The translations under genes and the position numbers were made by a program. From an uncultured bacterium (GTDB lineage Bacteria > Chloroflexota > UBA5177 > JANWHV01), in contig CAWHAE010000012.1 in assembly GCA_963827235.1 (NCBI GenBank), positions 1,152,001 through 1,216,000 of the forward strand: DNA of 64,000 nt, in the 5' to 3' direction. Under the pieces are notes generated by a model. It did no database searches and was not told the origin of the DNA. It was given only the letters and a program-made list of their open reading frames with translations. Of the stretch, positions 1-64,000 are shown piece by piece; positions within the stretch are counted from its first letter, which is position 1, and each line of letters starts with the position of its first letter.

Positions 1-1342
1 GTTCGCAGACGACGCCGCGATCGCTGATCCGCGGGAGGACCGGTAGCAGGCTCGGCCGCGACCGGACCGCCCGGGTGTCGCCCGGTGTGCCCTTGCGGGA
101 CGCCGTGCCCGGGCCGGCGAGGACGGTTCTCGCCGGAGAGAACCGGCCTGTACCGTGGTCGGCCAGGTCCGCTGTCCGGCTTGAAGCGGCGCTCACCTGG
201 AACAGATCGGCATAGCGGGCACCGACAGCGCTCCAGCTCATGGCACGCCCATACTCATAAGCGCTGCTCTCGCATTGAGCGCGCATGGCGTTGTTCTCCA
301 GCAGCAGGTTGATGCAGCGTGCAAATGACTTCGGATCCTGAAACTCGGCCAGCAGGCCGCGGCCCTCTGCGAGCGCTTCCGAAGCATACAGGTAGGGTGT
401 GGAGATGATAGCTTTGCCGCAACCCAGCGCGTAGGCGAGCGTGCCACTCGTGATCTGGTAGCGATCGACGTATGGGGTGATGTAGACGTCCGTGGCCTGC
501 AAGTAGCGAATCAGCTGGTGCTGTGTCAAGTACTGATTGACGAAGCGTACATGTTTCTCAAGGTGAAGTCGTCTGATCAGATCTGTCAGGGAGTTCCGGT
601 ACTGCTCTCCCTGGTGGCGGCGGACTTCGGGGTGGGTTTCGCCAAGCACGAGATACAGCACATCGGGATGTCGTTTGACCACATCCGGAAGGGCGCGAAT
701 CATGTACTGTATGCCCTTGCCGCTGCTCAGGAGGCCAAAGGTGCTGAGGATGGTGCGGCCTTCGAGCAGAATGGCATGTTTGACCGTGTCGGGGCGGGTC
801 CTGTGCACATCCGGCACGCCGTGGGGAATCGTGATCAGCTTCGCCGGATCGAGACCGTATTCTTCTTCCAGGATGAGCCTGGCCATGTTGATCATGGTTA
901 CCACGGCGACGCTGCGGTCATGCAATGCGCGAATGGCGGCTCGCACGTCCGGTCGCGGATGGGGCTGCACCGTGTGCAGGGTGGAGACGACCGGCTTCTC
1001 GAGGCGTTCCAGGAAGCCGGTCAAGTAGTCGATGAATCGCCCGTCGGGCTCGAAATGCCCATACAGCCCAAACTCGTGCTGAATAGACACGAGCTCGGCA
1101 CGGGACCGGTTGATCTGGACCGCGGCGTCGATCCAGCTTCGCGGATCGCTTTGGTCAATGGTCCACCGCACCTGCCGTGGATACGAATAGACCGAGCGCT
1201 CGTCGTTGATCGCCGCGACGCTCGTACGCACTCCGCGCCCACTGTGCGCCACGGCATTGCTGAGATCTCGTGTGAAGGTGGCGATGCCGCAAGCCCGCGG
1301 CGGGTAGGAACTGATCTGGACAGTCCCCAATGATGCATTCAT
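1..1342 (-). CDS. GT4-family glycosyltransferase (partial, runs off the left edge); paralog of 18088..19428
   Basis: Absent from the ORF track because there is no stop in the window. Manual translation gives MNASLGTVQISSYPPRACGIATFTRDL...QHEFG...STLHTV...STFGLLSSGKGI...QITSGTLAYALGCGKAIISTPY. GAGG RBS precedes ATG 1342. Confidence 0.9.
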   Translation of the reverse strand, partial: MNASLGTVQISSYPPRACGIATFTRDLSNAVAHSGRGVRTSVAAINDERSVYSYPRQVRWTIDQSDPRSWIDAAVQINRSRAELVSIQHEFGLYGHFEPDGRFIDYLTGFLERLEKPVVSTLHTVQPHPRPDVRAAIRALHDRSVAVVTMINMARLILEEEYGLDPAKLITIPHGVPDVHRTRPDTVKHAILLEGRTILSTFGLLSSGKGIQYMIRALPDVVKRHPDVLYLVLGETHPEVRRHQGEQYRNSLTDLIRRLHLEKHVRFVNQYLTQHQLIRYLQATDVYITPYVDRYQITSGTLAYALGCGKAIISTPYLYASEALAEGRGLLAEFQDPKSFARCINLLLENNAMRAQCESSAYEYGRAMSWSAVGARYADLFQVSAASSRTADLADHGTGRFSPARTVLAGPGTASRKGTPGDTRAVRSRPSLLPVLPRISDRGVVCE

Positions 1343-1621
1343 AGTGATATCCTCGGCGTCCATGGACGCATGCTTAACCTGCTCTCGACGAGAAGCAGGA
1401 GCAGCGCCGACTTCGCAACGCCGCGGAATGGCTCAATCGATACCATGCCTGCCAACTGGACGGCCGTCCCTGTTCGGCACGCCCCCATGCTGCACAGCAG
1501 AGAACCCATATCCGGGTATGGTACCGCAGATCTGGGTTCACGTACAGGCGACCGGCCTTCCGGGCGCCGGGATTCACGCGAATCAGCCGGCGCAGAGAGC
1601 GGCCCGGCCTCTTAACACACG

Positions 1622-2014
1622 TTATGGTGTGCCGGCGGATCCAGGTGCCCCCGGAGCATCCTTCGGCAGCCAAGCCGGCCGGTACTGCCAGCTACGGGCC
1701 GTCACCTGGGCGTGGTCGACGCTGAGGGCGATGTCTTGGCCGGTTACTCGGCTGATGGCCGTCGACGGCACAAACAGCATCCCTGTCCCGCCTTGCCCGG
1801 GCCGCTCGACTCCGAGTGTGTCCTCATGCTTGACGTGGTCGGTAGCGGCCGTGCCCAACCAGAGCGCCGAGACCGTGCCGAGAACCGTGCCGTCGAGCGT
1901 CGTGACTTGCATACCGACGAGCGGCCGCGCCGAGGTGGGCCCGCGCCGCTGCATTGCTCCCCCCAGGGACCCTAGCGTCTGGCGAAGCCACGTGCCGAAT
2001 GTCCTGGATTCCAT
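1622..2014 (-). CDS. PRC-barrel/DUF2171-like small protein
   Basis: GMQVTTLDGTVLGTV...LFVPSTAISRV..IALSV pattern; AAGGAG RBS before ATG 2014. Confidence 0.65.
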   Translation of the reverse strand: MESRTFGTWLRQTLGSLGGAMQRRGPTSARPLVGMQVTTLDGTVLGTVSALWLGTAATDHVKHEDTLGVERPGQGGTGMLFVPSTAISRVTGQDIALSVDHAQVTARSWQYRPAWLPKDAPGAPGSAGTP

Positions 2015-2261
2015 TGCGCTTGCTCCTTTTCCCGCGTTCTGCCATGGCATCAAATAACGGCTGTTTGCGACCAACACAGGGCCGCAGATACGCGCATGCA
2101 CTGCCCGGCAGGCAGCGGCAGTGCTCGATCCTGTAACCGGCCCCAAGTGGGCCTGCCATGCAGCCCGGGTGCGCGGTAAGACGGTTACTGCCTCGCTACG
2201 CTGCCGGGGACGGCCGTCGGCGGCATCCCTCCGTTCTTGCCGGCCTCATCGCGGGGCCACG

Positions 2262-2471
2262 TCAGCGCCGCACGCGAGCCCGCTCCCTGGTCGTCGCGCG
2301 TCGCCCTGCCGATTGTGCCGCCACGGATTCGCCACTTCGCCGGTACGATGGAGACCGTGTACCCTGGCTGCGCACGACAGCGCCATAGGCCCGAGGCACC
2401 AAGCGGATCGGTCGTATCCGAGAGGAGACAATCACCATGGTGCCGACGACCAAGGCGGTCTCGCTGCCCAC
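2262..2471 (-). CDS. small hypothetical protein
   Basis: GTG start with AGGAG RBS, ~90 nt downstream of a signature promoter at 2559..2587; no recognisable domain. Confidence 0.35.
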   Translation of the reverse strand: MGSETALVVGTMVIVSSRIRPIRLVPRAYGAVVRSQGTRSPSYRRSGESVAAQSAGRRATTRERARVRR

Positions 2472-2558
2472 TGCGCGCTCCTGTTCTCCGCCAAGCTCTC
2501 GGCCTGTGCTCGCGAGGCGCCTCGCGGAAAGCGCCGGGCGCCGCCGCTCCCGATCCGC

Positions 2559-2587
2559 AGTATGGGCCGGTTCCACCATGCTGTCAA
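2559..2587 (-). promoter_or_regulatory. island signature promoter TTGACA-N17-CATACT
   Basis: Minus strand: AGATATTTgatcgtaaag TTGACA gcatggtggaaccgGCC CATACT. Confidence 0.7.
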
Positions 2588-2706
2588 CTTTACGATCAAA
2601 TATCTAACCCTGTGCAAGGCGTCGCGCGACTTCCTCGCGGTCTAAAGGGTGAGTGATATCAGGAAGACGCAAATGATATGCGAGCAGGCGGCGGGCACCA
2701 CGCCTG

Positions 2707-3363
2707 TCACGCAAGCGGCCGCACGAAGTCGACCGTCGCCCACAGGCAGCACGAGCTACCTCCGACCACGCACAAATGCCAGATAGCATGTGCTTCAAAC
2801 ACGCCGGGCCGCGGCCACGGGCGATCGAGCAGGAAGATCAGGGCTCCAATCGTATACACGACGCCGCCAGCCACGAACCACGCGACGCTCGCGGGCGGCA
2901 GGGCTCGAATGATGGCCGGCAGGGCGGCGAGCGCCACCCACCCCATGGCGACGTACAGCCCGGTGGAGAGCCAGACAGGTCCGTGCAGCCACCACACCTT
3001 GAGTACCAGCCCGACCAGAGCGATGCCCCAAACCGTGCCAAGCAGACCCCAGCGCCAGCCTTGCTGCAGCTCGACAAGACACACAGGCGTGTAGGTCCCG
3101 GCAATGAAGACGAACACCAGGACGCAGTCGAGTCGCAGGAGCCGCTCCATGCCCGCGTGCGAGATGTGGAGCGCATGATAGAGGGTACTCGCCACATAGG
3201 AGGCGAGCTGGCTCGTGCCGTAGATGCCCAGGCCGACCAGCGCCCAGCAGCTACCGGTCCGGCTACCGAGCCATAGGAGCAGGATGAGCGCGGCAACGGA
3301 CAACACGCTCCCAATGAGGTGGGTAATAGCGTTGGCCGGCTCTCGAAGCGAGCTCATCTTCAC
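2707..3363 (-). CDS. hemolysin III / PAQR family membrane protein
   Basis: EPANAITHLIG, STLYH, RLD...FIAGTYTP and HAIWH motifs; ~7 hydrophobic segments. Confidence 0.9.
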   Translation of the reverse strand: MKMSSLREPANAITHLIGSVLSVAALILLLWLGSRTGSCWALVGLGIYGTSQLASYVASTLYHALHISHAGMERLLRLDCVLVFVFIAGTYTPVCLVELQQGWRWGLLGTVWGIALVGLVLKVWWLHGPVWLSTGLYVAMGWVALAALPAIIRALPPASVAWFVAGGVVYTIGALIFLLDRPWPRPGVFEAHAIWHLCVVGGSSCCLWATVDFVRPLA

Positions 3364-3590
3364 CGCCCCTGGCCCCAGTTTGGCCGTGCACTATCGAAGC
3401 ACATGAAACAGCATGAGCTCGGCCGGCGGCATACGTCAAGAGACGCACCGCGACCCAGTGCGGAGGCGATTTCAACCGAGCCTTACCTCGCGTTGCCTGC
3501 CGGTCCGGCTACTGCATGCCCGGCATTGCGCCGCCCATCCTGAGCACAGTCAGGGCGCGCTGCGGCATCGGCTCGACCAAATCCGGGCAC

Positions 3591-3625
3591 AAAGGAGGAG
3601 ATTCCCGTAGGAACCTCCTTCTCTT
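3591..3625 (-). terminator. probable terminator hairpin downstream of the csp gene
   Basis: Imperfect inverted repeat aaaggaggagattcc-cgta-ggaacctccttctctt. Confidence 0.45.
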
Positions 3626-3664
3626 GTCTACCCGTCGCTAGACTGCGGAAGTCTGAAGCAACGG

Positions 3665-3877
3665 CTAGCGGGCGACCTTGCGGACATTCACGGCCCGGTT
3701 GCCCCGGCCTCGGCTATCCGGCTCAGAGTCGTACTCTACGACATCATCGCGGCGCAGCTCGTCGAACGTAACGCCCACGAGAGCCGACGTGTGGAAGAAG
3801 AGGTCTTCTCCACCCTGCTCCTGCTTGATAAAACCAAAACCCCGGTCGGTGACCCGCGCGATTGTACCTTCTGCCAC
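3665..3877 (-). CDS. cold-shock domain protein
   Basis: 70 aa with RNP1 RGFGFI and RNP2 LFFH, ending in AVNV. Confidence 0.93.
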   Translation of the reverse strand: MAEGTIARVTDRGFGFIKQEQGGEDLFFHTSALVGVTFDELRRDDVVEYDSEPDSRGRGNRAVNVRKVAR

Positions 3878-4334
3878 AACGTGCTCTTTCTGCCGTGCGA
3901 GGAGGATCTGTGAGAGGTCTGGCCCAGCGCCAAACAGTCGGGAGGCTCCTGTGGTGACGTCTCACTATACCATGTTTGGCCGAATAACGGTTTGGCGTGC
4001 CGTCGAAGTCGTAGAACATGGACCTTCAAGATCGAATCACGCACCGTCCCCACAGGGCGCCGAGTCGAGGCGACCGACCGGCATGGAGGAACTATACTCT
4101 GGTTACAAGTGCGGAAGTCCAGGTATGCTTGAGCTTGAACGTGTGAAGATGTTCAAAGCAAAGCCGGGCGGCAGCCCCCGTCGTCCCCAGCGACATCATC
4201 CTTACATCCATTGATGGCCGTGCCGGCTTGTGCGTCCGAATCACGTGAGGGCAAGGGGAGCAGCGCAGGCGACTGCGGACCCCGTAACGAAACGAGTGGC
4301 TTTGATGGCTTTGCTAGTGGAGACTGCGCCGAAC

Positions 4335-5045
4335 ATGGTCCTGCCGCCGCCAGGCGCGTGGGTATCGGATGGCCGGCCGGTGTCCGTGTTGATTGTCGAC
4401 GATCAGGCGCTGATGGGAGCGGGCCTGCGTTCCATTCTGCAGTCAAGCCCGGACATACACGTAGTCGGCGGAGCTCAGACCGGGCCTGACGCATTAATAC
4501 AGGCGGTTGCACTCAAACCGATGGTCGTTCTCCTGGATACCAGAGCGCCCCAGGCCGGCCGCATGGAAGCCATCCGCGGGTTGAAAGCCCAGCATGCGAT
4601 GGGGGCGATCATCATGATGTCGAGGCGCGACGATGGGTCCGGCATGCTCGACGCGCTACAGGCAGGTGCCAGCGCTTATCTCCTGCACGACTGCAGTCGA
4701 GAGCTACTTCTGCATACGATCGCGGCTGTTGCCAACGGAGGAGCGCTTGTCCAGGCATCATCGTTCCGCGGCAGCCATCTGATGCGCTTCGCCGGTGCCG
4801 GCCGTCAGCCAACCGGCGGTAAGCGCAGCGATCGTCCGGGCCTCGCAACCGAGCCGCTGACCAGCCGCGAAGAAGCCATTCTGCGCCTGGTGGCAGATGG
4901 AACGACCAACCGGGGCATCGCCGACGTCCTGTGTTTCGCCGAGGTTACGATCAAGAAGCACGTGCAAACCATCATCGGTAAGCTGAGCGCGTCCGACAGG
5001 ACACATGCCGCCGTGATCGCCGTGCGGGCGGGACTGATCGACTGA
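4335..5045 (+). CDS. NarL/LuxR-family response regulator (atypical receiver)
   Basis: VLIVDD...VLLD receiver plus LTSREEAILRLVADGTTNRGIA...TIKKHV HTH; start codon uncertain. Confidence 0.9.
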   Translation: MVLPPPGAWVSDGRPVSVLIVDDQALMGAGLRSILQSSPDIHVVGGAQTGPDALIQAVALKPMVVLLDTRAPQAGRMEAIRGLKAQHAMGAIIMMSRRDDGSGMLDALQAGASAYLLHDCSRELLLHTIAAVANGGALVQASSFRGSHLMRFAGAGRQPTGGKRSDRPGLATEPLTSREEAILRLVADGTTNRGIADVLCFAEVTIKKHVQTIIGKLSASDRTHAAVIAVRAGLID

Positions 5046-5361
5046 CGACGTTATCCCGCGCATCGCCGCGTGCCCGAGGCTGCCGTGCGGACGGATCAGT
5101 TCATCAACATGCTGGTTGCCTCGGGCCCACCCGCCAATCACCGCCCGTGGACGGGGAAAGCTCGAGAACTCGCGGGTGGTATACAAATATCTTCGCTGCT
5201 GGTATGCTACGTTCGTGGGTGAAACAGGCCCCGGTAGTGTTCGGTCATCGTCTCTTCCTCTCTGTTGCTGTGGTTGGCTGCGGGATCGTGCGGAAGATCA
5301 AGGCCTGCCTCGAGCCTCCCACGGATTCGCGCGCCATGCGCACAACGAAGAGGATCTCACA

Positions 5362-5679
5362 ATGTACACCGAGCAGGCCCTTACCTGTCGCGACTGTGGC
5401 AGGCAATTTGCGTTCACGGCCGGCGAGCAGGAGTTCTACGCCTCACGCGGCCTCACCAATGCCCCCAGCCGTTGCCCCGATTGCCGGGCCGCCCGCAAGA
5501 GTGGCGGCAGCGGTGGCCGTGCCTCCGGCGGAAGCTACGACGATCGCGCTCCTCGCGAGATGCATGAAGCGCGCTGCGACTCGTGCGGTGGAGTAGCCCG
5601 CGTGCCTTTCGTGCCGCGTGGCGACAAGCCCGTGTACTGCAGCGATTGCTTCAACCGCTCTCGCACCAGCCGGTACTGA
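5362..5679 (+). CDS. zinc-ribbon protein with C-terminal CxxC-x17-CxxC domain
   Basis: LTCRDCGRQFAFTAGEQEFYASRGL..PSRCPDCR and CDSCG...VPFVPRGDKPVYCSDCF; GAGG RBS. Confidence 0.9.
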   Translation: MYTEQALTCRDCGRQFAFTAGEQEFYASRGLTNAPSRCPDCRAARKSGGSGGRASGGSYDDRAPREMHEARCDSCGGVARVPFVPRGDKPVYCSDCFNRSRTSRY

Positions 5680-5909
5680 ACCGCCCGCTGCGCCGGAGGC
5701 TCGAAATCCCTGCAAGGGATGATGCCCGGCGCATGAGTCGTCCCAGACATTGAGGATGACGGCAAGCAAAAGGCCTTCCGCGAAAGCATCGGAGTTCTCG
5801 CAAGGAACAGGGGTGTGTCGCGGAAGGTCTTTCTTTTGAAATGGCCAAACTCATAGCTCCCGCGCGCACCGGTCGCGTGCTCCGTCGATAGAGCTTCTTC
5901 GTGGAGTAT

Positions 5910-5937
5910 TCGACATTCGGGCCGACCTGCCCATAGT
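5910..5937 (+). promoter_or_regulatory. degenerate copy of the signature promoter (SPFH copy 1)
   Basis: GAGCTTCTT...TCGACA-N16-(GCC)CATAGT; homologous to the promoter of SPFH copy 2. Confidence 0.5.
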
Positions 5938-6026
5938 TGCCCTAGGCTGCGAGCACGGCACGTGGCGCGACTCGAGAAGCGGCCGAGCGGTGACCGCCCA
6001 AGCAGATCAAGAGAGGAACTGGTGCC

Positions 6027-7046
6027 ATGGGAGTAGAAATCGCCCTGGCCATCGTGGCAGTACTGTTTGTGACGTTGCTTGCAAGGACGATTCGCATCAT
6101 ACCGCAGGCGCGCGTCGGTGTCGTGCAACGCCTTGGGGCCTTTCACAGTGCCTCCGAAAGCGGGCTGATCGTGGTACTGCCGTTCATCGACAAGATGCTG
6201 CCGCTGCTGGACATGCGCGAGCAGGTGGTCAACTTCCCGCCGCAACCGGTAATTACGTCGGACAACGTGACCATCAACGTCACGACCGTGGTCTACTATC
6301 AGATTCTCAACGCGAAGGACGCGAGCTATCAGGTCGCCAACTTGCTGCAGGCGATGGAGCAGATCGCGCAGACCACGTTGCGGAACGTGATGGGCAGCCT
6401 GTCGCTGGACCGGAGCTTGACCAGTCGCGACGAGGTCAATTCCCAGCTGCGCCTCGTGCTCGACGAAGTGACCGAGAAGTGGGGCGTGCGGATCACGCGC
6501 GTGGAGCTCAAGGATATCAGCCCGCCCAAGGACATCCAGCTGGCGATGGAAAAGCAGATGCAGGCGGAGCGGAACAAGCGGGCCACGATCCTGACCGCGG
6601 AAGGCGAGGCGCAGGCCGCGATCTTGCGCGCGGACGGCGCACAGAAAGCCCTGGTGATTGCCAGCGAAGGCCAGCGACAGGCGGCGATCTTGCGCGCTCA
6701 GGGAGATGCCCAGGCCCTGCTCACCGTGCAGAAGGCGCAGGCGGAAGCCGTGCACATGGTGTTCGAGGCCGTCAACTCCTCGGGTGCCACTCCGGAGGCG
6801 ATGCAGTACCAGTACATGCAGATGCTACCGAAGCTGGCCGACAGTCCGGCGAACAAGGTGTTTATCGTGCCGGCGGACATGGCAGGGCTGGCGGGGCTAG
6901 CCGGACAGGCACTGCATGAGGGACATACGCCAGCCTTCGCCGCCGGTGCACCCGAGGCGCCGGCCGAGACCGAGGACGGGCAAGGGCTGCCGCGGTTGGT
7001 TGCCGGGGCCGATGCACAGGCGCCCGGCGCAAGCACGGCGGTGTGA
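6027..7046 (+). CDS. SPFH/band-7 (stomatin/QmcA-like) membrane protein, copy 1
   Basis: N-terminal TM, then PPQPVITSDN, TTLRNVMG, KQMQAERNKRATILTAEG. Confidence 0.95.
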   Translation: MGVEIALAIVAVLFVTLLARTIRIIPQARVGVVQRLGAFHSASESGLIVVLPFIDKMLPLLDMREQVVNFPPQPVITSDNVTINVTTVVYYQILNAKDASYQVANLLQAMEQIAQTTLRNVMGSLSLDRSLTSRDEVNSQLRLVLDEVTEKWGVRITRVELKDISPPKDIQLAMEKQMQAERNKRATILTAEGEAQAAILRADGAQKALVIASEGQRQAAILRAQGDAQALLTVQKAQAEAVHMVFEAVNSSGATPEAMQYQYMQMLPKLADSPANKVFIVPADMAGLAGLAGQALHEGHTPAFAAGAPEAPAETEDGQGLPRLVAGADAQAPGASTAV

Positions 7047-7074
7047 TTCGGCACCTGTAGTCTCGCGTTGTCTG

Positions 7075-7300
7075 GGCGCACCCGTGGCCCGAATGCACTG
7101 CTCGCGGACCAGTCCCACCGGCATTGTCCAGATGAGCTTCATGTCTAGCCGCGCTGCCCAACCAGCGGCCCGGCCAATAGCCGCAGTCTATTGAGTCTAT
7201 GTCTTGACACGTTTATTGAACCCGCTCATACTGCAGACACCGCCTCTCGGCTCTCGCGCCGGTGCGCTGGCGAAGCGTGGAGAACGCAACGCGGTGACGC
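7075..7300 (+). repeat. copy 1 of a ~200-bp control region (palindrome CAATAG-N7-CTATTG at 7175..7193; promoter TTGACA-N17-CATACT at 7204..7232)
   Basis: Clear nucleotide similarity to ~45195..45370 and ~51020..51200 (cattgtccagatgagcttca...caatagcc..agtctattgagtctat.tcttgacac...catactgcagac). Confidence 0.85.
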
Positions 7301-7361
7301 TCCGTGAGCAAGGCACGAGCCACGCCGAAGCGGACGCGCTGCAGTCGCAAGGAGGCCGAAC

Positions 7362-7754
7362 ATGGTGCAACAGCATGCGGGCGCTGTCCAGCCTCTCGCG
7401 GCCGGACAGGGGATCCCTCGCGCGCAATGGCCCAGATTCTTCGAACACATCAGTAGAGAGTATGGAGGAGAGCAGGCGACGCTCGAGCTGGCCGATATGG
7501 AATCGGGCGACTCCGTTCTAGCCACGTACCCACGTTTTCGCAGCATCGCGGCGGACGAGGACTACAACCAGAACCGTATCGCGATAGTTCTGGAGAATGC
7601 GTCCGGTGACCCTACGATGCACACGCTGTCGAAAGCAACTCAGGTACGGTTTGCCGATGCGCTGCGATCCACGCTTGCTACGCTGACCATGGCCACCATG
7701 TCCGGTACGGTCGCCGTGCTGCACTTCGCTCACCCGCCATCGCCCGGGCAGTGA
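7362..7754 (+). CDS. DUF5335-like protein
   Basis: IPRAQWPRFFEHISREY..ATLEL...GD pattern; AAGGAGG RBS. Confidence 0.7.
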   Translation: MVQQHAGAVQPLAAGQGIPRAQWPRFFEHISREYGGEQATLELADMESGDSVLATYPRFRSIAADEDYNQNRIAIVLENASGDPTMHTLSKATQVRFADALRSTLATLTMATMSGTVAVLHFAHPPSPGQ

Positions 7755-7855
7755 TGGTAGGGCGGCAGCGCATCCTCTTGAGAGAACGCGGTCCGAGATA
7801 CTGCTCGACGATCAGCGTGCGGGTTGGCCCGCACAGGACCTCGAGCCGAGCAGCA

Positions 7856-7923
7856 TTGCTGCCTACGGCTGGCGGATGTATGATACAGGTGAGGCAGTAG
7901 CAGTCTCGCTATGAGAGTGCTAA
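7856..7923 (+). promoter_or_regulatory. groESL promoter with CIRCE (HrcA operator)
   Basis: TTGCTG-N17-TATGAT (7856..7884), followed by GTAGCAGTC-N9-GAGTGCTAA (7897..7923); CIRCE consensus is TTAGCACTC-N9-GAGTGCTAA. Confidence 0.85.
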
Positions 7924-8167
7924 CTCGGAGAGCCGGCGGTTGGTCCGGTTCGATTGCTCCAGAGGCGCGTGTAGGAACACGTGAGCCGGCTGTCAGAGCG
8001 TATTTTCAGCCGCGGCAAGATCCCCGCCACAACCAACTACCGGTAGACTGTGCCGCCTGTCTTGGGCTTGCGTGTTGCGTGTCGTAAGCACGCGGCCTGA
8101 GGAGTCCATGTGAGCTCGCCGAGCTTTCGTGATGCAAGAGAATCCGTAGCACCGGGAGGTGTAGATT

Positions 8168-8470
8168 ATGTCCACACGGATCGCGTTGACTATCCGCCCC
8201 TTGAATGACCATGTCGTGATCAGGCCGGCGAACAAGGAAGAAGTGAGCGCGGCAGGCGTCATCCTGCCGGACACCGCCAAGGAGAAGCCCCAGAAGGGCA
8301 CCATCGTGGCAGCCGGGCCGGGTCGCATTCTCGACAGCGGCACCCGCCAGGCGCTCGAGGTCTCGGTTGGCGAGGAAGTTCTCTACGCAAAGTATGCCGG
8401 CACCGAGGTGAAGCTCGAGGGTGAAGACTATCTGATCCTGTCCGAGAAGGACATTCTGGCCGTAGTCTGA
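8168..8470 (+). CDS. groES: co-chaperonin GroES
   Basis: IRPLNDHVVI, GVILPDTAKEKPQKG, KYAGTEVK, EKDILAVV. Confidence 0.98.
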   Translation: MSTRIALTIRPLNDHVVIRPANKEEVSAAGVILPDTAKEKPQKGTIVAAGPGRILDSGTRQALEVSVGEEVLYAKYAGTEVKLEGEDYLILSEKDILAVV

Positions 8471-8532
8471 GGCGCGTTCCTGCACTGAGGCAGGAAGGCA
8501 AACGGTCGGCACAGGCTGTGCCGACCTAGTAG

Positions 8533-10166
<1,634 letters not shown>

Positions 10167-10187
10167 GGCTCGCCCTAGAAACGGCCG

Positions 10188-10580
10188 ATGGCCCTGCTTG
10201 TTTTGGCGATACCTGTCCCAGAATCTGATGTCGGCCAGCACCGGCGATTCATCGCCGACCTGACCAGCACGCGCCGCGCCGAGCTCGTAGCGGCGCGGCA
10301 GCGCGCTGGAGTGCGCGAGCGAAGCTACATCCAGCCCATGCCTGGCGGTGGGCACATGTTCATCGCCACGTTTGAAGGCGACGATCTCGATTCCGCCTTG
10401 AAACAGATGGCAACGGCAACGGATGGATTCTCCCAGTGGTTCCGCCGGCATACGCAGGAGGTTACCGGCATCTGCGCCGCCCGGGGACCTGCGAAGTCGA
10501 CCGAGCTCGTGATCGACTCCGGGCCGGTCCGATCTCTGAGCCGGCAACAGGATCGCATCAGAGACTATAAAGGTGACTAA
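10188..10580 (+). CDS. hypothetical protein (possible small dimeric alpha/beta-barrel type)
   Basis: 130-aa ORF 21 nt after groEL with protein-like composition. Confidence 0.65.
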   Translation: MALLVLAIPVPESDVGQHRRFIADLTSTRRAELVAARQRAGVRERSYIQPMPGGGHMFIATFEGDDLDSALKQMATATDGFSQWFRRHTQEVTGICAARGPAKSTELVIDSGPVRSLSRQQDRIRDYKGD

Positions 10581-10824
10581 CATGACACTATCCAGCATTG
10601 CCCGGCGGGCGCTCGCGTGGATGCGCGTTTGGCTTCACGACGCCGGGGAGCAGTACAGGCAGTGGCGATGGCCGGCGGGAATCTTGTCCACAGGCCGGGA
10701 GCGTTTTCCGGCGCAGAGTGCCCTGCGCGGATGCCCTTCGTGCGCGGCGCTTATCCCGTACAAGGCGGCCACCTGTCTGTACTGCCACCAGATCCTGCCG
10801 CCACGGAAGCGGGCAGGAAGATAA
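10573..10824 (+). CDS. small protein with C-terminal zinc ribbon
   Basis: CPSCAALIPYKAATCLYCH; overlaps the upstream stop. Confidence 0.55.
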   Translation: MTNMTLSSIARRALAWMRVWLHDAGEQYRQWRWPAGILSTGRERFPAQSALRGCPSCAALIPYKAATCLYCHQILPPRKRAGR

Positions 10825-10878
10825 CGGTGCAGGCTACCGATTGGGCGCACTGGATACCACGAACATAAGGAGATGACG

Positions 10879-11043
10879 ATGCCTGGCGAGAGAAGAATCA
10901 ACCCACAAAACCCTGCTCGCACGATCCATGGGCGCAAGCCGCGGAAGAGCCCCTTGCAGGGCACCCGGGCTGAGCGGTATCAAGCCAAGCTGGCCGGCAA
11001 GAGCACGCCGGCCGGCGACGCCACGCTCCCCGTGGCGCCATAG
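10879..11043 (+). CDS. 54-aa basic small protein (below the ORF-track cutoff)
   Basis: TAAGGAG RBS 6 nt before ATG; MPGERRINPQNPARTIHGRKPRKSPLQGTRAERYQAKLAGKSTPAGDATLPVAP. Confidence 0.5.
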   Translation: MPGERRINPQNPARTIHGRKPRKSPLQGTRAERYQAKLAGKSTPAGDATLPVAP

Positions 11044-11307
11044 GTCGGCGGCAGTAGAGCGTATGCCGGCGCCACCCGGGAGCTCCGACACATAGACGGA
11101 CCGGGCCAGGAGGCTTCAGAATACTGTTGCCGTGGTCAGCGCTCCTAGATGCTTCCAACCAGAAGCTACGAGATGGACCTGCGACTGTGGCAGCATGCAG
11201 CACACGGGGCGACTGCGGTCGCGGGCATGCGGCAGCCGGCTCACACCGCAACTACTTCCGGGAGGCATAAAGGAGTGCTCGTGCGGCCTGCCCGTGGCGA
11301 GCCGAAC

Positions 11308-11598
11308 CTATTGGCGATGCCGTCGCAGTGCTAGAAGCTCGGCCGTGACCCGGCTCTCCGCGGCTACGATACCCTCGTCCATTGCCTTGGCGATATGCTG
11401 ATCTTCGATCAGCAAGTTGCTCGGGGTACGGAACTCCGTCTCGATGCGGGCTAGCTCAAGCTCCGGATTGTCGTACCCTTTGGCATGCAACACGGCAAGG
11501 GTACGAACCTTGTCGAGTTTCAGTGTGTCGTTGGCCAGGATGTCGTGAACAAGCTGTCCGATCTCCTGCTGTGATAGGGTTTTTCCGGCTACAGGCAT
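11308..11598 (-). CDS. hypothetical helical protein
   Basis: 96-aa ORF with non-shadow composition and GAGGGAG RBS. Confidence 0.6.
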   Translation of the reverse strand: MPVAGKTLSQQEIGQLVHDILANDTLKLDKVRTLAVLHAKGYDNPELELARIETEFRTPSNLLIEDQHIAKAMDEGIVAAESRVTAELLALRRHRQ

Positions 11599-11727
11599 GC
11601 CATTGCTCCCTCGATACGCATGACACCACGTGCCAACAGTTCTTCCTTCCTTGGTTCATGCCCCTGCTCTGGTGCTGCGTCCAGCGCCCGACGTAGTTTC
11701 GTCCAGACTACTCCCTGAGACGCGACT

Positions 11728-12084
11728 TCAGGGCGCGCGATTGCCGACGGCATCACCGCCGGAGCGCGCGTCCACCACGGCGGTAGAGGCGCCAAACGCA
11801 TCGTAGTGAGCCTCCGACCAAACAGGGTTGCGCCGGCTGGCCAACATCGGCGTGCCGTCGTCTGCCTGTTGTCCGGACGGTACGACGCGGACCGTAACCT
11901 CTTGCCCCGACGGGGCCAGATACACCGGTGAGCTTGTACTGCTGTACGCGGCGAGCCCGCTGGCCGACTCAATTTCATTCCTCACGCCGATAGTCCTCCC
12001 ACGCCGGCGACCGGGCAGCGGCGTCGCTAAAGATCTCCATCCAGCCCGTGCCAGGCTTCGGAGAGAAGCCTGACCTGCCCACAT
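11728..12084 (-). CDS. hypothetical protein
   Basis: First ORF downstream of the signature promoter at 12242..12270. Confidence 0.4.
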   Translation of the reverse strand: MWAGQASLRSLARAGWRSLATPLPGRRRGRTIGVRNEIESASGLAAYSSTSSPVYLAPSGQEVTVRVVPSGQQADDGTPMLASRRNPVWSEAHYDAFGASTAVVDARSGGDAVGNRAP

Positions 12085-12241
12085 AGTCTTCCCGCCGGCA
12101 ACGCGTCGCCTTGCCCGCAGGATTGGCGAGCCCGCACCTACCAATCACCCTTGTCCGTGTGCAAGGCACGGTGTCTCTTGCTCGAAGGCCGCGCGCAGCC
12201 GTGGTAAGCAAAAGCACCTGGTACGACGTGGGTTCCTATGA

Positions 12242-12270
12242 AGTATGAGCGTGTAGCGGCGCAGTGTCAA
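12242..12270 (-). promoter_or_regulatory. island signature promoter
   Basis: Minus strand: AGGATATTTCaagaATAG TTGACA-N17-CATACT. Confidence 0.7.
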
Positions 12271-12401
12271 CTATTCTTGAAATATCCTATAGCTATACTC
12301 TGCAGAATACGCCATAACCCACTCGTATATCGTGAGGATAGTAATAACATAGTCATCCCAGCACGACCCCTGCAGAGCGGTGGATCGCTCGCGACACTAC
12401 G

Positions 12402-13586
12402 CTATCCGAGACCGCGGTCCTCGTCGACGGGCGCAGCCGGCCATCTGAGTACGAGTTCCGATCCGCGATGACGCCTCATTGCGATAGGGCGGGCGATGGC
12501 GATGAGAAGCAGGATAGTACCTCGCGTGGCAAAGTCCATGACCCGCATTGCCCCATCGGCAAGCGCGCAGGTCGTGCCGGGGATGCCCGTCGAATGGACG
12601 AGGAGCAGGACGAGAGCGCTGTCAGTCACGCCGAAACCCGATGGAGCGACAATGACGAGCGCGCCGAGGGCGGTGGCGAGCGCCGCCGATCCCAGAACTG
12701 CCATCGGGCTGGGCATGGTCATGCTCAAGTTCGCCAATATCACCCACAGCGCCATCACTCCGGCAAGCCAGGCACCGGCGCTGTATGGGATCAGACTGAG
12801 AACCTGTACGACCCGTGGCTTGATCGTAGTCCTGTCACCCTTGCGCGTTCCGGTGCCAAGTAGCCGTCCGCCCAGCCGCGCCAACCGGTTTTCGCGAAAG
12901 CGCGACCGGCGAACATGATGCCGCACGAGCTGCAGGAGTGGGCTCTCGCCGCCGGTGCCGAGCACGACGTAGAAGAACAGGATCATGCCAGTCGCCAGGC
13001 TAGCCAGGAGCAGGGCCACGGCAGAGGCATCGTGGTTGCCAAGGATTGGTAGAGGCTCGCGCATCCGTGCTTGCCGGAGGAGATACCAGCCGAGTGGAGT
13101 CCAAACCAGGGTGCCGCAGAACGCCAAAGCATTGGCGATCAGCAATATGGCAGCAGCCGTCCCGGCAACCACACCCCGGCGACGCAACACCAGCACCGCC
13201 CCGAGTGTGGATCCGGCAATGGTGCCGATGGCGCCAGCGAGGCTCGTGCTGAGGTAGATCCCCAACGCGGCTACCGCCGGCGTACGCACACCGAACTGTC
13301 GCATGAGGCGCTGCCACATCCGGCCAAGCAAGGCAACCGCGGCCACGTCGCAGATCCCGGCCAGAACCATCGCTTGCAGACTTAGCCTGTGAAGGGTCGC
13401 CAATGCATCCAGAGCTTTCGCCGGCACACCCCAATGGGCAGCGGCAAGACTGCACACGGCCAGCAAGAGGAAAGAAACCGCGCAATAACCGCCCCAGTGC
13501 CGGCTGTGAGGGTGCACCCCGGGAGGAGTCCGCATGTGCTCGACGACAGGCGGATGACTCAGTATCGCCACATACTTCTCCAGCAC
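12402..13586 (-). CDS. lysylphosphatidylglycerol-synthase TM-domain (flippase-like, UPF0104) protein
   Basis: Multi-TM protein; RMWQRLMR and APSGFGVTD motifs, late conserved R; start uncertain. Confidence 0.75.
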   Translation of the reverse strand: MLEKYVAILSHPPVVEHMRTPPGVHPHSRHWGGYCAVSFLLLAVCSLAAAHWGVPAKALDALATLHRLSLQAMVLAGICDVAAVALLGRMWQRLMRQFGVRTPAVAALGIYLSTSLAGAIGTIAGSTLGAVLVLRRRGVVAGTAAAILLIANALAFCGTLVWTPLGWYLLRQARMREPLPILGNHDASAVALLLASLATGMILFFYVVLGTGGESPLLQLVRHHVRRSRFRENRLARLGGRLLGTGTRKGDRTTIKPRVVQVLSLIPYSAGAWLAGVMALWVILANLSMTMPSPMAVLGSAALATALGALVIVAPSGFGVTDSALVLLLVHSTGIPGTTCALADGAMRVMDFATRGTILLLIAIARPIAMRRHRGSELVLRWPAAPVDEDRGLG

Positions 13587-13715
13587 GGGGCAGTTGATCG
13601 GTCAGGAACCGCCCTGTCACGGACGCGCATTCGTCACCACGATCGCGATGGCTCCCGAGCACTCGATGATTGAACTGAGCTTGCAGTGCCCCGCGTCGTA
13701 CCGGCGTTCTTCTCT

Positions 13716-13745
13716 AGCATGGGCCGCCCAGGGGCCTAGCGTCAA
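13716..13745 (-). promoter_or_regulatory. island signature promoter (variant)
   Basis: Minus strand: AGGATATTTCgtagATAG TTGACG-N18-(GCC)CATGCT. Confidence 0.6.
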
Positions 13746-13807
13746 CTATCTACGAAATATCCTCATTCTTTACAGCAGATTACATGCCGTGGTGCAGCAT
13801 TATACTG

Positions 13808-15772
13808 TTAGACTCGTAATGGTAATTTCTCGGCGCGCCCCGTTGTAGACCGGCTATAGTGGAGGATCGGCACCCGATCCTCTTCGCGGCGCCGGGTGCG
13901 GTGAGAAGGGAGATTGGCGAGCAGATCCGCATCGCCGGTGACGACCAGGGTCTCCTTGGGCAGTAACCGCCTCCAGAAGCGGGCGACTGCCACCGGGCCA
14001 TCGGAGGTGGCAGGCAGGTAGAGGTAACGATGGATGCGCCCATGTGCCAGGGCCAGCCGATCGGCCGTAGCGAACGCCGCTTGCGCCGCATGGTCGTCAA
14101 GGTACGGGTTAACCACTTCAAAGAGCTGAGGAGTGCGAGCGCGCGGAGCGCCCCGCCACGGTACAGGAACACGATCGGATCGCTCGCGGTCACTGCCTCC
14201 GCGGCCTGGACGAGTGCCGCGATGTCTGCCGCCTGTGCCGGCAGCACCGCCAGGACCGTGGCGGAGGCCGCGCCAGCCGGCCGCCATGCAGGAACACGGC
14301 CGGGTAGTCGCGATGATGCACGAGCGGAAGCGCCGGTGCAATGCCGTGCTGCCGCCGCAGCCGGTAGGTGAGCAGACCGATCAGCAGGCCGGTCAGGGTC
14401 ACCCCGCCGCCGAAGAGGGTGGCCAACGGCTTGGCCACCAGGTTGACGCTCCAGGCGAGGGTCACCAGGGCGGTGGTGAGAAGGCCCAGCGCGAATGTGA
14501 CGCGCCCGATCCGGTGGGGCGGTGGCTCCGTGGACTCCCGTTCCCCCTGGACTCGGGCGAGTGGACCGCGTGGCGCCGCTCGTGCCAGCGGACGATGTCC
14601 AGCGAGGCGCAGGTCAGGCTGAAGGCCCCCAGCAGCCCGAACGCGTAGAGATCGCCCAGCACGACCACGCTGCCCTGGGTGACCACAAGGACGAGCACCG
14701 GGATGGCCGTCGCCGCCAGTATTGCCCACTGCGGCGTCTGGCGCCAAGCATTTCGATGCGTGAGCAGCTTTGGCAGGAAGCCGACCCGTGAGAGGGCAAG
14801 GAAGACATGGTAGCTGCCGATCAGGGCGGTGTTGCTGGCGAAGACGAGCAAGAGCGCGGCGCTCAGCGCCACCCCGGCCTCGGCGGCGCGGCCCGCCGCA
14901 TAGCCCCCCAGGAGCGAAATGAACTGGTTGGGGTCGGTGTGCACGCCAATCGGGAGCACCGTCGTCGCCCACAGGGTAAGCAAGGGGCTGGTCAGGACCA
15001 TCGTCGCGACCAGCCCGCGCATCGCCAGCGCCACCACCCGCGTCCGCGGCTCCGCCATCACCGGGGAGAGTTGGGCGATGCTCTCCAGACCGGAAAAAGC
15101 CAGGAACGCGCCGGCGTAGCCGGTGAGCACACGCTGCGGTGTGAGGCTGGGCCCACTGAGCACGCGCGGCAGGTCGGACACCAACTGGCCGGGTCCCACG
15201 TGCAGGACCACCGCCAGCACCACGCCCAGCTGGCTGATCGCCGCCAGCACGGCGATGCCGGCGTTGACGGTGGCGCTGGCTCCGATGCCGTAGAGATTGA
15301 GTGCTGCCAACAGCAGCAGCGCACCGACGGTGATCGGCACTACCAGTGCGCTGAGCCTGGGCGCCACGTCGCTCAGGTAGATGATCCCGGAGAGAGCACT
15401 GAGCGCGGCGGTGAGGAAGTAGTCCACCAGGATGAACATGCCGCCGAGCAGGCCGGCGTAGGGGTGGATGGCATGCGCGGCCACGGTTACCACGCCGCCA
15501 CCTTCGGGATAGCGGACCGCTACTTCCGCGAACTTGCGGGTGAGCATCACGAAGACTACGAGGGTGAGGGCAACGAAGAGCGCCGCGTGGCGGCCCACTC
15601 CGGGCTGGTGAAAGAGGATGCCCGGCGTATAGTACACGGAGGTGCCGATGTCCGCGAAGACGACCGCCCAACAGAGAAACGGGCCAAGGCGCCGCCCGGC
15701 GGGCTGGGATTCGGTCATTGGTGAGCCGGCCGCGTCGCCCGTGCCGAACTGCGGCGGAGCGGCCTTGCTCAT
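13808..15772 (-). CDS. APC-superfamily permease with cytoplasmic C-terminal domain (about 3 frameshifts at ~14520, ~14270, ~14140)
   Basis: FADIGTSVYY, YPEGGGV, FLAFSGLESIAQ, DLYAFGLLGAF; continues in other frames as RIGRVTFALG...KPLATLFGG and PQLFEVVNPYLDD. Confidence 0.85.
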
Positions 15773-16025
15773 CGACGTTGAACCGTGTGCATGGCACTCC
15801 GGTGCCGGTCAGCGCTCTCCATCGCCACTCTGGACCAAGCCCGGAGCTCCAACCGCCTGCGCGTGCGCAGGCGGCACGCGCTGTTCGCGGCCAACCTCGG
15901 AGGTAGGCGTCGCCAGGCGTGCAGATGCCACCATGTCCACCAGTACGATAAAGGTTTCGTTCGCCGGACTGTGAGTCAGTCTCGGAAGCACTCGCATGTA
16001 CCGGCCTGTGCCTCTCGTTCTGTCG

Positions 16026-16103
16026 TCACAGACGTCGCACGCTAATTCCCAGCAAGCCCACTAACATGAGAATGACTATCGCCAGAGCGATTTCTACTGC
16101 CAC
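16026..16103 (-). CDS. 25-aa single-TM peptide homologous to the N-terminus of the SPFH proteins
   Basis: GAGAGGAAtggtgcc GTG then MAVEIALAIVILMLVGLLGISVRRL*; the SPFH gene has gagaggaactggtgcc ATG then MGVEIALAIVAVLFVTLLARTIRII. Confidence 0.6.
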   Translation of the reverse strand: MAVEIALAIVILMLVGLLGISVRRL

Positions 16104-16413
16104 GGCACCATTCCTCTCCTGACCTGCTCACGTGTTGCTCCCTCACTCGAGTACCGCGGCAATCCAAGGTTTGCCGCAAAGAGCCTGGTCTGTGCGCCTG
16201 CGTGAAGCCTCTCAAGCCAAACAAGCATGGTCGCAGCCGGACAAGGTCTCACCCAGCAGTCATCGTGCCTCCTGCGCGCTACCGGAAAGCCACATCCGTG
16301 AGGTGCCCTCAGTGGCCGTCCGTCAAACCAATGGTACATCCCAGGATACTAAGGGCATAGAGCCAGACCAGTGGAAGGTTTCCATCTATAGCTAGAAGAT
16401 CTTCGATGTATAG

Positions 16414-16442
16414 TTGACATGTGGCTGCCCGGCGCCCATACT
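16414..16442 (+). promoter_or_regulatory. island signature promoter (pspA)
   Basis: AAGATCTTCgatgTATAG TTGACA-N17-(GCC)CATACT. Confidence 0.7.
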
Positions 16443-16694
16443 CTGAAGGGATCCCCCCCGATGGCGCCCGGCGTGCTCACCGCCGTGCCGCCCATGAGCG
16501 CCAGTTGCCGTGCGGAGCATGGCAGGCTGGCGGTGCAAAGCCGTTGCGCTGCAGGTTAGTGCGCCGGGAGGTTGAGAAGTAGCTTGTTGCGCATGCGGCT
16601 CGTGAGAACGTGTCGCCATCGCGCGCGGAGTGGGCTCGATGGGACAGCACCCTCACCGGCCCAAGACATCTAGATTCGAGCACAGGAGGTGGTC

Positions 16695-17747
16695 ATGGCA
16701 GGCATACTTGGACGTATCTCGATGCTCTTCAAGGCAAAGATGAACTCGACGCTCGACGCCGCCGAGAATCCCAACGAAGCGCTCGACCTGTCGTACGAGC
16801 AGCAGGTGGAACAGCTGCAGAAGGTGCGTCGGGGCATCGCCGACGTGGTGACCGCCAAGTCGCACCTACAGCTCCAGCTCGCCCATCTAGGGGAGGATTC
16901 TGCCAGATACGACTCCCAGGCTCGCCAAGCGCTGGCTGCCAACCGCGAGGACCTGGCACGCCTGGCCCTGTCTCGCAAGGCAGAGCAGGCACAACAGGTG
17001 CAGAGCTTGCAGTCCCAGGTGCAAACCCTGGAGACCCAGCAACAGCAGCTCCAGGACGGCGAACAACGACTGGCGGCCAAGATCGAGGCCTTTCGCACGA
17101 GGAAAGAGACCATCAAGGCGCAGTACACCGCGGCCCAGGCACAGGTGCGAATCGGCGAGGCAAGCTCCGGCATCTCCGAGGAGATGGCCGATGTCAATGC
17201 CGCCCTGCAGCGGGCCGAGGACAAGACCCAGACCATGCAGGCTCGAGCCAATGCCATTGGGGAGCTGACGGCCGCGGGCACCTTGCCCGACCTGTTGACC
17301 GCCAGCGGGGACGACGTGCAGGCCCAGCTCGACCAGATCTCGGCCGGCAGCAGCGTCGATGCAGAGCTTGCCGCACTGAAGAGCCAGCTTGGCGCGGCGA
17401 CCCCGCCTGCCGCGCAGCTCGGGGAGCACGTGGACGCTCCCGGGATGATCGTGCGTGTGCAGGGCAGTGGGCAGTACCGCCTGGCGCAGCCCGACATCGA
17501 TACCCTGCACGGACTCGATCACCAGCTTGCCGAGGCCGTTCACGCCAATGACGCCCCGGGCGTACACAAACTGCTTGGCCAGATGATCACGCTTGTGCAG
17601 ACGCGCGGGACCAGCGCCGGCGCCGATGAGCTGGTGTCGTCGGCTATCATACTGCCGCCCGACACGCTCACCATCGAGGAGGTACAGGCCCTGCTTCGCG
17701 ACGACAGCCTGCTGGACAGCGCCGCGCCCGCCGCATCGTTGGCGTAA
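16695..17747 (+). CDS. pspA: PspA/IM30 protein fused to a PspAA-like C-terminal domain
   Basis: LDAAENPNEALDLSYEQQ...ARQALAANREDLARLAL...AKIEAFRTRKETIKAQYTAAQAQ; tail MIVRVQGSGQYRL...IILPPDTLTIEEV; AGGAGG RBS. Confidence 0.9.
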   Translation: MAGILGRISMLFKAKMNSTLDAAENPNEALDLSYEQQVEQLQKVRRGIADVVTAKSHLQLQLAHLGEDSARYDSQARQALAANREDLARLALSRKAEQAQQVQSLQSQVQTLETQQQQLQDGEQRLAAKIEAFRTRKETIKAQYTAAQAQVRIGEASSGISEEMADVNAALQRAEDKTQTMQARANAIGELTAAGTLPDLLTASGDDVQAQLDQISAGSSVDAELAALKSQLGAATPPAAQLGEHVDAPGMIVRVQGSGQYRLAQPDIDTLHGLDHQLAEAVHANDAPGVHKLLGQMITLVQTRGTSAGADELVSSAIILPPDTLTIEEVQALLRDDSLLDSAAPAASLA

Positions 17748-18087
17748 GGCCGTTGCCGGCCTCCAGGCCCACTCTGACGTCTCGGCGAGCGCATCGCGGC
17801 CGGCGGTGACGATGGGCACGTGACGAACAAGGACTGCAACCTCAACCCGCCGCGGTGCACTCGCTCTGCGAGGACGTGGCCGGCCATTCGAGGGTATTGC
17901 GTGCGGCACGACACGATCGAGCGCCTCCGCAGCCTGTGTGCCTATCCACGATCGCGGATCGGGCGGCGCACGAACGTTCGTTAACGCCGCGGGCGCGAGC
18001 CGTCCGCGCAACGGATGGCGGCTACCGGCAGGTCAAAGCTGCCTGGATGCGAGGGTTTCAGCCATCTTGGGGGAGCGAGAAAACGAC

Positions 18088-19428
18088 ATGATGCATGCGC
18101 ACCGAAGCCCAGAGCAACTGGGAATTCGCCTGAGCAGCTACCCGAGCCCGTCCAGGGCCGGCGGCCACAGTGTCGCCTACGTCGGCACCTATCCGCCGCG
18201 CGCCTGTGGCATTGCCACCTTTACCCGAGACTTGAGCGAGGCTATCGGTCAAAGCCAGCAGCATATCAGCAGCGCCATCATGGCCATCACCGACGAGGAT
18301 ACGCACGACGCCTATCCCAATCTGGTCCACTGGACGATCGACCAGCACGACCCGCACAGCTGGCAGCGTGCCGCGGAGCAGCTCAACAGGGCTCCCGTCG
18401 ATCTCGTCTGCATTCAGCATGAGTTCGGCATCTACGGCCGTTTCGATCCAGGCGGGCGCTTTACCGACTACCTGGCCGGCTTTCTGCAGCGCATCGCGAA
18501 GCCCGTGGTCACGACCCTGCATACCGTGCTGCCGCAGCCTCCCCCGGACCTTCGACAGGCTATTCGCCTGTTGCACGATCACAGCGCGGCTGTTGTCACG
18601 ATGGTGAACCAGGCTCGCCGGATTCTCACCCAGGACTACGGCCTGACCGCCGGTCGCCTTCACACCATCCCGCACGGTGTGCCGGAGGCCCCATGGGTCC
18701 CCCCGGAGCGTGCCAAGAAGTTATTGGGGCTTGATGGGCACACGATCCTCAGCACCTTCGGCTTGCTCAGCCAGGGCAAAGGCATCGAATATGCGATTCG
18801 CGCCTTGCCCTCGGTGCTGCAGCAGCATCCGGACGTGCTCTACCTCGTGCTTGGCGCGACCCATCCGGAGATCAGGCGCTCGGAAGGAGAGCGCTATCGC
18901 CACATGCTGCTTGATCTGGTCGAGTCGCTGCATCTCCGGCAGTCGGTGCGATTCGTCAACCAATACCTCACTCAGCAGGAGGTAGTCCGCTACCTCCAGG
19001 CCACGGACATCTACCTCACGCCCTATACTCAGCGCAATCAAATCACCAGCGGCACCCTGGCCTACGCGCTCGGCTGCGGCAAGGTCGCGGTCTCCACCCC
19101 GTATCTCTATGCCGTGGAAGCCCTGTCCGAAGGCAGGGGCCTGCTGGCCGAGTTTGGCAATCCCGAGTCGTTTGCCGCCTGTATCAACCGGTTACTGGAG
19201 CACGAATCCGAGCGCTGGCAGTGTGAGCGTCGCGCGCTGGTCTACGGCATGCGCATGGGCTGGTCGGAAGTAGGCGCTCAGTATGCCAGGCTCTTTGGCC
19301 AGGTGGCAGGCTGGTCCGGTGCGTCGATACCGATGGGACTGCTCGACCCTGGTGAGCGGACAACCTCCCCCTTTGACGCACCGCGCCTCACACGAAGACC
19401 TGGCGTCCCGGTAACCACCGTCGAATGA
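18088..19428 (+). CDS. GT4-family glycosyltransferase, copy 2
   Basis: GTYPPRACGIATFTRDL, QHEFGIY, TFGLLSQGKGIE, QITSGTLAYALGCGK. Confidence 0.92.
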   Translation: MMHAHRSPEQLGIRLSSYPSPSRAGGHSVAYVGTYPPRACGIATFTRDLSEAIGQSQQHISSAIMAITDEDTHDAYPNLVHWTIDQHDPHSWQRAAEQLNRAPVDLVCIQHEFGIYGRFDPGGRFTDYLAGFLQRIAKPVVTTLHTVLPQPPPDLRQAIRLLHDHSAAVVTMVNQARRILTQDYGLTAGRLHTIPHGVPEAPWVPPERAKKLLGLDGHTILSTFGLLSQGKGIEYAIRALPSVLQQHPDVLYLVLGATHPEIRRSEGERYRHMLLDLVESLHLRQSVRFVNQYLTQQEVVRYLQATDIYLTPYTQRNQITSGTLAYALGCGKVAVSTPYLYAVEALSEGRGLLAEFGNPESFAACINRLLEHESERWQCERRALVYGMRMGWSEVGAQYARLFGQVAGWSGASIPMGLLDPGERTTSPFDAPRLTRRPGVPVTTVE

Positions 19429-19928
19429 CACCGAAGGCCGGCTGACAGACCTCTGCCGCACTTGGCGCTACCGAGCAGATGCGGTGGGCACCGAGTACCG
19501 CAAAAGCCGCCCTGCTGCCCCGGCCATCCGGTCTTCCGCCACCAGTTGGCGCGACGGCAGGGAGGCCGGGTTATGCGTGAAATTCCCTGTATCTATATGC
19601 CGTGGATTGCGCTATCATTATGTCATATGCTATGAGGTTCCTATTACTATGATCAGGTGGTCATGACGCGCCTGCCTGGCTGTGTTACTGCCGCCGTGAA
19701 GGCATATATGGCCGCGAAGCGCGCCGCGGCGGAGAATCCAGACGAGGCACTTGACCCCAGCTACGACCAGCAAGCGGCGCTTCAGGCGTTGCTCGGCGGA
19801 AGCCTGCCGGCCGGCCTCGGGCGAGCTCCATGACGGCCCCCAGCGCTACAACAGACTAGAGTGCGCCCCGGCACGATGGCGATGGTCCGCGCGAGCCGGT
19901 CCCCGGCAGCCGGGAATCCGCCCCGGGG

Positions 19929-21980
19929 ATGGAGAAAGCCGTGGATGAGCTCGGCAAGAGGAGATCCTCGGGATCTCAGCCGCCCCCTGGACCTCCTGCC
20001 AAGAGGCCGTTGCACTTCGGCATGTCGCGACGCCAGTGGCTCGGCTGGATGGCGGCGATTCTCATCTTCAATCTCGTGTTCTATGGCCCGTTGCTCAACC
20101 GTTCGAGCAGCAGCCCAACCATCACCCTGCCCTACAGCACCTTTCTCGTCCAGGTCAAGTCAGGCGCTATCAAGACGGCAGACGTCTCCAGCAGCACCGC
20201 TTCCGGCGACTTCAGGCAACAATATAAGGATCCGTCTACCGGTACCGCCTATTCGCACTATACGACGACGCTCCTACCGATCGACGATCCGGCGCTGGTA
20301 GACACCTTGACCTCCCACAACGTGCTGGTCACCGGCACAAGCTCTGTCACACCGATCTGGCTCAGCGTGCTCACGCTCGTGCTGCAAGCCCTGCCGTTTC
20401 TCTTCTTCATCGGCCTGATCTACTTCGGCATGCGCGCGGTACGCGGCCAGCAACAGGGTCTATTCAGCTTCGGCAAGAGTCGGGCCAAGCTCTACACGGT
20501 CGAACGTCCCGCTACCACCTTCGCCGACGTGGCAGGTGTGGACGCCGCCAAGGCGGAGCTGCGCGAAGAGGTGGACTTCCTGCGCGATCCCACCAAGTAC
20601 TTGCTCCTCGGCGCGCGCATCCCCAAGGGTGTGCTGCTTGTGGGACCTCCCGGCACCGGCAAGACGCTGATGGCGCGTGCCGTCGCCGGCGAGGCTCGCA
20701 CACCGTTCTTTAGCATCAGCGCCACCGAGTTTGTGGAGATGTTCGTGGGCGTGGGTGCAAGCCGGGTGCGCGACCTGTTCGACAAGGCGAAGGCCAATGC
20801 GCCGTCCATCGTCTTCATCGACGAGATCGACGCGATCGGCCGGAGGCGCGGCGGCAGTGGGCCGATCGGCGGCGGCTCGAACGACGAACGCGAGCAGACT
20901 CTCAACCAGCTGCTCTCGGCAATGGATGGCTTCGAGCCAAACGAGGCAGTGATCGTGCTGGCTGCTACCAACCGGCCCGAGGTCCTGGATCCGGCGCTGC
21001 TGCGGCCCGGCCGGTTCGACCGCCAGGTCGCCGTCGATCCGCCCGACCGGCAGGGCCGGGAGGCGATCCTGAAGTTACATACGAAGCAGATCCCGCTTGC
21101 TGGCGACGTGCAACTGGGACTGGTCGCCCAGGCAACGCCGGGTATGAGCGGGGCGGACCTGGCTAACCTGGCCAATGAGGCAGCATTGATCGCGGCGCGC
21201 ACGGGCAGGGCAGCGGTCACGGCTTCCGATTTCGATGCCGCACTGGACCGCATCACGCTCGGCGCGTTGGGGGCGGCATTGATGAACGAGGACGAGCGCC
21301 GTACAGCCTCCTATCACGAGAGTGGGCACGCACTGGTCGCACACCTCCTGCCCAATATGGATGTCATTCGCCGCGTCACGATCACGCCTCGCGGCCGCTC
21401 GCTGGGGGTTACGCAGTTCTTGCCGATTGACGATCGGCGTAGCTACCGGCGGGACTATTTGCTCAACCGTATGACGGTGGGGCTAGGTGGGCGCACGGCA
21501 GAGGAAATCGCCTGCGAGGACATAACGTCAGGAGCGCAGAATGACCTGCAGGTGGTGACCCGCCTGGCGCGCGCCATGGTCACGGAGCTCGGCATGGCCG
21601 ATGAGCTAGGCCCTGAGTTCTTTGGCGGCTCCGGCGATGGTGGTCTGGGCGGCAACCCGTATGCGGCCTGGGAGCCGAAAGAACACGGCGGTGAGACCGC
21701 GCAGCGTATCGATGCCGCCGTCCACCGGCTGATCGACGAGGCACACCGGCAGGCACAGGCTCTGCTCAGTGAGAACCGCGCCGCGCTCGACGCGATCGCC
21801 GCGGCGCTCATGCGGGAGGAGTCGTTGAACCTCGAGCAAATCGTTGCCCTGGTGCAGGAGACGCATAATCTCGGGAATGGCCACGCGGTCGTGCCGGTCG
21901 ATCACCTTCGGGCCGAGAAGGCTGATGGGCGTCGCAAGTTGCGAACCGGGACGTCCGGCGGCGCAGCGCACCTGCAGTGA
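19929..21980 (+). CDS. ftsH: ATP-dependent zinc metalloprotease FtsH
   Basis: 2 TM segments, [31 protein letters not shown]. Confidence 0.97.
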
Positions 21981-22342
21981 CGCTCGAGCCCGCAAGCATC
22001 GTTGACTGTGACGATGCGCAAGAAGGTGGCCTCACCTCCGCGGCGAATGTGTGGGCAGTTGCAGGTTGCCGATCCCAACGAGGTCGATTGCCGGCTGCCG
22101 GCCCCACGCCGGGCATGCACGCGCGATTCACGCACCGCCCAGCCGTCGTGCCGACACGGGGTGGCAACTGAGCTCCGGCTGTCCCATCTTGAATCGCCCA
22201 ACAGCAAGCAACCCAGCCTAATAGAGTCATATTGCTCAACTCAAACGGCCGGTATTCGTTCAGCTGGGATGAGGAAAGTAGTAGTATGCGATCAGGTGGC
22301 GGGAGCTGTTCTCGCTGGCGCGAGGTAGGCCGGGAGAATACG

Positions 22343-22561
22343 ATGAAGGCCGCACATACGTTTGCTTTAGAGTTTGCGCTGCTGAACCATGACGAGGATC
22401 TCCTCGAGCGGCTCCAGAGCGGGCTGAAAGTCCGGACTGAGCGTGCGATCAAGCTCGATGCGGCGGCGATCGTCTATGAGACGAGCGCGTTGGCAATTGA
22501 GTCGTGCACCCTCACGCTTTCGACTGAGCTGCAGGAGCGAACGGCCGTGCCCACCGGTTAG
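22343..22561 (+). CDS. small hypothetical protein
   Basis: GGGAG RBS; 72 aa starting MKAAHTFALEFALLNHDEDLLERL. Confidence 0.5.
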   Translation: MKAAHTFALEFALLNHDEDLLERLQSGLKVRTERAIKLDAAAIVYETSALAIESCTLTLSTELQERTAVPTG

Positions 22562-22738
22562 GTCCCGGCACGGTCGAAATCATCTGCGCGCCAAGCCCTT
22601 TCTGCGCCCGGATTATCGGCTGTGCTTTATGTGAAACCGACCTCCAGCCAAACATCGCTCAGTGTCGTTCCGCGGCGTCCGCGGGCGCTGATGCCGCTGG
22701 TGGAGGCCGCGCCAGGACAACCAAGCGCTTCGACGCTC

Positions 22739-22784
22739 ACAACAGAGCCGGGAGGTAGCGTACGCTACCTCCCGGCTCTGTTGT
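22739..22784. terminator. 46-bp perfect palindrome, probable bidirectional terminator
   Basis: acaacagagccgggaggtagcgt|acgctacctcccggctctgttgt between convergent genes. Confidence 0.75.
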
Positions 22785-22796
22785 TGCGCCGTGGGC

Positions 22797-23297
22797 CTAC
22801 TTGCTGGAGGCGGTCTTCTCAGGGATCTTCGGCCCCTGGATTGCGCCGGCGCTCACCTTGATGGTGTGAGCGCGTGCGTGCTGCGCCTTGGCCAGGCGAA
22901 GGGTCAGCATGCCCCAATCATACGTGGCCTGGGCTCCTTCGGCATCTACCGCCATCGGCAAGCTGAAGGCCTGCTCAAAGTGACCCGCCCCAATACCATT
23001 CCAGATCTGCTCGGCGTTCTCGAAGGACTGACTGGCGCGTTCGCCCTTCAGATAGACCGTGTCGCCCTGGACAGTGACCTGTACCTTGTCCGGGTCGACC
23101 CCCGGCAGCGAGAACTGCGCTATATAGCCGTCAGCGGTCTCATAGAGGTTGGCCGACACCGACAGGTTGGCCCCGACCGTGCCGAGCAACGTGCGTGGGC
23201 TGATGAAGCTATCAGCCACCAGACGGTCCATCGCATCCCGAAGCGAGACCGCGTCCTGCAATGGCTGCCAAACGGCACGAATTGTCATGGTCGTCAT
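22797..23297 (-). CDS. Hsp20/alpha-crystallin small heat-shock protein
   Basis: SLRDAMDRLV, NLYETAD, LPGVDPDKVQV, FEQAFSLPMAVD, ATYDWGMLTLRLAK. Confidence 0.93.
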   Translation of the reverse strand: MTTMTIRAVWQPLQDAVSLRDAMDRLVADSFISPRTLLGTVGANLSVSANLYETADGYIAQFSLPGVDPDKVQVTVQGDTVYLKGERASQSFENAEQIWNGIGAGHFEQAFSLPMAVDAEGAQATYDWGMLTLRLAKAQHARAHTIKVSAGAIQGPKIPEKTASSK

Positions 23298-23378
23298 TCT
23301 TTCCCAACCGTGCGCCCTCGCACGATTGAACCGTACTGCGGGTTCCTTTGTGTGGGAGCATTGCGCCCCCATAAGGTA

Positions 23379-23407
23379 TGTATACCACTTTCTAGTGAAA
23401 ATGTCAA
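23379..23407 (-). promoter_or_regulatory. sigma70-type promoter of hsp20
   Basis: Minus strand TTGACA-N17-TATACA with extended TG. Confidence 0.65.
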
Positions 23408-23723
23408 GATCATTGAGTGTAGATATATAAAGTATTGAACCCCGGCACGGCTATGGGCTTGTCTGGTGCAGCGCCGAGCTCGCACAGACTTCCCACTGCG
23501 TGGCGACCGAGTTAGCAGTCATGTATGCAGAATGCTAGCCTTGGTATTCCAGCCCTCGTGAGAGCGTCCTCCCATGGTTCCCGCGGCGGTTCAGCCTCGC
23601 GGGCTGAGCTGCGTCCATTCGCCAGAGGCGGCAGAAGGCACTTTACTATGAATATATTCCAATAAAACAGCACCGGATTGCGCTTGCAGAACGTCAAATT
23701 CATAGAGGATGGTTAGTCTATAC

Positions 23724-23752
23724 TTGACACTGGCCCTTTGGGAGCCCATACT
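23724..23752 (+). promoter_or_regulatory. island signature promoter
   Basis: AGAGGATggttagtcTATAC TTGACA-N17-(GCC)CATACT. Confidence 0.7.
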
Positions 23753-23757
23753 GTGGA

Positions 23758-23870
23758 GTGACGGTCACCAGCTCGGGCGCCACACCCGAAGCGATGCAGT
23801 GCCAGTTGGTGCGGATACTGCGCAAGCTAGCCGAGAATCCCGCCAAGCCTATCATCACGATGCATGCCGG
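23758..23870 (+). pseudogene. remnant of the SPFH gene 3' region
   Basis: Translates as VTSSGATPEAMQCQLVRILRKLAENPAK; the SPFH protein has VNSSGATPEAMQYQYMQMLPKLAENPANK. Confidence 0.75.
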
Positions 23871-23960
23871 CAAGCAGCATCGGCCGGGCAGTCGACTGCG
23901 CGTCCCTGCTGACACAGGGTGCCCAGTCGTCGCCGCACCGTCTTCAATAGTGATTGATCC

Positions 23961-25043
23961 GTGAAACGCATGCCTGCGACGCAACTGGAAGGAAGCTACC
24001 TGGTGGGCCTACGGCCTTTGGCACTTCGTCTTGGTTGCGGTGTCGTTCTGGTTGGGCTACTGCTAATCGCGCTGCATACCATCGGATGGAGCCTTGCGCT
24101 GCGTGCGACGATGCGCGTTGGTCCCACGACCTTGGTGCTCGCGCTCGCCATGACTGTACTCTCGATGCTGATCAGCGGCGTGGTCTGGACGCGCGTGCTA
24201 GGCTGCCTCGGCCACCGCGCCGCGGTACAGGTGGGCATGACGCTCTACGCGGGGACCGGCCTTGCCGCGTATCTTGCCTCGGGTGTTGGAGCCGCGGGCG
24301 AGTGCATCGTGCTTCTGCGGCGACATGGCGTCTGTGCCGGCCGCGCCGTGCTGCTGCTGGTTCTTGCCAGCTTGGTCGGCTTCCTTGGCTGCGTGGTCTG
24401 GGTGCCATGCGGCCTGGTGTTGCTGGCCGCTCCCGCGGTGACCCGCGCCCTGCCTGCGCTGGGGACACATGGGCCGCTGGTCGTCATGATTGCGACGGCA
24501 GTCTGTGGGGTGGGGGCGCTGATCACGCTCGCGCTGGTCACGCTGTGCCCTCGTCTGTGCGCACGCTGGCGCGTGGCCCGTCTCCTCGTCGACCCATCTG
24601 GCCCGCCGTTGCGGCTGTCATTGCCCTATCTTCTCGGCCTGATTCCCGTCGCAGCGGTCGGTTGGGTGGTAGGGGCCGTGCCCCTGTGGGTGCTGCTGCG
24701 GACTGCCGCGCCCAGCGCTGGTGTGTCCCTGCTGGCGGCGATCGGCGTGCAGTCGGTGGCAGCGGTGATTGGGAGCGTGACCTTCTTCCTGCCCAACGGG
24801 CTGGGGGCGCGGGATGGGGCGATTGTGGGCCTGCTTGTCACCGTAGCCGGCGTGCCCCTTCCTGCAGCGGCAGCCGTGGCGGTCCTGCTACGCCTCAGCG
24901 ATCCCGTGGCCAAGGCGCTCATCCTGCTGGTTCTCGCCGGACTGCGAAGAGTTCCTCGCCTCTCGCTTTCGTCGCCACGGCTATGGCGCGCGGGCAATGC
25001 CGCTGCGCGCGCCGTGCTTAGCCGGCCGGTGTTAGCACCATAG
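23961..25043 (+). CDS. lysylphosphatidylglycerol-synthase TM-domain protein, paralog 2
   Basis: Multi-TM protein; VVWTRVL and FFLPNGLGARDG motifs. Confidence 0.8.
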   Translation: MKRMPATQLEGSYLVGLRPLALRLGCGVVLVGLLLIALHTIGWSLALRATMRVGPTTLVLALAMTVLSMLISGVVWTRVLGCLGHRAAVQVGMTLYAGTGLAAYLASGVGAAGECIVLLRRHGVCAGRAVLLLVLASLVGFLGCVVWVPCGLVLLAAPAVTRALPALGTHGPLVVMIATAVCGVGALITLALVTLCPRLCARWRVARLLVDPSGPPLRLSLPYLLGLIPVAAVGWVVGAVPLWVLLRTAAPSAGVSLLAAIGVQSVAAVIGSVTFFLPNGLGARDGAIVGLLVTVAGVPLPAAAAVAVLLRLSDPVAKALILLVLAGLRRVPRLSLSSPRLWRAGNAAARAVLSRPVLAP

Positions 25044-25206
25044 GCCGGGTATGGCAGGCTTACAGGCTGACTGCGGCGTGACAACGTCCCCTGGCGTGTC
25101 ATGTGTCACGGTATTGAGCACGGCCGGCCCGTGCATCGGCGCGCGCACAGACTCCTCAATCTAGACGCAGCCGTCCCGTTATATTGAGAGATAAATCAGC
25201 TTATAC

Positions 25207-25235
25207 TTGACATATTCGGGCCCAGAGCGCATACT
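25207..25235 (+). promoter_or_regulatory. island signature promoter
   Basis: GAGAGATaaatcagctTATAC TTGACA-N17-CATACT. Confidence 0.65.
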
Positions 25236-25568
25236 CAAGGTGGGTGAGCAGCTCCTCCAGCGCTCCTCGCCGCAATGAGCACCGTGAGGGTGCGCGGGAG
25301 CTGTCCGGCGCCCTTCACTAGCCCGCCTCATTCCAGCTCGTGGTGCGGTGACGGAGCGGGCCACGCAGGCTCCCGGTTTCCACCGGGCGCATTGATCGGC
25401 CAGCGACGTGCACACCAACCGGCCCCCAGCAATGCAGTGTCTCGTCATGCCCAGCAGGGACGGGCCTCATCGGGACAAGCCGGGGCAACCCAGAGAGGAC
25501 GAAACGCAGCCGCGTTCACACGGAGGCAAGTCCCAAGGCGGCATACAGCGTAGAGAGAACGGTACAGC

Positions 25569-25961
25569 ATGAACGAGCGCGTCTTGATTCGCGGGGACCG
25601 CGAGTACCCGAACATGGACGATGTGGAGCACTATGTGGCCGCGCTGGCCCCCGACACAATCGTCGTGGACGGCGAAGCGCACGGTCTGGACCAGCTGGTA
25701 GGGCAGGCGGCGCAGCGGCGCGGACTGGCCGTGGAGCGCTTTCGCACTGACTGGAGCAGCGGCACACGCGCCGGCAACGCCTCCAGCGACGAGATGGTGG
25801 CGCGCGCCGACCGCGTCGTCGTTTTCCGTGCCGGCGGCTCATCCGGTACTCTGCACACGATCCGGGAGGCGGTTCGCGCAGGCAAGCCCACACTCGTGTT
25901 TTCCGCGGAGTGGGGTCCTTACCCGGAAGGGATCGCCGGCGTAGAATACTCCGGTGCCTGA
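25569..25961 (+). CDS. SLOG-superfamily (DUF2493/YspA-like) protein
   Basis: VLIRGDR, VVDGEAHGLD, FRTDW, ADRVVVF, SSGTLHTI..A..AGKP. Confidence 0.75.
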   Translation: MNERVLIRGDREYPNMDDVEHYVAALAPDTIVVDGEAHGLDQLVGQAAQRRGLAVERFRTDWSSGTRAGNASSDEMVARADRVVVFRAGGSSGTLHTIREAVRAGKPTLVFSAEWGPYPEGIAGVEYSGA

Positions 25962-26093
25962 CCGATCACGCTCGTGCTGTGCAGCCAACGGTGACCATGC
26001 GGATCCGCGGGCTGCACAGCACGAGCATGGCCTCCTGCAGTCGCCGTGGAAAGCCGTGCCTGCCGAGCACGCTCCGCATGCCGGAGAGCTGCG

Positions 26094-26366
26094 CTATGCT
26101 TCGAGGCGACGCTTCAGCCCATCAGCCAGCTCGAGCAGGTGTGTCTCGTATTGCTCGACGCCGGCGAGGTACTGCTCGACACCTTTCATGGCACTCTCCA
26201 GTGTCGCCCCGAACTCCTCGTACTTGGCGTCCCGCCAGACGCCGCTCTGGCTCTGCCAGTGTTCCCGCATGCTGAAGAACTCATCTCGAATCGTGCGGTC
26301 AAAGTTCACGAGGTGGCACCGGAGCTCGATCACGGAGCTCACGTCGGCCGCTATGCTGCTGCTCAT
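26094..26366 (-). CDS. WXG100-like helical hairpin protein
   Basis: 90 aa, two amphipathic helices with a central W-R-D turn; GAGG RBS. Confidence 0.6.
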   Translation of the reverse strand: MSSSIAADVSSVIELRCHLVNFDRTIRDEFFSMREHWQSQSGVWRDAKYEEFGATLESAMKGVEQYLAGVEQYETHLLELADGLKRRLEA

Positions 26367-26554
26367 CTGATACCTCGCACTGCACTACCGACAGACCGAC
26401 ACGGCGGCCGCTCAGGTGACACATCCCTGCCTGGAGCAGGCCTGGCTGGGAGACCATGCAACATCCCTTCGCCGCGGTGACACAGAGACCGCCGGTGAGG
26501 TGCCACCGCGGATAAGCCGCCGAATATGACCTCCCAGGCGGCCCATACCTGCGG

Positions 26555-27550
26555 TTACCCGACGGGGGCGGCTACGACGCGGGTAGCTCCACCACCATTC
26601 CTGGCCTGGCTGGAGGCATCGACTCCGTGCTCAGCCAGGCTCATGCTGCCGTTTGCGACCTGGGCCATCGACCCCGCGAGCCCGGCCAGGCCCGCCATGT
26701 CCGCCGGCACGATAAACACCTTGTTCGCCGGATTCTCGGCCAGCTTCGGTAGCATCTGCATGTACTGGTACTGCATCGCCTCCGGAGTGGCACCCGAGGA
26801 GTTGACGGCCTCGAACACCATGTGCACGGCTTCCGCCTGCGCCTTCTGCACGGTGAGCAGGGCCTGGGCATCTCCCTGAGCGCGCAAGATCGCCGCCTGT
26901 CGCTGGCCTTCGCTGGCAATCACCAGGGCTTTCTGTGCGCCGTCCGCCCGCAAGATCGCCGCCTGCGCCTCGCCTTCCGCGGTCAGGATCGTGGCCCGCT
27001 TGTTCCGCTCCGCCTGCATCTGCTTTTCCATCGCCAGCTGGATGTCCTTGGGCGGGCTGATATCCTTGAGCTCCACGCGCGTGATCCGCACGCCCCACTT
27101 CTCGGTCACTTCGTCGAGCACGAGGCGCAGCTGGGAATTGACCTCGTCGCGACTGGTCAAACTCCGGTCCAGCGACAGGCTGCCCATCACGTTCCGCAAC
27201 GTCGTTTGGGCGATCTGCTCCATCGCCTGCAGCAAGTTGGCGACCTGGTAGCTCGCGTCCTTCGCATCGTGGATCTGATAGTAGACCACCGTGGTCACAT
27301 TGATCGTCACATTGTCCGCGGTGATCACCGGCTGCGGTGGGAAGTTGACCACCTGCTCGCGCATGTCCAGCAACGGCAGCATCTTGTCGATGAAGGGCAG
27401 TACCACGATCAGTCCGCTCTCGGAGGCACTGTGAAAGGCCCCAAGGCGTTGCACGACACCGATCCGCGCTTGCGGGATGATACGGAACGTTCGGGCCAAC
27501 AAGCCCACAAACACGACAACGACGATGGCCAGGGCGATTTCTACTCCCAT
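26555..27550 (-). CDS. SPFH/band-7 membrane protein, copy 2
   Basis: Near-identical to 6027..7046 up to DMAGLAGLAG, then a different tail; true start is ATG 27550. Confidence 0.95.
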   Translation of the reverse strand: MGVEIALAIVVVVFVGLLARTFRIIPQARIGVVQRLGAFHSASESGLIVVLPFIDKMLPLLDMREQVVNFPPQPVITADNVTINVTTVVYYQIHDAKDASYQVANLLQAMEQIAQTTLRNVMGSLSLDRSLTSRDEVNSQLRLVLDEVTEKWGVRITRVELKDISPPKDIQLAMEKQMQAERNKRATILTAEGEAQAAILRADGAQKALVIASEGQRQAAILRAQGDAQALLTVQKAQAEAVHMVFEAVNSSGATPEAMQYQYMQMLPKLAENPANKVFIVPADMAGLAGLAGSMAQVANGSMSLAEHGVDASSQARNGGGATRVVAAPVG

Positions 27551-27647
27551 GGCACCAGTCCTTTCCTGACATGCGCAGGCAGCCGGCGCTCGGCCGCGTA
27601 GCGCGTCGCGCACAGCACGACACTCGGCAACTCGGCCGCCTGCTGCC

Positions 27648-27676
27648 AGTATGGGCGGGTTGGACCCTCGTGTCAA
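27648..27676 (-). promoter_or_regulatory. island signature promoter (SPFH copy 2)
   Basis: Minus strand TTGACA cgagggtccaacccGCC CATACT. Confidence 0.7.
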
Positions 27677-27852
27677 ATATATCGCTAAGAAGCTCCGTCG
27701 ATACCCCGCACGATCTGCGACAATGGGGATAACAGATTCAGCAAATTCACAGCACTGCACTCTTTGAACGGTGGCCGGTGAGACCGCACTGTCCACCGGC
27801 ACGTTCTCGAACCGCCGGTAGCTGTAGCTCGACGTGCGCGCCACGCTCGCGA

Positions 27853-28377
27853 TCACGCGGTGAGGACGTCGGTGAGCTGCGTGGCGCTCAACTGGTTATC
27901 ACTCAACGACTCCATGCGCTTGAACGCGCTGAACATCCGCCGGTTCAAATCCAGCGACGGTGTGTGGGAATCCAGATCGCGCCCTTTGAGGTAGGCGCCC
28001 CTGGCCATGTAGTCGGCAAAGAAGCGGGCGATGCTCAAGTGCTTGTCCTCGCTGCTCCCGTCGAAGCCTGGAAACCTGACCTCAGCAAGACCCGTTACCT
28101 GCTTGACGTACTCCTGGTCTTCAGGTTTGAGCTCGACGTACGACTGCTCCAGTCTGTCCCACATGCCGAGGACGTTGGCTACCTCATCGACCTCATGGGG
28201 CTGATCATGCTCGCCTTTCAGCCGGAGGTGCGTGTATTCCCACGCCAAGGCCCAGGTGTTGCCCGTCTGCAGTGCGCCTCGCACAAGCCGTGGGTCGATG
28301 TCCCCCTTGATATTCAGATGCTGATAGATGTCGGTGAGCATTGCCAGCGTCAGCTTTTCGCCATTACTCAGCTTCAT
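27853..28377 (-). CDS. YfbU-family protein
   Basis: MKLSNGEKL, EVANVLGMWDRLE.SY, FPGFDG..E, LDSHTP; AGGAGGA RBS. Confidence 0.85.
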   Translation of the reverse strand: MKLSNGEKLTLAMLTDIYQHLNIKGDIDPRLVRGALQTGNTWALAWEYTHLRLKGEHDQPHEVDEVANVLGMWDRLEQSYVELKPEDQEYVKQVTGLAEVRFPGFDGSSEDKHLSIARFFADYMARGAYLKGRDLDSHTPSLDLNRRMFSAFKRMESLSDNQLSATQLTDVLTA

Positions 28378-28440
28378 GGTCGATCCTTTCCTCCTGCGAG
28401 TGCTATGCTCTCTGGCCCATGGCAGCCGCCGGCTGTGCAC

Positions 28441-28470
28441 CGCCACCCGGCAGCCGGCTGCCGGGTGGCG
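28441..28470. terminator. 30-bp perfect palindrome after the surface-protein gene
   Basis: cgccacccggcagcc|ggctgccgggtggcg. Confidence 0.65.
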
Positions 28471-28487
28471 CTTTGACACAGGTACGT

Positions 28488-30197
28488 CTAGTACGCGGGG
28501 TTGCCCACGTCCTCTGTGGCCGAGAGGCTATCGGACGAGAGGCCAACCGCGTAGGCGATGAATCCACCGCCGCTGCCGGCAGCAAGCTTGAACTCGGCGC
28601 CCAGGGCGCCGGGCGGAATACTCACCTGCGTATCTTGCTCCACGTCGATCACCTGGATACCACCGGCTGGCACGGTGTAGGTCGCCGAGGGGTTGGCGCT
28701 GTTGCCACCGAAATAGGTGGCGAGGACTTGAATGGCCGTACTTCCGGGATTATAGAGGTACACGTTTCGGTTCAGGGCCGCGTTGTTGTCCGGCAATGTG
28801 GTGGACAGGTCGGTGAGGAATACGTCGGCCGCGGCGGCAGCCTGTGCCGGAAAGGCCAGGCCCGGATGCTGACCGATATTGGGGGATCCGCCAAAGTACT
28901 GCGCGGACTCCGCCTCGATAGGGCCGGTTGCCGTCAGCGAGACGCTGAACACGGGCACCGTACCGGCACCCAGGAAGTTGTTGGCGATGATCGTCTGCCG
29001 GGTACCCGGGCTGACGCTCACCGTGGCGGACGTGCCGACCGGATGACCGCCGGCATCGGAAAACGATGCAGTCACCTGCACTGGGTTGCCGCTCGAGCTG
29101 GGGTTCAACAGGGTGATGAAGTCCTGATTGCCGGTGGGCCCGGCGCCGCCGGAACTGCCGAACGCAAAGCGCAGCGCGGTAGCGGGCGCTCCGATGCCGC
29201 TGCTGACCGTAGAGCCGAACTTGCCCGAACCCACGCCATCGCCGAAGTAGATGACCCGCTCAGGCACGATCGGCTGGTCGCTGCTAATCAGCATGCCGAC
29301 CGATTTGGCAGGATTCGCCAGGTTGAGACTGCGGATGTTGGCTGTGATTCTGCTTAGCGCCGGTACCGTCAGTGACAGGGTGCGGGCACCTGCCGCGCTG
29401 GCCGCCTGCGGCGCCAGCAAGACCGTCACATTCGCCGCTGTGCTGGAGGGGTTAAGTACCGTCAGGTACTCCTGGAAGGTGACCCCTGTGTAGCCTTCTG
29501 GGAAGCCCCACGAGGTGGCCGGGGCGCGTACCGGTAGGGTGGTGCTGCTGTCCAGCCGAGCGCCAGTGGGGGACAGACGGCTCATCGTACGCGTGACATA
29601 GATACGCTCGGGGGAGGTGACCACGGCGGCGACGAGCTTGTCGGCGCCGACGTCCGCGTTCACGGACTCGCGCAGGACCGACGTGCGCGCAACGCTACGC
29701 GTGACTACCACCGGCGCCGTGGCGCCCTGAATGTAGTAGGTCATGGTAACGTTTGCGACGCTCGGGCTGGGATTCAGCACGTTGAGCACCTCGGTGAATG
29801 TTGCGCGCCCGTTCGTCGCCGCCAGGCCCGTGTAGCCCTCGGCGAAATAGTCGATGGTGCCGCCCGGCACGGTCATTGGGGTCGCGGTCGCCGTGGCGGC
29901 AGCGGTGGCCGTCGCCGTACCGGTATGTGTAGCCGTGGCGGTGCCGGTCGGCGCTGCGACCGTAGCGGTAGCCGTGGCCGTTGGCGTGGTCGTGCCGGTC
30001 CGGGTAGCCGTTGGTGTGGTCGTGGCAGTTAGGGTGGCCGTTGCGGTGTACGTGGCTGTCGGGGTTGCGGTGGTCGCAACATTCGAGCGTGCCGCCTGGA
30101 CCGTGGAGGCCTGGCCACCTGACAGGAGTCCAGACCACGAGATCGGCACTGCAATCAGTGCCGCCAATATGAAGAGCTGAATACGATGCGTTCGCAT
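28488..30197 (-). CDS. secreted protein with Thr/Ala-rich linker and four DUF5719-like beta-sandwich repeats
   Basis: Signal peptide, (TATPTAT)n tract, YFAEGYTG..VLNP and WGFPEGYTGVTFQEYLTVLNP repeats. Confidence 0.8.
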   Translation of the reverse strand: MRTHRIQLFILAALIAVPISWSGLLSGGQASTVQAARSNVATTATPTATYTATATLTATTTPTATRTGTTTPTATATATVAAPTGTATATHTGTATATAAATATATPMTVPGGTIDYFAEGYTGLAATNGRATFTEVLNVLNPSPSVANVTMTYYIQGATAPVVVTRSVARTSVLRESVNADVGADKLVAAVVTSPERIYVTRTMSRLSPTGARLDSSTTLPVRAPATSWGFPEGYTGVTFQEYLTVLNPSSTAANVTVLLAPQAASAAGARTLSLTVPALSRITANIRSLNLANPAKSVGMLISSDQPIVPERVIYFGDGVGSGKFGSTVSSGIGAPATALRFAFGSSGGAGPTGNQDFITLLNPSSSGNPVQVTASFSDAGGHPVGTSATVSVSPGTRQTIIANNFLGAGTVPVFSVSLTATGPIEAESAQYFGGSPNIGQHPGLAFPAQAAAAADVFLTDLSTTLPDNNAALNRNVYLYNPGSTAIQVLATYFGGNSANPSATYTVPAGGIQVIDVEQDTQVSIPPGALGAEFKLAAGSGGGFIAYAVGLSSDSLSATEDVGNPAY

Positions 30198-30285
30198 AGC
30201 CTCAATCCTTTTCTTTGGTCGATTTCGGCCGGCCATGGCTCGGACCATCGTGCGCGATGTTTCCGAAAACGAACCAGAGGCCGCA

Positions 30286-30317
30286 GGCCCCCACCCTCCT
30301 CAACGAAGGTGGGGGCC
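30286..30317 (-). terminator. probable terminator hairpin
   Basis: ggcccccacc-N12-ggtgggggcc just after the stop of the 30336 gene. Confidence 0.55.
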
Positions 30318-30335
30318 CTTGGCACCACCTGGCTG

Positions 30336-32897
30336 TCAGTCGATGGTGATGGTGACCTGGGCGTGACGACCGCTTTGGGCGCCGGTCGCCAGCAACGTTG
30401 CCTTTCCCCTGTGGGCACTGAACCCAAGGCGGAAACTCGTGCGGCCGAAGTTGCCATGGCTGTCGGCCCTGGCAGTCTGCACCACCTGCCCATTCAAGCG
30501 GAGCAAGACGGTCTCGCCCGCTTTGAAGCCATGCCCAGACACGGTGATGGTGCTATTGCGCTGCACAATGGAGTGCAGGACCGAGATGCCCGTGCTTGGC
30601 GGCGTGACGGTGACGTGTACGTTCACCGAAGCGGATCGCCCGCTGCGTGCTCCGGTGGCGGTTACCGTGAAGGTGCCATAGGGGCTGTTCACAGGCACCT
30701 GGAAGGTGGCTTTATTGTAGTCGCCATGACTATCGACCGTGGCTGCCTGCACCACGGCACCGCGGAAGCGAATCAGGACGATTTCCCCGGCCTGGTAGCC
30801 TGTACCGGAAACGGTGACCTTGCTGCCGCGGTGCAAACTCGTCGACGACAGCTTGAGATGCGCCGCCGCGGGTGACGCCGGCGTGATCTGCAGGGCTTCT
30901 CTGGCGCTGCGGCCACTGCGCGATCCGGTAATCACGACATAGGTGTTGCCATAGGCGGCAGTACCCGGCACCGTGAAGCCGGCATTGGCGAAGCGGCCAC
31001 TGCCGTCTGTCGTGGTCGCCTGCACGAGCGTATTGCCGAAGCGGATGAGCACCACCTCGCGGGCCAGGAAGTTGTAGCCGCTCACCCGAACGACGCTGCC
31101 ACGATGCGCGCTCTTCGGTGTGAGGCCAATGCCTGCGATCACGGGCTGGACCACGTGCAGGGTGGTGGAGGCAACCCGGCGGCTGCTCGCGCCGGTGACA
31201 GTGAGGCTGTAGGTGCCCGGGCCGGCGTTGATGGGCAGCGATCTGCTAAATGACCCAGACCCATCGGCGTTGAAGCTCAGCACCAGACTGTTGTTGAGGC
31301 GCAGCCACATCTGCTCACCGGCGGTGAAGCCAGAGCCGCTCAGCGTGACGCGCCCGCCCGGCACAATGGTCGAGGGGTTGGCGTACAGCTTTGGCGACAC
31401 GAGTGCCGGCTTCGCGTAGACGGTCAGCACGGCAGTAGCCCCGCGGCCGCTGGTGGCGCCGACTGCCATCACCTTGTACTGGCCTGGTCCGAGGGTGTCC
31501 GGCACGATGAAGCTGCCGTTGGTGAAGGAGCCGGCAGCACCGGCGGTCAGGTTCTGCACCAATACGTTATTCAGGCTCACCAGCACGGTCTCGCCGGACT
31601 GGTACCCCGTGCCGGCCACCAGTACCTGTGAGCCGGGCATGGCCCTGAGTGGGCTGATGGCGATACCGGCCACGGGAATGGGTTGCGGCGCGACGACGAT
31701 CAGCCCGGTGCCTGCCGAGCGTTGCGTGGTCGCTCCGGTAGCGGTGATGCGATAGGTGCCCGAGGCGGTGCCGGACGGCACGGTAAGGAGCACGCCGGCG
31801 AAGTTGCCGGCAGGGTTCGCACTGATGCCGCTTTCCAGGGCGCCGTTGAATCGGATCAACACCGTTTCACCGGGCGCGAAGCCACTGCCGCTGATCACCA
31901 CCTGCGAGCCAGGGCTGGTCACCGCAGTGCTGACGATCACCACGGGGGCAGCCGGGGTCGGCGTGGGCGTCGCAACCTGCGGCGCGGCCACGCTGACTTG
32001 TGCGCTGGTCGAGCGCGCACTGCTCACGCCATAAACCTGCAGCGCGTAGGTGCCCGGTCCCAGATCCGCGGGCACCGGTAGCTTCGCCGACCCGAATCCG
32101 CCGTTCGCATCGGCCGAGACGACGACCGTGCTCGTGCCGCCGTTCAGAAAGATCTGCACGGCCTCATCCGGCTTGAAACCGGATCCGCTCACGCTGAGAC
32201 TCGTGCCGGACACGACCGGCGACGGGGTCACGGCGATAGCAAGCGCCGCGGCGGGCGCGGCGACATGGAAGATCTGCACGCCAAAGAGGCCGCTCTGGCT
32301 TCCCTGGACATAGACGTGATGCAGGCCAACGCCCACACCCGCCGGGATGGGCACATTCACGGTGAGCCCACCCTGGCTGTCGGCCACGGCGGTGAAGCTC
32401 ACGCCGTTGGGCGCGCTTACCGTCACGGTCTCACCGGGCTGGAATCCGGCGGCGACCAGCGGCAGCGAGCCCCCTGCCGTGGCACTCGTCTGAGTCAGGT
32501 TGAGCTGCACCGGGTTGGCCTGGATAGGCGCCCATGGCCAGACAAGGCCGCCGGCGACGGTGTGCAGACTCAGCACGGTGCCGTTCGCAAGCGTGTCGAC
32601 CGTGCCCGCGTCGAGGCTGATAATCGTGGACGAATCGTATTCCAGCGCGCTGAACGTGGCGGCCGAATCGATCCAGTGCCGCTCCTGGGCCCAGACCACG
32701 TAGACCCTGCCGGAGGTCGTATCACGAATCAGAGTGCCGTCGGGCAGCTGCAGCGCAGAAGCCACCGCGGTCGCAGGGGCGGCATGCGCCGGCAGGCCAA
32801 GCAGGCCGGGCAAGAAGAGCACGACGCACAGGACAATCGCCGCCAGGCGCAGGGCAGATCGCGTGCCCCGACTGGCGTGGGCTATGAGCGTAGACAT
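30336..32897 (-). CDS. secreted protein with eight Ig/IPT-like repeats
   Basis: Signal peptide ending PAHA; eight ~90-aa repeats with VSGxGFxPGExV...GxF; AGGAGGAGG RBS. Confidence 0.85.
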   Translation of the reverse strand: MSTLIAHASRGTRSALRLAAIVLCVVLFLPGLLGLPAHAAPATAVASALQLPDGTLIRDTTSGRVYVVWAQERHWIDSAATFSALEYDSSTIISLDAGTVDTLANGTVLSLHTVAGGLVWPWAPIQANPVQLNLTQTSATAGGSLPLVAAGFQPGETVTVSAPNGVSFTAVADSQGGLTVNVPIPAGVGVGLHHVYVQGSQSGLFGVQIFHVAAPAAALAIAVTPSPVVSGTSLSVSGSGFKPDEAVQIFLNGGTSTVVVSADANGGFGSAKLPVPADLGPGTYALQVYGVSSARSTSAQVSVAAPQVATPTPTPAAPVVIVSTAVTSPGSQVVISGSGFAPGETVLIRFNGALESGISANPAGNFAGVLLTVPSGTASGTYRITATGATTQRSAGTGLIVVAPQPIPVAGIAISPLRAMPGSQVLVAGTGYQSGETVLVSLNNVLVQNLTAGAAGSFTNGSFIVPDTLGPGQYKVMAVGATSGRGATAVLTVYAKPALVSPKLYANPSTIVPGGRVTLSGSGFTAGEQMWLRLNNSLVLSFNADGSGSFSRSLPINAGPGTYSLTVTGASSRRVASTTLHVVQPVIAGIGLTPKSAHRGSVVRVSGYNFLAREVVLIRFGNTLVQATTTDGSGRFANAGFTVPGTAAYGNTYVVITGSRSGRSAREALQITPASPAAAHLKLSSTSLHRGSKVTVSGTGYQAGEIVLIRFRGAVVQAATVDSHGDYNKATFQVPVNSPYGTFTVTATGARSGRSASVNVHVTVTPPSTGISVLHSIVQRNSTITVSGHGFKAGETVLLRLNGQVVQTARADSHGNFGRTSFRLGFSAHRGKATLLATGAQSGRHAQVTITID

Positions 32898-32930
32898 GTA
32901 GTCCTCCTCCTGAGAAATCACTCTCAGGCT

Positions 32931-33019
32931 TGACCCAGGGCACGACGCTGCTGCGCGCCATGCCCTGGTTGCCGATCTCGGATCTGACCCAGGGCACGAC
33001 GCTACTGCGCCACGCCCTG
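32931..33019. repeat. 54-bp-period direct repeat spanning the stop codon of the 33002 gene
   Basis: tgacccagggcacgacgct(g/a)ctgcgc..ca(t/c)gccctg at 32931 and 32985. Confidence 0.75.
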
Positions 33020-35917
33020 CGTGCTTGTCGCCTGCTGTGCAGTGCTATTCAGCTCGGATTGCTCGGCCAGGAAAACCTGGTTGTTGGTGCTCTTGAGCAC
33101 CGCGCCGTAACGACCCGTCGCCAGACCGGAAACCGTGTTCACGTTCAGCACCGTGTCGCCGTTGGGCGCCAGCGTCAGATCTTGGGAGGCCGTTGCCCCC
33201 GACTCGGTATAGAACGTGGCGTGGATGGTAGCAGCCTTCAGACCGGGATTGAACAGGAAGAGCTGGGACTGGGTGCCGCCGGCCGTGCTGCCGCCTGGGA
33301 AGGCCCAGGAGAGCCCGCCGCCGTTGCAGCCAAAGATCACGCTGCCCGAGCGTGCCAGAGACAGGTTCGCCGGCCCATTGTAGACCGGTCGCTCCACCAC
33401 CACCGGCACGTTGCTGGTCAGGATGGTAGCCACCTGAGCATTGGGGAGCACGTCGTTGAGCTTGATGTTGCCCCGGTGCAGCGGGTTGACGACGATCGTC
33501 TTGGTCCCCACCGGCTTGCCCGTGCTGTCATAGAAGGTCGCGGTCACCGCGGCAGGCGCGGCTTGATTGGGGTTCAGGATGGTGAAGAAGGTCTGGCGGT
33601 CCCCGGCGCTCTGGCCCTGGGCGAACAGCCAGACCGTCGAGGCGCTGGTGGCGCCAATCTTGTCGTGGGCGCCTCGCCCGCCCGCGCCGAAGCGCATGGT
33701 GCGCTCCACCACCACGTCCTGGTCGGCGGTGACGATGGCGCTGATGGACTGGCCGGGCATGTACTGGCCGGCGTCAATGGTGATGTTCGAGCGCGGTTGC
33801 ATCACGAAGCGCACCTCGCGCGCCGGACGATCGTTGAAGGGCAGGAAACGCACGTCGATAGTGGCGAAGGTCGTGGCCGGGTTCATCACCTCCAGCTGCT
33901 CGCGGAAGCTGCCGTTGGTGTAGCCCTCCGCCAGGTACCAGGTCCGGGCCGGCCCCGGGGCGCCCAGGGCGACGGTCGCATCACCCGAGCCGTAGGTAAC
34001 GCTGCTCTCGGCACTGATCTGGCGGTCGGCCTCCAGGATGGTGGAGACGTGCCGGCCCGGCCCGGCCGTCTGCGCCAGGTCGACCGATGCCACGCTGTGC
34101 GCCGGCACCGTCTGGCTGTAGCTGCGCTGCGGCCCATCCTGATAGAGGAATGTCATCTTCACCAGGGCTTGGGCATCGCCTGGGTTGAGCATCGAGATAG
34201 TGGTCCGATTGTTGCCGGTGGTGTCGCCGTTGGCGAAGTACCAGCGGGTGGCGACGGGCAGGATCGCCGTCACGTTGACCGAGCTGCTCGCCCGGCTGCT
34301 GACGCCGCTGGCGATCACGATATTGGTGCCGCTGATCACCGTGGCAGGCACCACGACGCTGGCGCTGAAATGGCCGTTGCTATCGGCCAAGACCGTGGTG
34401 GGCGTGGTGAGCAGAGCCGACCCGTTGAGCGCCAGCACAATCTGCTCGCCCGGGGCGAACCCGCTTCCCTGCACGCTCACCGTGGCACCGGGCGAGAGGA
34501 TGCCCGTGGAGAGCGCGAGGTGAGGGGTCAGGAGAGCCACCTTGGTGTCGATGGCGGCGACCTTCGCGCCCCCAACCAGCGCTTGCAGCGTGTAGGAGCC
34601 CGCGGCCGTGTTCGCGGGGATAGTGATACCCACGGGACCGAGGGCGCCTTTGCTCGTGGCGCCGATCGTGGCGAGCTTCAGGGTGCCCCCAGCGCCGACC
34701 AGGGCGATGGTCACCTGGGCGCCGGCCGGGAAGTTGCTGCCCGCGAGCTGTGCCAGTCCACCGGGGCTCACGAGGTAGGGCGTGCCGGCGACGTGCGTGG
34801 TGTCGAGGATACTGAGGATCGGCGCCGCCGGTGGCGGGGCCTGCACGGTAAGCGCAGCGGTCGCCGAGCGCCCGCTCGTTTGCCCCAAGCCGGCCAGGGT
34901 GAAGGACCCGGAGGGTACGAGGCTGGGGATCACCAGCTTCTCGATGGTGAACGCGCCCACGGTATTGGCCACGATGGTGGCCAGCGTCAAGGGCGCCAGC
35001 GTCCCACCGGTCAACCGAATCGAGATGGTCTCACCGGGGACGAAGCCCTTGCCCGAAACTTTGAGACTGTCGCCCGCCTTGACGGACCCGCTGCCTAGAG
35101 TCAGACCGGCCGGCAGCGCCCCGATGGCGATCTGGGCCGTGCTGCTCAGGTGGCTGGTGGCGCCGGTGGCGACCACGCTGAGCGTGCCTTCGGGCGTGTT
35201 CGCAGGTACCGTCGCATTCAGGCTGAAGGAGCCCGAGGTATTGGCCCGAGCGGAGCCCAGCTTGGTGCTGCTGGCCAGGGCCACCAGGTCGACTCTCACG
35301 ATTTCGCCGGGCTGGAAGTGGGTGCCGCTGATCGTGATCGCATTGCCCGGCTTGGCGGAGGTGGGAGTGATGCCCAGCGTGGCGGCCAGCGCATGGATCG
35401 TGACCGGCACCGTCGCCTGTCGTCCGGACTTTTGGCCGAAGGCGACCAGCATGACCTGCCCCGCCGGGGCGTTGAACGGCACCTGGATGGTCTTCGGTCC
35501 GAAGCTACCCGACGTGCCGGCCTGGGTGTGCCAGATCGGCACGGACACCGAGCCGGACAGCGTAACCAGGCTGACGGTGATAGCTTCGCCCACGACGAAC
35601 CCTGTTCCGTGGACCGTGATGGTGTCTCCGGTGGCGAAGGTGGTTGGACTGCTGCTGACGGTGGCGGTGGGAGTCAGCACTGCCGTGGTCGTGGGGGTCA
35701 GCACCGCCGTGGCCGTGGCGGTCAACTCCCCTGTGGCCTGCACCGCGAGGGGCATCTGCGCCTGTGCACCGATCTGCGCGACGACAGGAGAGGCAGTGCC
35801 TCCGGCAGCGCGCGCAGATGGGGTGAGGCCTGTCGCGCCAACGCCCGCCGGTGCGACACACAGGAGCAGGACTGCGAAGATAGTAATCCGCGCGAGGATC
35901 GAGGAATGCGATCGCAT
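33002..35917 (-). CDS. secreted protein with five Ig/IPT-like repeats plus four DUF5719-like repeats
   Basis: Signal peptide, GxGFxxGE repeats, RWYFANG/TWYLAEGYT/VWLFAQG/SWAFPGG repeats; AAGGAGG RBS. Confidence 0.85.
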   Translation of the reverse strand: MRSHSSILARITIFAVLLLCVAPAGVGATGLTPSARAAGGTASPVVAQIGAQAQMPLAVQATGELTATATAVLTPTTTAVLTPTATVSSSPTTFATGDTITVHGTGFVVGEAITVSLVTLSGSVSVPIWHTQAGTSGSFGPKTIQVPFNAPAGQVMLVAFGQKSGRQATVPVTIHALAATLGITPTSAKPGNAITISGTHFQPGEIVRVDLVALASSTKLGSARANTSGSFSLNATVPANTPEGTLSVVATGATSHLSSTAQIAIGALPAGLTLGSGSVKAGDSLKVSGKGFVPGETISIRLTGGTLAPLTLATIVANTVGAFTIEKLVIPSLVPSGSFTLAGLGQTSGRSATAALTVQAPPPAAPILSILDTTHVAGTPYLVSPGGLAQLAGSNFPAGAQVTIALVGAGGTLKLATIGATSKGALGPVGITIPANTAAGSYTLQALVGGAKVAAIDTKVALLTPHLALSTGILSPGATVSVQGSGFAPGEQIVLALNGSALLTTPTTVLADSNGHFSASVVVPATVISGTNIVIASGVSSRASSSVNVTAILPVATRWYFANGDTTGNNRTTISMLNPGDAQALVKMTFLYQDGPQRSYSQTVPAHSVASVDLAQTAGPGRHVSTILEADRQISAESSVTYGSGDATVALGAPGPARTWYLAEGYTNGSFREQLEVMNPATTFATIDVRFLPFNDRPAREVRFVMQPRSNITIDAGQYMPGQSISAIVTADQDVVVERTMRFGAGGRGAHDKIGATSASTVWLFAQGQSAGDRQTFFTILNPNQAAPAAVTATFYDSTGKPVGTKTIVVNPLHRGNIKLNDVLPNAQVATILTSNVPVVVERPVYNGPANLSLARSGSVIFGCNGGGLSWAFPGGSTAGGTQSQLFLFNPGLKAATIHATFYTESGATASQDLTLAPNGDTVLNVNTVSGLATGRYGAVLKSTNNQVFLAEQSELNSTAQQATSTQGVAQ

Positions 35918-36445
35918 GTGTTCCTCCTTGCAGCAGAGCAAGAGGCACTTGCTGCACTAGTGCTGACCGCCATGCCAAGCCATGCCGGCTCGAGCATGAG
36001 ATCCGATGCTGCCGACCTGGTCAACGCCCTCGAGGCATAGGGGAGGGCGCTCTGGGTGAAAGGCACGTCTGCCGAGCTCACCGGCAACCCAACCTGGGAA
36101 TCATCACTCTCTGAGCAACGCCTTGATGAGGCGAGCCGTGGGTGCCGACCGGGAACACTCCGACCCGAAGTTCAGATTTTACTTTGAACTACCTCATTCA
36201 ATACGAAGCCATTATATCACCATCTTCGTCATATGAACAGAGTAAATTCATGTTATAATCGTGATTGAAGGAGGTGTTGTCGGCCTAGATCGGTGAAAGA
36301 GAGGATCATGCACCGGTGACGCAACGAGATGCAGCGATAAGGACGCGGCGAGACGCCGGGGATGACGACGAGGTTGCCCGGCAACACGCCGCACAGCACA
36401 GGATGACGTGAGACGCAGAGACAGGTAGGCGAAGGAGGAGACGCA

Positions 36446-36730
36446 GTGTTCGCCACAATAGTGCTTCAACCCGGCGGGATCGTAGCCTGGGTCGTGGTCG
36501 GCCTTCTGGCCGGCTGGCTGGCGAGCCACGTGATGGGCTCGGGCTATGGACTGGTCGGCGATCTGGTTCTCGGCTTGCTGGGGGCCGTGATCGGTGGCTT
36601 CATCGTGGGCGGGCTCACCACGGGCACGTATGGTCTGGCCGGCAGTGTCGGCGTCGCCTTCATCGGCGGCGTGATCGTGGTGGCGGCATCGCGCCTGGTG
36701 GCGCGCGGCCACGCGGGAGCGCGCATTTGA
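36446..36730 (+). CDS. GlsB/YeaQ/YmgE (transglycosylase-associated) stress membrane protein
   Basis: WVVVGLLAGWLAS.VM..GYGLVGDLVLGLLGAVIGG; AAGGAGG RBS. Confidence 0.9.
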   Translation: MFATIVLQPGGIVAWVVVGLLAGWLASHVMGSGYGLVGDLVLGLLGAVIGGFIVGGLTTGTYGLAGSVGVAFIGGVIVVAASRLVARGHAGARI

Positions 36731-36956
36731 CGCCGTTAGGATCCGGCTGCTCGAGAGATAGGCTGGCCTATCTCTCGAGCAGCCGGGTCACGATCGCACA
36801 TGCCACGAGACGAAAGGCGGTCCGGCCTCGGCCGCGTACTCCGCCGCCTTGTCTATCAGGTGGGCAAGGATCTCAGGGTGAGCGGTGTCCGCGGCTCGTG
36901 GCTGCCTGTGCATTCCAGGATGGCTGTAGTCACGGACAAGATGGTGAGCCGAGTGT

Positions 36957-37463
36957 TCAGCCGAGCTTGTCGCGCTGGGCGTCCACCACGTGCGCGTCCA
37001 CGGTGATCAAGTCTTGACCCACGCCGACGATGGCATTGGCCGGCACTGTGAACTGTGGCGCGCGGTGAAAGAAGCCGGAGCCCTCGGACGCGGTCACCAG
37101 ATAGGCAGTGATCTGTCCGGTGGCGGGGTCGATGTCGGCACCCGACAAGGTGCCGATCAGGTTACCTGTATCGGTCACGATCTTGGTTCCTCGAAGTGAG
37201 GAAAGACGCGTTCCGTAGACCTCACCGGCGCTGCCTGCTTCACGCGTCGCATTCACTGTCTCATCGACCATCACGGCATCCTGGCCAACGGACCGCACTT
37301 CCGACCACGGAACAAGCGGCCCGCCATGGAACAGTCCACCATGCAACAGCAGAGCGCCGAGACGATGTTGCGGCAGGTCGAGGAGGACATCCTCGATCGC
37401 GCCAAGCTTGTCGGCCTGCGGCACGCTGACCACCGCCACGCCCTTTAGCTGATCGGCCTGCAT
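36957..37463 (-). CDS. tandem PRC-barrel domain protein
   Basis: LKGVAVV..KLGAIEDVLLD...SVGQDAVMV and LRGTKIVTDTGNLIG...GVGQDLITV. Confidence 0.88.
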   Translation of the reverse strand: MQADQLKGVAVVSVPQADKLGAIEDVLLDLPQHRLGALLLHGGLFHGGPLVPWSEVRSVGQDAVMVDETVNATREAGSAGEVYGTRLSSLRGTKIVTDTGNLIGTLSGADIDPATGQITAYLVTASEGSGFFHRAPQFTVPANAIVGVGQDLITVDAHVVDAQRDKLG

Positions 37464-37525
37464 CGCTGTCTCCTTTACCTCCACAGGTCCGCCTGGCGTA
37501 GAAGGCGCACCTCGGATCTATGCAC

Positions 37526-37554
37526 AGTATGGGCCAGGATGGCGCTGGCGTCAA
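37526..37554 (-). promoter_or_regulatory. island signature promoter
   Basis: Minus strand TTGACG ccagcgccatcctgGCC CATACT. Confidence 0.7.
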
Positions 37555-37747
37555 CCATAGAGGCACGGAACTCCGTCTATCCGGAGAGAAGACCGAGGAA
37601 CACCTCGCGTAGTGGTGAGTTAGTTCAAGTAATAGTGTCGAGCAAGCACCGGTCAAAGCCCAGCCGAGCGTCGCCCAGTGGCCGGCGTCGCTCTAGCTGC
37701 AATACGGTCCAGATAAGCGGGAAACAGTCCCGGCCCACAGGACGGGC

Positions 37748-37855
37748 GGGCTGAAGCCCACGCTTGGCGACACCCGCAAGCGGGTCCCCGGAGGCTCCCC
37801 GCGCTGAAGCGCGGGGCATCAGGAGGATCGGCATCGCGCTGAAGCGCGGGGCATC
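37748..37855. repeat. REP/BIME-like cluster of compact hairpins
   Basis: GGGCTGAAGCCC, ACCCGCAAGCGGGT, and two copies of CGCGCTGAAGCGCGGGGCATC. Confidence 0.65.
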
Positions 37856-37913
37856 CAGCCCGCGGCAGAAGCACGATTAGCCGCATTTCCGCCTTAGCTG
37901 GACGGTATTGGCT

Positions 37914-39161
37914 CTAGGTGAAGAGGCGTAGAGGCATCAAAAGGCGCTCGCCCAGCTTGTCCGACCACCGGCGTGCAGACCAGTCCTCCGGCGACAGCTC
38001 GGCGGCGTTGGTCTTATCATGCTCGAACAGGTCGTCCATCTGCTGTGCCAGCTCGTGGCTGTAGATCTCGGCGTTGAGCTCCAGGTTGCCGACCGAGCTC
38101 AAGCGGTCGAGGTTGGCAGTGCCGACCGTGCTCCACTGGCCGTCGATCGTGCAGGTCTTGGCGTGAATCATCGCCTTGTAGCGGAAGATGCGAATGCCGG
38201 CCTCCAGGCAGGTGGTAAACCGGCCCCGAGCCATCCAATCCGCAAGCAGGTGATTCGACCGCCAGGGCAGGAGCACCTGGACGTCAACGCCCCGGCGCGC
38301 CGCGGCAGCGAGCCTGGCAAGCAGCACGCGGTCGGGAATGAAGTACGCATTGGTGAGATGGACGTGGCGCTCCGCCCGGTCGATGGCCGAAATGTACATG
38401 TCGCGGATGGGGAAGGACAGGCGCGCGGCATCGTTATCCTGCGGTACAAACAAGGGATCGAACGCACGCGGATAATGGCGCATGATGTGCTCGGCGGGCG
38501 GAGTCTGGCTGTTCCAGAAGTCCGCAAACAGCTGCGCGAGCTGAGCGGCGGCCGGCCCTTCGGCGCGAAGGTGCGTATCGCGCCACCGTGTGGCGTAGAG
38601 AGCCCCGATGTTGTAGCCGCCGAGAAAGCCGACCTTGCCGTCGACCACGAGCAGCTTGCGGTGCTCCAAGGCGTAGCGGCGCGGGTCGAGCAGGTGCCTG
38701 GGCCGCCGAATGCCCCGGTAGACGAGGGTATGGATCGCGGACGGAAATGCCTTGAAGGCAGCCGGGACCACCAGATTGCCGAACCAGTCGAAGACGATGT
38801 ACACGTCGACACCCTGGGCGGCCTTGCGCGCCAGGCATTGCTTGAACTCCCGGCCAACGACATCGCCTTTCCACAGAAACGACTCCAGGTACACACTCTC
38901 CTTCGCGCCTTCGATGGCCGCGAGCATGGCGGCGTAGAGATCGCGTCCGTAGCTGTAGATCTGGAGAGCGTTATCGCCGGCGCGAACCGGCGGATAGGTT
39001 TGGTGAGGGAAGCCATGAAAAGGTGCGCCGCGTCTGCGACGCGCGGTGCCGATCCGCGACACCGACGCGATGCCGGCGGCCAGCGCCTCGGTCAGGCCGA
39101 AGCGGTGCGAGGCGAACCACGCCATGTCCGCGCCCGCCGCACCCGGCTTCTTGCTGCTCAT
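37914..39161 (-). CDS. cardiolipin synthase-like phospholipase D (ClsB type)
   Basis: Two HKD motifs: HRKLLVVDG and HAKTCTIDG; also WRDTH and NAYFIP. Confidence 0.9.
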   Translation of the reverse strand: MSSKKPGAAGADMAWFASHRFGLTEALAAGIASVSRIGTARRRRGAPFHGFPHQTYPPVRAGDNALQIYSYGRDLYAAMLAAIEGAKESVYLESFLWKGDVVGREFKQCLARKAAQGVDVYIVFDWFGNLVVPAAFKAFPSAIHTLVYRGIRRPRHLLDPRRYALEHRKLLVVDGKVGFLGGYNIGALYATRWRDTHLRAEGPAAAQLAQLFADFWNSQTPPAEHIMRHYPRAFDPLFVPQDNDAARLSFPIRDMYISAIDRAERHVHLTNAYFIPDRVLLARLAAAARRGVDVQVLLPWRSNHLLADWMARGRFTTCLEAGIRIFRYKAMIHAKTCTIDGQWSTVGTANLDRLSSVGNLELNAEIYSHELAQQMDDLFEHDKTNAAELSPEDWSARRWSDKLGERLLMPLRLFT

Positions 39162-39594
39162 CGGCTAATCTCCATGCGCATGTGGAGCAAAGGTTCCCGG
39201 CAGGCGGCCGCCCCAGCCGAAGCGTCGCCCATGACGACAATCCGGATCACGCCGTGCATCACATTGAGGTTAGTCGCTTTCCCCCGATTGTGGGGCTCTT
39301 CTCAGTTTGCGTTCGATGGGCGCACCGACCCCATCGCGTTCCTCCTGCATCGAGACGACCGGGCGCACGACCATCGCCGCCCAGTCGGGCATGGATGACG
39401 CGAGTTTGAGGCTCGCGCCACCACGCACAGGCGCAGTATCGCGGAGTTTCTATGAAGTTGTTCAGGTAATCTGATATGCACTTGGCCAATACTCCAGGAT
39501 ATGATTTGAGTATGGGGCACGAAACCGATGCTATAATGGGCGCAAGCCCTGCTGGGGTGCCGTGAGTATCCTGATCCTCGGGGAATGTGCTGCT

Positions 39595-39975
39595 ATGGAT
39601 GGTTTCTCCTCCGGGCTGTCGGCCGCCCCCTCCGCGCGGGAGGTGTTCGATATCCTGTGGGAGACAATGGCCGATATCCTTGGCACCGCGGCGACGGCAA
39701 CGCTCTTGCGTCGCGCCGCCAAGCGCGGCATCGCCCGCCATGCTGCGTTGACCGGCGTGAGCATCAGGCAGCAGGATTTGACCTACTCCTATGTGCTGCC
39801 CAGTTCCTGGGAACAGGAGTCAAACCAGCAGGCACTGGACGCGCTGCGCACGCTGGCACTGGAGTTGCGCCCCTTACTGATTGAAATGACCGGACCGGTT
39901 GTGATCAGGCGTCTCGGTCAGGTGGCGGCGCTGTCCACTTTATGGTCCGTCTTGCAGGAGGAGGTTCGGACGTGA
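39595..39975 (+). CDS. small protein translationally coupled to the KaiC-like ATPase
   Basis: ILGTAATATLLRRA...LRPLLIEMTGPVVIRRL; its stop overlaps the GTG of the next gene; extended -10 TGCTATAAT at ~39529. Confidence 0.75.
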   Translation: MDGFSSGLSAAPSAREVFDILWETMADILGTAATATLLRRAAKRGIARHAALTGVSIRQQDLTYSYVLPSSWEQESNQQALDALRTLALELRPLLIEMTGPVVIRRLGQVAALSTLWSVLQEEVRT

Positions 39976-41462
39976 GTGCTGGCACGGTGGCGCCATCTAT
40001 CGAGCTCCTGGGTACCGGGAGCGCCGTCCTGGACAGCATTCTGGGCGGTGGTCTGCCTGCGCGCTCAGTAACCGTGATTGCCGGCCAGCCTGGATCCGGC
40101 AAGACGATTTTCGCGCTGCAACTCCAGTTCCATCTGGCGCGCCAGGGCAAGCGTTGCCTGTATTTCACGACCCTGTCGGAGCCCTCGCTCAAGCTGATCC
40201 ACTACATGCAGCTATTCTCCTTCTTCGATCAGCAACTGCTCGATGAGCAAATCCGCTTTGCGGATCTGGGCTCAGCTATTCGCGCCCGGGGAGCGAGCCA
40301 GGCGCTCGCCGAGATCAGCGCGCGGGTGGAACGCGAGGAGCCGGACCTGGTGATCATCGACAGCTTCAAGGCCATCTACGACCTGCTAGGCCCGCCCGGC
40401 GCCGGCCGCACTTTCGTCTACGATCTGGCCGTGTCGATGGCCGGCTGGGGGGCGACCACGCTGCTGGTCGGCGAGTATGCAGCACAGGATATCGTCACGG
40501 CGCCCGAGTTCTCTATTGCCGACGGCATCATTCGCCTGGGCAACCAACCGCAGGAGCTGACTGCCGTGCGGGTGCTGGAGGTGCTCAAGCTGCGCGGCGC
40601 CAATTGCATGACGGGCCAGCACTTCTTCGAGATCACCGAAGATGGGCTGGTTGTCTACCCACGTGTACGCGCCCCAGAGCTCAGCGTGACGGTGCCAGCC
40701 GGCAGCGCCGAGCGTTCCTCGACCGGTATCACCGGACTGGACGAGCTGCTGCATGGCGGTTTGCCGCACCGCAGCTGCACTCTGGTGCAAGGCGGCACCG
40801 GGACAGGGAAGACTCTATTGGCCCTCAGTTTCCTCATCGACGGCGCTGCACGAGGCAAGCGCGGTGTGATATTCACCCTGGAAGAGACGCCCGAGCAACT
40901 CCACGACATCGCCAGGGGCTTCGGCTGGGACCTGCCGGCGTTGGAGGCCCAGGGGTTGGTGCTCGTCCACTACACGTCACCGGTCGAGCTCTCCACCGAC
41001 CGCTTCCTCAATGTAGCCCGAGGGGTCATTCAGGAGTGGCATGCCCAGAGGGCTGTGCTTGACAGTGTCACGAGTGCAGGGATGGGCGTGTCTTCCGAGC
41101 GGCGGTTCAAGGAGCTGATCTATTCCCTGACGAAGCACTTCCGCGCCTTGGGCGTCACGTCGGTCCTCACCATGGAGGTCCCCGAACTGTTCGGTACGTC
41201 GCAGCTGACCGGCCACGGCGTCTCCTCTATCGCGGATAACGTGATCCTCCTGCGGTTCGTCGAGATAGAAGCGCGCTTGGAGCGGGCGATTTCGGTACTC
41301 AAGGCGCGAGGTGTCCACCACGAGATGGAGCTGCGCCGATTCCGCATCACCGATAGCGGCTTCCAGGTTAATGGGCCGTTCACGCACTATCGTGGCGTGC
41401 TGACGGGCGTGCCGACGCTCGCTCCGGCGGGGCCACAGCAGAGCGAATCAGGCGAGCCATGA
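39972..41462 (+). CDS. KaiC-like double RecA-type ATPase (module A)
   Basis: GQPGSGKT and GGTGTGKT Walker A motifs, IIDSF/VLDSV, TLEET, GVSSIADNVILLRFVE, YRGVLTGVPT. Confidence 0.92.
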   Translation: MSAGTVAPSIELLGTGSAVLDSILGGGLPARSVTVIAGQPGSGKTIFALQLQFHLARQGKRCLYFTTLSEPSLKLIHYMQLFSFFDQQLLDEQIRFADLGSAIRARGASQALAEISARVEREEPDLVIIDSFKAIYDLLGPPGAGRTFVYDLAVSMAGWGATTLLVGEYAAQDIVTAPEFSIADGIIRLGNQPQELTAVRVLEVLKLRGANCMTGQHFFEITEDGLVVYPRVRAPELSVTVPAGSAERSSTGITGLDELLHGGLPHRSCTLVQGGTGTGKTLLALSFLIDGAARGKRGVIFTLEETPEQLHDIARGFGWDLPALEAQGLVLVHYTSPVELSTDRFLNVARGVIQEWHAQRAVLDSVTSAGMGVSSERRFKELIYSLTKHFRALGVTSVLTMEVPELFGTSQLTGHGVSSIADNVILLRFVEIEARLERAISVLKARGVHHEMELRRFRITDSGFQVNGPFTHYRGVLTGVPTLAPAGPQQSESGEP

Positions 41463-42710
41463 GCACGGTCTCTGCTGTTCTTGGCACGGCAAGGCCGGTG
41501 ACGCGCGCCCTCTACGACGTAGCGCAGCTCCTGGAAGCGACCCAGAATGCCGAGACGCGCGTGCGAAGAGTGCTGACGCTGTTAGGGGAGATGGTTCCCT
41601 ACGACCAATGCGTGCTTCTCTGTGCCACAGAGGTGGCCATGCCCCGGATGACGTCGCTACCTCCTCTCGAAGAAGGCCCGGCGTCAGAGGTTAGCGCCGC
41701 GCTCGATAGCTTGTTGCAGTTGCTGAGGGAATCCGCGAGCGACCAGGCCGGTGCCGGCCTGCCGTCCTCCGCTGCGGGCGCTTTGAGCGGTGCATCTCAC
41801 CTGGCAGTACCGCTCGTCGCCTTGAACGAGGTGATCGGGATCCTGGCCGTGTGGCAGCGAGTCCCGGACGCCTACGGGGAAGTGGACGTGGGCCTGCTGT
41901 CGGTGGTTGCCGCGCAGCTTGCCTCCTACATGGCCGGACTCACGGCGCGCGATATGCTGGACCGCATGGTCGCAGCGGTGGCGCACGACCTCGGCAATCC
42001 GCTGATGAGTATCTCCGGTGTGAGCCAATTCCTGCAGCGGCACGTAGGACAACTGGGCGAGCCGGAGCGAGAACGATTTGCGCATGGCTTGAAGACCATC
42101 GAGACTACCACGTGGAGCATGACTACGCAACTCAACGAGCTGCTCGACTACGCGCGAGCGCAGACGGGTCGCTTGCTCGATCTGGACACCGAGCCTACCG
42201 ACGTCGTGGCGCTGCTTCGGCAGACAGTGGATGAATACCAGCGCTCGACCGAACGGCATACCCTGGTGCTGCAGACCGCCGAGGAGACGATTGTGACCAT
42301 GGTCGATCCGCGCCATCTGGGGCGTGCGGTCGCCAGTCTCCTCGTCAACGCCATCAAGTACAGTCCGGAGGGGGGACAGATCGTGGTCTCGGTCTCGCGG
42401 GCCGTCGGGATCCGACGGCCGGTGGTTGAGCATAACGATAGCCGACAATGGGCTCGGCATTCCTCGTGCCGACTTGCCGCACCTGTTTGAACAGTATTAC
42501 CGAGCCAGCAACGTAGCAACCACGATTCCCGGCTCCGGCATCGGACTTGCGAACGCTCGTCACACGATCGAGCGGCACAGCGGCACCATCACCATCGATA
42601 GTGCCGAGGGAGCGGGCACGACTGTCACCGTTCAACTGCCGCTGCTTCCGGCCGAGGTGCAGCCGACCTACGTCGCAGGCCAGGCAGCGATAGCGCCGGA
42701 ACAGGGCTGA
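41459..42710 (+). CDS. GAF-domain sensor histidine kinase (one +1 frameshift at ~42408)
   Basis: GAF (HLAVPL..VIGIL), H-box VAHDLGNPL, NAIKYSP; next frame gives DNGLGIP...GSGIGL. Confidence 0.9.
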
Positions 42711-42824
42711 TCGAGGACTGCTCCACGGCGTGCACCTGTGCAGCGGACCTCATCCTGCCGGGTGTTCTTCTTGAGGCGACGGCAGTCTTGCCTAAACCAC
42801 TCGCACCCCATTGCCGTGGCCGGC

Positions 42825-43274
42825 TCAATCGTCGGAAGCAGCCATCTCCGCGTTTGCGTCGGGCCACCGGGGCCCAAGGAAGCGGTGCAGCTGAAGCTCG
42901 AGATCGGAGAGATGAAACGGCTTGCGCATGACCACGTCCGCGCGGGCCGCCCGGGCCTGCAGCAGGTTTGCTTCGGTTATCAGGATGATTGGCGGCATCA
43001 CCGACCCATCAAGTGCGGCGTCCTGACGCAACATGGCTATCAGGGAGGCGCCGTTGAGATAGGGCAGCATCAAGTCGAGGATGAGCAAGGCAGGATGGTG
43101 CGCGCGCGCAAGCTCCAGCGCCTGCCGCCCGTGCAGGGCGATCAGCGGCGTGTAGCCCGCTTCGCGCACGATGAAGGCGACGGTCTCCGCCAGCGGCTCC
43201 TCGTCCTCCGCTATCAGCACCAGAGCCGGCTCCCGTGAATCCTGGGATGCTTGCGGGCTGGTCCTGCCGCTCAT
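42825..43274 (-). CDS. single-domain CheY-like receiver, copy 2
   Basis: VLIAEDEE, LILDLMLP, IILIT, KPF. Confidence 0.9.
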   Translation of the reverse strand: MSGRTSPQASQDSREPALVLIAEDEEPLAETVAFIVREAGYTPLIALHGRQALELARAHHPALLILDLMLPYLNGASLIAMLRQDAALDGSVMPPIILITEANLLQARAARADVVMRKPFHLSDLELQLHRFLGPRWPDANAEMAASDD

Positions 43275-44932
43275 TCCTGCTCCTTGTTCGCTTCGCGGGC
43301 CATCGGCTGCCGGTCTCGTGCTACGGCGCGAGCGGGTGTGGCCGCTGACCGCGCCCGCGACCGCGCTGGGCCGGAATTCACCCTGCTCCCGCTCGATGCC
43401 TGCCAGTAATCCCGGCGCACTCTCCCCGGTCGAGCGCACCGCTATGCCCGCAGGCGCGGCTATCGTGAACTCGCGCAAACTGAGGTCGTGCGCCGAGAAT
43501 CGCATCTTGAGCACCGACAACACCCGGTAGAAGTGCCCGCGATAGATCACGCCCTGCAGCCACAGCACGTTCTCCGCGATGCCGCGAGCTCAGGTCCGTC
43601 TCCAGCTCCAGGTCCGACCCCGCAAGCGGGCCCGTCTCTTTCGTGAACAGCGCGCTGATCCGCCGCCGCTGCAGGGCGGCAATCAATGCCGAGAGGTAGT
43701 TCTGCACCCGCCGCGGACTGCTCCCTTCGCTCACCGCCCGCTCGACCACGGCGATGCTGTCGATGACCAGCCGCCGCGCCCCCGTGCCGTCGAGCGCACC
43801 CAGCAACTGGTCGGCCAGCGCGTCGGCATCCAGCTCTACCGCCGGATAGTGCAGCAGCGTCAGACCGCCTCCGGGCGCCAGCGCGGCCCGCAGCTCCTGG
43901 CCCAGGTTGAAGGCATCCGCCTTGAGCAGCAGCTGGCGCCGGTCCTCGTGAAACCCCAGGAACACTACCGGCTCGCCCGCCCGTACCCCGGCCAGGGCAA
44001 AGTGCAGGCCCAGCAGCGTCTTGCCTGAGCCCCCGCTGCCGATCACGATGGTGGTCGTGGCACGCGTCAGCCCACCCCCAAGCAGCGCATCCAGGGCCGG
44101 AAGGTCAAAGGTCGCCCGCTCGAGCGCTGCCGCCTCGACAGCCGCCGCCGGCTCGCCGTCGTCTCGGTCCGCCGCCGTCACGGCCTGGCGGCGCCTGTCG
44201 CACGACCCGGGCCTCCAGTCGCGGCGAGGTCACTACCCCCGCGCTACTCAGCTCCAGGCTGTGCAGACCCGACAGCGGCGTGGCACCCCGCGCCTTCACC
44301 ACCTCCAACCGCCGCCGCTGCCGCTCGCCGTCCACGCCAAAGTGCAGCCCGATGATCGTGTCCGCCGTCGTCGCCTCCGGAAAGAACTGCGGATCCCGAA
44401 TCTCCGCCTCGGCGGTGATGATGGTGGTCGTCTCCTGCGCGCTCAGCGTGGTGCCGACGTCGAACAGGAACTGCCGCCCTGCCAGCGGCTCCGCGTCGAC
44501 GGCCCGCATGCCGCTGAACCCGTCCAGCACCACCAGGCTCGCCCGCTCCGCCCGCACCAGATGGATCAGCGACTGGCTCGCTCCCGCCAGCCCGGCACTC
44601 AGAAACGGCTGCAGACTGAGCAGCTTCACCCGCTCGCCGATCAGCGTGGGATCGTAGAACGCGTAGGCACTCAGGTGCGCCAGCAGCTTGCTCGGCGCTT
44701 CCGACAGCACGCTGAAGATCAGCACCTGCCGCCCCGCCCGCGCCGCCGCCCAGGCCATCTGCAGGGCCAGCGTCGTCTTCCCCGAGCCCGGCGGCCCCAC
44801 CACGATCGCCAGTGTGCCGCGTGCCAGACCGCCGCCCAGAATCAGGTCGAGGTTCGGCACGCCGCTTGGGTCGACCACCCTCGGCGCCGCGTCCACGACC
44901 GTGCTCGACGTTACCTGCTTGAGCTCATGCAT
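43271..44932 (-). CDS. KaiC-like double ATPase, duplicate of 47730..49388 (three +1 insertions at ~44191, ~43580, ~43322)
   Basis: Near-identical nucleotide sequence to the intact copy; GPPGSGKT and GSGGSGKT. Confidence 0.85.
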
Positions 44933-44946
44933 GTAGCCCTCCCCAG

Positions 44947-45125
44947 TCACTTCACAGCCGTAGTGTGATTTGCCTCCTCCAACGTGGATGGCATGCTGGG
45001 TTTCCGCTCTGCCTCACCCCCGGGGAAGCACGAGAGCGATCGCGGTTCCGTGCCAGCCGTCTGCGCATGCCGCGGCCTTGCGCGGTGCACAGACTGCTTT
45101 CCACCCAGATAAGGAGCTTGGCCAT
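44947..45125 (-). pseudogene. internally deleted remnant of the MerR-PAS-histidine kinase gene
   Basis: MAKLL is joined directly to IWVESS, followed by a WHGTAIALVLP-like segment and ...AVK*, matching the first 5 and last ~65 codons of 49403..50992. Confidence 0.85.
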
Positions 45126-45194
45126 CCTGACTTCCCCCAGCTGTACGTGGTGACGCGCATCGGTGGCAACGGGCTCCGCGACTTGACTGAGCAC

Positions 45195-45370
45195 CATTAT
45201 CCAGATGTACCTCACACCTAACTGTACAATCATAGCAGCAACCAGGTACAATAGCCAGAGTCTATTGAGGCTATGTCTTGACACAGTGATTGGACCCGCC
45301 TATACTCCAGACACCGCCCCGGCTCTCGCGCCGAAGACGCACCGAGAATGCAACGCGGTACAGCTCTGGG
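45195..45370. repeat. copy 2 of the bidirectional control region (palindrome 45249..45267; TTGACA-N17-TATACT at 45278..45306)
   Basis: Aligned by eye with the 7075..7300 and 51020..51200 copies. Confidence 0.85.
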
Positions 45371-45642
45371 AGGCAGCCGTCAGGGCCTTGGCAGCCACTC
45401 CGAAGAGCGAAGCGGTCTCGGGGCGTGCAGGCCGTGGTGGAGACTCCCGCCACGAGGATCGTCGTGGCACCTGCCGGCATGGGGGCACCATACCGGAAAG
45501 TGATGCCAATCAAGGAGCGAAAACCGGCGACCATGCTTCGACAGCGCTCGGGACCGGCGACGACAACTGGACGCACTCACCGTTGGCGCCAGCAGCTCCA
45601 TTCTGGCTCGACTGCTCGCACGAGTATTCAAGGAGGCACGGC

Positions 45643-45990
45643 ATGCAGCACGGTAACGGTATCCATATTGAGAACAGCGAGCCGCAGAAGAGCGCCCTCG
45701 TCGACGGGCTGCTGCAAGACGGAATCGACCGCGCGGCATCCTGGCGAGCACGCCTACGGGAGTCGACGATGGCACGGCAGGCGGCCGAGCGTCGCTATGC
45801 CCGTGAGGGGTCGGCAGCAAGTGCCAACAGTCCCGAGTCCTCGGCCCTGGCCCGAGAACGAGCGGTTGTTCTCCGGATGGAGTTGACGCGCATCGTGGCC
45901 GAGGATCGGGCTTGGATGCAGCAGCATGGTGTCGAAATGCTCGAGCCTCTCACGCGCAAGCGCCGCTCAGAGAGAAGCACACAGCCTTAG
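45643..45990 (+). CDS. small helical hypothetical protein
   Basis: AAGGAGG RBS; 115 aa starting MQHGNGIHIENSEPQK. Confidence 0.6.
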   Translation: MQHGNGIHIENSEPQKSALVDGLLQDGIDRAASWRARLRESTMARQAAERRYAREGSAASANSPESSALARERAVVLRMELTRIVAEDRAWMQQHGVEMLEPLTRKRRSERSTQP

Positions 45991-46126
45991 AACGCAGTCC
46001 ACGGTTCTTCCGGCATCGATCTGAGCGCCCGGGCGTCGAACTCCGGTGGGCCCCTCGTGGCCACATCGCAGCCCGCCGGCCACGGGCGATCGCATGGAAT
46101 GCCCATTCGGAGAGCCGGCGCGTGCT

Positions 46127-47263
46127 CTATCGCGTACGGTCCCTCGCCTTTTCGCGTTTCTCCTGGTCACGCACGGTCTGCAATACGGGCTGCGGAGCCC
46201 GTCCGCGCAGCTCGCGCCAGGCTACCGTGCCCACCGCCTGCAACAAGCCGGCCAGCGGAGCAGCAAACAGAGCTCCCCAGATGCCGAACAGCTCGCTCCC
46301 CGCCACCAGGCCGATCAGCGCAGTTGCCGGATGGATGCCGACGGCCTTGCCCATCACGCGCGGGCCCACGATATCACCCTCGATGACGTGCACGACGGCG
46401 AAATAGGCAAGGACCACGAGCGAGAGAACCCAGCCCTGGAAGAACGCGACCAGGACGCATACGGCGCCGGAAACGAGCACGCCGATGATCGGAATGAACT
46501 CCATGAAGAAGGCGAGGACGCCCAGCAAGATGGCATAGGGGACGTGGAGGATCGACATCCCGCCGCCAACCAGTATTCCGATGAGCAGCGCCATGGTCAA
46601 CGTGCCGCGTATGTAGCCGCCCACCACCTGGTTCACAATACCGATCAGCTGGGTTGTGCGCTCGCGATATGCCCCGGGCGTCTCGCGGCGCAACCGCTGG
46701 GATATGCGTGGGCCGTTAGCCGTGAGATAGACACTGAGAATCAGAATGAGAATCATGTCGATGACCGTGTTGACGATCCCGGAGACGATTCCCAACGATT
46801 GCGTTGCAGCGGCCGTGCCCGTGCTCTGGAGATAGGTAATCGCCTGCTGCTGCGTGTGGTCGAGCTTCGCTTGAGTAACCCCGAAGGGTTTGAGCGCCGT
46901 AAGGAGCTGCGGCTCGAAGCGCTTGAGCTGAAGCTGGTATTTCGGCAGGTTGTCGACCAAGCTTGTGACCTGGTTTGCCGCCGTGTCCACGATCAGCGCG
47001 AGCAGCCCGAGAATCACGGCGAAGCCAAGCACGTAGGCCGCGGCAATCGCCAGCGGCCGCGGCATCCAGCGCGCCAACACCTTGACCAGCGGCGTGAGCG
47101 CGAACGCCACGATGCCGCCGAGCAGCAGCACCAGGATGGTCTTGGTGACGTGGGCGAGCAGCCATACGCCGACCACGAGCACGCCGGCCCAGGCCAGGAT
47201 GATCAGCGGCAGGTACAGCGCGCGCTGCCATGCCGCGGGCACCTTGTCAGTATCGGCGCTCAT
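46127..47263 (-). CDS. AI-2E family transporter
   Basis: AFALTPLV, GGYIRG, MEFIPIIG, IEGDIVGPRVMGKAVGIHP, FGIWGALFAAP. Confidence 0.93.
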   Translation of the reverse strand: MSADTDKVPAAWQRALYLPLIILAWAGVLVVGVWLLAHVTKTILVLLLGGIVAFALTPLVKVLARWMPRPLAIAAAYVLGFAVILGLLALIVDTAANQVTSLVDNLPKYQLQLKRFEPQLLTALKPFGVTQAKLDHTQQQAITYLQSTGTAAATQSLGIVSGIVNTVIDMILILILSVYLTANGPRISQRLRRETPGAYRERTTQLIGIVNQVVGGYIRGTLTMALLIGILVGGGMSILHVPYAILLGVLAFFMEFIPIIGVLVSGAVCVLVAFFQGWVLSLVVLAYFAVVHVIEGDIVGPRVMGKAVGIHPATALIGLVAGSELFGIWGALFAAPLAGLLQAVGTVAWRELRGRAPQPVLQTVRDQEKREKARDRTR

Positions 47264-47733
47264 CGTGATTCAGGGTGCCGATCCGACTGATCGTCCGCGG
47301 ACACCGGGCCCGTCGCGGCAGTGGGTTCGGGTGCCAGGAAGCGCCGCAGCACGACCTCCAGATCCTCAAGATGGAACGGCTTGCGCAGCACCGTGTCGGC
47401 ACCGGCCGCCCGAGCGCGGGGAAGGCTGGCGCCGGTCATCACGACGATCGGCGGCGCGCTCGTGCCGTCGCCCTTGGCATCCGCTCGCAACGCGGCAATG
47501 ACGGCCTCGCCATCCAGGTACGGCAGCATCAGGTCGAGGATGAGCAGCGCCGGACGCCGTGCCCGTGCGAGCTCCAGCGCCTCTCGCCCGTGCAGGGCGA
47601 TCAGCGGCGTGTAGCCCGCTTCGCGCACGATGAAGGCGACGGTCTCCGCCAGCGGCTCCTCGTCGTCGGCGATCAGCACCACGGCCGCCTCCCGTGCATC
47701 CTGGGATGCTTGCGTGCTGGTCGTGCCGCTCAT
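47260..47733 (-). CDS. single-domain CheY-like receiver, copy 1
   Basis: VLIADDEE, LILDLMLP, VVMT, KPF; ATGA overlaps on both sides. Confidence 0.92.
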   Translation of the reverse strand: MSGTTSTQASQDAREAAVVLIADDEEPLAETVAFIVREAGYTPLIALHGREALELARARRPALLILDLMLPYLDGEAVIAALRADAKGDGTSAPPIVVMTGASLPRARAAGADTVLRKPFHLEDLEVVLRRFLAPEPTAATGPVSADDQSDRHPESR

Positions 47734-49388
47734 GCCTGCTCCCTGTTCGCTTCGCGGGCCATCGCTTGCCGGTCTCGTGCACGGCGCGAGCGGGTGTGGC
47801 CGCTGACCGCGCCCGCGACCGCGCTGGGCCGGAATTCACCCTGCTCCCGCTCGATGCTCGCCAGCAATCCCGGCGCACTCTCCAGCGGACCGCGCACGGC
47901 AATGCCGGCGGGCGCGGCTATCGTGAACTCGCGCAGCGTGAGGTCGTGTGGCGAGTACCGCATCTTGAGCACCGACAACACCCGGTACAGCCGCCCGCGC
48001 AAGATCACGGCCTGCAGCCACACCACGTTCTCCGCTACACCCGAGCTCAGGTCCGTCTCCAGCTCCAGGTCGGACCCGGCAAGCGGGCCGGTCTCCTTCG
48101 TGAACAGCGCGCTGATCCGCCGCCGCTGCAGGGCGGCAATCAATGCCGAGAGGTAGTTCTGCACCCGCCGCGGACTGCTCCCTTCGCTCACCGCCCGCTC
48201 GACCACGGCGATGCTGTCGATGACCAGCCGCCGCGCCCCCGTGCCGTCGAGCGCACCCAGCAACTGGTCGGCCAGCGCGTCGGCATCCAGCTCTACCGCC
48301 GGATAGTGCAGCAACGTCAGACCGCCTCCGGGCGCCAGCGCGGCCCGCAGCTCCTGGCCCAGGTTGAAGGCATCCGCCTTGAGCAGCAGCTGGCGCCGGT
48401 CCTCGTGAAACCCCAGGAACACCACCGGCTCGCCCGCCCGTACCCCGGCCAGGGCAAAGTGCAGGCCCAGCAGCGTCTTGCCTGAGCCCCCGCTCCCGAT
48501 CACGATCGTGGTCGTGGCACGCGTCAGCCCACCCCCAAGCAGCGCATCCAGGGCCGGAAGGTCAAAGGTCGCCCGCTCGAGCGCTGCCGCCTCGACAGCC
48601 GCCGCCGGCTCGCCGTCGTCTCGGTCCGCCGCCGTCACGGCCTGGCGGGCCTGGCGCACGACCCGGGCCTCCAGTCGCGGCGAGGTCACTACCCCCGCGG
48701 CACTCAGCTCCAGGCTGTGCAGACCCGACAGCGGCGTGGCACCCCGCGCCTTCACCACCTCCAACCGCCGCCGCTGCCGCTCGCCGTCCACGCCAAAGTG
48801 CAGCCCGATGATCGTGTCCGCCGTCGTCGCCTCCGGAAAGAACCGCGGATCCCGAATCTCCGCCTCGGCGGTGATGATGGTGGTCGTCTCCTGCGCGCTC
48901 AGCGTGGTGCCCACGTCGAACAGGAACTGCCGCCCTGCCAGCGGCTCCGCGTCGACGGCCCGCATGCCGCTGAACCCGTCCAGCACCACCAAGCTGGCCC
49001 GCTCCGCCCGCACCAGATGGATCAGCGACTGGCTCGCTCCCGCCAGCCCGGCACTCAGAAACGGCTGCAGGCTGAGCAGCTTCACCCGCTCGCCGATCAG
49101 CGTGGGATCGTAGAACGCGTAGGCACTCAGGTGCGCCAGCAGCTTGCTCGGCGCTTCCGACAGCACGCTGAAGATCAGCACCTGCCGCCCCGCCCGCGCC
49201 GCCGCCCAGGCCATCTGCAGGGCCAGCGTCGTCTTCCCCGAGCCCGGCGGCCCCACCACGATCGCCAGTGTGCCGCGTGCCAGACCGCCGCCCAGAATCA
49301 GGTCGAGGTTCGGCACGCCGCTTGGGTCGACCACCCTCGGCGCCGCGTCCACGACCGTGCTCGACGTTACCTGCTTGAGCTCATGCAT
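47730..49388 (-). CDS. KaiC-like double RecA-type ATPase (module B)
   Basis: SGVPNLDLILGGGL, GPPGSGKT, RRLEVVKARG; LDALLGGGL, GSGGSGKT, LVIDSI, LSVLKMR; GGGGAGG RBS before ATG 49388. Confidence 0.92.
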   Translation of the reverse strand: MHELKQVTSSTVVDAAPRVVDPSGVPNLDLILGGGLARGTLAIVVGPPGSGKTTLALQMAWAAARAGRQVLIFSVLSEAPSKLLAHLSAYAFYDPTLIGERVKLLSLQPFLSAGLAGASQSLIHLVRAERASLVVLDGFSGMRAVDAEPLAGRQFLFDVGTTLSAQETTTIITAEAEIRDPRFFPEATTADTIIGLHFGVDGERQRRRLEVVKARGATPLSGLHSLELSAAGVVTSPRLEARVVRQARQAVTAADRDDGEPAAAVEAAALERATFDLPALDALLGGGLTRATTTIVIGSGGSGKTLLGLHFALAGVRAGEPVVFLGFHEDRRQLLLKADAFNLGQELRAALAPGGGLTLLHYPAVELDADALADQLLGALDGTGARRLVIDSIAVVERAVSEGSSPRRVQNYLSALIAALQRRRISALFTKETGPLAGSDLELETDLSSGVAENVVWLQAVILRGRLYRVLSVLKMRYSPHDLTLREFTIAAPAGIAVRGPLESAPGLLASIEREQGEFRPSAVAGAVSGHTRSRRARDRQAMAREANREQA

Positions 49389-49402
49389 GTAGTCCTCCCC
49401 AG

Positions 49403-50992
49403 TCACTTCACAGCCATGGCGCTCGTCACGGCCATGCCGCTCGTCACGGCCGTCTTCTGCCCTGCCCGTTTCGACGTACCGAGCATGCCCGGCTTCTGCG
49501 CTTCTCCGCCCAGGGGAAGCACGATCGCTACCACGGTCCCGTGCCAGCTGCTCGCCGAATCTTCCGCGTCGACAGCGGGCACACTCCGTTCCACCCAGAT
49601 GTGGCCGCCGTGCGCGGACACGATGGCCCGGCACACGTACAGGCCAAGCCCTGCACCCCGTGTCCCGGTCTCGGCATCGGGCGCCCGCCAGTAGCGATCG
49701 AACACGTGCGGCAGGGCGGCCGGCGCGATGCCTATGCCCGTATCCGCCACGCGCACCCACGCCCAGCCGCCGGCCTCATCCGGCGCCGCGTCCTTCGTCA
49801 CCGCCCCGTCGGCCGTCTGCACGGGCGGCGCTGCCGCCATCTCAAGTCGCACCTCGATCGTACCCCCGTCCGGTGAGTACTTGATCGCGTTGCTCAACAG
49901 ATTGTCTAGCACCTGTCGCAGCCGGATGCGATCGCCGGCCACCATCAGCGGTCCAGGCGGCCCCGCGACCGTGACCCGGTGCCGCGACGTCTGCTGCAGC
50001 GCATCTTCGGCCGCCTGCAGCGCCATTGCCGTCAGGTCCACGCCTTCCGGATCCAGGTCGTGAATGAGCAGTCCCTTGGTGGCCCGGGACGCGTCCAGCA
50101 CGGTCTGCATCACCCGAATCAGGTGCTCCGTGCTGCGCTCAGCGACAGCCAGGTGGTGCATGACCTGCTGTGTCGCCGCCTCGTCCCCCGCGCGCAGCCT
50201 GGCGCCGACATGGCGGGCCAGTTGCAGTCGCCCCAGAATGGTGGTCACCGGGTTGCGCAGATCATGCGCCGCCACCGCGAGCCAGTCCTCGGGCAGCAGA
50301 GAGGCATCCGGCGGCATCACGCGGCCCACGCCCACGGCGCCCGTAGACTGGCCCTCCTCGTCCCGCAGCGGTGTGACCGTCCACGACGTCTGCAATTGCT
50401 CGCCTGTCGCGCCGGGCAGCAGCAGCGTTACGTCCCGGTGCCGCGTGCCGGTCTGCGCGGCCCAGCGCAGCGGCAGCGTCTCCAGCGCGAGCGGCGGCAG
50501 CTCGCCGTCGAGGGAGCGCGCGGGTACGTCCGCTTCAAGATGCTCCGGCTCCAGGTGCAGCAGTGCCCGCAGGGCCGGATTCATCGAGGTAACACGTCCT
50601 TCGCGGTCTCCCACGACCACGAGGTCGGCCATTCCCGCGACCACCGCCTGCCAGTATGCCGCATCGCTCATCACCGCCGGTCCGTCGGCGCCCGGCAGGC
50701 CCGCGTAGTCCTCGGGTCCGGGCACCAGGGCGCCGCTGTCGAGCTCCTTCGCCACACGGCGCAGACTGCCCCGCCGCCCCGGCTTCAGCAGGGAGCGCGC
50801 GATGAGCCGCACGCGCGCCATGTCGTCGATCGAATACAAGCGCGTTGCCCTGGGCGATCGCAGGGGCCGCAGGATTCCGGCGTCCTCCCAGGAGCGCAGC
50901 CGCGGCGGCGGCACTCCGGTGAACGCCGCGACGTCGGCTATGAGGAAGGTGGCTTTCTGCTCGAGCACCGTCTCCTGAAGGAGCTTGGCCAT
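49403..50992 (-). CDS. MerR-type HTH - PAS - HisKA - HATPase fusion (soluble histidine kinase with a DNA-binding domain)
   Basis: IADVAAFTGVPPPRLRSWEDAGILRPLR...RLYSIDD; PAS (LVVVGDREGRVTSMNPA...PLRDEEG); AAHDLRNP; NAIKYSP, DTGIGI, GAGLGL; no TM segment. Confidence 0.92.
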   Translation of the reverse strand: MAKLLQETVLEQKATFLIADVAAFTGVPPPRLRSWEDAGILRPLRSPRATRLYSIDDMARVRLIARSLLKPGRRGSLRRVAKELDSGALVPGPEDYAGLPGADGPAVMSDAAYWQAVVAGMADLVVVGDREGRVTSMNPALRALLHLEPEHLEADVPARSLDGELPPLALETLPLRWAAQTGTRHRDVTLLLPGATGEQLQTSWTVTPLRDEEGQSTGAVGVGRVMPPDASLLPEDWLAVAAHDLRNPVTTILGRLQLARHVGARLRAGDEAATQQVMHHLAVAERSTEHLIRVMQTVLDASRATKGLLIHDLDPEGVDLTAMALQAAEDALQQTSRHRVTVAGPPGPLMVAGDRIRLRQVLDNLLSNAIKYSPDGGTIEVRLEMAAAPPVQTADGAVTKDAAPDEAGGWAWVRVADTGIGIAPAALPHVFDRYWRAPDAETGTRGAGLGLYVCRAIVSAHGGHIWVERSVPAVDAEDSASSWHGTVVAIVLPLGGEAQKPGMLGTSKRAGQKTAVTSGMAVTSAMAVK

Positions 50993-51019
50993 CTTGCACT
51001 CTCCTGTTTTGTGTGTGCA

Positions 51020-51200
51020 GACACGTGACCCGCGTGCACTGCCCTCGAACGAGTCTCCTCGCCATTGTCCAGATGAGCTTCAGACCTATACCATCCAGCA
51101 TACCAGCAGCCCGCACCAATAGCCAGAGTCTATTGAGTCTATATCTTGACACGTTGTGTGCACCCGCCCATACTGCAGACGCACTCCTCTCCACGCTCGC
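51020..51200. promoter_or_regulatory. copy 3 (native position) of the bidirectional control region
   Basis: CAATAG-N7-CTATTG at 51117..51135; rightward TTGACA-N17-CATACT at 51146..51174; leftward TGGCTA-N17-(TGG)TATGCT. Confidence 0.8.
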
Positions 51201-51307
51201 CGGTCGTGCCGACGTGAAGCAGGGTCAGGCACCGACATGCAGCGCCAGCCCGGACCGCGTCCCGGCGCGACGCGTACACGTGCGGCACGAACGCTGGAGG
51301 ATCCAGG

Positions 51308-52267
51308 ATGAATACGCTGTTCTCGAGACATGATGCATATCGTATAGATCACCTGATCACGCTCGCGGGCGTGGTCGCACCGTTTGTCGCCCTTCTCTAC
51401 GCCATCCATCAGCTCTGGGATCGTGCGGTAACCGGCCAGGACCTCGTCCTCTGCGCCGTACTGTACGCGCTGACGGGGATGGGCATCACGATTGGATTTC
51501 ACCGCCTGGCGACGCATCGCAGCTTCGTTGCCGCGGTGCCGCTACGCGCCTTGCTGCTCGCATTGGGCTCGATGGCGGTAGAAGGCCCGGTGATCTACTG
51601 GGTATCGACGCATCTGGAGCACCACGCCAAGAGCGATCGCGAAGGCGATCCGCACAGTCCGCGGGACGGCTTCTGGCACGCTCACCTGGGCTGGATGTTC
51701 GGCGCTTTCTCCGCGTCACCCTCGACCTATGGCCGCCATCTGCTGCACGATCGGCTCGTACAGTTCATGTCGCGCACGTTCGTCGGCTGGGTCGTTCTGA
51801 GCTTCGCCGTGCCTGGGCTGCTGGACGGCTGGCTCTCGCGCGGCAGTGCCGGCGGCTTCGGCACGGGATTCTGGCATGGCATACTCTGGGGAGCATTGGT
51901 TCGCATGTGTCTGACCCATCACGTGACCTGGAGCGTGAACTCCATTTGCCACACCTTCGGCCGTCGTCCCTTCGCCGCGACGCGGGATCGCAGTCGCAAC
52001 AACTGGGTCGTGGGACTGCTGGCCTTTGGCGAGGGCTGGCACAACAACCACCATGCATTTCCTTCTGCCGCCTACCACGGCTTCGCCTGGTGGCAATTCG
52101 ACATGTCGGCATATCTGATTCGACTGTTCAAGGTCGCCGGATTGGCCACGAAGGTGCAGATGCCGACTGCTGAAGCCGTGACACGAGAGCGCGCTCGAAC
52201 CAGACCCGCCGACGCGGCGGTTGTCGCCGGGGCCGGCTGGGAGTCTACCGTACGCCGGGCGAGGTAG
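51308..52267 (+). CDS. acyl-CoA/acyl-lipid delta-9-type fatty acid desaturase
   Basis: His boxes HRLATHRSF, HLEHH, GEGWHNNHH; also GDPHSP. Confidence 0.95.
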   Translation: MNTLFSRHDAYRIDHLITLAGVVAPFVALLYAIHQLWDRAVTGQDLVLCAVLYALTGMGITIGFHRLATHRSFVAAVPLRALLLALGSMAVEGPVIYWVSTHLEHHAKSDREGDPHSPRDGFWHAHLGWMFGAFSASPSTYGRHLLHDRLVQFMSRTFVGWVVLSFAVPGLLDGWLSRGSAGGFGTGFWHGILWGALVRMCLTHHVTWSVNSICHTFGRRPFAATRDRSRNNWVVGLLAFGEGWHNNHHAFPSAAYHGFAWWQFDMSAYLIRLFKVAGLATKVQMPTAEAVTRERARTRPADAAVVAGAGWESTVRRAR

Positions 52268-52698
52268 CACAACCGTTGCGCGAAACCGCAGGCGAGTGGG
52301 ACGCGATTGACGGCATATCCAGGCCGGCGTAGGATGATTGTAGCGCGAGGAACAATTGGTAGCTGACAGCTCCCCATCCTCTGCCTAGAACGGAGACTTC
52401 CCATGTACGTAATGAGGAAGCCGAACGTGTTCTTTGGAGTGCTTCAAGTTGACTGATGTCGGCCCCACGATCCGGCTCCGCGAGCATGACGCGAGCCTCG
52501 AGGATTGTTGGGCTGTAACCCGGGTATGGCCAATTGCGGGCCGACCGCCGATTGACCGCCAGCGCATAGCTCAGGCTTCAACGGGCCTTGGGGCTTGCCG
52601 TGGCAAAGTCAGCGAGCTTATCGCATCGGTGCTCTTGGCTTGACGTGCCTTTTGTCGGGTGCGGGAGCACAGATCTTACCGCGCCGAAGGTAGATGTG

Positions 52699-52740
52699 GT
52701 GGGGAGGGGTTGCGCGTGCAGCCCCTCCCCACTTGTTTGT
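52699..52740. terminator. terminator hairpin between convergent genes
   Basis: gtggggaggggttgc-gcgt-gcagcccctccccac followed by ttgtttgt. Confidence 0.65.
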
Positions 52741-52790
52741 GGCAGCTGCGCGCAAGACAACCGCATGCGTGCAGTGGTCCGGCAGTGCCG

Positions 52791-53147
52791 CTACGGCCTG
52801 CCGTCCACCACGAGCCGGATACGGCGCAACGTGCGCTCCGCCTGCGCAAGGCTGGTCGGAGTGTTGTCGCGCAGCTCCGAAATGGCCATGATCATCAGGC
52901 TGAGCGCGCGATCCTCGTGCCGCTCCAGGCCTTTGGATTCCAGTGTCAGTGCCCGTGCATAGTGGCGATCCAGCTCGGCCATAGACAGCGAAGCAGGCCT
53001 CTCCGCCCCGTGCATCGCGCGCACGTAGCCGAGGCAGGCGGCCAGGTCGGGCCGCGTTATCGCTGGACACGCTGATAGACGCGTCTGGGCCAGATCGAGA
53101 AGCCGACCCACATCCGCGACGGGTACCGGTGCCGAGATCTCTGACAT
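52791..53147 (-). CDS. hypothetical helical protein
   Basis: 118 aa starting MSEISAPVPVADVGRLLDLAQ; AGGA RBS. Confidence 0.55.
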   Translation of the reverse strand: MSEISAPVPVADVGRLLDLAQTRLSACPAITRPDLAACLGYVRAMHGAERPASLSMAELDRHYARALTLESKGLERHEDRALSLMIMAISELRDNTPTSLAQAERTLRRIRLVVDGRP

Positions 53148-53790
53148 CTTTACATTCCTATCGCATACTTGCGGCTGACGTACTGCAATGATGGTTCGCA
53201 CGAATGCCAGCGCGGCGCTCGACGCAGCGGCAGGCTCGTCAGCTGCGTTGTCATCTTCGCGCGGGTCCACTGCCGGGAACCGACCCGACGGAGAGTGCGG
53301 CGGCGTCTGCCAGGGCGGTCTCCAGCCCCACAGCCCGTTTCCTTTATCGTTGGCGAGCACAGCGCGAGCAGGTGAGCTCGTGCAGCGCATCGAGGATGGC
53401 AGCGCGATCCAGCGGTAGGGACCGGCTCGTCCACGTGGTCGAGTATAGCACGAAAAGACTCTTACCATATGCCGACGGTCGCGCCGCTCTTGCGCTGTAA
53501 CTGTGAAGGAATTAAGAGAAATTTCTCAGCTATAGCGCTCCGGTTGGCCGGCTCAGTGCCCATATCAGTCGTACCGAGCGCGACACCAATACCCAGATCA
53601 AGATGGAACCCGCTGCCAAGAGCTGCCACGGCTCGATTCTGGTGCGCGGATATCGCCACCTGCGCCCGGGGCTAGAACGGCTCCGTCGGACAAGCCTGAA
53701 GGCGGTCAGCCGGTGCCGGCGTGTCGTGGGCGGGCTGCAGCCAATAGATTGGCGCCCAGCCGGACTCGTCGCTCGTGACTCTTTTGCCGG

Positions 53791-56700
53791 TCAGGCTGCA
53801 CCGGGGCAGGTCTTGTGATAGGGGCGATCGCCAAGGTACTGCGCCCATTCCTGGGCCGTGAGATTGCGGTCGGCGACCTCGCACGCGCGTGCCGGCCAGG
53901 AGGCGAGGTCCACGTCCCACTCGTGTATGTTCCCGCTGCCGTCGCCGGCGGCGAGCAGCTTGCCGTTTGGGCTGAAAGCCGCGGCAGTCACCCACTGCGA
54001 CAGCCCGGGCAAGGGAGGCCCTAAGGGCTGGCGCGTCGCGACATCCCACAGCTGCACGGTGGTCTCACCGCCTCCTGTCGCCAGAAGCGTGCCGTCGGGG
54101 CTGAAGGCCACCGCGCTGACAAAACTCGTCAGCTGCAGCGGGGCTCCGTCCGCGCAGGCGCAGGACACCTTCCACAGCCGCACCGTGTAGTCGTCGCCTC
54201 CCGTGGCCAGCAACCTCCCGTCCGGGCTGAAGGCGACGCTATTCACGGCGCCGATGTGTCCGGTCAGCGGCCTGCCGTACGGGCGTCGGTGCACGACATC
54301 CCACAGCCTGACCGTCCCGTCCGACCAGACCGAGGCCAGCGTCTTGCCGTCCGGACTGAAGGCAAGATCCCGCAGCTCACCTTGCCGGTTCTCGATCACC
54401 GGCCGCAGCAGCTTGCCGAGCCGCAGATCCCACAACTCCACCTGGGTGCGGTCGTAGTAGCCTACTGCCGCGATGGAGGCGTCCGGGCTGAGAGCCATCC
54501 GCATCACGGAGTCCGCGGTGGCCGTCAGCGTCGTGCGCAGCGCCTTGACCTGGGTGCCGCGACGCACGTCGTACACCGTGATGAAACCTTCGCCGACCAC
54601 GTCGCCCGCCGTGATCAGCGTCTTGCCGTCGCGGGAAAACGCGCCCGCCGATCCCCACAGCAGGTACGCGCCAGGCCACGTGCCGGACTCCCACGTCGCG
54701 GTGTTCCAGATCTGCGCAGTGCCCGCCCAGCCGCCGGACACCAGCAATCGCCCGTCGGGGCTAAACGTCAGGGATCCGACAATTTCTTGGTCGGGGTCGG
54801 TGAGCAAGGCGGGGCCCGCGAGCGCGGTGGCCACATCCCATGCCGCTATCGTGCCATTGCCGTCCGCGGCGAACAGGGCGGTGTCCTTGGCGCCGAACGC
54901 CAGGACGTTGGGAGCGCCGGTGTGGCTGTCCAGCGGCGTCGCGAGCAGGCGCCGGCCCTTCATATCCCACAGCTCGATGCTGCCACCCATGTCCCCCGAT
55001 GCCAGCAGCGTGCCATCTTGGCTGAAGGCCAGGGCGATCACGGTTTTGGCATGGCCTGTGAGCGCGGTGCCGATCTCGTTTCCGCTCTGGACATCCCAGA
55101 GCCGGATCGTCATGTCCCCGCCACCCGAGGCAAGCATCTTGCCGTCGGGGCTGAAAGCCAGGCTGCCCACGTCATCCACATGGCCCAGCAGGGTCCTCCG
55201 GACCGGCGAGCCCTCCACACTCCAGAGCTGCACGGGGCCGGTATACTCGCCCGCGGCCAGGGTCTTGCCGTCGGGCGCAAAAGCCATGGAGTTCACTTGC
55301 TGTGAGGTTGCGAGCGTGGCCGCGAGCTTCTTCCGCGGCATGTCCCACAGATACACGGCGTTGCCATAGGCGAATGCCGCGGTCTTGCCGTCGGGGCTTA
55401 CGGCGGCGCAATCCACGTGTGTGTAGCCGGGGGAGGGCTCGACGGCGGACAGTGAGAAGACCGGACCGGCCGGCCGCCGCCGCGCGATGTCCCACACCTC
55501 CACGCTCCGCTGATCGTAGCTGGTAGCTGCTATCGTCTTGCCGCCGGCGCCGAACGAGAGGTTATACAGGCCGTGGAGGTGGCTGATCAGCGGTGGCCCT
55601 ACACTGCGGTGGTGCGCCACGTCCCAGAGGTAGATGGCGCTCCCGGGCATTGACGTGGCCCAGGCCAGCGTCCTGCCGTCAGGGCTCACTGCAAGCGCCC
55701 ACGATGTCATGCCCCGGGTTGGCAGGAACGACGTCAGCGCGGCAGGCCGCGCCTCCAGTGTCTGGAGCAGGCCGCCGCGGGCTTCGACGGTGTCGGCCGT
55801 GCGCCGTGCCTCCAGACTGAGCAGCAGCGCCAGGTCATACTGATCCGTCAGGTGGGTGATGGCTTGCGCCGCCAGCTGGCGGGAGAGCGCCGTGGCCTCG
55901 GCGGCAACGGCGTGTGTCCGCTCCGTGCGGGCAGTGGACGCGCTGTGGAGCGCCGCCAGGCTCAGCCCGGCAGCCATCACCAGGAAGATCGCCAGCAGGC
56001 CGACCAGGGCTCGGAGGCGCAGCGCCGCCTGCCGGGCCGTGGCCAGCTCCCGCGCCTGCCGCTCGCGGTCCGCGGCCTCCTGCCGCTGCTCTTCCGCCGC
56101 GCCCGCCTCCAGGAACGCCATTTCCCGCCTGCTCGGCGCGTTCCGCTGCGCCCAGCCGATCGCCTCGGACAGCAACGTCGCCCGGTACAGGCTGTCCGCC
56201 GGTCGCCCCCGCCGCTCCCACTCCGCCGCCGCCGCGCTGATGCCCTGCTGCAGCCGGATATCCTCCCGGGCCTCGTGCAGCCACTCCGCCAACCGGGGCC
56301 ACTCCCGGATCAGCGCCTCGTGGCTCACCTCGATCATGCTCGTGTCGCCGCTCTCGCTGCTGGTCAGCAGGCGCGCCTGGATAAACGCTTCGCTCACCTG
56401 GGCCAGCAGCGCCGTCCGCTCGGGGTCCGGCAGGCGCAGCTCGTCCAGCGCCGCCCGCCGCCGCGTCGTCTCTTGCTCCGTCGGGCCGGGGTCGATCAGG
56501 CGCAGAAAGAGGCCGCGTGCCAGCCGCCGGTGCTCCGGCGCCGGCAGCGCGGCATAGGTGGCCTCGGCCTGCCGGGCCAGGGCTCCTCGCACCCCACCAA
56601 GCTCCTGGTACGCCGCCAGCGTCAGCGTGCACCCGCTCCGGCGCGCGAAGAGCTGGTCCAGGGTGAATTGGAGCAGCGGCAGGGCGCCGGCCTGCCCCCG

Positions 56701-58210
56701 CACCTCGAAGAGCAGATCGCCGACCAGGTTCTCCTCGAACGTGAGCCCGACGTCGGGCAGCAGCGCCGGCTGCTCGATGGCCTCCCGCAGCTCGTGCTGT
56801 GCCATGGGCAGCACGACCGTGTGCTGCGCGTCGAGCAGATTGCCCAGGGCCGGATAGTGCAGCGGCCGGTCGTAGAAGTCGGCACGCAGCGTCAGCAGGA
56901 CCAGCAGCGCTCCCCGCGGCTCGGTGGCGGCGGTGACGAGCAGGTCGATGAAGGCACGCCGCTCCGCCTCGTCCGCCGTCAGCGTGAACAGCTCCTCGAA
57001 TTGATCGACCACCAGTACGACGCGGCTACCCGGCCCCGGCATCAGGCGAGCGGCCAGCAGATGCAGGCCCCGCTCCGAGTCCTCCAGATCAGTGCGCAGG
57101 GTGGCGAGCAGCTGCTGGGCAGCGCGCGCTCAGCGCCACGGTCAGCGCTTCCAGCGGATGTGTCCCCGGCACCAGCGGCTCCAGGTACGTCCACTGCTCG
57201 CTGCCCGGCACGGCGCCCCGCTGCAGTCGGGGCAGCAGGCCGGCGAGCACCACGCTGGACTTCCCGGATCCGCTCGGCCCCACCACCGCCAGCAGCCGTC
57301 GCTCGGCCCGGATACCGGCCGAAAGGCCCGCCAGCAGCTCGGCCACCAAGCTCTCCCGCCCGAAGAAGTCGCCGGCGTCCGCGCGCTGAAAGGCCCGCAG
57401 GCCCTTGTACGGGTTGCGGGGCGCCGCGTCCGGTGAGACGTCGCCGGCAGCGTGCTCCGCGGGCACCGATTCGCCGGCGCGCTGAAGTGCCACGGCGATA
57501 TCCTGCAGCGCGGTGCCATAGCGGCTGCCGCGGGCGTCCACGTACTGCATGCCGCCCCAGCCGAGGGCGACGCACTCCATCCACTGCTCGCCCGCTGCCC
57601 AGATTGGGTACACGGGGCGCCGGTACATCTCGGCGACCCGCAGCTCGTCGGCGACGTAGCGCGAGGCGCGCGAGCTCGGCGAGGCGACCAGCAAGACGGC
57701 GCGCGCGGCGCGGATGGCGTCGCGCAGCGTCTGCTCCCAGTCCGGCGTGCCCGGCTGCAGTCCCAGGTCGTCGTTCCAGGTCACCACGCCCAGCCCGTGC
57801 AGATCGCCCGCCAGCCGCGTGACCAGGGCACGATCGGCGCGGGCATAGGAGACGTAGACGAAGGGCTGGCCAGGCAGGGCGACGGCAAACGTGCCTCTCG
57901 CCTGGTGCTCGAAGCCGTCGAGCGGCGCATGGCCATCGGGAAGCGCGTCCGGCGGTCCCCGGCGGCGAGAGACGGTGGCCTCCAGCGCTGCAGCTTCCCG
58001 CTCCGAGAGTCCCAGCGCGGCAACCAGGAGCGCCACGGTATCCCGATAGGGCGCCTGGCGCGAGCCGCGCTCATAGGCACTGATCGCCCCCGGTGAGAGC
58101 CGGGCGCGCTCCGCCAGCGCCTCTTGCGAGAGCCCTGCCGCCACACGGTAGTGCTTCAGCAGCGCCCCGAAGCTCAGCTGTTCGGGACTTGGCGGTCCGT
58201 CATGCGCCAT
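53791..58210 (-). CDS. XRE-HTH - TIR - nSTAND1-type NTPase - TM - WD40 repeat protein (frameshift at ~57110-57130)
   Basis: FGALLKHYRVAAGLSQEALAE; VYVSYARAD...YVADEL; NPYKGLRAF, FFGRE, GPSGSGKSS, VVDQFEELF, LRADFY, GALPLLQF, HEALIREWPRL; about 13-14 FSPDG...WD repeats. Confidence 0.92.
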
Positions 58211-58424
58211 CGCCGGTGCCGATCCGGGCAGAGCGCGTCCTGCCCGAGCAGACTGAGATTATGCTCTCCTCGCTTGCCATCATAGCACGCACCGCCAGGG
58301 GCGCGGCCGCAACTGTGTCAGCCAACCGTGTGAGGGGAGCGTATGACGTGTGTCTGGGAGTCCGGCTCACCGCGGCGCATAGTGCTGGCAAGGCAGCAAC
58401 GTACGCAGACGAAAGGAACCGCAG

Positions 58425-59213
58425 ATGTATCAATCCGTGTTAGGGCAACAGGCGGCTGCACAGTGCAGCGAGCCCTGCTGGAAGGACTTCACGCTCCACA
58501 CCCTCTCCTCGGTCCAGACCGACGCCGGCATTGCTACGGTGGTGCTCGAGCCTCAGGCCAGCCCCACGCACCTTCATGGACACGCGGCAGGCGCATGGCC
58601 GCGGATCCCGGCCTCCACACGCCGGCACCGAGCAGCGCGGTCTCATACAGCTACCGTCGCTGTCGTGCCCGGAAGCTGCAGATCCGTGCTGTGCGCAGGC
58701 CTGCACCTGGCCTGGCGCATCACGGCGCGACTCGCCCTCGCCGCCGGCCTGCTCGCGACCGCCGGCGCCATCTGCATGCTGCACGGTCCAGGCAGCGTCG
58801 CGGCCCGGCCCATGATCGACCCTCTACCGCCCGGCATGGTCAACGGTATCCCGAGCCACCTCGTCGCCGGCACCGGCTACGCGGCCGGCACCATGTATGT
58901 GACCGGGACGGGTCAAGGCGTGCTGACCGGTACACTTGGTGGCGTGTGTACCATCCTCGTCGCCAGGGCGACCCCCGTGCTCGGCGCCACGCGCGTCGCC
59001 GGTGCGGCCACCTGTAGCTGCGTCGTGGCCGGCCACACAGGCACCCTGGCGGTACTGTTCACCGGCACGCGCACACCGGCCACACACACCGTGGAAGGCA
59101 GAGTGAGCATTCTCGGCGGATCGGGCGTCCTGGCAGGCCTGCGCGGCGCGGGAGCCTTCACCTGGCATGGCTCGAACGGCACCTATGCCGTCCAGTTCAC
59201 GTTCTCGCAGTAG
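58425..59213 (+). CDS. hypothetical protein with DUF3224-like C-terminal beta domain
   Basis: AAAGGA RBS; hydrophobic segment, then GTLAVLFTG...ILGGSGVLAGLRGAG.F; N-terminal half uncertain. Confidence 0.55.
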   Translation: MYQSVLGQQAAAQCSEPCWKDFTLHTLSSVQTDAGIATVVLEPQASPTHLHGHAAGAWPRIPASTRRHRAARSHTATVAVVPGSCRSVLCAGLHLAWRITARLALAAGLLATAGAICMLHGPGSVAARPMIDPLPPGMVNGIPSHLVAGTGYAAGTMYVTGTGQGVLTGTLGGVCTILVARATPVLGATRVAGAATCSCVVAGHTGTLAVLFTGTRTPATHTVEGRVSILGGSGVLAGLRGAGAFTWHGSNGTYAVQFTFSQ

Positions 59214-59712
59214 GGCGAAACAGATAACGGCGGGACGCCGAGGCACCTCGATGGACTCTCGGTGCCGCGTGCCAGTGGCAGGAGCTGACACCTATCGCGC
59301 TGCGCGATCAGTCGCAGACCGCGCCATCCGCGCCCAGGACCGTTATCGGGAAGAAGAACACCGAAGGTGTATGCCTCAAACATGACGCCGCTGGACGAGC
59401 GCGCGATCCTCGCGCTGATCGAGGAACACCAGGCAGAGATCCGCCGTGCTTTCTTGAGCGACCTGAGGGCAACGTAACGTCGCGCTTCGCGACCCGCATT
59501 GGTGCTGAGCCCCGGGTCTTGCTCGTGGAGATCAATCGGCAGAGACGAGACAGCCAGCGGCGGACAGTCACAAGATGACCGGCGGCCTCGCTCCGGTTCC
59601 CGGTCCTCGTCAAGCTCGGGCCGGCGCGGTGGCGCTACCGTCCCCCTTGCCGGGGTGCCGGCAATAGCCGTGCAGTGTCTTGTGCCCAGCATCCATTTGC
59701 CGGTGGGCCGGC

Positions 59713-60573
59713 TCAGGACCCCGCGATCCGGCGCAACTCCTGAATGCTCTGCCGTACACAGGCGTGCTCGTCATACCGGTACCGTGGATGCAGATGATCG
59801 ATCTCCACGGCCAGCAGACCGGCATAGTCCGCGGCCTTGAGCAGCCGGATGATCGCCGCCACGTCCACCACGCCATCACCCACCGGAACGCTGGAGTAGT
59901 GGAACCAGTCGCTCGGCGTACTCCCTTCGCGCACCACGACATCCTTGATGTGCGTGGCAAACGTGTGCTTCGCCAGCTTCTCCATGGCCCGCACAGGGTC
60001 ATCAAGCACCCGGAGGAAATTGCCTGTATCGAAGGTGATTCCGAAATATGGCGAACCGACTGCCTCCACCAACCACAGCATCTCATCGGACGTGTAGTCG
60101 CCGTGGTTCTCCGCGGCAAGCTTCACGCCGTGGCTCTCCGCGACGCGGACCGCCTCCCCGAACCAGCGTGCCAGAACCTCCAGTCGCGGCCGGCGGGGCG
60201 CCGTGCGAAAGTCGCCCGGACCGGGTCCCGGTGTCACGCGCATGACGCGGGCTCCGATGAGCGCGGCACGCTCGATCTGGGCGAGCATGTCGTCGAACGC
60301 CTCGCGATTCGTGCCGTCCTCCAGGCCGCTCGGGTGGCCCCAGGCGTAGACGCGGTCGAGCCTGAAGGCATCGAGCTTTGCGTTCAGCTCGCGGAACCAG
60401 GACTCCTCCGCGCTGGGAAAGAAACACGACTCCAGCGAAACGCCGTCGACGTCGAGATCCCTGGCAAAGGCTAGGAAATCGTCCATGGTCATCGGGGCAG
60501 CCGGCACCGGCTGCCCGTCGTACACCTCGCCGAAGAATCGATGGAAGCAGTAACTGTCGATGCCGATTCTCAT
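59713..60573 (-). CDS. sugar-phosphate isomerase/epimerase (xylose-isomerase-like TIM barrel)
   Basis: LAAENHGD, FDTGN, THIKD, VGDGVVD, LAVEID; AAAGGA RBS before ATG 60573. Confidence 0.9.
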   Translation of the reverse strand: MRIGIDSYCFHRFFGEVYDGQPVPAAPMTMDDFLAFARDLDVDGVSLESCFFPSAEESWFRELNAKLDAFRLDRVYAWGHPSGLEDGTNREAFDDMLAQIERAALIGARVMRVTPGPGPGDFRTAPRRPRLEVLARWFGEAVRVAESHGVKLAAENHGDYTSDEMLWLVEAVGSPYFGITFDTGNFLRVLDDPVRAMEKLAKHTFATHIKDVVVREGSTPSDWFHYSSVPVGDGVVDVAAIIRLLKAADYAGLLAVEIDHLHPRYRYDEHACVRQSIQELRRIAGS

Positions 60574-60650
60574 GAGCGTTCCTTTCGCCGGCCATGCTGC
60601 TCGGTGTTCCGGGCGGGCACGCGAATGCCCCGGCCTGTTCCGCCCTGTAT

Positions 60651-61745
60651 CTACCCCAGTTGCGCCAGGAACTCGTCGATCAGGAAGCCCATGTCCTCCG
60701 GGCCGGGATGGGCCTCGGGATGGAACTGCACGGCGCGGAACGGCTTGGTGCGATGGCGGACGCCCTCGTTGGTCCCGTCGTTGGCATTGCGGAACCAGGG
60801 CTCCCAGCCGTCCGGCAAGGTCGACTCGTCTACGGCGTAGCCGTGGTTCTGGCTCGTGATGTAGCAGCGCCCGCTGTCCACGTCCCGGCAGGGCTGATTC
60901 TGGCCGCGGTGCCCGAACTTCAGCTTGTAGGTGTCCGCACCCGCAGCCAGCGAGAGAATCTGGCTGCCCAGGCAGATGCCGAACGTGGGTACTTCGCGCT
61001 GCAGCAGGCCGCGCAGGTTGGCAATCGTGGGAGCCGCGTCCTTCGGGTCGCCGGGCCCGTTGGAGACCAGCACGCCGTCGAACTCGGTGCCGCAGGCGTA
61101 GGGATCCATGTCCCAGGGCACCTGCACGACGCCGGCGCCGCGCGACAGCAGCGAGCGCAGGATGTTGTTCTTCACGCCGCAGTCCAGCACGGCCACCGTC
61201 GGGCCCGTCTGGCCGCCGGAAGGCCGCAGCACGCGCGGCCGCTCCACGGAGACCTCGCGCAGCAAGCCGGACATATCGAGGTCGGGCACGATCGCGGCGC
61301 GTGCCTCTTCCAGACTCCGCGCCCGCACGATGCGGCCCGGGACAACGCCGAAGTGGCGGAGGTGTTGCGTCAACGCTCTCGTATCGATGCCCTGAATGCC
61401 CGGAATGCCGTGTTCGAGAAGCCACTGGCCGAGGCTGCTCGCCGCGTCGTAATGGCTGGGCTCGGCACAGTAACTGGCCACGATCAGCCCGCGCACCTGG
61501 ATCTGGCCCGATTCGAATTGCTCCGGTATGCCGTCGACTTCCGACTGCGCGGGGATTCCGTAATTGCCGATCAGCGGGTAGGTAAAGATAAGTATCTGGC
61601 CTCTATACGAAGGGTCGGTCAGGCTCTCCGGATAGCCGACCATGCCGGTGGTGAAGACCACCTCGCCCTCCGCCTCGACCGGCGCCCCAAATCCGTATCC
61701 GGGGTAAGCCGTGCCATCTGCCAGCACCAGGAATGCGTCGTTCAT
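60651..61745 (-). CDS. carA: carbamoyl-phosphate synthase small subunit
   Basis: GEVVFTTGMVGYPESLTDPSYRGQIL, SNGPGDP, GICLG, FGHRGQNQP, TSQNHGYAVD, VQFHPE. Confidence 0.96.
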   Translation of the reverse strand: MNDAFLVLADGTAYPGYGFGAPVEAEGEVVFTTGMVGYPESLTDPSYRGQILIFTYPLIGNYGIPAQSEVDGIPEQFESGQIQVRGLIVASYCAEPSHYDAASSLGQWLLEHGIPGIQGIDTRALTQHLRHFGVVPGRIVRARSLEEARAAIVPDLDMSGLLREVSVERPRVLRPSGGQTGPTVAVLDCGVKNNILRSLLSRGAGVVQVPWDMDPYACGTEFDGVLVSNGPGDPKDAAPTIANLRGLLQREVPTFGICLGSQILSLAAGADTYKLKFGHRGQNQPCRDVDSGRCYITSQNHGYAVDESTLPDGWEPWFRNANDGTNEGVRHRTKPFRAVQFHPEAHPGPEDMGFLIDEFLAQLG

Positions 61746-61873
61746 CCAGCTCCTCGAAACCCAGTTGGCGGGCGTTCAACCTTCCAGTCAAGTGTAACGG
61801 GTTGCGATGCCGGGCGGCACCCGCGCCTTTTCCGGAAATACATAGCAACCTGTACCGCATACGGCCTCATCTC

Positions 61874-61936
61874 TTGACTTCGGCGCGCGGACAGTTATAA
61901 TTGCAACAGTCAGTAGTTTGTTCAGTGCCTGAACAA
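61874..61936 (+). promoter_or_regulatory. sigma70 promoter plus ROK/XylR-like operator
   Basis: TTGACT-N16-TATAAT (61874..61901), then TTGTTCAG-tgc-CTGAACAA (61918..61936). Confidence 0.7.
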
Positions 61937-62313
61937 TTCATTCTGCGCTACGCCGATTTGTCTGGGCCGCTCGTGGACCTGCAAGCATTGCGACAGTAGT
62001 TCGTGGCTGGGAAATCACCGAGTTCGTCGTCTCTATCGCGGATTATCGTCCCGAATATCGCTTCACTCAACGATACAGATTGCTATCGGTTTCAGGAAGC
62101 AGCGGTTGCCCGGCTCGGTCTTCGAACCTTGGTCCATCATGGACGCGGTTGCCTTTGGCGCAGGAGTCTCTTGGGTGTATCCGACCCATGAAACGGCACG
62201 TTCCGGAGCGCCCCGATGCGGCACGTTGGCCGGGAAGATCCCGGCCGGCGTGCCGGCAGCGGCGTGGCAAGGAGCCCCGGCTGCCGGCTGAGCGTAGAGT
62301 GTGGTGAGGGCAT

Positions 62314-63357
62314 ATGGCCGTCAAAGGGGATAGCACGACCGCGGACGTGGAAGAAGCGCCCGGCGTCGACGTCGACGCTGCGATCTCCGTCATGCCCTCC
62401 CTGTGGCAGCGAATTCTGATGGTGCCCTGGGTCGGCGTCCTTGTCTTCATCATTGCGCTCTCCGCGTACCTCACGATCGAATACCCTACGATCTTCCCCA
62501 CGCAGAACAATCTCTCCCTCGTCGGCATTGACTTCTCCTACATCGCGATCGCAGCGCTGGGCTCGTGCATCGTGCTCGTCGGCGGCGGCATCGACCTCTC
62601 GCTGGGCTCGGCCATGGGCTTCGCCGGCTTCTGTACAGCGGAAGCGCTCTCCAATGGCTGGCCGCTCGGGGTGTGCATACTCGTCGGCCTCGCCGTGGGA
62701 GCGGCTGTAGGGGCGGTGAATGCCTTCATGATCACGGTCGTCCGGCTCATGCCATTCATCGTCACGCTGGGCATGCTGAGCGTATTGCGCGGTCTGGCGA
62801 CCGGCATCCCCAGCGGTCAGATCGTCTCACCACCGCTGAACTTCAACGGAACCACCTTCAATGCCATCGGTCAGAATTCGTGGGGGCCGATCCCTATCTC
62901 CATCTTCTTGCTGCTGGTCCTGGCGGTACTGTGTCATTTCTTCTTGAACAACACGACGTGGGGCCGCCACATTTACGCCGTGGGCGGCAACGAGGCTTCG
63001 GCGCGGCTGCTTGGTATCAAGGTCAACCGGGTCAAGTGGACGATGTACATCATCGCCGGCATGCTGTCGGCAATTGGCGGCATGGTGTTGGCCGCGCGCC
63101 TCGGCTCGGCGTTGCCTGACAATGGGCAGGGAGACGAGCTGATCTGTATCACATCCGCAGTCATCGGCGGCGCCGCCTTGACTGGCGGTGAGGGAAGCAT
63201 CTTCGGCGTGGTGATCGGCGCCGCGCTGCTGGCGCTGATCCAGAACGCGCTCGAGATCCTGGGCTGGGGCAACTACTGGCAGGACTTGGTCACAGGCTGT
63301 GTCATCCTGCTGGCCGTCACCGTGGACCAGCTGCGGCGCCGACTGCGTCGGACGTGA
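62314..63357 (+). CDS. monosaccharide (RbsC-type) ABC transporter permease
   Basis: GGIDLSLGS, PFIVTLG, WGRHIYAVGGNEASARLLGI, AVIGGAALTGGEG. Confidence 0.95.
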   Translation: MAVKGDSTTADVEEAPGVDVDAAISVMPSLWQRILMVPWVGVLVFIIALSAYLTIEYPTIFPTQNNLSLVGIDFSYIAIAALGSCIVLVGGGIDLSLGSAMGFAGFCTAEALSNGWPLGVCILVGLAVGAAVGAVNAFMITVVRLMPFIVTLGMLSVLRGLATGIPSGQIVSPPLNFNGTTFNAIGQNSWGPIPISIFLLLVLAVLCHFFLNNTTWGRHIYAVGGNEASARLLGIKVNRVKWTMYIIAGMLSAIGGMVLAARLGSALPDNGQGDELICITSAVIGGAALTGGEGSIFGVVIGAALLALIQNALEILGWGNYWQDLVTGCVILLAVTVDQLRRRLRRT

Positions 63358-63613
63358 TTCAGCTTTCATACAGAAACGGTCGCGGGCGTGCTTGGCTCTG
63401 CTCCCGCGGCGACTGTGGATAGGATGAGCCGGCTCCCGGTTCCGGCCGGTGAGTGAGGCAGGTTGAAGGGAGGTGTGACGAAGAGAGGGCACCGGTGGGG
63501 TCACCGCGCTTGCCGCGGGCGGCCGCGCATGTAGAGCCGCGACCACAACTCGGGTTGTGCTTTGCGGCAGAGCAGCGTCCTTGAAGATAAACACCGAAGA
63601 AGGAGACGTTCTC

Positions 63614-64000
63614 ATGGCGGATGATACTATTCGCGACGAAGCAGTTCCGAGCCCACTCGATACCAAGGTCAGCCGCGCCGGGTTGCTGAAGGCCGGTGCC
63701 GTGGCCGCGGCCGGGTTGGCAGCCGCCAGCGCTTGGCCGCGCGGCACGATGGCCGCTCCCGTGCGCATCAGCAAGACGTTCCGTATCGCTATCGTGCCCA
63801 AGGGGCTGGACAACCCCGTGTTCAACACGGCCAACTGGGGCGGCGCCTGGCGCGCTAAGCAGCTGGGCGACGTGGACTTCACGTATACCGGCTCGGCCGT
63901 GTCCGACGCGGCCCCGCAGGTGACGGTGGTCGACGGCCTGATCGCCGCCGGCTACGACGGCATCGGTATCAGCTGCAACGCGCCGCAGCCCTTGCTTGAA
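63614..64000 (+). CDS. sugar ABC substrate-binding protein (partial)
   Basis: AAGGAG RBS; Tat-like SRAGLLK signal; IAIVPKGLDNPVF...DGLIAAGYDGIGIS; runs off the right edge. Confidence 0.88.
   Translation, partial: MADDTIRDEAVPSPLDTKVSRAGLLKAGAVAAAGLAAASAWPRGTMAAPVRISKTFRIAIVPKGLDNPVFNTANWGGAWRAKQLGDVDFTYTGSAVSDAAPQVTVVDGLIAAGYDGIGISCNAPQPLLE

Follow-up and report, generated by a model that had tools for sequence, protein, structure and literature searches.

Does the promoter signal that is repeated across this locus belong to a dedicated stress regulon, or is it the ordinary housekeeping promoter of the organism? The window (the whole stretch of DNA analyzed, 64 kb) had been described in an initial annotation as carrying 12 copies of the signal. 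All 12 were confirmed in position and strand, and each was intergenic and faced a co-oriented downstream gene in our own codon-usage gene calls, which are crude. The distance from site to gene was 42-337 nt for 11 of the 12; for the site at 2559 (-), the called gene was 647 nt off, or ~413 nt with a longer TTG start. The core TTGAC(A/G)-N14-GCNCATACT was present in nine exact copies (2559-, 7204+, 12242-, 16414+, 23724+, 25207+, 27648-, 37526-, and 51146+) against 0.00 expected (mean of 100 dinucleotide shuffles, maximum 0), and the other three sites (5910+, 13716-, 45278+) were degenerate. The hexamer was CATACT in 9/12 sites, and the triplet 5' of it was GCC in nine, as had been counted before; it was GCT in two and GCG in one. 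A possible weak site without an AT block (3410, -; TTGACG-N15-GCTCATGCT) and a partial module (53424-53508, -; nhmmer E=0.065) were also seen.

The genes behind these sites were assigned to families with Pfam, which upheld the targets named earlier (pspA, two SPFH genes, two lysyl-PG-type genes, a PRC-barrel gene, and a desaturase). The core at 2559..2587 (-; exact, TTGACA-N14-GCCCATACT; nhmmer module E=1e-8) precedes a PRC-barrel-like gene (1622-1912; 1622-2146 if the longer start is taken), whose DUF2171 match (E=6e-4) is below the cut-off. The site at 5910..5937 (+; TCGACA-N13-GCCCATAGT; PWM 15.6 bits), rightly called degenerate, was missed by nhmmer and precedes an SPFH gene (6027-7046; SPFH/Band_7, E=2.5e-39). 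This gene is 89-97% identical to the SPFH gene at 26555-27550, which lies behind the core at 27648..27676 (-; exact), and the two promoters are paralogues. The core TTGACA-N14-GCTCATACT was found exactly at 7204..7232 (+), before a DUF5335 gene (7362-7754) and with a spacer and leader related to those of 45278, 51146, and C17:134843, and again at 12242..12270 (-; exact; nhmmer E=1.3e-16), where it has a strong proximal box (ATAGCTATAGGATATTTCA). Downstream of the latter are small ORFs (11728-12217) and a 96-aa gene (11308-11598), for which the Pfam scan gave no family; a homologue of the 96-aa gene adjoins an ECF sigma gene in the congener G001.

An MprF-like LPG_synthase_TM gene (12402-13586; E=2.5e-10) is preceded by the site at 13716..13745 (-; TTGACG-N15-GCCCATGCT; nhmmer E=1.4e-7), which was recovered independently by an nhmmer profile not trained on it. 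The exact core at 16414..16442 (+; TTGACA-N14-GCCCATACT) precedes genes for a PspA-PspAA fusion (16722-17747) and a glycosyltransferase (18088-19428), and that at 23724..23752 (+; exact), with a conserved leader of ~220 nt, a second LPG_synthase_TM gene (23970-25043); the latter core is kept at the orthologues in G001 (L008) and in the metagenome locus L052. From the exact core at 25207..25235 (+; TTGACA-N14-GCGCATACT), a small ORF (25275-25553) may be transcribed first, ahead of a SLOG/YAcAr gene (25569-25961); compared with the orthologous G001 promoter (L024), the 9-mer is identical at 9/9 positions and the proximal box is also conserved, with a spacer identity of 29%. The core at 37526..37554 (-; exact, TTGACG-N14-GCCCATACT) precedes a PRC-barrel gene (36957-37484) and is also found upstream of 73%-identical orthologues in the metagenome loci L050 and L053. 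The variant at 45278..45306 (+; TTGACA-N14-GCCTATACT, T at -12) precedes a gene of 115 aa (45643-45990) with no known family, a homologue of which, behind a TTGACA-N17-TATACT promoter, precedes an ECF sigma gene in L053. The core at 51146..51174 (+; exact) precedes a fatty-acid desaturase gene (51308-52267) and is divergent from a histidine kinase-KaiC-response regulator operon.

That operon (47260..50992, -; Pfam) is a candidate signalling unit, composed of a MerR-PAS histidine kinase (49403-50992), a KaiC homologue (47730-49406), and a receiver-only response regulator without a DNA-binding domain (47260-47733). It has syntenic orthologues in G001 and a paralogue of 71-88% identity in a second island (see below), and in L012 a motif-like promoter lies 92 nt upstream of the kinase gene. 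A second KaiC homologue (39942-41462, +) stands beside a GAF-HisKA protein (41498-42490, +; Pfam). Among the window genes scanned against Pfam, the sole DNA-binding regulator was a NarL/LuxR-type response regulator (4305..5045, +; REC+GerE; NCBIfam NarL-like below cut-off).

In the whole 7.98-Mb genome, 16 exact copies of the motif were found, all 16 in this window or in a second island on contig C17 (74-150 kb); the two islands make up 1.75% of the genome. Likewise, 21/22 of the best PWM hits and 27/27 nhmmer hits with E<1e-4 were inside the islands. The C17 island, which the initial annotation had missed, has genes in common with the window at 70-88% identity. The targets of the 27 modules include PspA, SPFH, PRC-barrel/DUF2171, BON, Hsp20, DnaK-DnaJ, desaturase, and MprF-like genes (Pfam), as well as glycogen or sugar-uptake genes, a sugar-binding protein, a methyltransferase, and SLOG; in G001, ftsH is also a target.

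The motif is the core of a module of about 135 bp. Two conserved AT-rich blocks upstream of the -35 had not been noticed before: a distal one (about -120 to -91, roughly ATTAT..ATGAnnnnCTCAnnnYATAC) and a proximal, imperfectly palindromic one (about -65 to -36, with the consensus ATAGCTAGAGGATATTTCATCTAT at -62 to -38), which abuts the -35. The A/T patches in the blocks are spaced about one helical turn, and the proximal box sequence is kept between the genome under study (G000) and G001. The AT content was 0.60 in both blocks, compared with 0.37 (proximal, p about 5e-12) and 0.36 (distal, p about 2e-11) at 230 housekeeping-type promoters. The core itself has the consensus TTGACA, a 17-bp gap to the hexamer, and an almost invariant extended -10, G-15 C-14 C-13 C-12 A-11 T-10 A-9 C-8 T-7, followed 3' by a GRAGGA start region. 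In the 27 island sites, these bases were found at 100% (G-15), 89% (C-14), 74% (C-13), 85% (C-12), 93% (T-10), 85% (A-9), 81% (C-8), and 100% (T-7).

Outside the islands, the promoter type of intergenic DNA is TTGACN-N17-TAnnnT (230 intergenic sites vs 35 overlapping coding DNA), with T-15, G-14, and C-13 at 0.35, 0.42, and 0.47. The rRNA promoters are of the forms TTGACA..TAAGAT and TTGACA..TATATT, without AT blocks. The form with C at -12, TTGACN-N17-CAnnnT, is not enriched in intergenic DNA there (34 intergenic vs 185 coding), and thus the motif is not the housekeeping consensus. GCCCATACT had 40 copies outside the islands, 8 of them intergenic; base composition predicts about 53 copies there and 54 genome-wide. 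The island class agrees with sigma-A promoters in the -35 and the spacing, but T-12 is rare (15%, about 4/27 sites) and G-15/C-14 stand instead of T/G. The sigma-A housekeeping class was rejected by this T-12 frequency and by the absence of the motif outside the islands. The genome-wide density comparison proposed earlier therefore came out in favor of a distinct promoter class defining a stress regulon: the motif is not equally common before housekeeping genes. On this sequence evidence, a real, co-regulated promoter class distinct from the housekeeping one is very probable (about 0.9).

The core was also followed in other genomes (G001-G004), congeners among them, and in soil metagenome contigs. 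In four orthologous pairs, the 9-mer is identical at 9/9 and the -35 at 5-6/6 positions, with spacers 7-79% and distal flanks 21-41% identical. At the desaturase gene, TTGAC-N15-nnnCATACT is present in 4/4 orthologous loci (G002, G003, G004, L052), with GCC in 3/4; G002 has the near-variant AGCCATACT, and no exact motif copy was found in G002 or G003. In the alignment of G000, G003, G004, and L052, 0/14 spacer columns and 7% of the upstream ones are invariant. A metagenome search with CTATNNTTGAC-N15-GCCCATACT gave 13 hits, five of which are upstream of orthologues (70-90% aa) of motif-bearing genes here: BON, PRC-barrel (two loci), the MprF-like gene, and C17_97194. These loci contain two more sites, which the pattern did not require; the genes behind them encode a desaturase and a glycosyltransferase. 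Since the search patterns contained the core, its conservation in G003, G004, and the metagenome is partly ascertainment, and the independent part is the position before orthologues. Overall, the core is kept upstream of orthologues, and spacers and flanks are randomised. The spacers had been said to differ mostly, and among 26 sites they are indeed near random (mean pairwise identity 0.319 vs 0.273 expected; 325 pairs). Some sites are paralogous copies; lenient single-linkage clustering by spacer or leader identity left 13 groups. Duplication can thus account for some of the sites but not for all, as had been supposed, and the near-random spacers and the presence of at least 13 lineages favor selection over recent copying. 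Five features of a putative co-regulated regulon were observed: a shared cis-element, intergenic position, orientation toward genes, conservation at orthologues, and functionally coherent targets.

Five RpoD-like sigma factors are encoded in the genome. Two of them, group-2 RpoD paralogues of 332 aa (C16:384864-385862) and 293 aa (C9:1134652-1135533), are present in every congener, and G001, which has the promoter class, has only SigA and the orthologues of these two. The region 4.2 motif is TRERIRQ in 4/5, both candidates included, and TSERVRQ in the fifth (297 aa, C10). No sigma gene was found in the 64-kb window, and the 400 nt upstream of each sigma gene were free of the motif, which gives no hint of autoregulation. 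Both favored group-2 sigmas match SigA at the compared positions of regions 2.4 and 3.0 (RQAxTR, VH..E), which we take to be the readers of -12 and the extended -10; a preference for C-12 or GC thus cannot be derived from their sequences.

The data are best read as a general-stress regulon specific to one lineage, a genus of soil Chloroflexota. The regulon would serve membrane, proteostasis, and desiccation or dormancy functions. RNA polymerase would bind via a sigma factor whose region 4.2 reads TTGACA, and the GCNC and C-8 positions, which would disfavor sigma-A (in this genome preferring T-12 with TGn), would be read directly by a non-housekeeping form of the holoenzyme. Such direct reading of the extended -10 by a protein is probable. 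The likeliest sigma would be one of the two group-2 paralogues (332 aa, C16; 293 aa, C9), an assignment made tentatively. The AT-rich boxes are sequence-specific, which suggests that an upstream binding factor is part of the mechanism, at least in this genome and its nearest congener, where an activator on the phased boxes would add recruitment; its participation is fairly likely. The histidine kinase-KaiC-receiver module encoded in the island may have this activator as its output. The NarL/LuxR-type regulator (4305-5045) is a candidate binder of the boxes, a candidacy weakened by the lack of a close orthologue in the congeners (best 50-53% identity). Taken as a whole, with the group-2 sigma included, the mechanism stands at somewhat less than even odds. 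Against a group-2 reader, these sigmas are also present in G002 and G003, both without an exact copy; at most four exact copies in each of 400 other Chloroflexota genomes, against 16 here, are odd for a widely conserved sigma; and the AT boxes would be just as compatible with sigma-A promoters that depend on an activator.

In that alternative, which we consider rather doubtful, the housekeeping holoenzyme would use the perfect -35 and A-11/T-7, C-12 and the lack of TGn would keep basal activity low, and a box-bound regulator, e.g., a response regulator of OmpR or NarL type controlled by the KaiC-kinase module, would switch on all promoters together. TTGACA with 17-bp spacing is the exact housekeeping geometry, the phased AT blocks are specific to the class and kept between G000 and G001, and the group-2 sigmas have no distinctive residues. 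Response regulators and kinases are also encoded in or beside both islands (NarL type, 4305-5045; OmpR type, C17:72170-72874). Selection for weak promoters would avoid T-12 and TG, but it would not fix bases at -15, -14, -13, -12, and -8. Moreover, no AT-rich box accompanies the exact 9-mer before the desaturase genes of G003, G004, and L052, so the core is conserved where the presumed activator site is absent.

Reading of the motif by the island-encoded ECF sigma (309 aa with an N-terminal extension; C17:141712-142641) is very unlikely. Neither island yielded any other sigma gene; the 63% orthologue of this one in G001 is 1.3 kb from two motif promoters, in an island syntenic with window positions 28-50 kb, and a 48% homologue lies between motif promoters in L053. 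ECF promoters usually have AAC in the -35 and a CGT-type -10, and ECF sigmas are usually autoregulated. The motif instead shows the group-1/2 signature (TTGACA, 17 bp, nAnnnT) without an AAC/CGT pattern, and the region upstream of the ECF gene has TTGACA/TATAAT-like elements and no motif; the ECF promoter class was rejected on these grounds. The NCBIfam BldN-family score is 99.7 bits, below the cut-off of 206, so there is no target motif to borrow from that family. In the available part of one source, a Deinococcus PRC-barrel homologue is controlled by an ECF sigma and a response regulator (PMC9804601), a precedent in favor of the ECF reader.

Highly improbable is the remaining alternative, a single strong ancestral promoter cassette that multiplied as paralogous families of stress genes grew by duplication, with inherited letters, generic UP-like or nucleoid-protein AT blocks, and no dedicated factor: several sites do precede paralogous genes, the islands' common genes are 70-88% identical, and G000 is a copy-number outlier, but 14-15 specified positions are fixed while spacers and flanks are randomised, the module stands before genes of unrelated families (PspA, desaturase, DnaK, methyltransferase, sugar-binding protein, SLOG), the core persists at orthologous promoters of other species whose proteins are 70-80% identical, and drift to the better T-12 occurred in only about 4/27 sites.

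The preferred reading, a general-stress regulon with its own promoter class, was compared with known systems. The E. coli RpoS (sigma-S) consensus is about TG-N0-2-CYATAMT, with C at -13 and C at -8 (TCTATACTT), and RpoS promoters have weak -35 elements. The initial annotation had likened CCATACT to CYATAMT, and the likeness holds: C-13 (74%) and C-8 (81% of 27 sites) are preferred in both, the promoter is close to the housekeeping one, with selectivity from a few positions, and would be read by an RpoD-like sigma, and both general-stress regulons include glycogen and membrane genes. Here, however, the -35 is a perfect TTGACA, G-15/C-14 are fixed instead of T/G, C is preferred over T at -12, and large AT-rich boxes lie upstream. 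RpoS is proteobacterial, and no protein in the genome reaches the RpoS equivalog cut-off (TIGR02394; 289.9 and 272.4 bits for the two best group-2 sigmas, cut-off 378.7); the RpoS-dependent class was rejected by this result, although the -10 type is present. The alphaproteobacterial EcfG consensus is GGAAC-N16-CGTT; there, too, a single promoter sequence is found before dozens of stress genes, with many PRC-barrel, BON, DUF, and Usp families among them, but the promoter type (ECF) is quite different. Sigma-28 (FliA-WhiG) promoters have TAAA-N15-GCCGATAA; GCCCATAC matches the -10 part at 6/8 positions and one site (C17:89678) has GCCGATACT, and the class was rejected by the -35, TTGACA and not TAAA.

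The KaiC, histidine kinase, and receiver genes adjoining the regulon resemble the cyanobacterial output pathway KaiC-SasA-RpaA in their arrangement, and the AT-rich repeats beside the -35 resemble sites of OmpR-family regulators. By gene neighborhood, the KaiC module may be linked to the promoters. PRC-barrel gene families are shared with the cyanobacterial dehydration regulon, in which, as far as the accessible part of the source goes, the response regulator OrrA and PRC-barrel AvaK proteins take part and the families are induced together under water stress (PMC9804601). No binding site or sigma is in common with OrrA or RpaA, and the receiver beside KaiC here is without a DNA-binding domain. 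For RpoH, the available text gives the promoter pattern CTTGAA-N13-15-CCCCATnT, the -35 consensus CTTGAA, and the dnaK P1 scaffold CTTGAA-N14-CCCCATTTA (PMC10216364). Of the resemblance to CCCCAT noted earlier, the shared part, as judged from that text, is TTGA-A (5/6 positions of the -35) and the run CCCAT, in which A-11 and T-10 follow a C at each of -14, -13, and -12; the hexamer, however, ends in ACT and not TTA, the gap is one base longer, and the -35 is TTGACA and not TTGAAA. dnaK-dnaJ, hsp20, and, in G001, ftsH are among the targets, but most targets are not classical heat-shock genes, and the genome has no RpoH equivalog (TIGR02392; 155 and 158.7 bits, cut-off 323.1), by which the RpoH-dependent class was rejected.

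About thirty near-identical promoter signals, found only in two islands of stress genes and kept in relatives, thus appear to mark a dedicated stress regulon. In Chloroflexota, a dominant, mostly uncultured soil phylum, promoter classes and stress regulons are almost unexplored, and searches of a limited library found nothing on the motif or on stress sigma regulons of the phylum. An unlikely, more far-reaching proposal is that the lineage has its own general stress response, similar in role to sigma-B, sigma-S, and EcfG and built differently: the KaiC ATPase, MerR-PAS kinase, and receiver would sense energy or water status and switch on about 30 composite promoters (extended -10 GCNCATACT, phased AT boxes) via a holoenzyme/activator pair undescribed in any phylum. 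The cis-element is sharply defined and suited to in vitro tests with a handful of sigma factors. The regulon would be legible from DNA alone, giving about 30 candidate genes, many with no assigned function, for survival of desiccation, membrane stress, or dormancy, and, by gene neighborhood, it may connect a defined group of output promoters with KaiC-type ATPases outside cyanobacteria.

The promoter class defined by the motif is real, conserved in evolution and statistically overwhelming; judged from sequence, it probably marks a lineage-specific general-stress regulon. The pattern proposed in the initial annotation, TTGAC(A/G)-N14-GCNCATACT, was present in nine copies in the 64-kb window and in none of 100 dinucleotide-preserving shuffles, and seven copies of GCCCATACT were found where 0.27 were expected. 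The three remaining sites were degenerate versions, as claimed: TCGACA-N13-GCCCATAGT at 5910 (+), TTGACG-N15-GCCCATGCT at 13716 (-), and GCCTATACT at 45278 (+). With our own codon-usage gene calls, all 12 sites were intergenic and faced a co-oriented gene.

The source genome assembly (G000; 7.98 Mb, 65% G+C, 21 contigs, 95.9% complete, 9% contamination) contained 16 exact copies, nine in the window, which spans C12:1152001-1216000, and seven in C17:74,160-141,340, within a stress-gene region of contig C17. These two islands together make up 1.75% of the genome. In a weight-matrix scan, 21 of the 22 best matches were inside them, the exception, at C12:1519565, being a TATACT site. With 26 sites as training set, an nhmmer profile covering positions -105 to +10 gave 27 matches with E<1e-4, all in the islands, and recovered the 13716 site of the window, on which it had not been trained; no match in the rest of the genome had an E-value below 0.48. 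Outside the islands, GCCCATACT occurred 40 times (8 intergenic) versus ~53 expected there by base composition (54 genome-wide). The only high-scoring non-island site, C12:1519543-1519593, was palindromic (TTGACAAATCGATT...), carried GCCTATACT on both strands and was kept in the congener G003 (C414); it looks like a divergent promoter bearing an operator, not a class member. A partial module was found at 53424-53508 (-) in the window, 5' of the unknown gene 52791-53270, with a proximal-box-like ATATGGTAAGAGTCTTTTCGTGCTATACT and no TTGACA (nhmmer E=0.065).

If the motif were the housekeeping consensus of the organism, it would be equally common genome-wide; in G000 it was instead confined to the islands. 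Outside them, TTGACN-N17-TAnnnT was found at 230 intergenic sites versus 35 overlapping coding sequence, with the usual T-15/G-14 tendency, and TTGACN-N17-CAnnnT at 34 intergenic versus 185 coding sites, close to the 18% expected for non-functional sequence. The commonest hexamers behind TTGACA-N17 were TAGAGT, TAGGAT, TACGAT, and TATAAT outside the islands, and inside them CATACT followed in 14 of 37 cases. The 27 intergenic island sites had G-15 in 100%, C-14 in 89%, C-13 in 74%, and C-12 in 85%, followed by A-11 (100%), T-10 (93%), A-9 (85%), C-8 (81%), and T-7 (100%). At the two rRNA promoters the elements were TTGACA..TAAGAT and TTGACA..TATATT; two 16S loci that differ in promoter (C9:~674,000 and C20:~254,900) are present in the assembly, which is rated at 9% contamination. 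Orthologues of genes from both islands occur in G001, the nearest congener.

In the window, the regions upstream of ftsH, hsp20, groES, and the NarL-type regulator were without the motif; the G001 ftsH, unlike that of the window, does carry it. The T-initial -10 hexamers reported for groES (TATGAT) and hsp20 (TATACA) were both seen upstream of these genes. The promoter of the window hsp20 (23298-23723, -) is of the ordinary TTGACA-N17-TATACA kind, its spacer holding an inverted repeat (TTTTCACTAGAAAGTG); the Hsp20 gene of the C17 island, in contrast, has a class promoter. Upstream of groES, TATGAT is followed by a CIRCE-like half-site (GAGTGCTAA), so the gene is apparently under HrcA-type, not motif-type, control. 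The same segment (8168-9997) contains groES and a groEL split in two overlapping frames (8545-9939 and 9035-9997), the second of which is 99% identical to the full 535-aa groEL on C19; the split reflects either a frameshift in a recent copy or an error of assembly.

With 26 sites anchored on the -35, two AT-rich blocks were seen at approximately -120 to -91 and -65 to -36 (background 35% A+T), the upstream edge near -120 being sharp. The proximal block, with the consensus ATAGCTAGAGGATATTTCATCTAT(gg)TTGACA, is an imperfect palindrome with A/T patches spaced about one helical turn, and the distal block approximates ATTAT..ATGAnnnnCTCAnnnYATAC. The two blocks set the class apart: their A+T content was 0.60 and 0.60 versus 0.37 and 0.36 at the 230 housekeeping-type promoters (Mann-Whitney p ~5e-12 and 2e-11), and the proximal block reached 55% A+T or more at 20 of the 24 class sites versus 14 of 230 housekeeping sites. 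Most sites read nnGRAG-GA 3' of the -10, which places a purine 7 nt past the hexamer. Leaders ranged from 42 to >300 nt and were alike only within paralogue groups, which ruled out a leader RNA common to all sites; no Rfam family reached the gathering score in the window or in the fetched loci L002-L004. The leader of the MprF-like gene (23753-23872) was 78% conserved in G001 over 260 nt and ~75-77% similar both to the 3' coding part of the two SPFH genes (6771-6853 and 26724-26806) and to the leader of the C17:114001 promoter (C17:113908-113987); it may be an SPFH gene remnant or a shared regulatory leader.

Conservation was followed in four congeners and in soil metagenomes, and its counts carry an ascertainment bias from pattern-based starts. 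Exact copies numbered four in G001, one in G004, and none in G002 and G003. Seven G001 sites were examined and had AT-rich blocks upstream; they included promoters of orthologues of the MprF-like gene (80%), the SLOG operon, the C17 methyltransferase, C17_118283 (67%), and FtsH (92%). In four orthologous pairs (three G000-G001, one G000-G003), the 9-mer was identical at 9/9 positions and the -35 at 5-6/6, with spacers 7-79% and distal flanks 21-41% identical. The desaturase comparison was started from the protein sequence, and orthologues were found in three of the four congeners. All three, as well as the metagenome locus L052, had TTGAC-N15-nnnCATACT upstream, the hexamer being preceded by GCC in three of the four loci and by AGC in G002. 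When the desaturase promoters of G000, G003, G004, and L052 were aligned, none of the 14 columns of the spacer and 7% of those upstream were invariant, and the AT-rich box was absent in the relatives.

With the queries used, G001 yielded neither a desaturase nor a PRC-barrel orthologue. The PRC-barrel homologues of G003 and G004 (52-55% identity) had CATACT upstream and no TTGACA at 17 bp, and so give no support for conservation there. Matches with up to two mismatches numbered 12-20 per genome in G002-G004 versus 0-2 for the control; those fetched were rejected as class members, being coding-sequence conservation (L025, L026) or ordinary promoters (GreA-like gene). A metagenome scan with the proximal box plus core pattern gave no matches, and one with CTATNNTTGAC-N15-GCCCATACT gave 13 loci, in which the core is present by construction; its position before the same genes is not. 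Five of these loci were upstream of 70-90% identical orthologues of motif-bearing G000 genes (BON, PRC-barrel in two loci, MprF-like, and C17_97194) and held two extra sites beyond what the pattern demanded. Seven were set aside as unrelated-looking or uninterpretable (L042, L043, L044, L047, L048, L049, and L051), and L045 has the module, with no homologue found for its downstream ORF. Among 400 other Chloroflexota genomes (including the unpublished G343 and G226, one match each), 41 had at least one exact copy and none exceeded four, which makes G000 with its 16 copies an outlier.

RpoS-type promoters have the -10 CYATAMT, which the class -10 fits. The class and the sigma-32 consensus given for dnaK P1 (PMC10216364) have CCCAT in common. 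The likeness to RpoS and RpoH promoters noted in the initial annotation extends to these short matches. Neither sigma is present in G000, and the perfect -35, fixed G-15/C-14, one-base-longer gap, and AT-rich boxes distinguish the class from both promoter types. A limited literature search on CATACT/TTGACA sigma promoters, Chloroflexi promoter motifs, and Chloroflexi group-2 sigmas returned nothing relevant.

Of the 27 sigma region-2 matches in G000, one was in the C17 island and none was in the window. Five sigmas were RpoD-like, SigA (616 aa) and paralogues of 580, 332, 297, and 293 aa, none of which reached RpoS or RpoH equivalog cut-offs. SigA and three paralogues have TRERIRQ in region 4.2, which we take to be the reader of TTGACA; the 297-aa paralogue has TSERVRQ. 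In G001, where the class is present, only SigA and orthologues of the 332-aa and 293-aa proteins were found, which leaves these three as candidates if the reader is a group-1/2 sigma. The 580-aa and 297-aa sigmas, not found in G001 (87% complete), were set aside as required readers.

The preferred reading, with a probability of about 0.4, is that a group-2 sigma holoenzyme would read the extended -10 directly, assisted by an activator on the AT-rich boxes. Protein readout of the -10 region is favoured because single bases fixed at five positions would be needless in a merely weak promoter, and because the 9-mer is kept exactly at promoters without AT boxes. Reading by sigma-A together with an activator is somewhat less probable. 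Several observations argue against a dedicated sigma: the 332-aa and 293-aa paralogues are identical to SigA at the residues that presumably contact the -12 and extended -10, and both also occur in genomes without exact copies. The 400 nt preceding each of the 14 larger sigma genes were without the motif, which gives no sign of an autoregulated sigma and likewise speaks against a dedicated one.

For the activator, the NarL-type regulator in the window and the OmpR-type regulator bordering the C17 island are, by their position, candidate box binders. An operon of a MerR-PAS histidine kinase, a KaiC homologue, and a receiver-only regulator occurs in both islands (71-88% identity) and is syntenic in G001. 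The window copy and the desaturase promoter are divergent, an arrangement repeated in L052, and in locus L012 the kinase is preceded at 92 nt by a motif-like promoter, TTGACT-N14-ACGCATACT with an ATAGGGAGAGG box. The window kinase (49403-50992), beside KaiC, has an N-terminal MerR-type HTH (MerR-PAS-HisKA-HATPase), an unusual, DNA-binding kinase architecture. The segment 42825-44950 duplicates the KaiC operon in part: 44105-44950 matches the N-terminal half of KaiC (47730-49406) at 95% identity, and in 42825-43568 a KaiC C-terminal piece is joined to a receiver.

Reading by the C17-island sigma, an ECF protein with an N-terminal extension, is improbable: its gene adjoins motif promoters repeatedly (C17 of G000; C10 of G001, in a block syntenic to window 28-50 kb; metagenome locus L053), but its own upstream region is without the motif, and the motif is unlike an ECF promoter. 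This sigma is regarded as a network member or modulator rather than the reader; its score was below the BldN-family cut-off. Least probable of all is an inherited promoter cassette with no dedicated factor; pairwise spacer identity averaged 0.319 (0.273 expected) and lenient single-linkage clustering placed 26 sites in 13 groups, which bears out the earlier view that duplication accounts for only part of the copies.

Island genes other than the targets included those for a cold-shock protein, HlyIII, FtsH, Hsp20, groES-groEL, a cardiolipin-synthase-like PLD, three KaiC homologues, kinases, and receivers. A family of small proteins of ~115-130 aa without Pfam match, driven by motif or TATACT-variant promoters, is encoded at 45643-45990 in the window, at about 113300-113700 on C17, and at 4633-4986 (-) in L053; as the L053 copy lies directly upstream of an ECF sigma gene, the protein could be a sigma-associated factor. 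Adjoining the PRC-barrel promoter, three very large repeat-rich, secreted-looking proteins (28488-35917; DUF5719, MG2, and TIG matches) are kept at 64-74% identity in G001 and metagenome locus L050.

The targets named in the initial annotation were all recovered in the window: a PspA-PspAA fusion (followed by a glycosyltransferase), two SPFH and two MprF-like LPG_synthase_TM genes, a PRC-barrel gene, and a fatty-acid desaturase. Further window targets encode DUF2171, DUF5335, a SLOG/YAcAr protein, and small unknown proteins. The islands are not copies of each other but have some genes in common, at 70-88% protein identity; C17 targets comprise four PRC-barrel paralogues, DUF2171/PRC proteins, a BON protein, Hsp20, DnaK-DnaJ, a methyltransferase, a sugar-binding protein heading an ABC operon, and a small protein upstream of a GlgB-like enzyme, near genes for Usp, hemerythrin, CDGSH, DUF1003, VIT1, MgtC, PPK2, phosphoketolase, and glycogen phosphorylase. 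According to PMC9804601, the PRC-barrel AvaK proteins of Anabaena are dehydration-induced via the regulator OrrA, and a Deinococcus PRC-barrel homologue is stress-regulated. As annotated, the target set points to a putative role in membrane remodelling, proteostasis, desiccation or dormancy.

Follow-up and report, generated by a model that had tools for sequence, protein, structure and literature searches.

The locus described here probably encodes a cytoplasmic unit composed of a KaiC-like ATPase and a PAS-histidine kinase together with a single-domain receiver, in which, in this Chloroflexota lineage, a MerR-type winged HTH was acquired at the N-terminus of the kinase. It lies within a window of 64,000 nucleotides, the whole stretch of DNA that was analysed. 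The novel element is the MerR-type DNA-binding domain, without its usual coiled coil, on a kinase. An earlier note on this DNA called the system a candidate undescribed one, which holds for the MerR-kinase fusion, as no paper on it was found in the literature searched, but not for the trio, since the combination of KaiC-like protein, PAS kinase, and single-domain receiver is already described for Pseudomonas in a preprint (bioRxiv 10.1101/2022.01.26.477890). A palindrome beside the operon, CAATAG-N7-CTATTG, reads as a distinct operator-like element that is genuinely constrained; it cannot be tied to the neighbouring HTH-kinase, and a link between the two is unproven.

The components proposed in the earlier note (a MerR-HTH/PAS/HisKA/HATPase kinase, a double-domain KaiC-like protein, a receiver, and an AI-2E transporter) are all found in place by Pfam, and the junction sequences agree with the tight operon it described (Table 1). 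The kinase and KaiC-like genes are joined by TGA-ctggggaggactac-ATG, whose 14-nt gap contains a GGAGG-type ribosome site, while the KaiC-like/receiver and receiver/AI-2E junctions, GCATGA and CGATGA, are ATGA overlaps. The AI-2E family transporter (223.7 bits) is translationally coupled here, yet it stands outside the conserved unit. The intergenic region yielded no consensus-like promoter for the kinase operon; the sole one there reads toward the desaturase.

Table 1. Features of the locus and its surroundings, in positions of the window.
Feature	Position	Strand	Basis or remark
AI-2E family transporter	46127-47263	minus	Pfam
Stand-alone receiver, 157 aa	47260-47733	minus	Pfam Response_reg
Two-domain KaiC-like ATPase, 552 aa	47730-49388	minus	Pfam PF06745
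MerR-HTH/PAS/HisKA/HATPase soluble histidine kinase, 529 aa	49403-50992	minus	Pfam, AF2 model
MerR HTH core (residues 18-66), coding region	50795-50941	minus	best-conserved stretch of kinase family
Module copy B: box CCATTGTCCAGATG (51063-51075), palindrome, -35, -10	51062-51180	plus	
Palindrome CAATAG-N7-CTATTG, letters CAATAGCCAGAGTCTATTG	51117-51135	none	in module copy B
Sigma-70-like promoter TTGACA-17-CATACT, toward desaturase	51146-51174	plus	10/12 matches, 1 site vs 0.2 expected
Fatty-acid desaturase, behind copy B	51308-52267	plus	Pfam FA_desaturase 75.3 bits
Module copy A: palindrome 45249-45267, promoter 45278-45306	45194-45312	plus	
Module copy C: palindrome 7175-7193, promoter 7204-7232	7068-7257	plus	
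KaiC-like copy in four frame pieces and receiver copy	42877-44959	minus	93% DNA identity
Second kinase gene, remnant	45013-45125	minus	about 1.4 kb deleted

The kinase matches MerR_1 (32.6 bits against a cut-off of 21.6, residues 18-66), PAS_4 (36.5), HisKA (34.8), and HATPase_c (94), with domain limits of 18-86 for the MerR-type winged HTH, 110-225 for PAS, 234-305 for DHp/HisKA, and 316-494 for HATPase. Across 30 homologs, the H-box His243 is nearly invariant and the N, G1, F, and G2 motif residues are invariant or nearly so. The AF2 model (mean pLDDT 75.5) forms the HTH from helices 18-25, 29-37, 55-67, and 74-86 and a beta wing, followed by the PAS domain; it shows no sign of a long coiled coil, the usual dimerisation element of MerR proteins. 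The HTH is the kinase region with the highest conservation (about 30 homologs), and L32, R33, S34, W35, E36, and P71 to S76 are invariant in 30 sequences. From this conservation and the modelled fold, the domain is predicted to bind DNA. Its nearest families are HspR, CarH, FtsR, and TnrA, every model scoring under its cut-off (HspR at 30.8 bits), and its nearest solved structures are CarH 5c8d (E 4.5e-05), CarA 2jml, and GlnR 7tea (E 3.8e-04). By these comparisons it is assigned to the HspR/CarH/GlnR-TnrA-like branch of MerR domains, in keeping with its earlier likening to the N7-repeat binders GlnR/TnrA and HspR. The same HTH also heads MerR-GAF-PAS kinases of 1000-1300 aa, with HATPase_c in 6 of the 10 long matches examined.

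The KaiC-like protein contains two PF06745 stretches (170.4 bits in total), and each half has an intact Walker A and Walker B. Of each catalytic Glu pair, just the second residue remains (S77-E78 and H/R328-E329, invariant across 40 sequences), so the ATPase or autokinase chemistry may differ from that of KaiC. A Ser-Ser pair occupies the position of KaiC S431/T432 and is partly conserved (S448 in 22 and S449 in 31 of 40 sequences). Against the KaiC equivalog models the protein scores 163 and 103 bits, far under the respective cut-offs of 408 and 546 bits, and no KaiB was found in the genome. The receiver (Response_reg, 56.5 bits) has a DD pocket (D23, D24) together with phospho-acceptor Asp67, Thr100, and Lys118; it has no second domain and, as the earlier note had it, no output domain.

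The kinase family is small and, among the 21 genomes of its class examined, occurs in one genus only (4 of 21). The MerR+PAS+HisKA+HATPase architecture, for which a search had been suggested, recurs: among 41 genomes (G000 being that of this window), full-length matches are found in G001 (65% identity), G003 (54%), and G002 (50%, on a 2.6-kb contig), along with a split paralog on G000:C17, and MerR occurs with HATPase_c in 30 of 31 database relatives. In G001, G003, and C17, the kinase is followed directly by a two-domain KaiC-like gene and then by a receiver, so that the trio is present in three further loci of the same genus. The C17 paralog may come from a co-binned relative, because the genome bin is 9% contaminated and, at 8 Mb, exceeds the 4.4-5.4 Mb of its genus. 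Nine kinase/KaiC-like pairs among the database relatives agree in the size of their longest contig, which suggests that they sit on common contigs. Conservation of the neighbourhood extends to the trio but not to the AI-2E transporter, desaturase, or palindrome, none of which lies beside the kinase in G001, G003, or C17; the gene downstream of the trio is a second KaiC-like gene in G001, an HTH_17-PAS-GGDEF-EAL gene in G003, and one for a 213-aa protein of no family in C17. A sister kinase without the HTH (42% identity from residue 114) also precedes an overlapping KaiC-like gene, and the HTH therefore appears to have joined a pre-existing kinase/KaiC-like pair.

In the cyanobacterial KaiC-SasA-RpaA system, the histidine kinase coupled to a KaiC-family hexamer passes the state of that hexamer on to transcription. 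The present locus resembles it in coupling a KaiC-family protein to a histidine kinase, as read from the genes, and differs in the missing KaiB and the replaced Glu of each catalytic pair. RpaA has a DNA-binding domain whereas the receiver here does not, and where SasA has a KaiB-like domain this kinase has the HTH. In CarH/LitR, GlnR/TnrA, and HspR, a sensor part is fused to the MerR-type DNA-binding domain or controls it, and these proteins bind repeats at operators located outside the -35/-10 spacer. The kinase shares their short MerR winged HTH, the nearest by sequence, and its DNA binding would likewise be expected to hinge on oligomerisation imposed by the C-terminal part, which is here a complete PAS histidine kinase and not a B12-binding or glutamine-synthetase-responsive tail.

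In Pseudomonas, a KaiC homolog binds a kinase and a single-domain receiver, for which the PAS domain suffices, and one phylogenetic group of the homologs (group III) has SS at the phosphosite, according to the preprint (Terrettaz et al., bioRxiv 10.1101/2022.01.26.477890). The present locus shares with these modules a stress-related setting and a two-domain KaiC homolog without KaiB, in an operon with a PAS kinase and a single-domain receiver, and with group III the Ser-Ser pair. Unlike those modules, it belongs to Chloroflexota, has an N-terminal MerR-type HTH on its kinase, and is arranged as kinase, KaiC-like, receiver with translational coupling. Archaeal KaiC-like ATPases are described as signal-transduction hubs (cited in PMC5847659 as its ref 41), linked or fused to receiver and other signalling domains; compared with those hubs, this is a bacterial operon of unfused proteins whose partner kinase has a predicted DNA-binding HTH.

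The unit could work as follows. The kinase would dimerise through its PAS/DHp part, setting two HTHs side by side so that an inverted repeat could be bound. By analogy with Pseudomonas, the KaiC-like hexamer would dock on the kinase, and its nucleotide or Ser-phosphorylation state might set the kinase/phosphatase balance and perhaps DNA occupancy. The receiver would accept the phosphoryl group and either serve as a sink or partner the kinase and KaiC-like protein.

The palindrome claimed between operon and desaturase is present and stands above chance. With at most one mismatch, it has 3 matches in the window against 0.04 expected (3 reached in 0 of 100 shuffles), and the 7.98-Mb genome has 3 exact sites, all within the window (7175, 45249, 51117), against 0 for a reversed-pattern control. 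It belongs to a repeated promoter module of roughly 120 nt, with four copies in this genome, and lies about 55 bp upstream of where transcription from the sigma-70-like promoter starts; no HAIR-like site was found in the window. Copy A faces a small conserved ORF (45643-45990), copy C lies upstream of DUF5335 (7362-7754), followed by CIRCE (7897), groES, and a broken groEL, and copy D is on the contig of the paralogous kinase. The four copies are predicted to drive the desaturase, two DUF5335 genes, and the small ORF, and the module genes sit in a heat and membrane-stress gene island.

With slightly less than even confidence, the palindrome is read as the operator of another regulator, in a promoter cassette that responds to stress, spread within this genome through segmental duplication and promoter capture, and came to lie beside the kinase incidentally. 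A search of four genomes from the same genus did not turn up the module (best match E 0.115), the genes behind its copies are unrelated, and the region is full of recent duplications (operon 93%, Band 7 92.6%, groEL segment 99% aa identity). The desaturase orthologs of G002, G003, and G004 (70-74% identity) are on other contigs than the kinase and lack the palindrome, and those of G003 and G004 are preceded by an orthologous TTGACT-17-CATACT promoter that matches the core -35/-10. Further regulators are encoded close by, such as a receiver-GerE protein (4230-5045). However, no candidate regulator is tied to the palindrome, and two of the copies have no DNA-binding domain encoded directly next to them other than the kinase HTH.

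The proposal of the earlier note, that desaturase and membrane-stress promoters have the kinase itself as their transcription factor, which binds CAATAG-N7-CTATTG and is modulated by the KaiC-like protein and receiver in an inverted two-component logic, is rather doubtful. It draws on the location of the palindrome within the 315-bp kinase-desaturase interval, on the second copy adjoining the remnant of a duplicated kinase gene, and on the stress island. A 6-N7-6 inverted repeat also fits a dimeric winged HTH, and this HTH is nearest to the HspR, CarH, and GlnR/TnrA types, which bind outside the promoter spacer. The sites from which TnrA activates have their centre about 50 bp upstream, and the arms are unchanged across three copies, compared with 60% of other columns. 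Yet adjacency counts once, because copies A and B stem from one tandem duplication, and copies C and D are 41-44 kb away from any kinase gene. The kinases of G001, G003, and G002 have nearly the same recognition helix and wing as here, but no exact site occurs in G001-G004, and 1-mismatch sites number 0, 4, 2, and 5 in G001, G002, G003, and G004 against 1, 1, 0, and 2 for controls. Copy D, on the contig with the paralogous kinase, is altered at 3 of 12 arm positions, and the kinase upstream regions of G001, G003, and C17 have no repeat of this kind in common.

It is unlikely that the HTH is not a transcriptional output, and instead tethers or localises the complex on DNA, takes DNA as input, or contacts protein, with an unlinked response regulator controlling genes. 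Such a role would suit a general N-terminal accessory domain, as the same module heads very different long sensors, the trio in G003 is followed by a protein whose N-terminal HTH is of another kind (Pfam HTH_17), the HTH-less sister kinase is still paired with a KaiC-like gene, and the upstream regions of the orthologs showed no conserved operator. Against this, the recognition helix, wing, and Arg-rich alpha3-alpha4 turn top the family conservation, as expected of a sequence-specific DNA binder, and the only receiver of the operon is without an output domain. Although every copy is paralogous and copy D lost its symmetry while the promoter hexamers and gene remain, it is very unlikely that the palindrome is functionless and its three perfect copies merely reflect recent duplication, given 12 of 12 invariant arm positions across copies A, B, and C, as opposed to 57 of the 95 remaining module columns (naive P about 0.002), flanks diverged to 76-85% identity, and exactly 48 nt from palindrome centre to the last base of the -10 hexamer in all three.

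Around the locus, a degraded tandem duplicate of the operon occupies 42877-45312. This duplicate was overlooked by the earlier note, as were the module nature of the palindrome and the sole promoter facing the desaturase. The duplicate receiver (42831-43274) has 70% aa identity, and the kinase remnant keeps its start codon and MAKLL (ATG 45125-45123) together with a C-terminal fragment (45013-45057).

The locus encodes a genuine, conserved signalling unit in which a KaiC-like ATPase is combined with a histidine kinase and a receiver, a kind already known. Its new element is the MerR-type DNA-binding domain carried by the kinase, which is probably functional. As the earlier note described, four packed genes on the minus strand encode the kinase, the KaiC-like protein, the receiver, and an AI-2E family transporter. 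The junctions, read directly, are a 14-nt gap containing GGGGAGGA between the kinase and KaiC-like genes, followed by two ATGA overlaps. A fatty-acid desaturase gene diverges from the operon, and the palindrome CAATAG-N7-CTATTG lies between the two, also as claimed.

Coordinates of the operon, the promoter element, and neighbouring features in the window
Feature	Position	Strand	Remarks
Kinase, MerR-HTH/PAS_4/HisKA/HATPase_c	49403-50992	minus	529 aa; Pfam profiles
KaiC-like ATPase, two PF06745 halves	47730-49388	minus	552 aa; PF06745 170.4 bits
Stand-alone receiver	47260-47733	minus	157 aa; receiver domain only
AI-2E family transporter	46127-47263	minus	
Fatty-acid desaturase	51308-52267	plus	Divergent from operon
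Palindrome	51117-51135		CAATAGCCAGAGTCTATTG
Promoter module, copy A	45194-45312		
Promoter module, copy B	51062-51180		
Promoter module, copy C	7068-7257		
Small conserved ORF	45643-45990		115 aa; no Pfam family
Second KaiC homolog	39942-41462		506 aa; 287.6 bits
Second KaiC homolog with GAF-HisKA kinase	39942-42490		Genes overlap at kinase start
Decaying tandem operon duplicate	42877-45130		
groES	8168-8470		
groEL, split over at least two frames	8545-9939, 9035-9997		
CIRCE-like repeat	7897		2 mismatches
CIRCE-like repeat, upstream of hsp20	23512		3 mismatches
Band 7/SPFH inverted duplicate	5965-6904, 26673-27611		92.6% identity
Inverted repeat (self-BLAST)	22739-22784		46 nt, perfect
Inverted repeat (self-BLAST)	28441-28470		30 nt, perfect
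Inverted repeat (self-BLAST)	36740-36789		50 nt, 92% identical

Histidine kinases are regarded as sensors that do not bind DNA and whose output passes through a response regulator. The kinase of the operon has no room for a membrane segment, and it resembles orthodox two-component kinases in its H-box His and its N, G1, F, and G2 boxes. HisKA and HATPase_c both score above their cut-offs, and among 30 sequences H243 is nearly invariant while N368, D417, G419, G421, F431, G446, G448, and G450 are invariant. An AlphaFold2 model from 30 homologs (mean pLDDT 75.5) places the PAS domain at residues 110-225, the DHp domain at 234-305, and the catalytic domain at 316-494. The departure from an orthodox two-component system lies in the receiver, which is not an output-domain response regulator. 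Pfam finds the receiver domain alone in its 157 residues, in agreement with the earlier reading; the acidic pocket, Asp67, Thr100, and Lys118 are kept. An output domain is likewise absent from the linked receivers at three other loci: in the same-genus genomes G001 and G003, and on C17, another contig of the window's own genome.

The KaiC-like protein aligns with solved KaiC structures at E-values of 2e-42 to 1e-29, and the Walker A and Walker B motifs of each half show no variation across 40 sequences. The locus nevertheless differs from the cyanobacterial KaiABC clock. The protein falls below the cut-offs of both KaiC equivalog models (NF006799, 163.4 against 408; TIGR02655, 103.4 against 546.25), and PF07689 detects no KaiB in the 95.9%-complete genome, the Synechococcus control being positive. 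The paired catalytic glutamates are also missing: S77-E78 and H/R328-E329, each with one Glu and invariant in form in the 40 sequences, align with the Glu-Glu pairs of KaiC. Ser448-Ser449 align with the Ser-Thr phosphosites of KaiC (S431/T432; structure 7dy1) and are only partly conserved (S448 in 22 and S449 in 31 of 40 sequences). A role in defence was rejected, the PADLOC match (mad8, residues 36-74) being confined to the P-loop.

Related arrangements are found outside the clock. According to Terrettaz et al. (bioRxiv 10.1101/2022.01.26.477890), Pseudomonas KaiC homologs occur without KaiB, bind both partners, with the kinase PAS domain being sufficient, and affect stress resistance; one phylogenetic group carries SS at the phosphosite, and the role of non-clock KaiC homologs is described there as still largely unknown. 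Galperin et al. (PMC5847659) cite KaiC-like ATPases as archaeal signalling hubs. The core of the system, which had been proposed as undescribed, thus belongs to a described kind. With the Pseudomonas module the window locus shares a two-domain KaiC-family ATPase (170.4 bits to PF06745), phosphorylatable residues (SS) at the S431/T432 position, and a PAS kinase with an output-less receiver in one operon, a linkage kept in G001, G003, and C17. A complex prediction of the KaiC-like protein with kinase residues 1-235 gave no answer on binding in either direction (score, 0.00; mark, 0.32; controls not folded).

The only other KaiC-family genes of the genome are the second homolog listed in the table, a broken duplicate in the window, and a copy on C17. 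The second homolog is closer to true KaiC than the operon's KaiC-like protein, and it overlaps the start of a GAF-HisKA kinase gene whose HATPase ends after about 33 of 111 profile positions. As this end lies near the boundary of a duplicated segment, the GAF-HisKA kinase may have been truncated by the duplication.

Conservation of the neighbourhood holds for the trio and not beyond it. Among 41 related genomes searched with the kinase, an unpublished one (G018) being counted with those lacking a match, full-length matches including the HTH are confined to the window's genus: G001 (65%), G003 (54%), and G002 (50%, on a 2.6-kb contig). A second, split copy lies on C17. The HTH alone as query finds matches in 4 of 21 genomes of the class (G018 again counting among those with no match), all in the same genus, and none in the 90%-complete G004. 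In G001, G003, and C17 the kinase gene, a two-domain KaiC-like gene, and a receiver gene follow one another directly. At these three loci neither the desaturase upstream nor the AI-2E gene downstream is present; the trio is followed in G001 by a second KaiC-like gene and in C17 by a 213-aa protein of no family. In G003 the next gene (L025 401-4069) encodes a 1222-aa protein with HTH_17, several PAS, GGDEF, and EAL domains, another HTH-headed signalling enzyme in the same locus.

The domain architecture recurs more widely. In a collection of 5.8 billion proteins, 31 match kinase residues 1-235, and 30 of these combine MerR with HATPase_c, the exception being the C17 fragment. Nine of the kinase matches show the same longest-contig size as a close KaiC-like match, which suggests that the kinase and KaiC-like genes lie on one contig. 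The metagenomic contig L107 carries a sister kinase with 42% identity starting at residue 114; this kinase lacks the HTH and is followed by an overlapping KaiC-like gene. Since this HTH-less kinase is also paired with a KaiC-like gene, we conclude that the HTH was added to an older PAS-kinase/KaiC-like pair. The metagenome-contig scan was otherwise swamped by generic kinases, L107 and the partial L108 being the only useful contigs, and the genome-contig scan returned only two species already compared (L027, which is G002, and L028, which is G003).

The HTH is a predicted DNA-binding domain, intact and strongly conserved. MerR_1 (PF13411) matches residues 18-66 at 32.6 bits against a cut-off of 21.6, and the AlphaFold2 model shows helices 18-25, 29-37, and 55-67 with a beta wing (pLDDT 76-91 over residues 20-100). 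It is the best-conserved stretch of the kinase family, with many invariant positions and the consensus LLIADVAALTGVPPPQLRSWExAGLLHPRRSPNAxRLY...RLIKRSLxNPGRRGSLRRLA. Among families it comes closest to HspR (30.8 bits; NF047375 cut-off, 105), CarH, FtsR, and TnrA, and among solved structures to CarH, the CarA DNA-binding domain, and GlnR. We take the domain to belong to the short branch of MerR domains, in which the oligomeric state is imposed by another part of the protein or by a partner. Like a canonical MerR regulator, the kinase has an N-terminal winged HTH; unlike one, it has no effector pocket and no long coiled-coil dimerisation helix, with only a short helix (74-86) modelled between HTH and PAS. 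Ordinary MerR proteins carry a conserved Gly-x-Ser-Leu turn between alpha3 and alpha4, and PGRRGS was dropped as a special phospho-motif because it sits at that position of the fold.

A scan of 1.84 billion representatives with the HTH found 315 proteins at E ≤0.001, 27 of them at E ≤1e-10. Ten long matches among the 150 listed were examined: all ten carry MerR_1 at the N-terminus, and six are MerR-(GAF/PAS)n kinases with HATPase_c, five of them also with HisKA. HTH-headed sensor kinases thus form a wider family. Neither a description of that family nor a paper on a MerR-histidine kinase fusion was found in the openly accessible literature. In the window's kinase family, the HTH is strongly conserved while the sole linked receiver is without output. 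The family would lend itself to testing whether a kinase can control transcription directly, and it would help show the function of non-clock KaiC homologs. The trio proteins should be easy to express because they are small and soluble.

As a promoter element the palindrome is real and under constraint, and it is specific to this genome. The 8-Mb genome contains three exact copies, all in the window, against none for the control, which exceeds chance. Each copy belongs to a module roughly 120 nt long (alignments between copies span 119-192 nt) that runs from a box, CCATT(G/A)TCCAGATG, through the palindrome and a direct repeat, GAGTCTAT-T-GAG(T/G)CTAT, overlapping its right arm, to a TTGACA-17-(C/T)ATACT promoter. 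The distance from the palindrome centre to the end of the -10 hexamer is exactly 48 nt in all three copies, placing the palindrome about 55 bp upstream of the presumed start. Arm positions are invariant in copies A, B, and C (12 of 12), compared with 57 of 95 other module columns. On the plus strand, the promoter of copy B reads into the desaturase, that of copy A into the small ORF, and that of copy C into a DUF5335 gene with CIRCE, groES, and a broken groEL behind it. A fourth copy, D, precedes a DUF5335 paralog (72% aa identity) on C17, with the -35 and -10 kept and 3 of 12 arm positions changed. The module illustrates cleanly how a constrained operator-plus-promoter cassette has multiplied inside a single genome. 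No Rfam family reaches its gathering score in the window, and an RNA element was set aside. The 115-aa ORF has one paralog on C17 (113434-113793; 57% identity over 120 aa) and another close beyond the edge of the window (C12:1151512-1151778).

At the level of sequence comparison, the palindrome is not tied to the kinase. That an unrelated regulator acts on a duplicated stress-promoter cassette is a serious possibility, falling somewhat short of probable. Binding of the palindrome by the kinase HTH, the model of the earlier note, is consistent with several features: the palindrome adjoins the kinase gene, it is a dimer-type repeat at a position plausible for an activator or a repressor, and the HTH is of a suitable MerR branch. 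Against this, copies A and B derive from a single tandem duplication (42877-44959 and 47336-49415, 93% identity), and copies C and D lie 41-44 kb away from a kinase gene. The exact palindrome is absent from G001-G004, where one-mismatch sites are near control numbers (none in G001) and a 168-nt module query gives a best E of 0.115. Desaturase orthologs of G003 and G004 retain TTGACT-17-CATACT without the palindrome. Upstream of the kinase genes in G001, G003, and C17 the palindrome was not found; the orthologous upstream regions share no such repeat, yet the recognition helix and wing are nearly identical. Because of the duplication, the absent sites, and the palindrome-free orthologs, we consider the link between this HTH and this palindrome unlikely.

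No operator common to the regions upstream of the kinase genes in the window, G001, G003, and C17 was found. Seen post hoc, the G001 region has ATAATA-N7-TATTAT overlapping a TGCTATAAT -10-like box, in a register unlike that of the window site, and the G003 region has a lone CCAATAG half-site 24 nt before a TTGACT-17-CATACT promoter. Canonical MerR operators sit inside an over-long (19-20 bp) -35/-10 spacer, whereas here the spacer measures 17 bp, with the palindrome placed upstream of the -35; the HTH as its binder would be hypothetical. About 300 nt upstream of the desaturase orthologs of G003 (L206) and G004 (L207), an inverted repeat, AGTATGGG-N3-CCCATACT (one mismatch in G004), fills the spacer of TTGACT-17-CATACT and overlaps the -10, a MerR-like operator position. 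The kinase also differs from HspR, its HTH being far under the NF047375 cut-off and HAIR sites being absent from the window (eight HAIR-like sites with 1-2 mismatches occur in the genome). An HspR regulon was rejected, as the window has no HAIR and groES/groEL and hsp20 carry CIRCE-like repeats instead.

An improbable further scheme would make the HTH-kinase a bifunctional transcription factor and kinase, its occupancy gated by the KaiC-like protein and a sink receiver, acting in this species at CAATAG-N7-CTATTG and co-ordinating the desaturase with the DUF5335 stress genes. If true, the kinase rather than a response regulator would be the DNA-binding output, perhaps serving as a switch that is slow or integrates temperature.

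The window is a heat and membrane-stress island. Its genes include those for HlyIII, a receiver-GerE regulator, two Band 7 proteins, DUF5335, groES, groEL, two LPG-synthase-TM proteins, PspA, a glycosyltransferase, FtsH, Hsp20 (with a CIRCE-like repeat), YfbU, a PRC-barrel protein, a PLD-type enzyme, and two KaiC systems, and several of them are recent duplicates. In the decaying operon duplicate, the KaiC-like gene is in four frame pieces (1-261, 248-449, 450-537, and 537-551), the receiver copy is 70% identical, and of the second kinase gene only the first five codons (MAKLL) and a C-terminal scrap are left; the frame breaks may be assembly indels. The middle segment of groEL has 99% protein identity to a copy on contig C19 of the same genome. 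At 8.0 Mb the genome is larger than others of its genus (4.4-5.4 Mb), and its contamination is 9%. C17, which carries diverged copies of the trio and DUF5335 (72-87% aa identity), may represent either an extensive paralogous region or a relative binned together with this genome. On C17, too, a Band 7 gene (90550-91071) lies ahead of the paralogous kinase.
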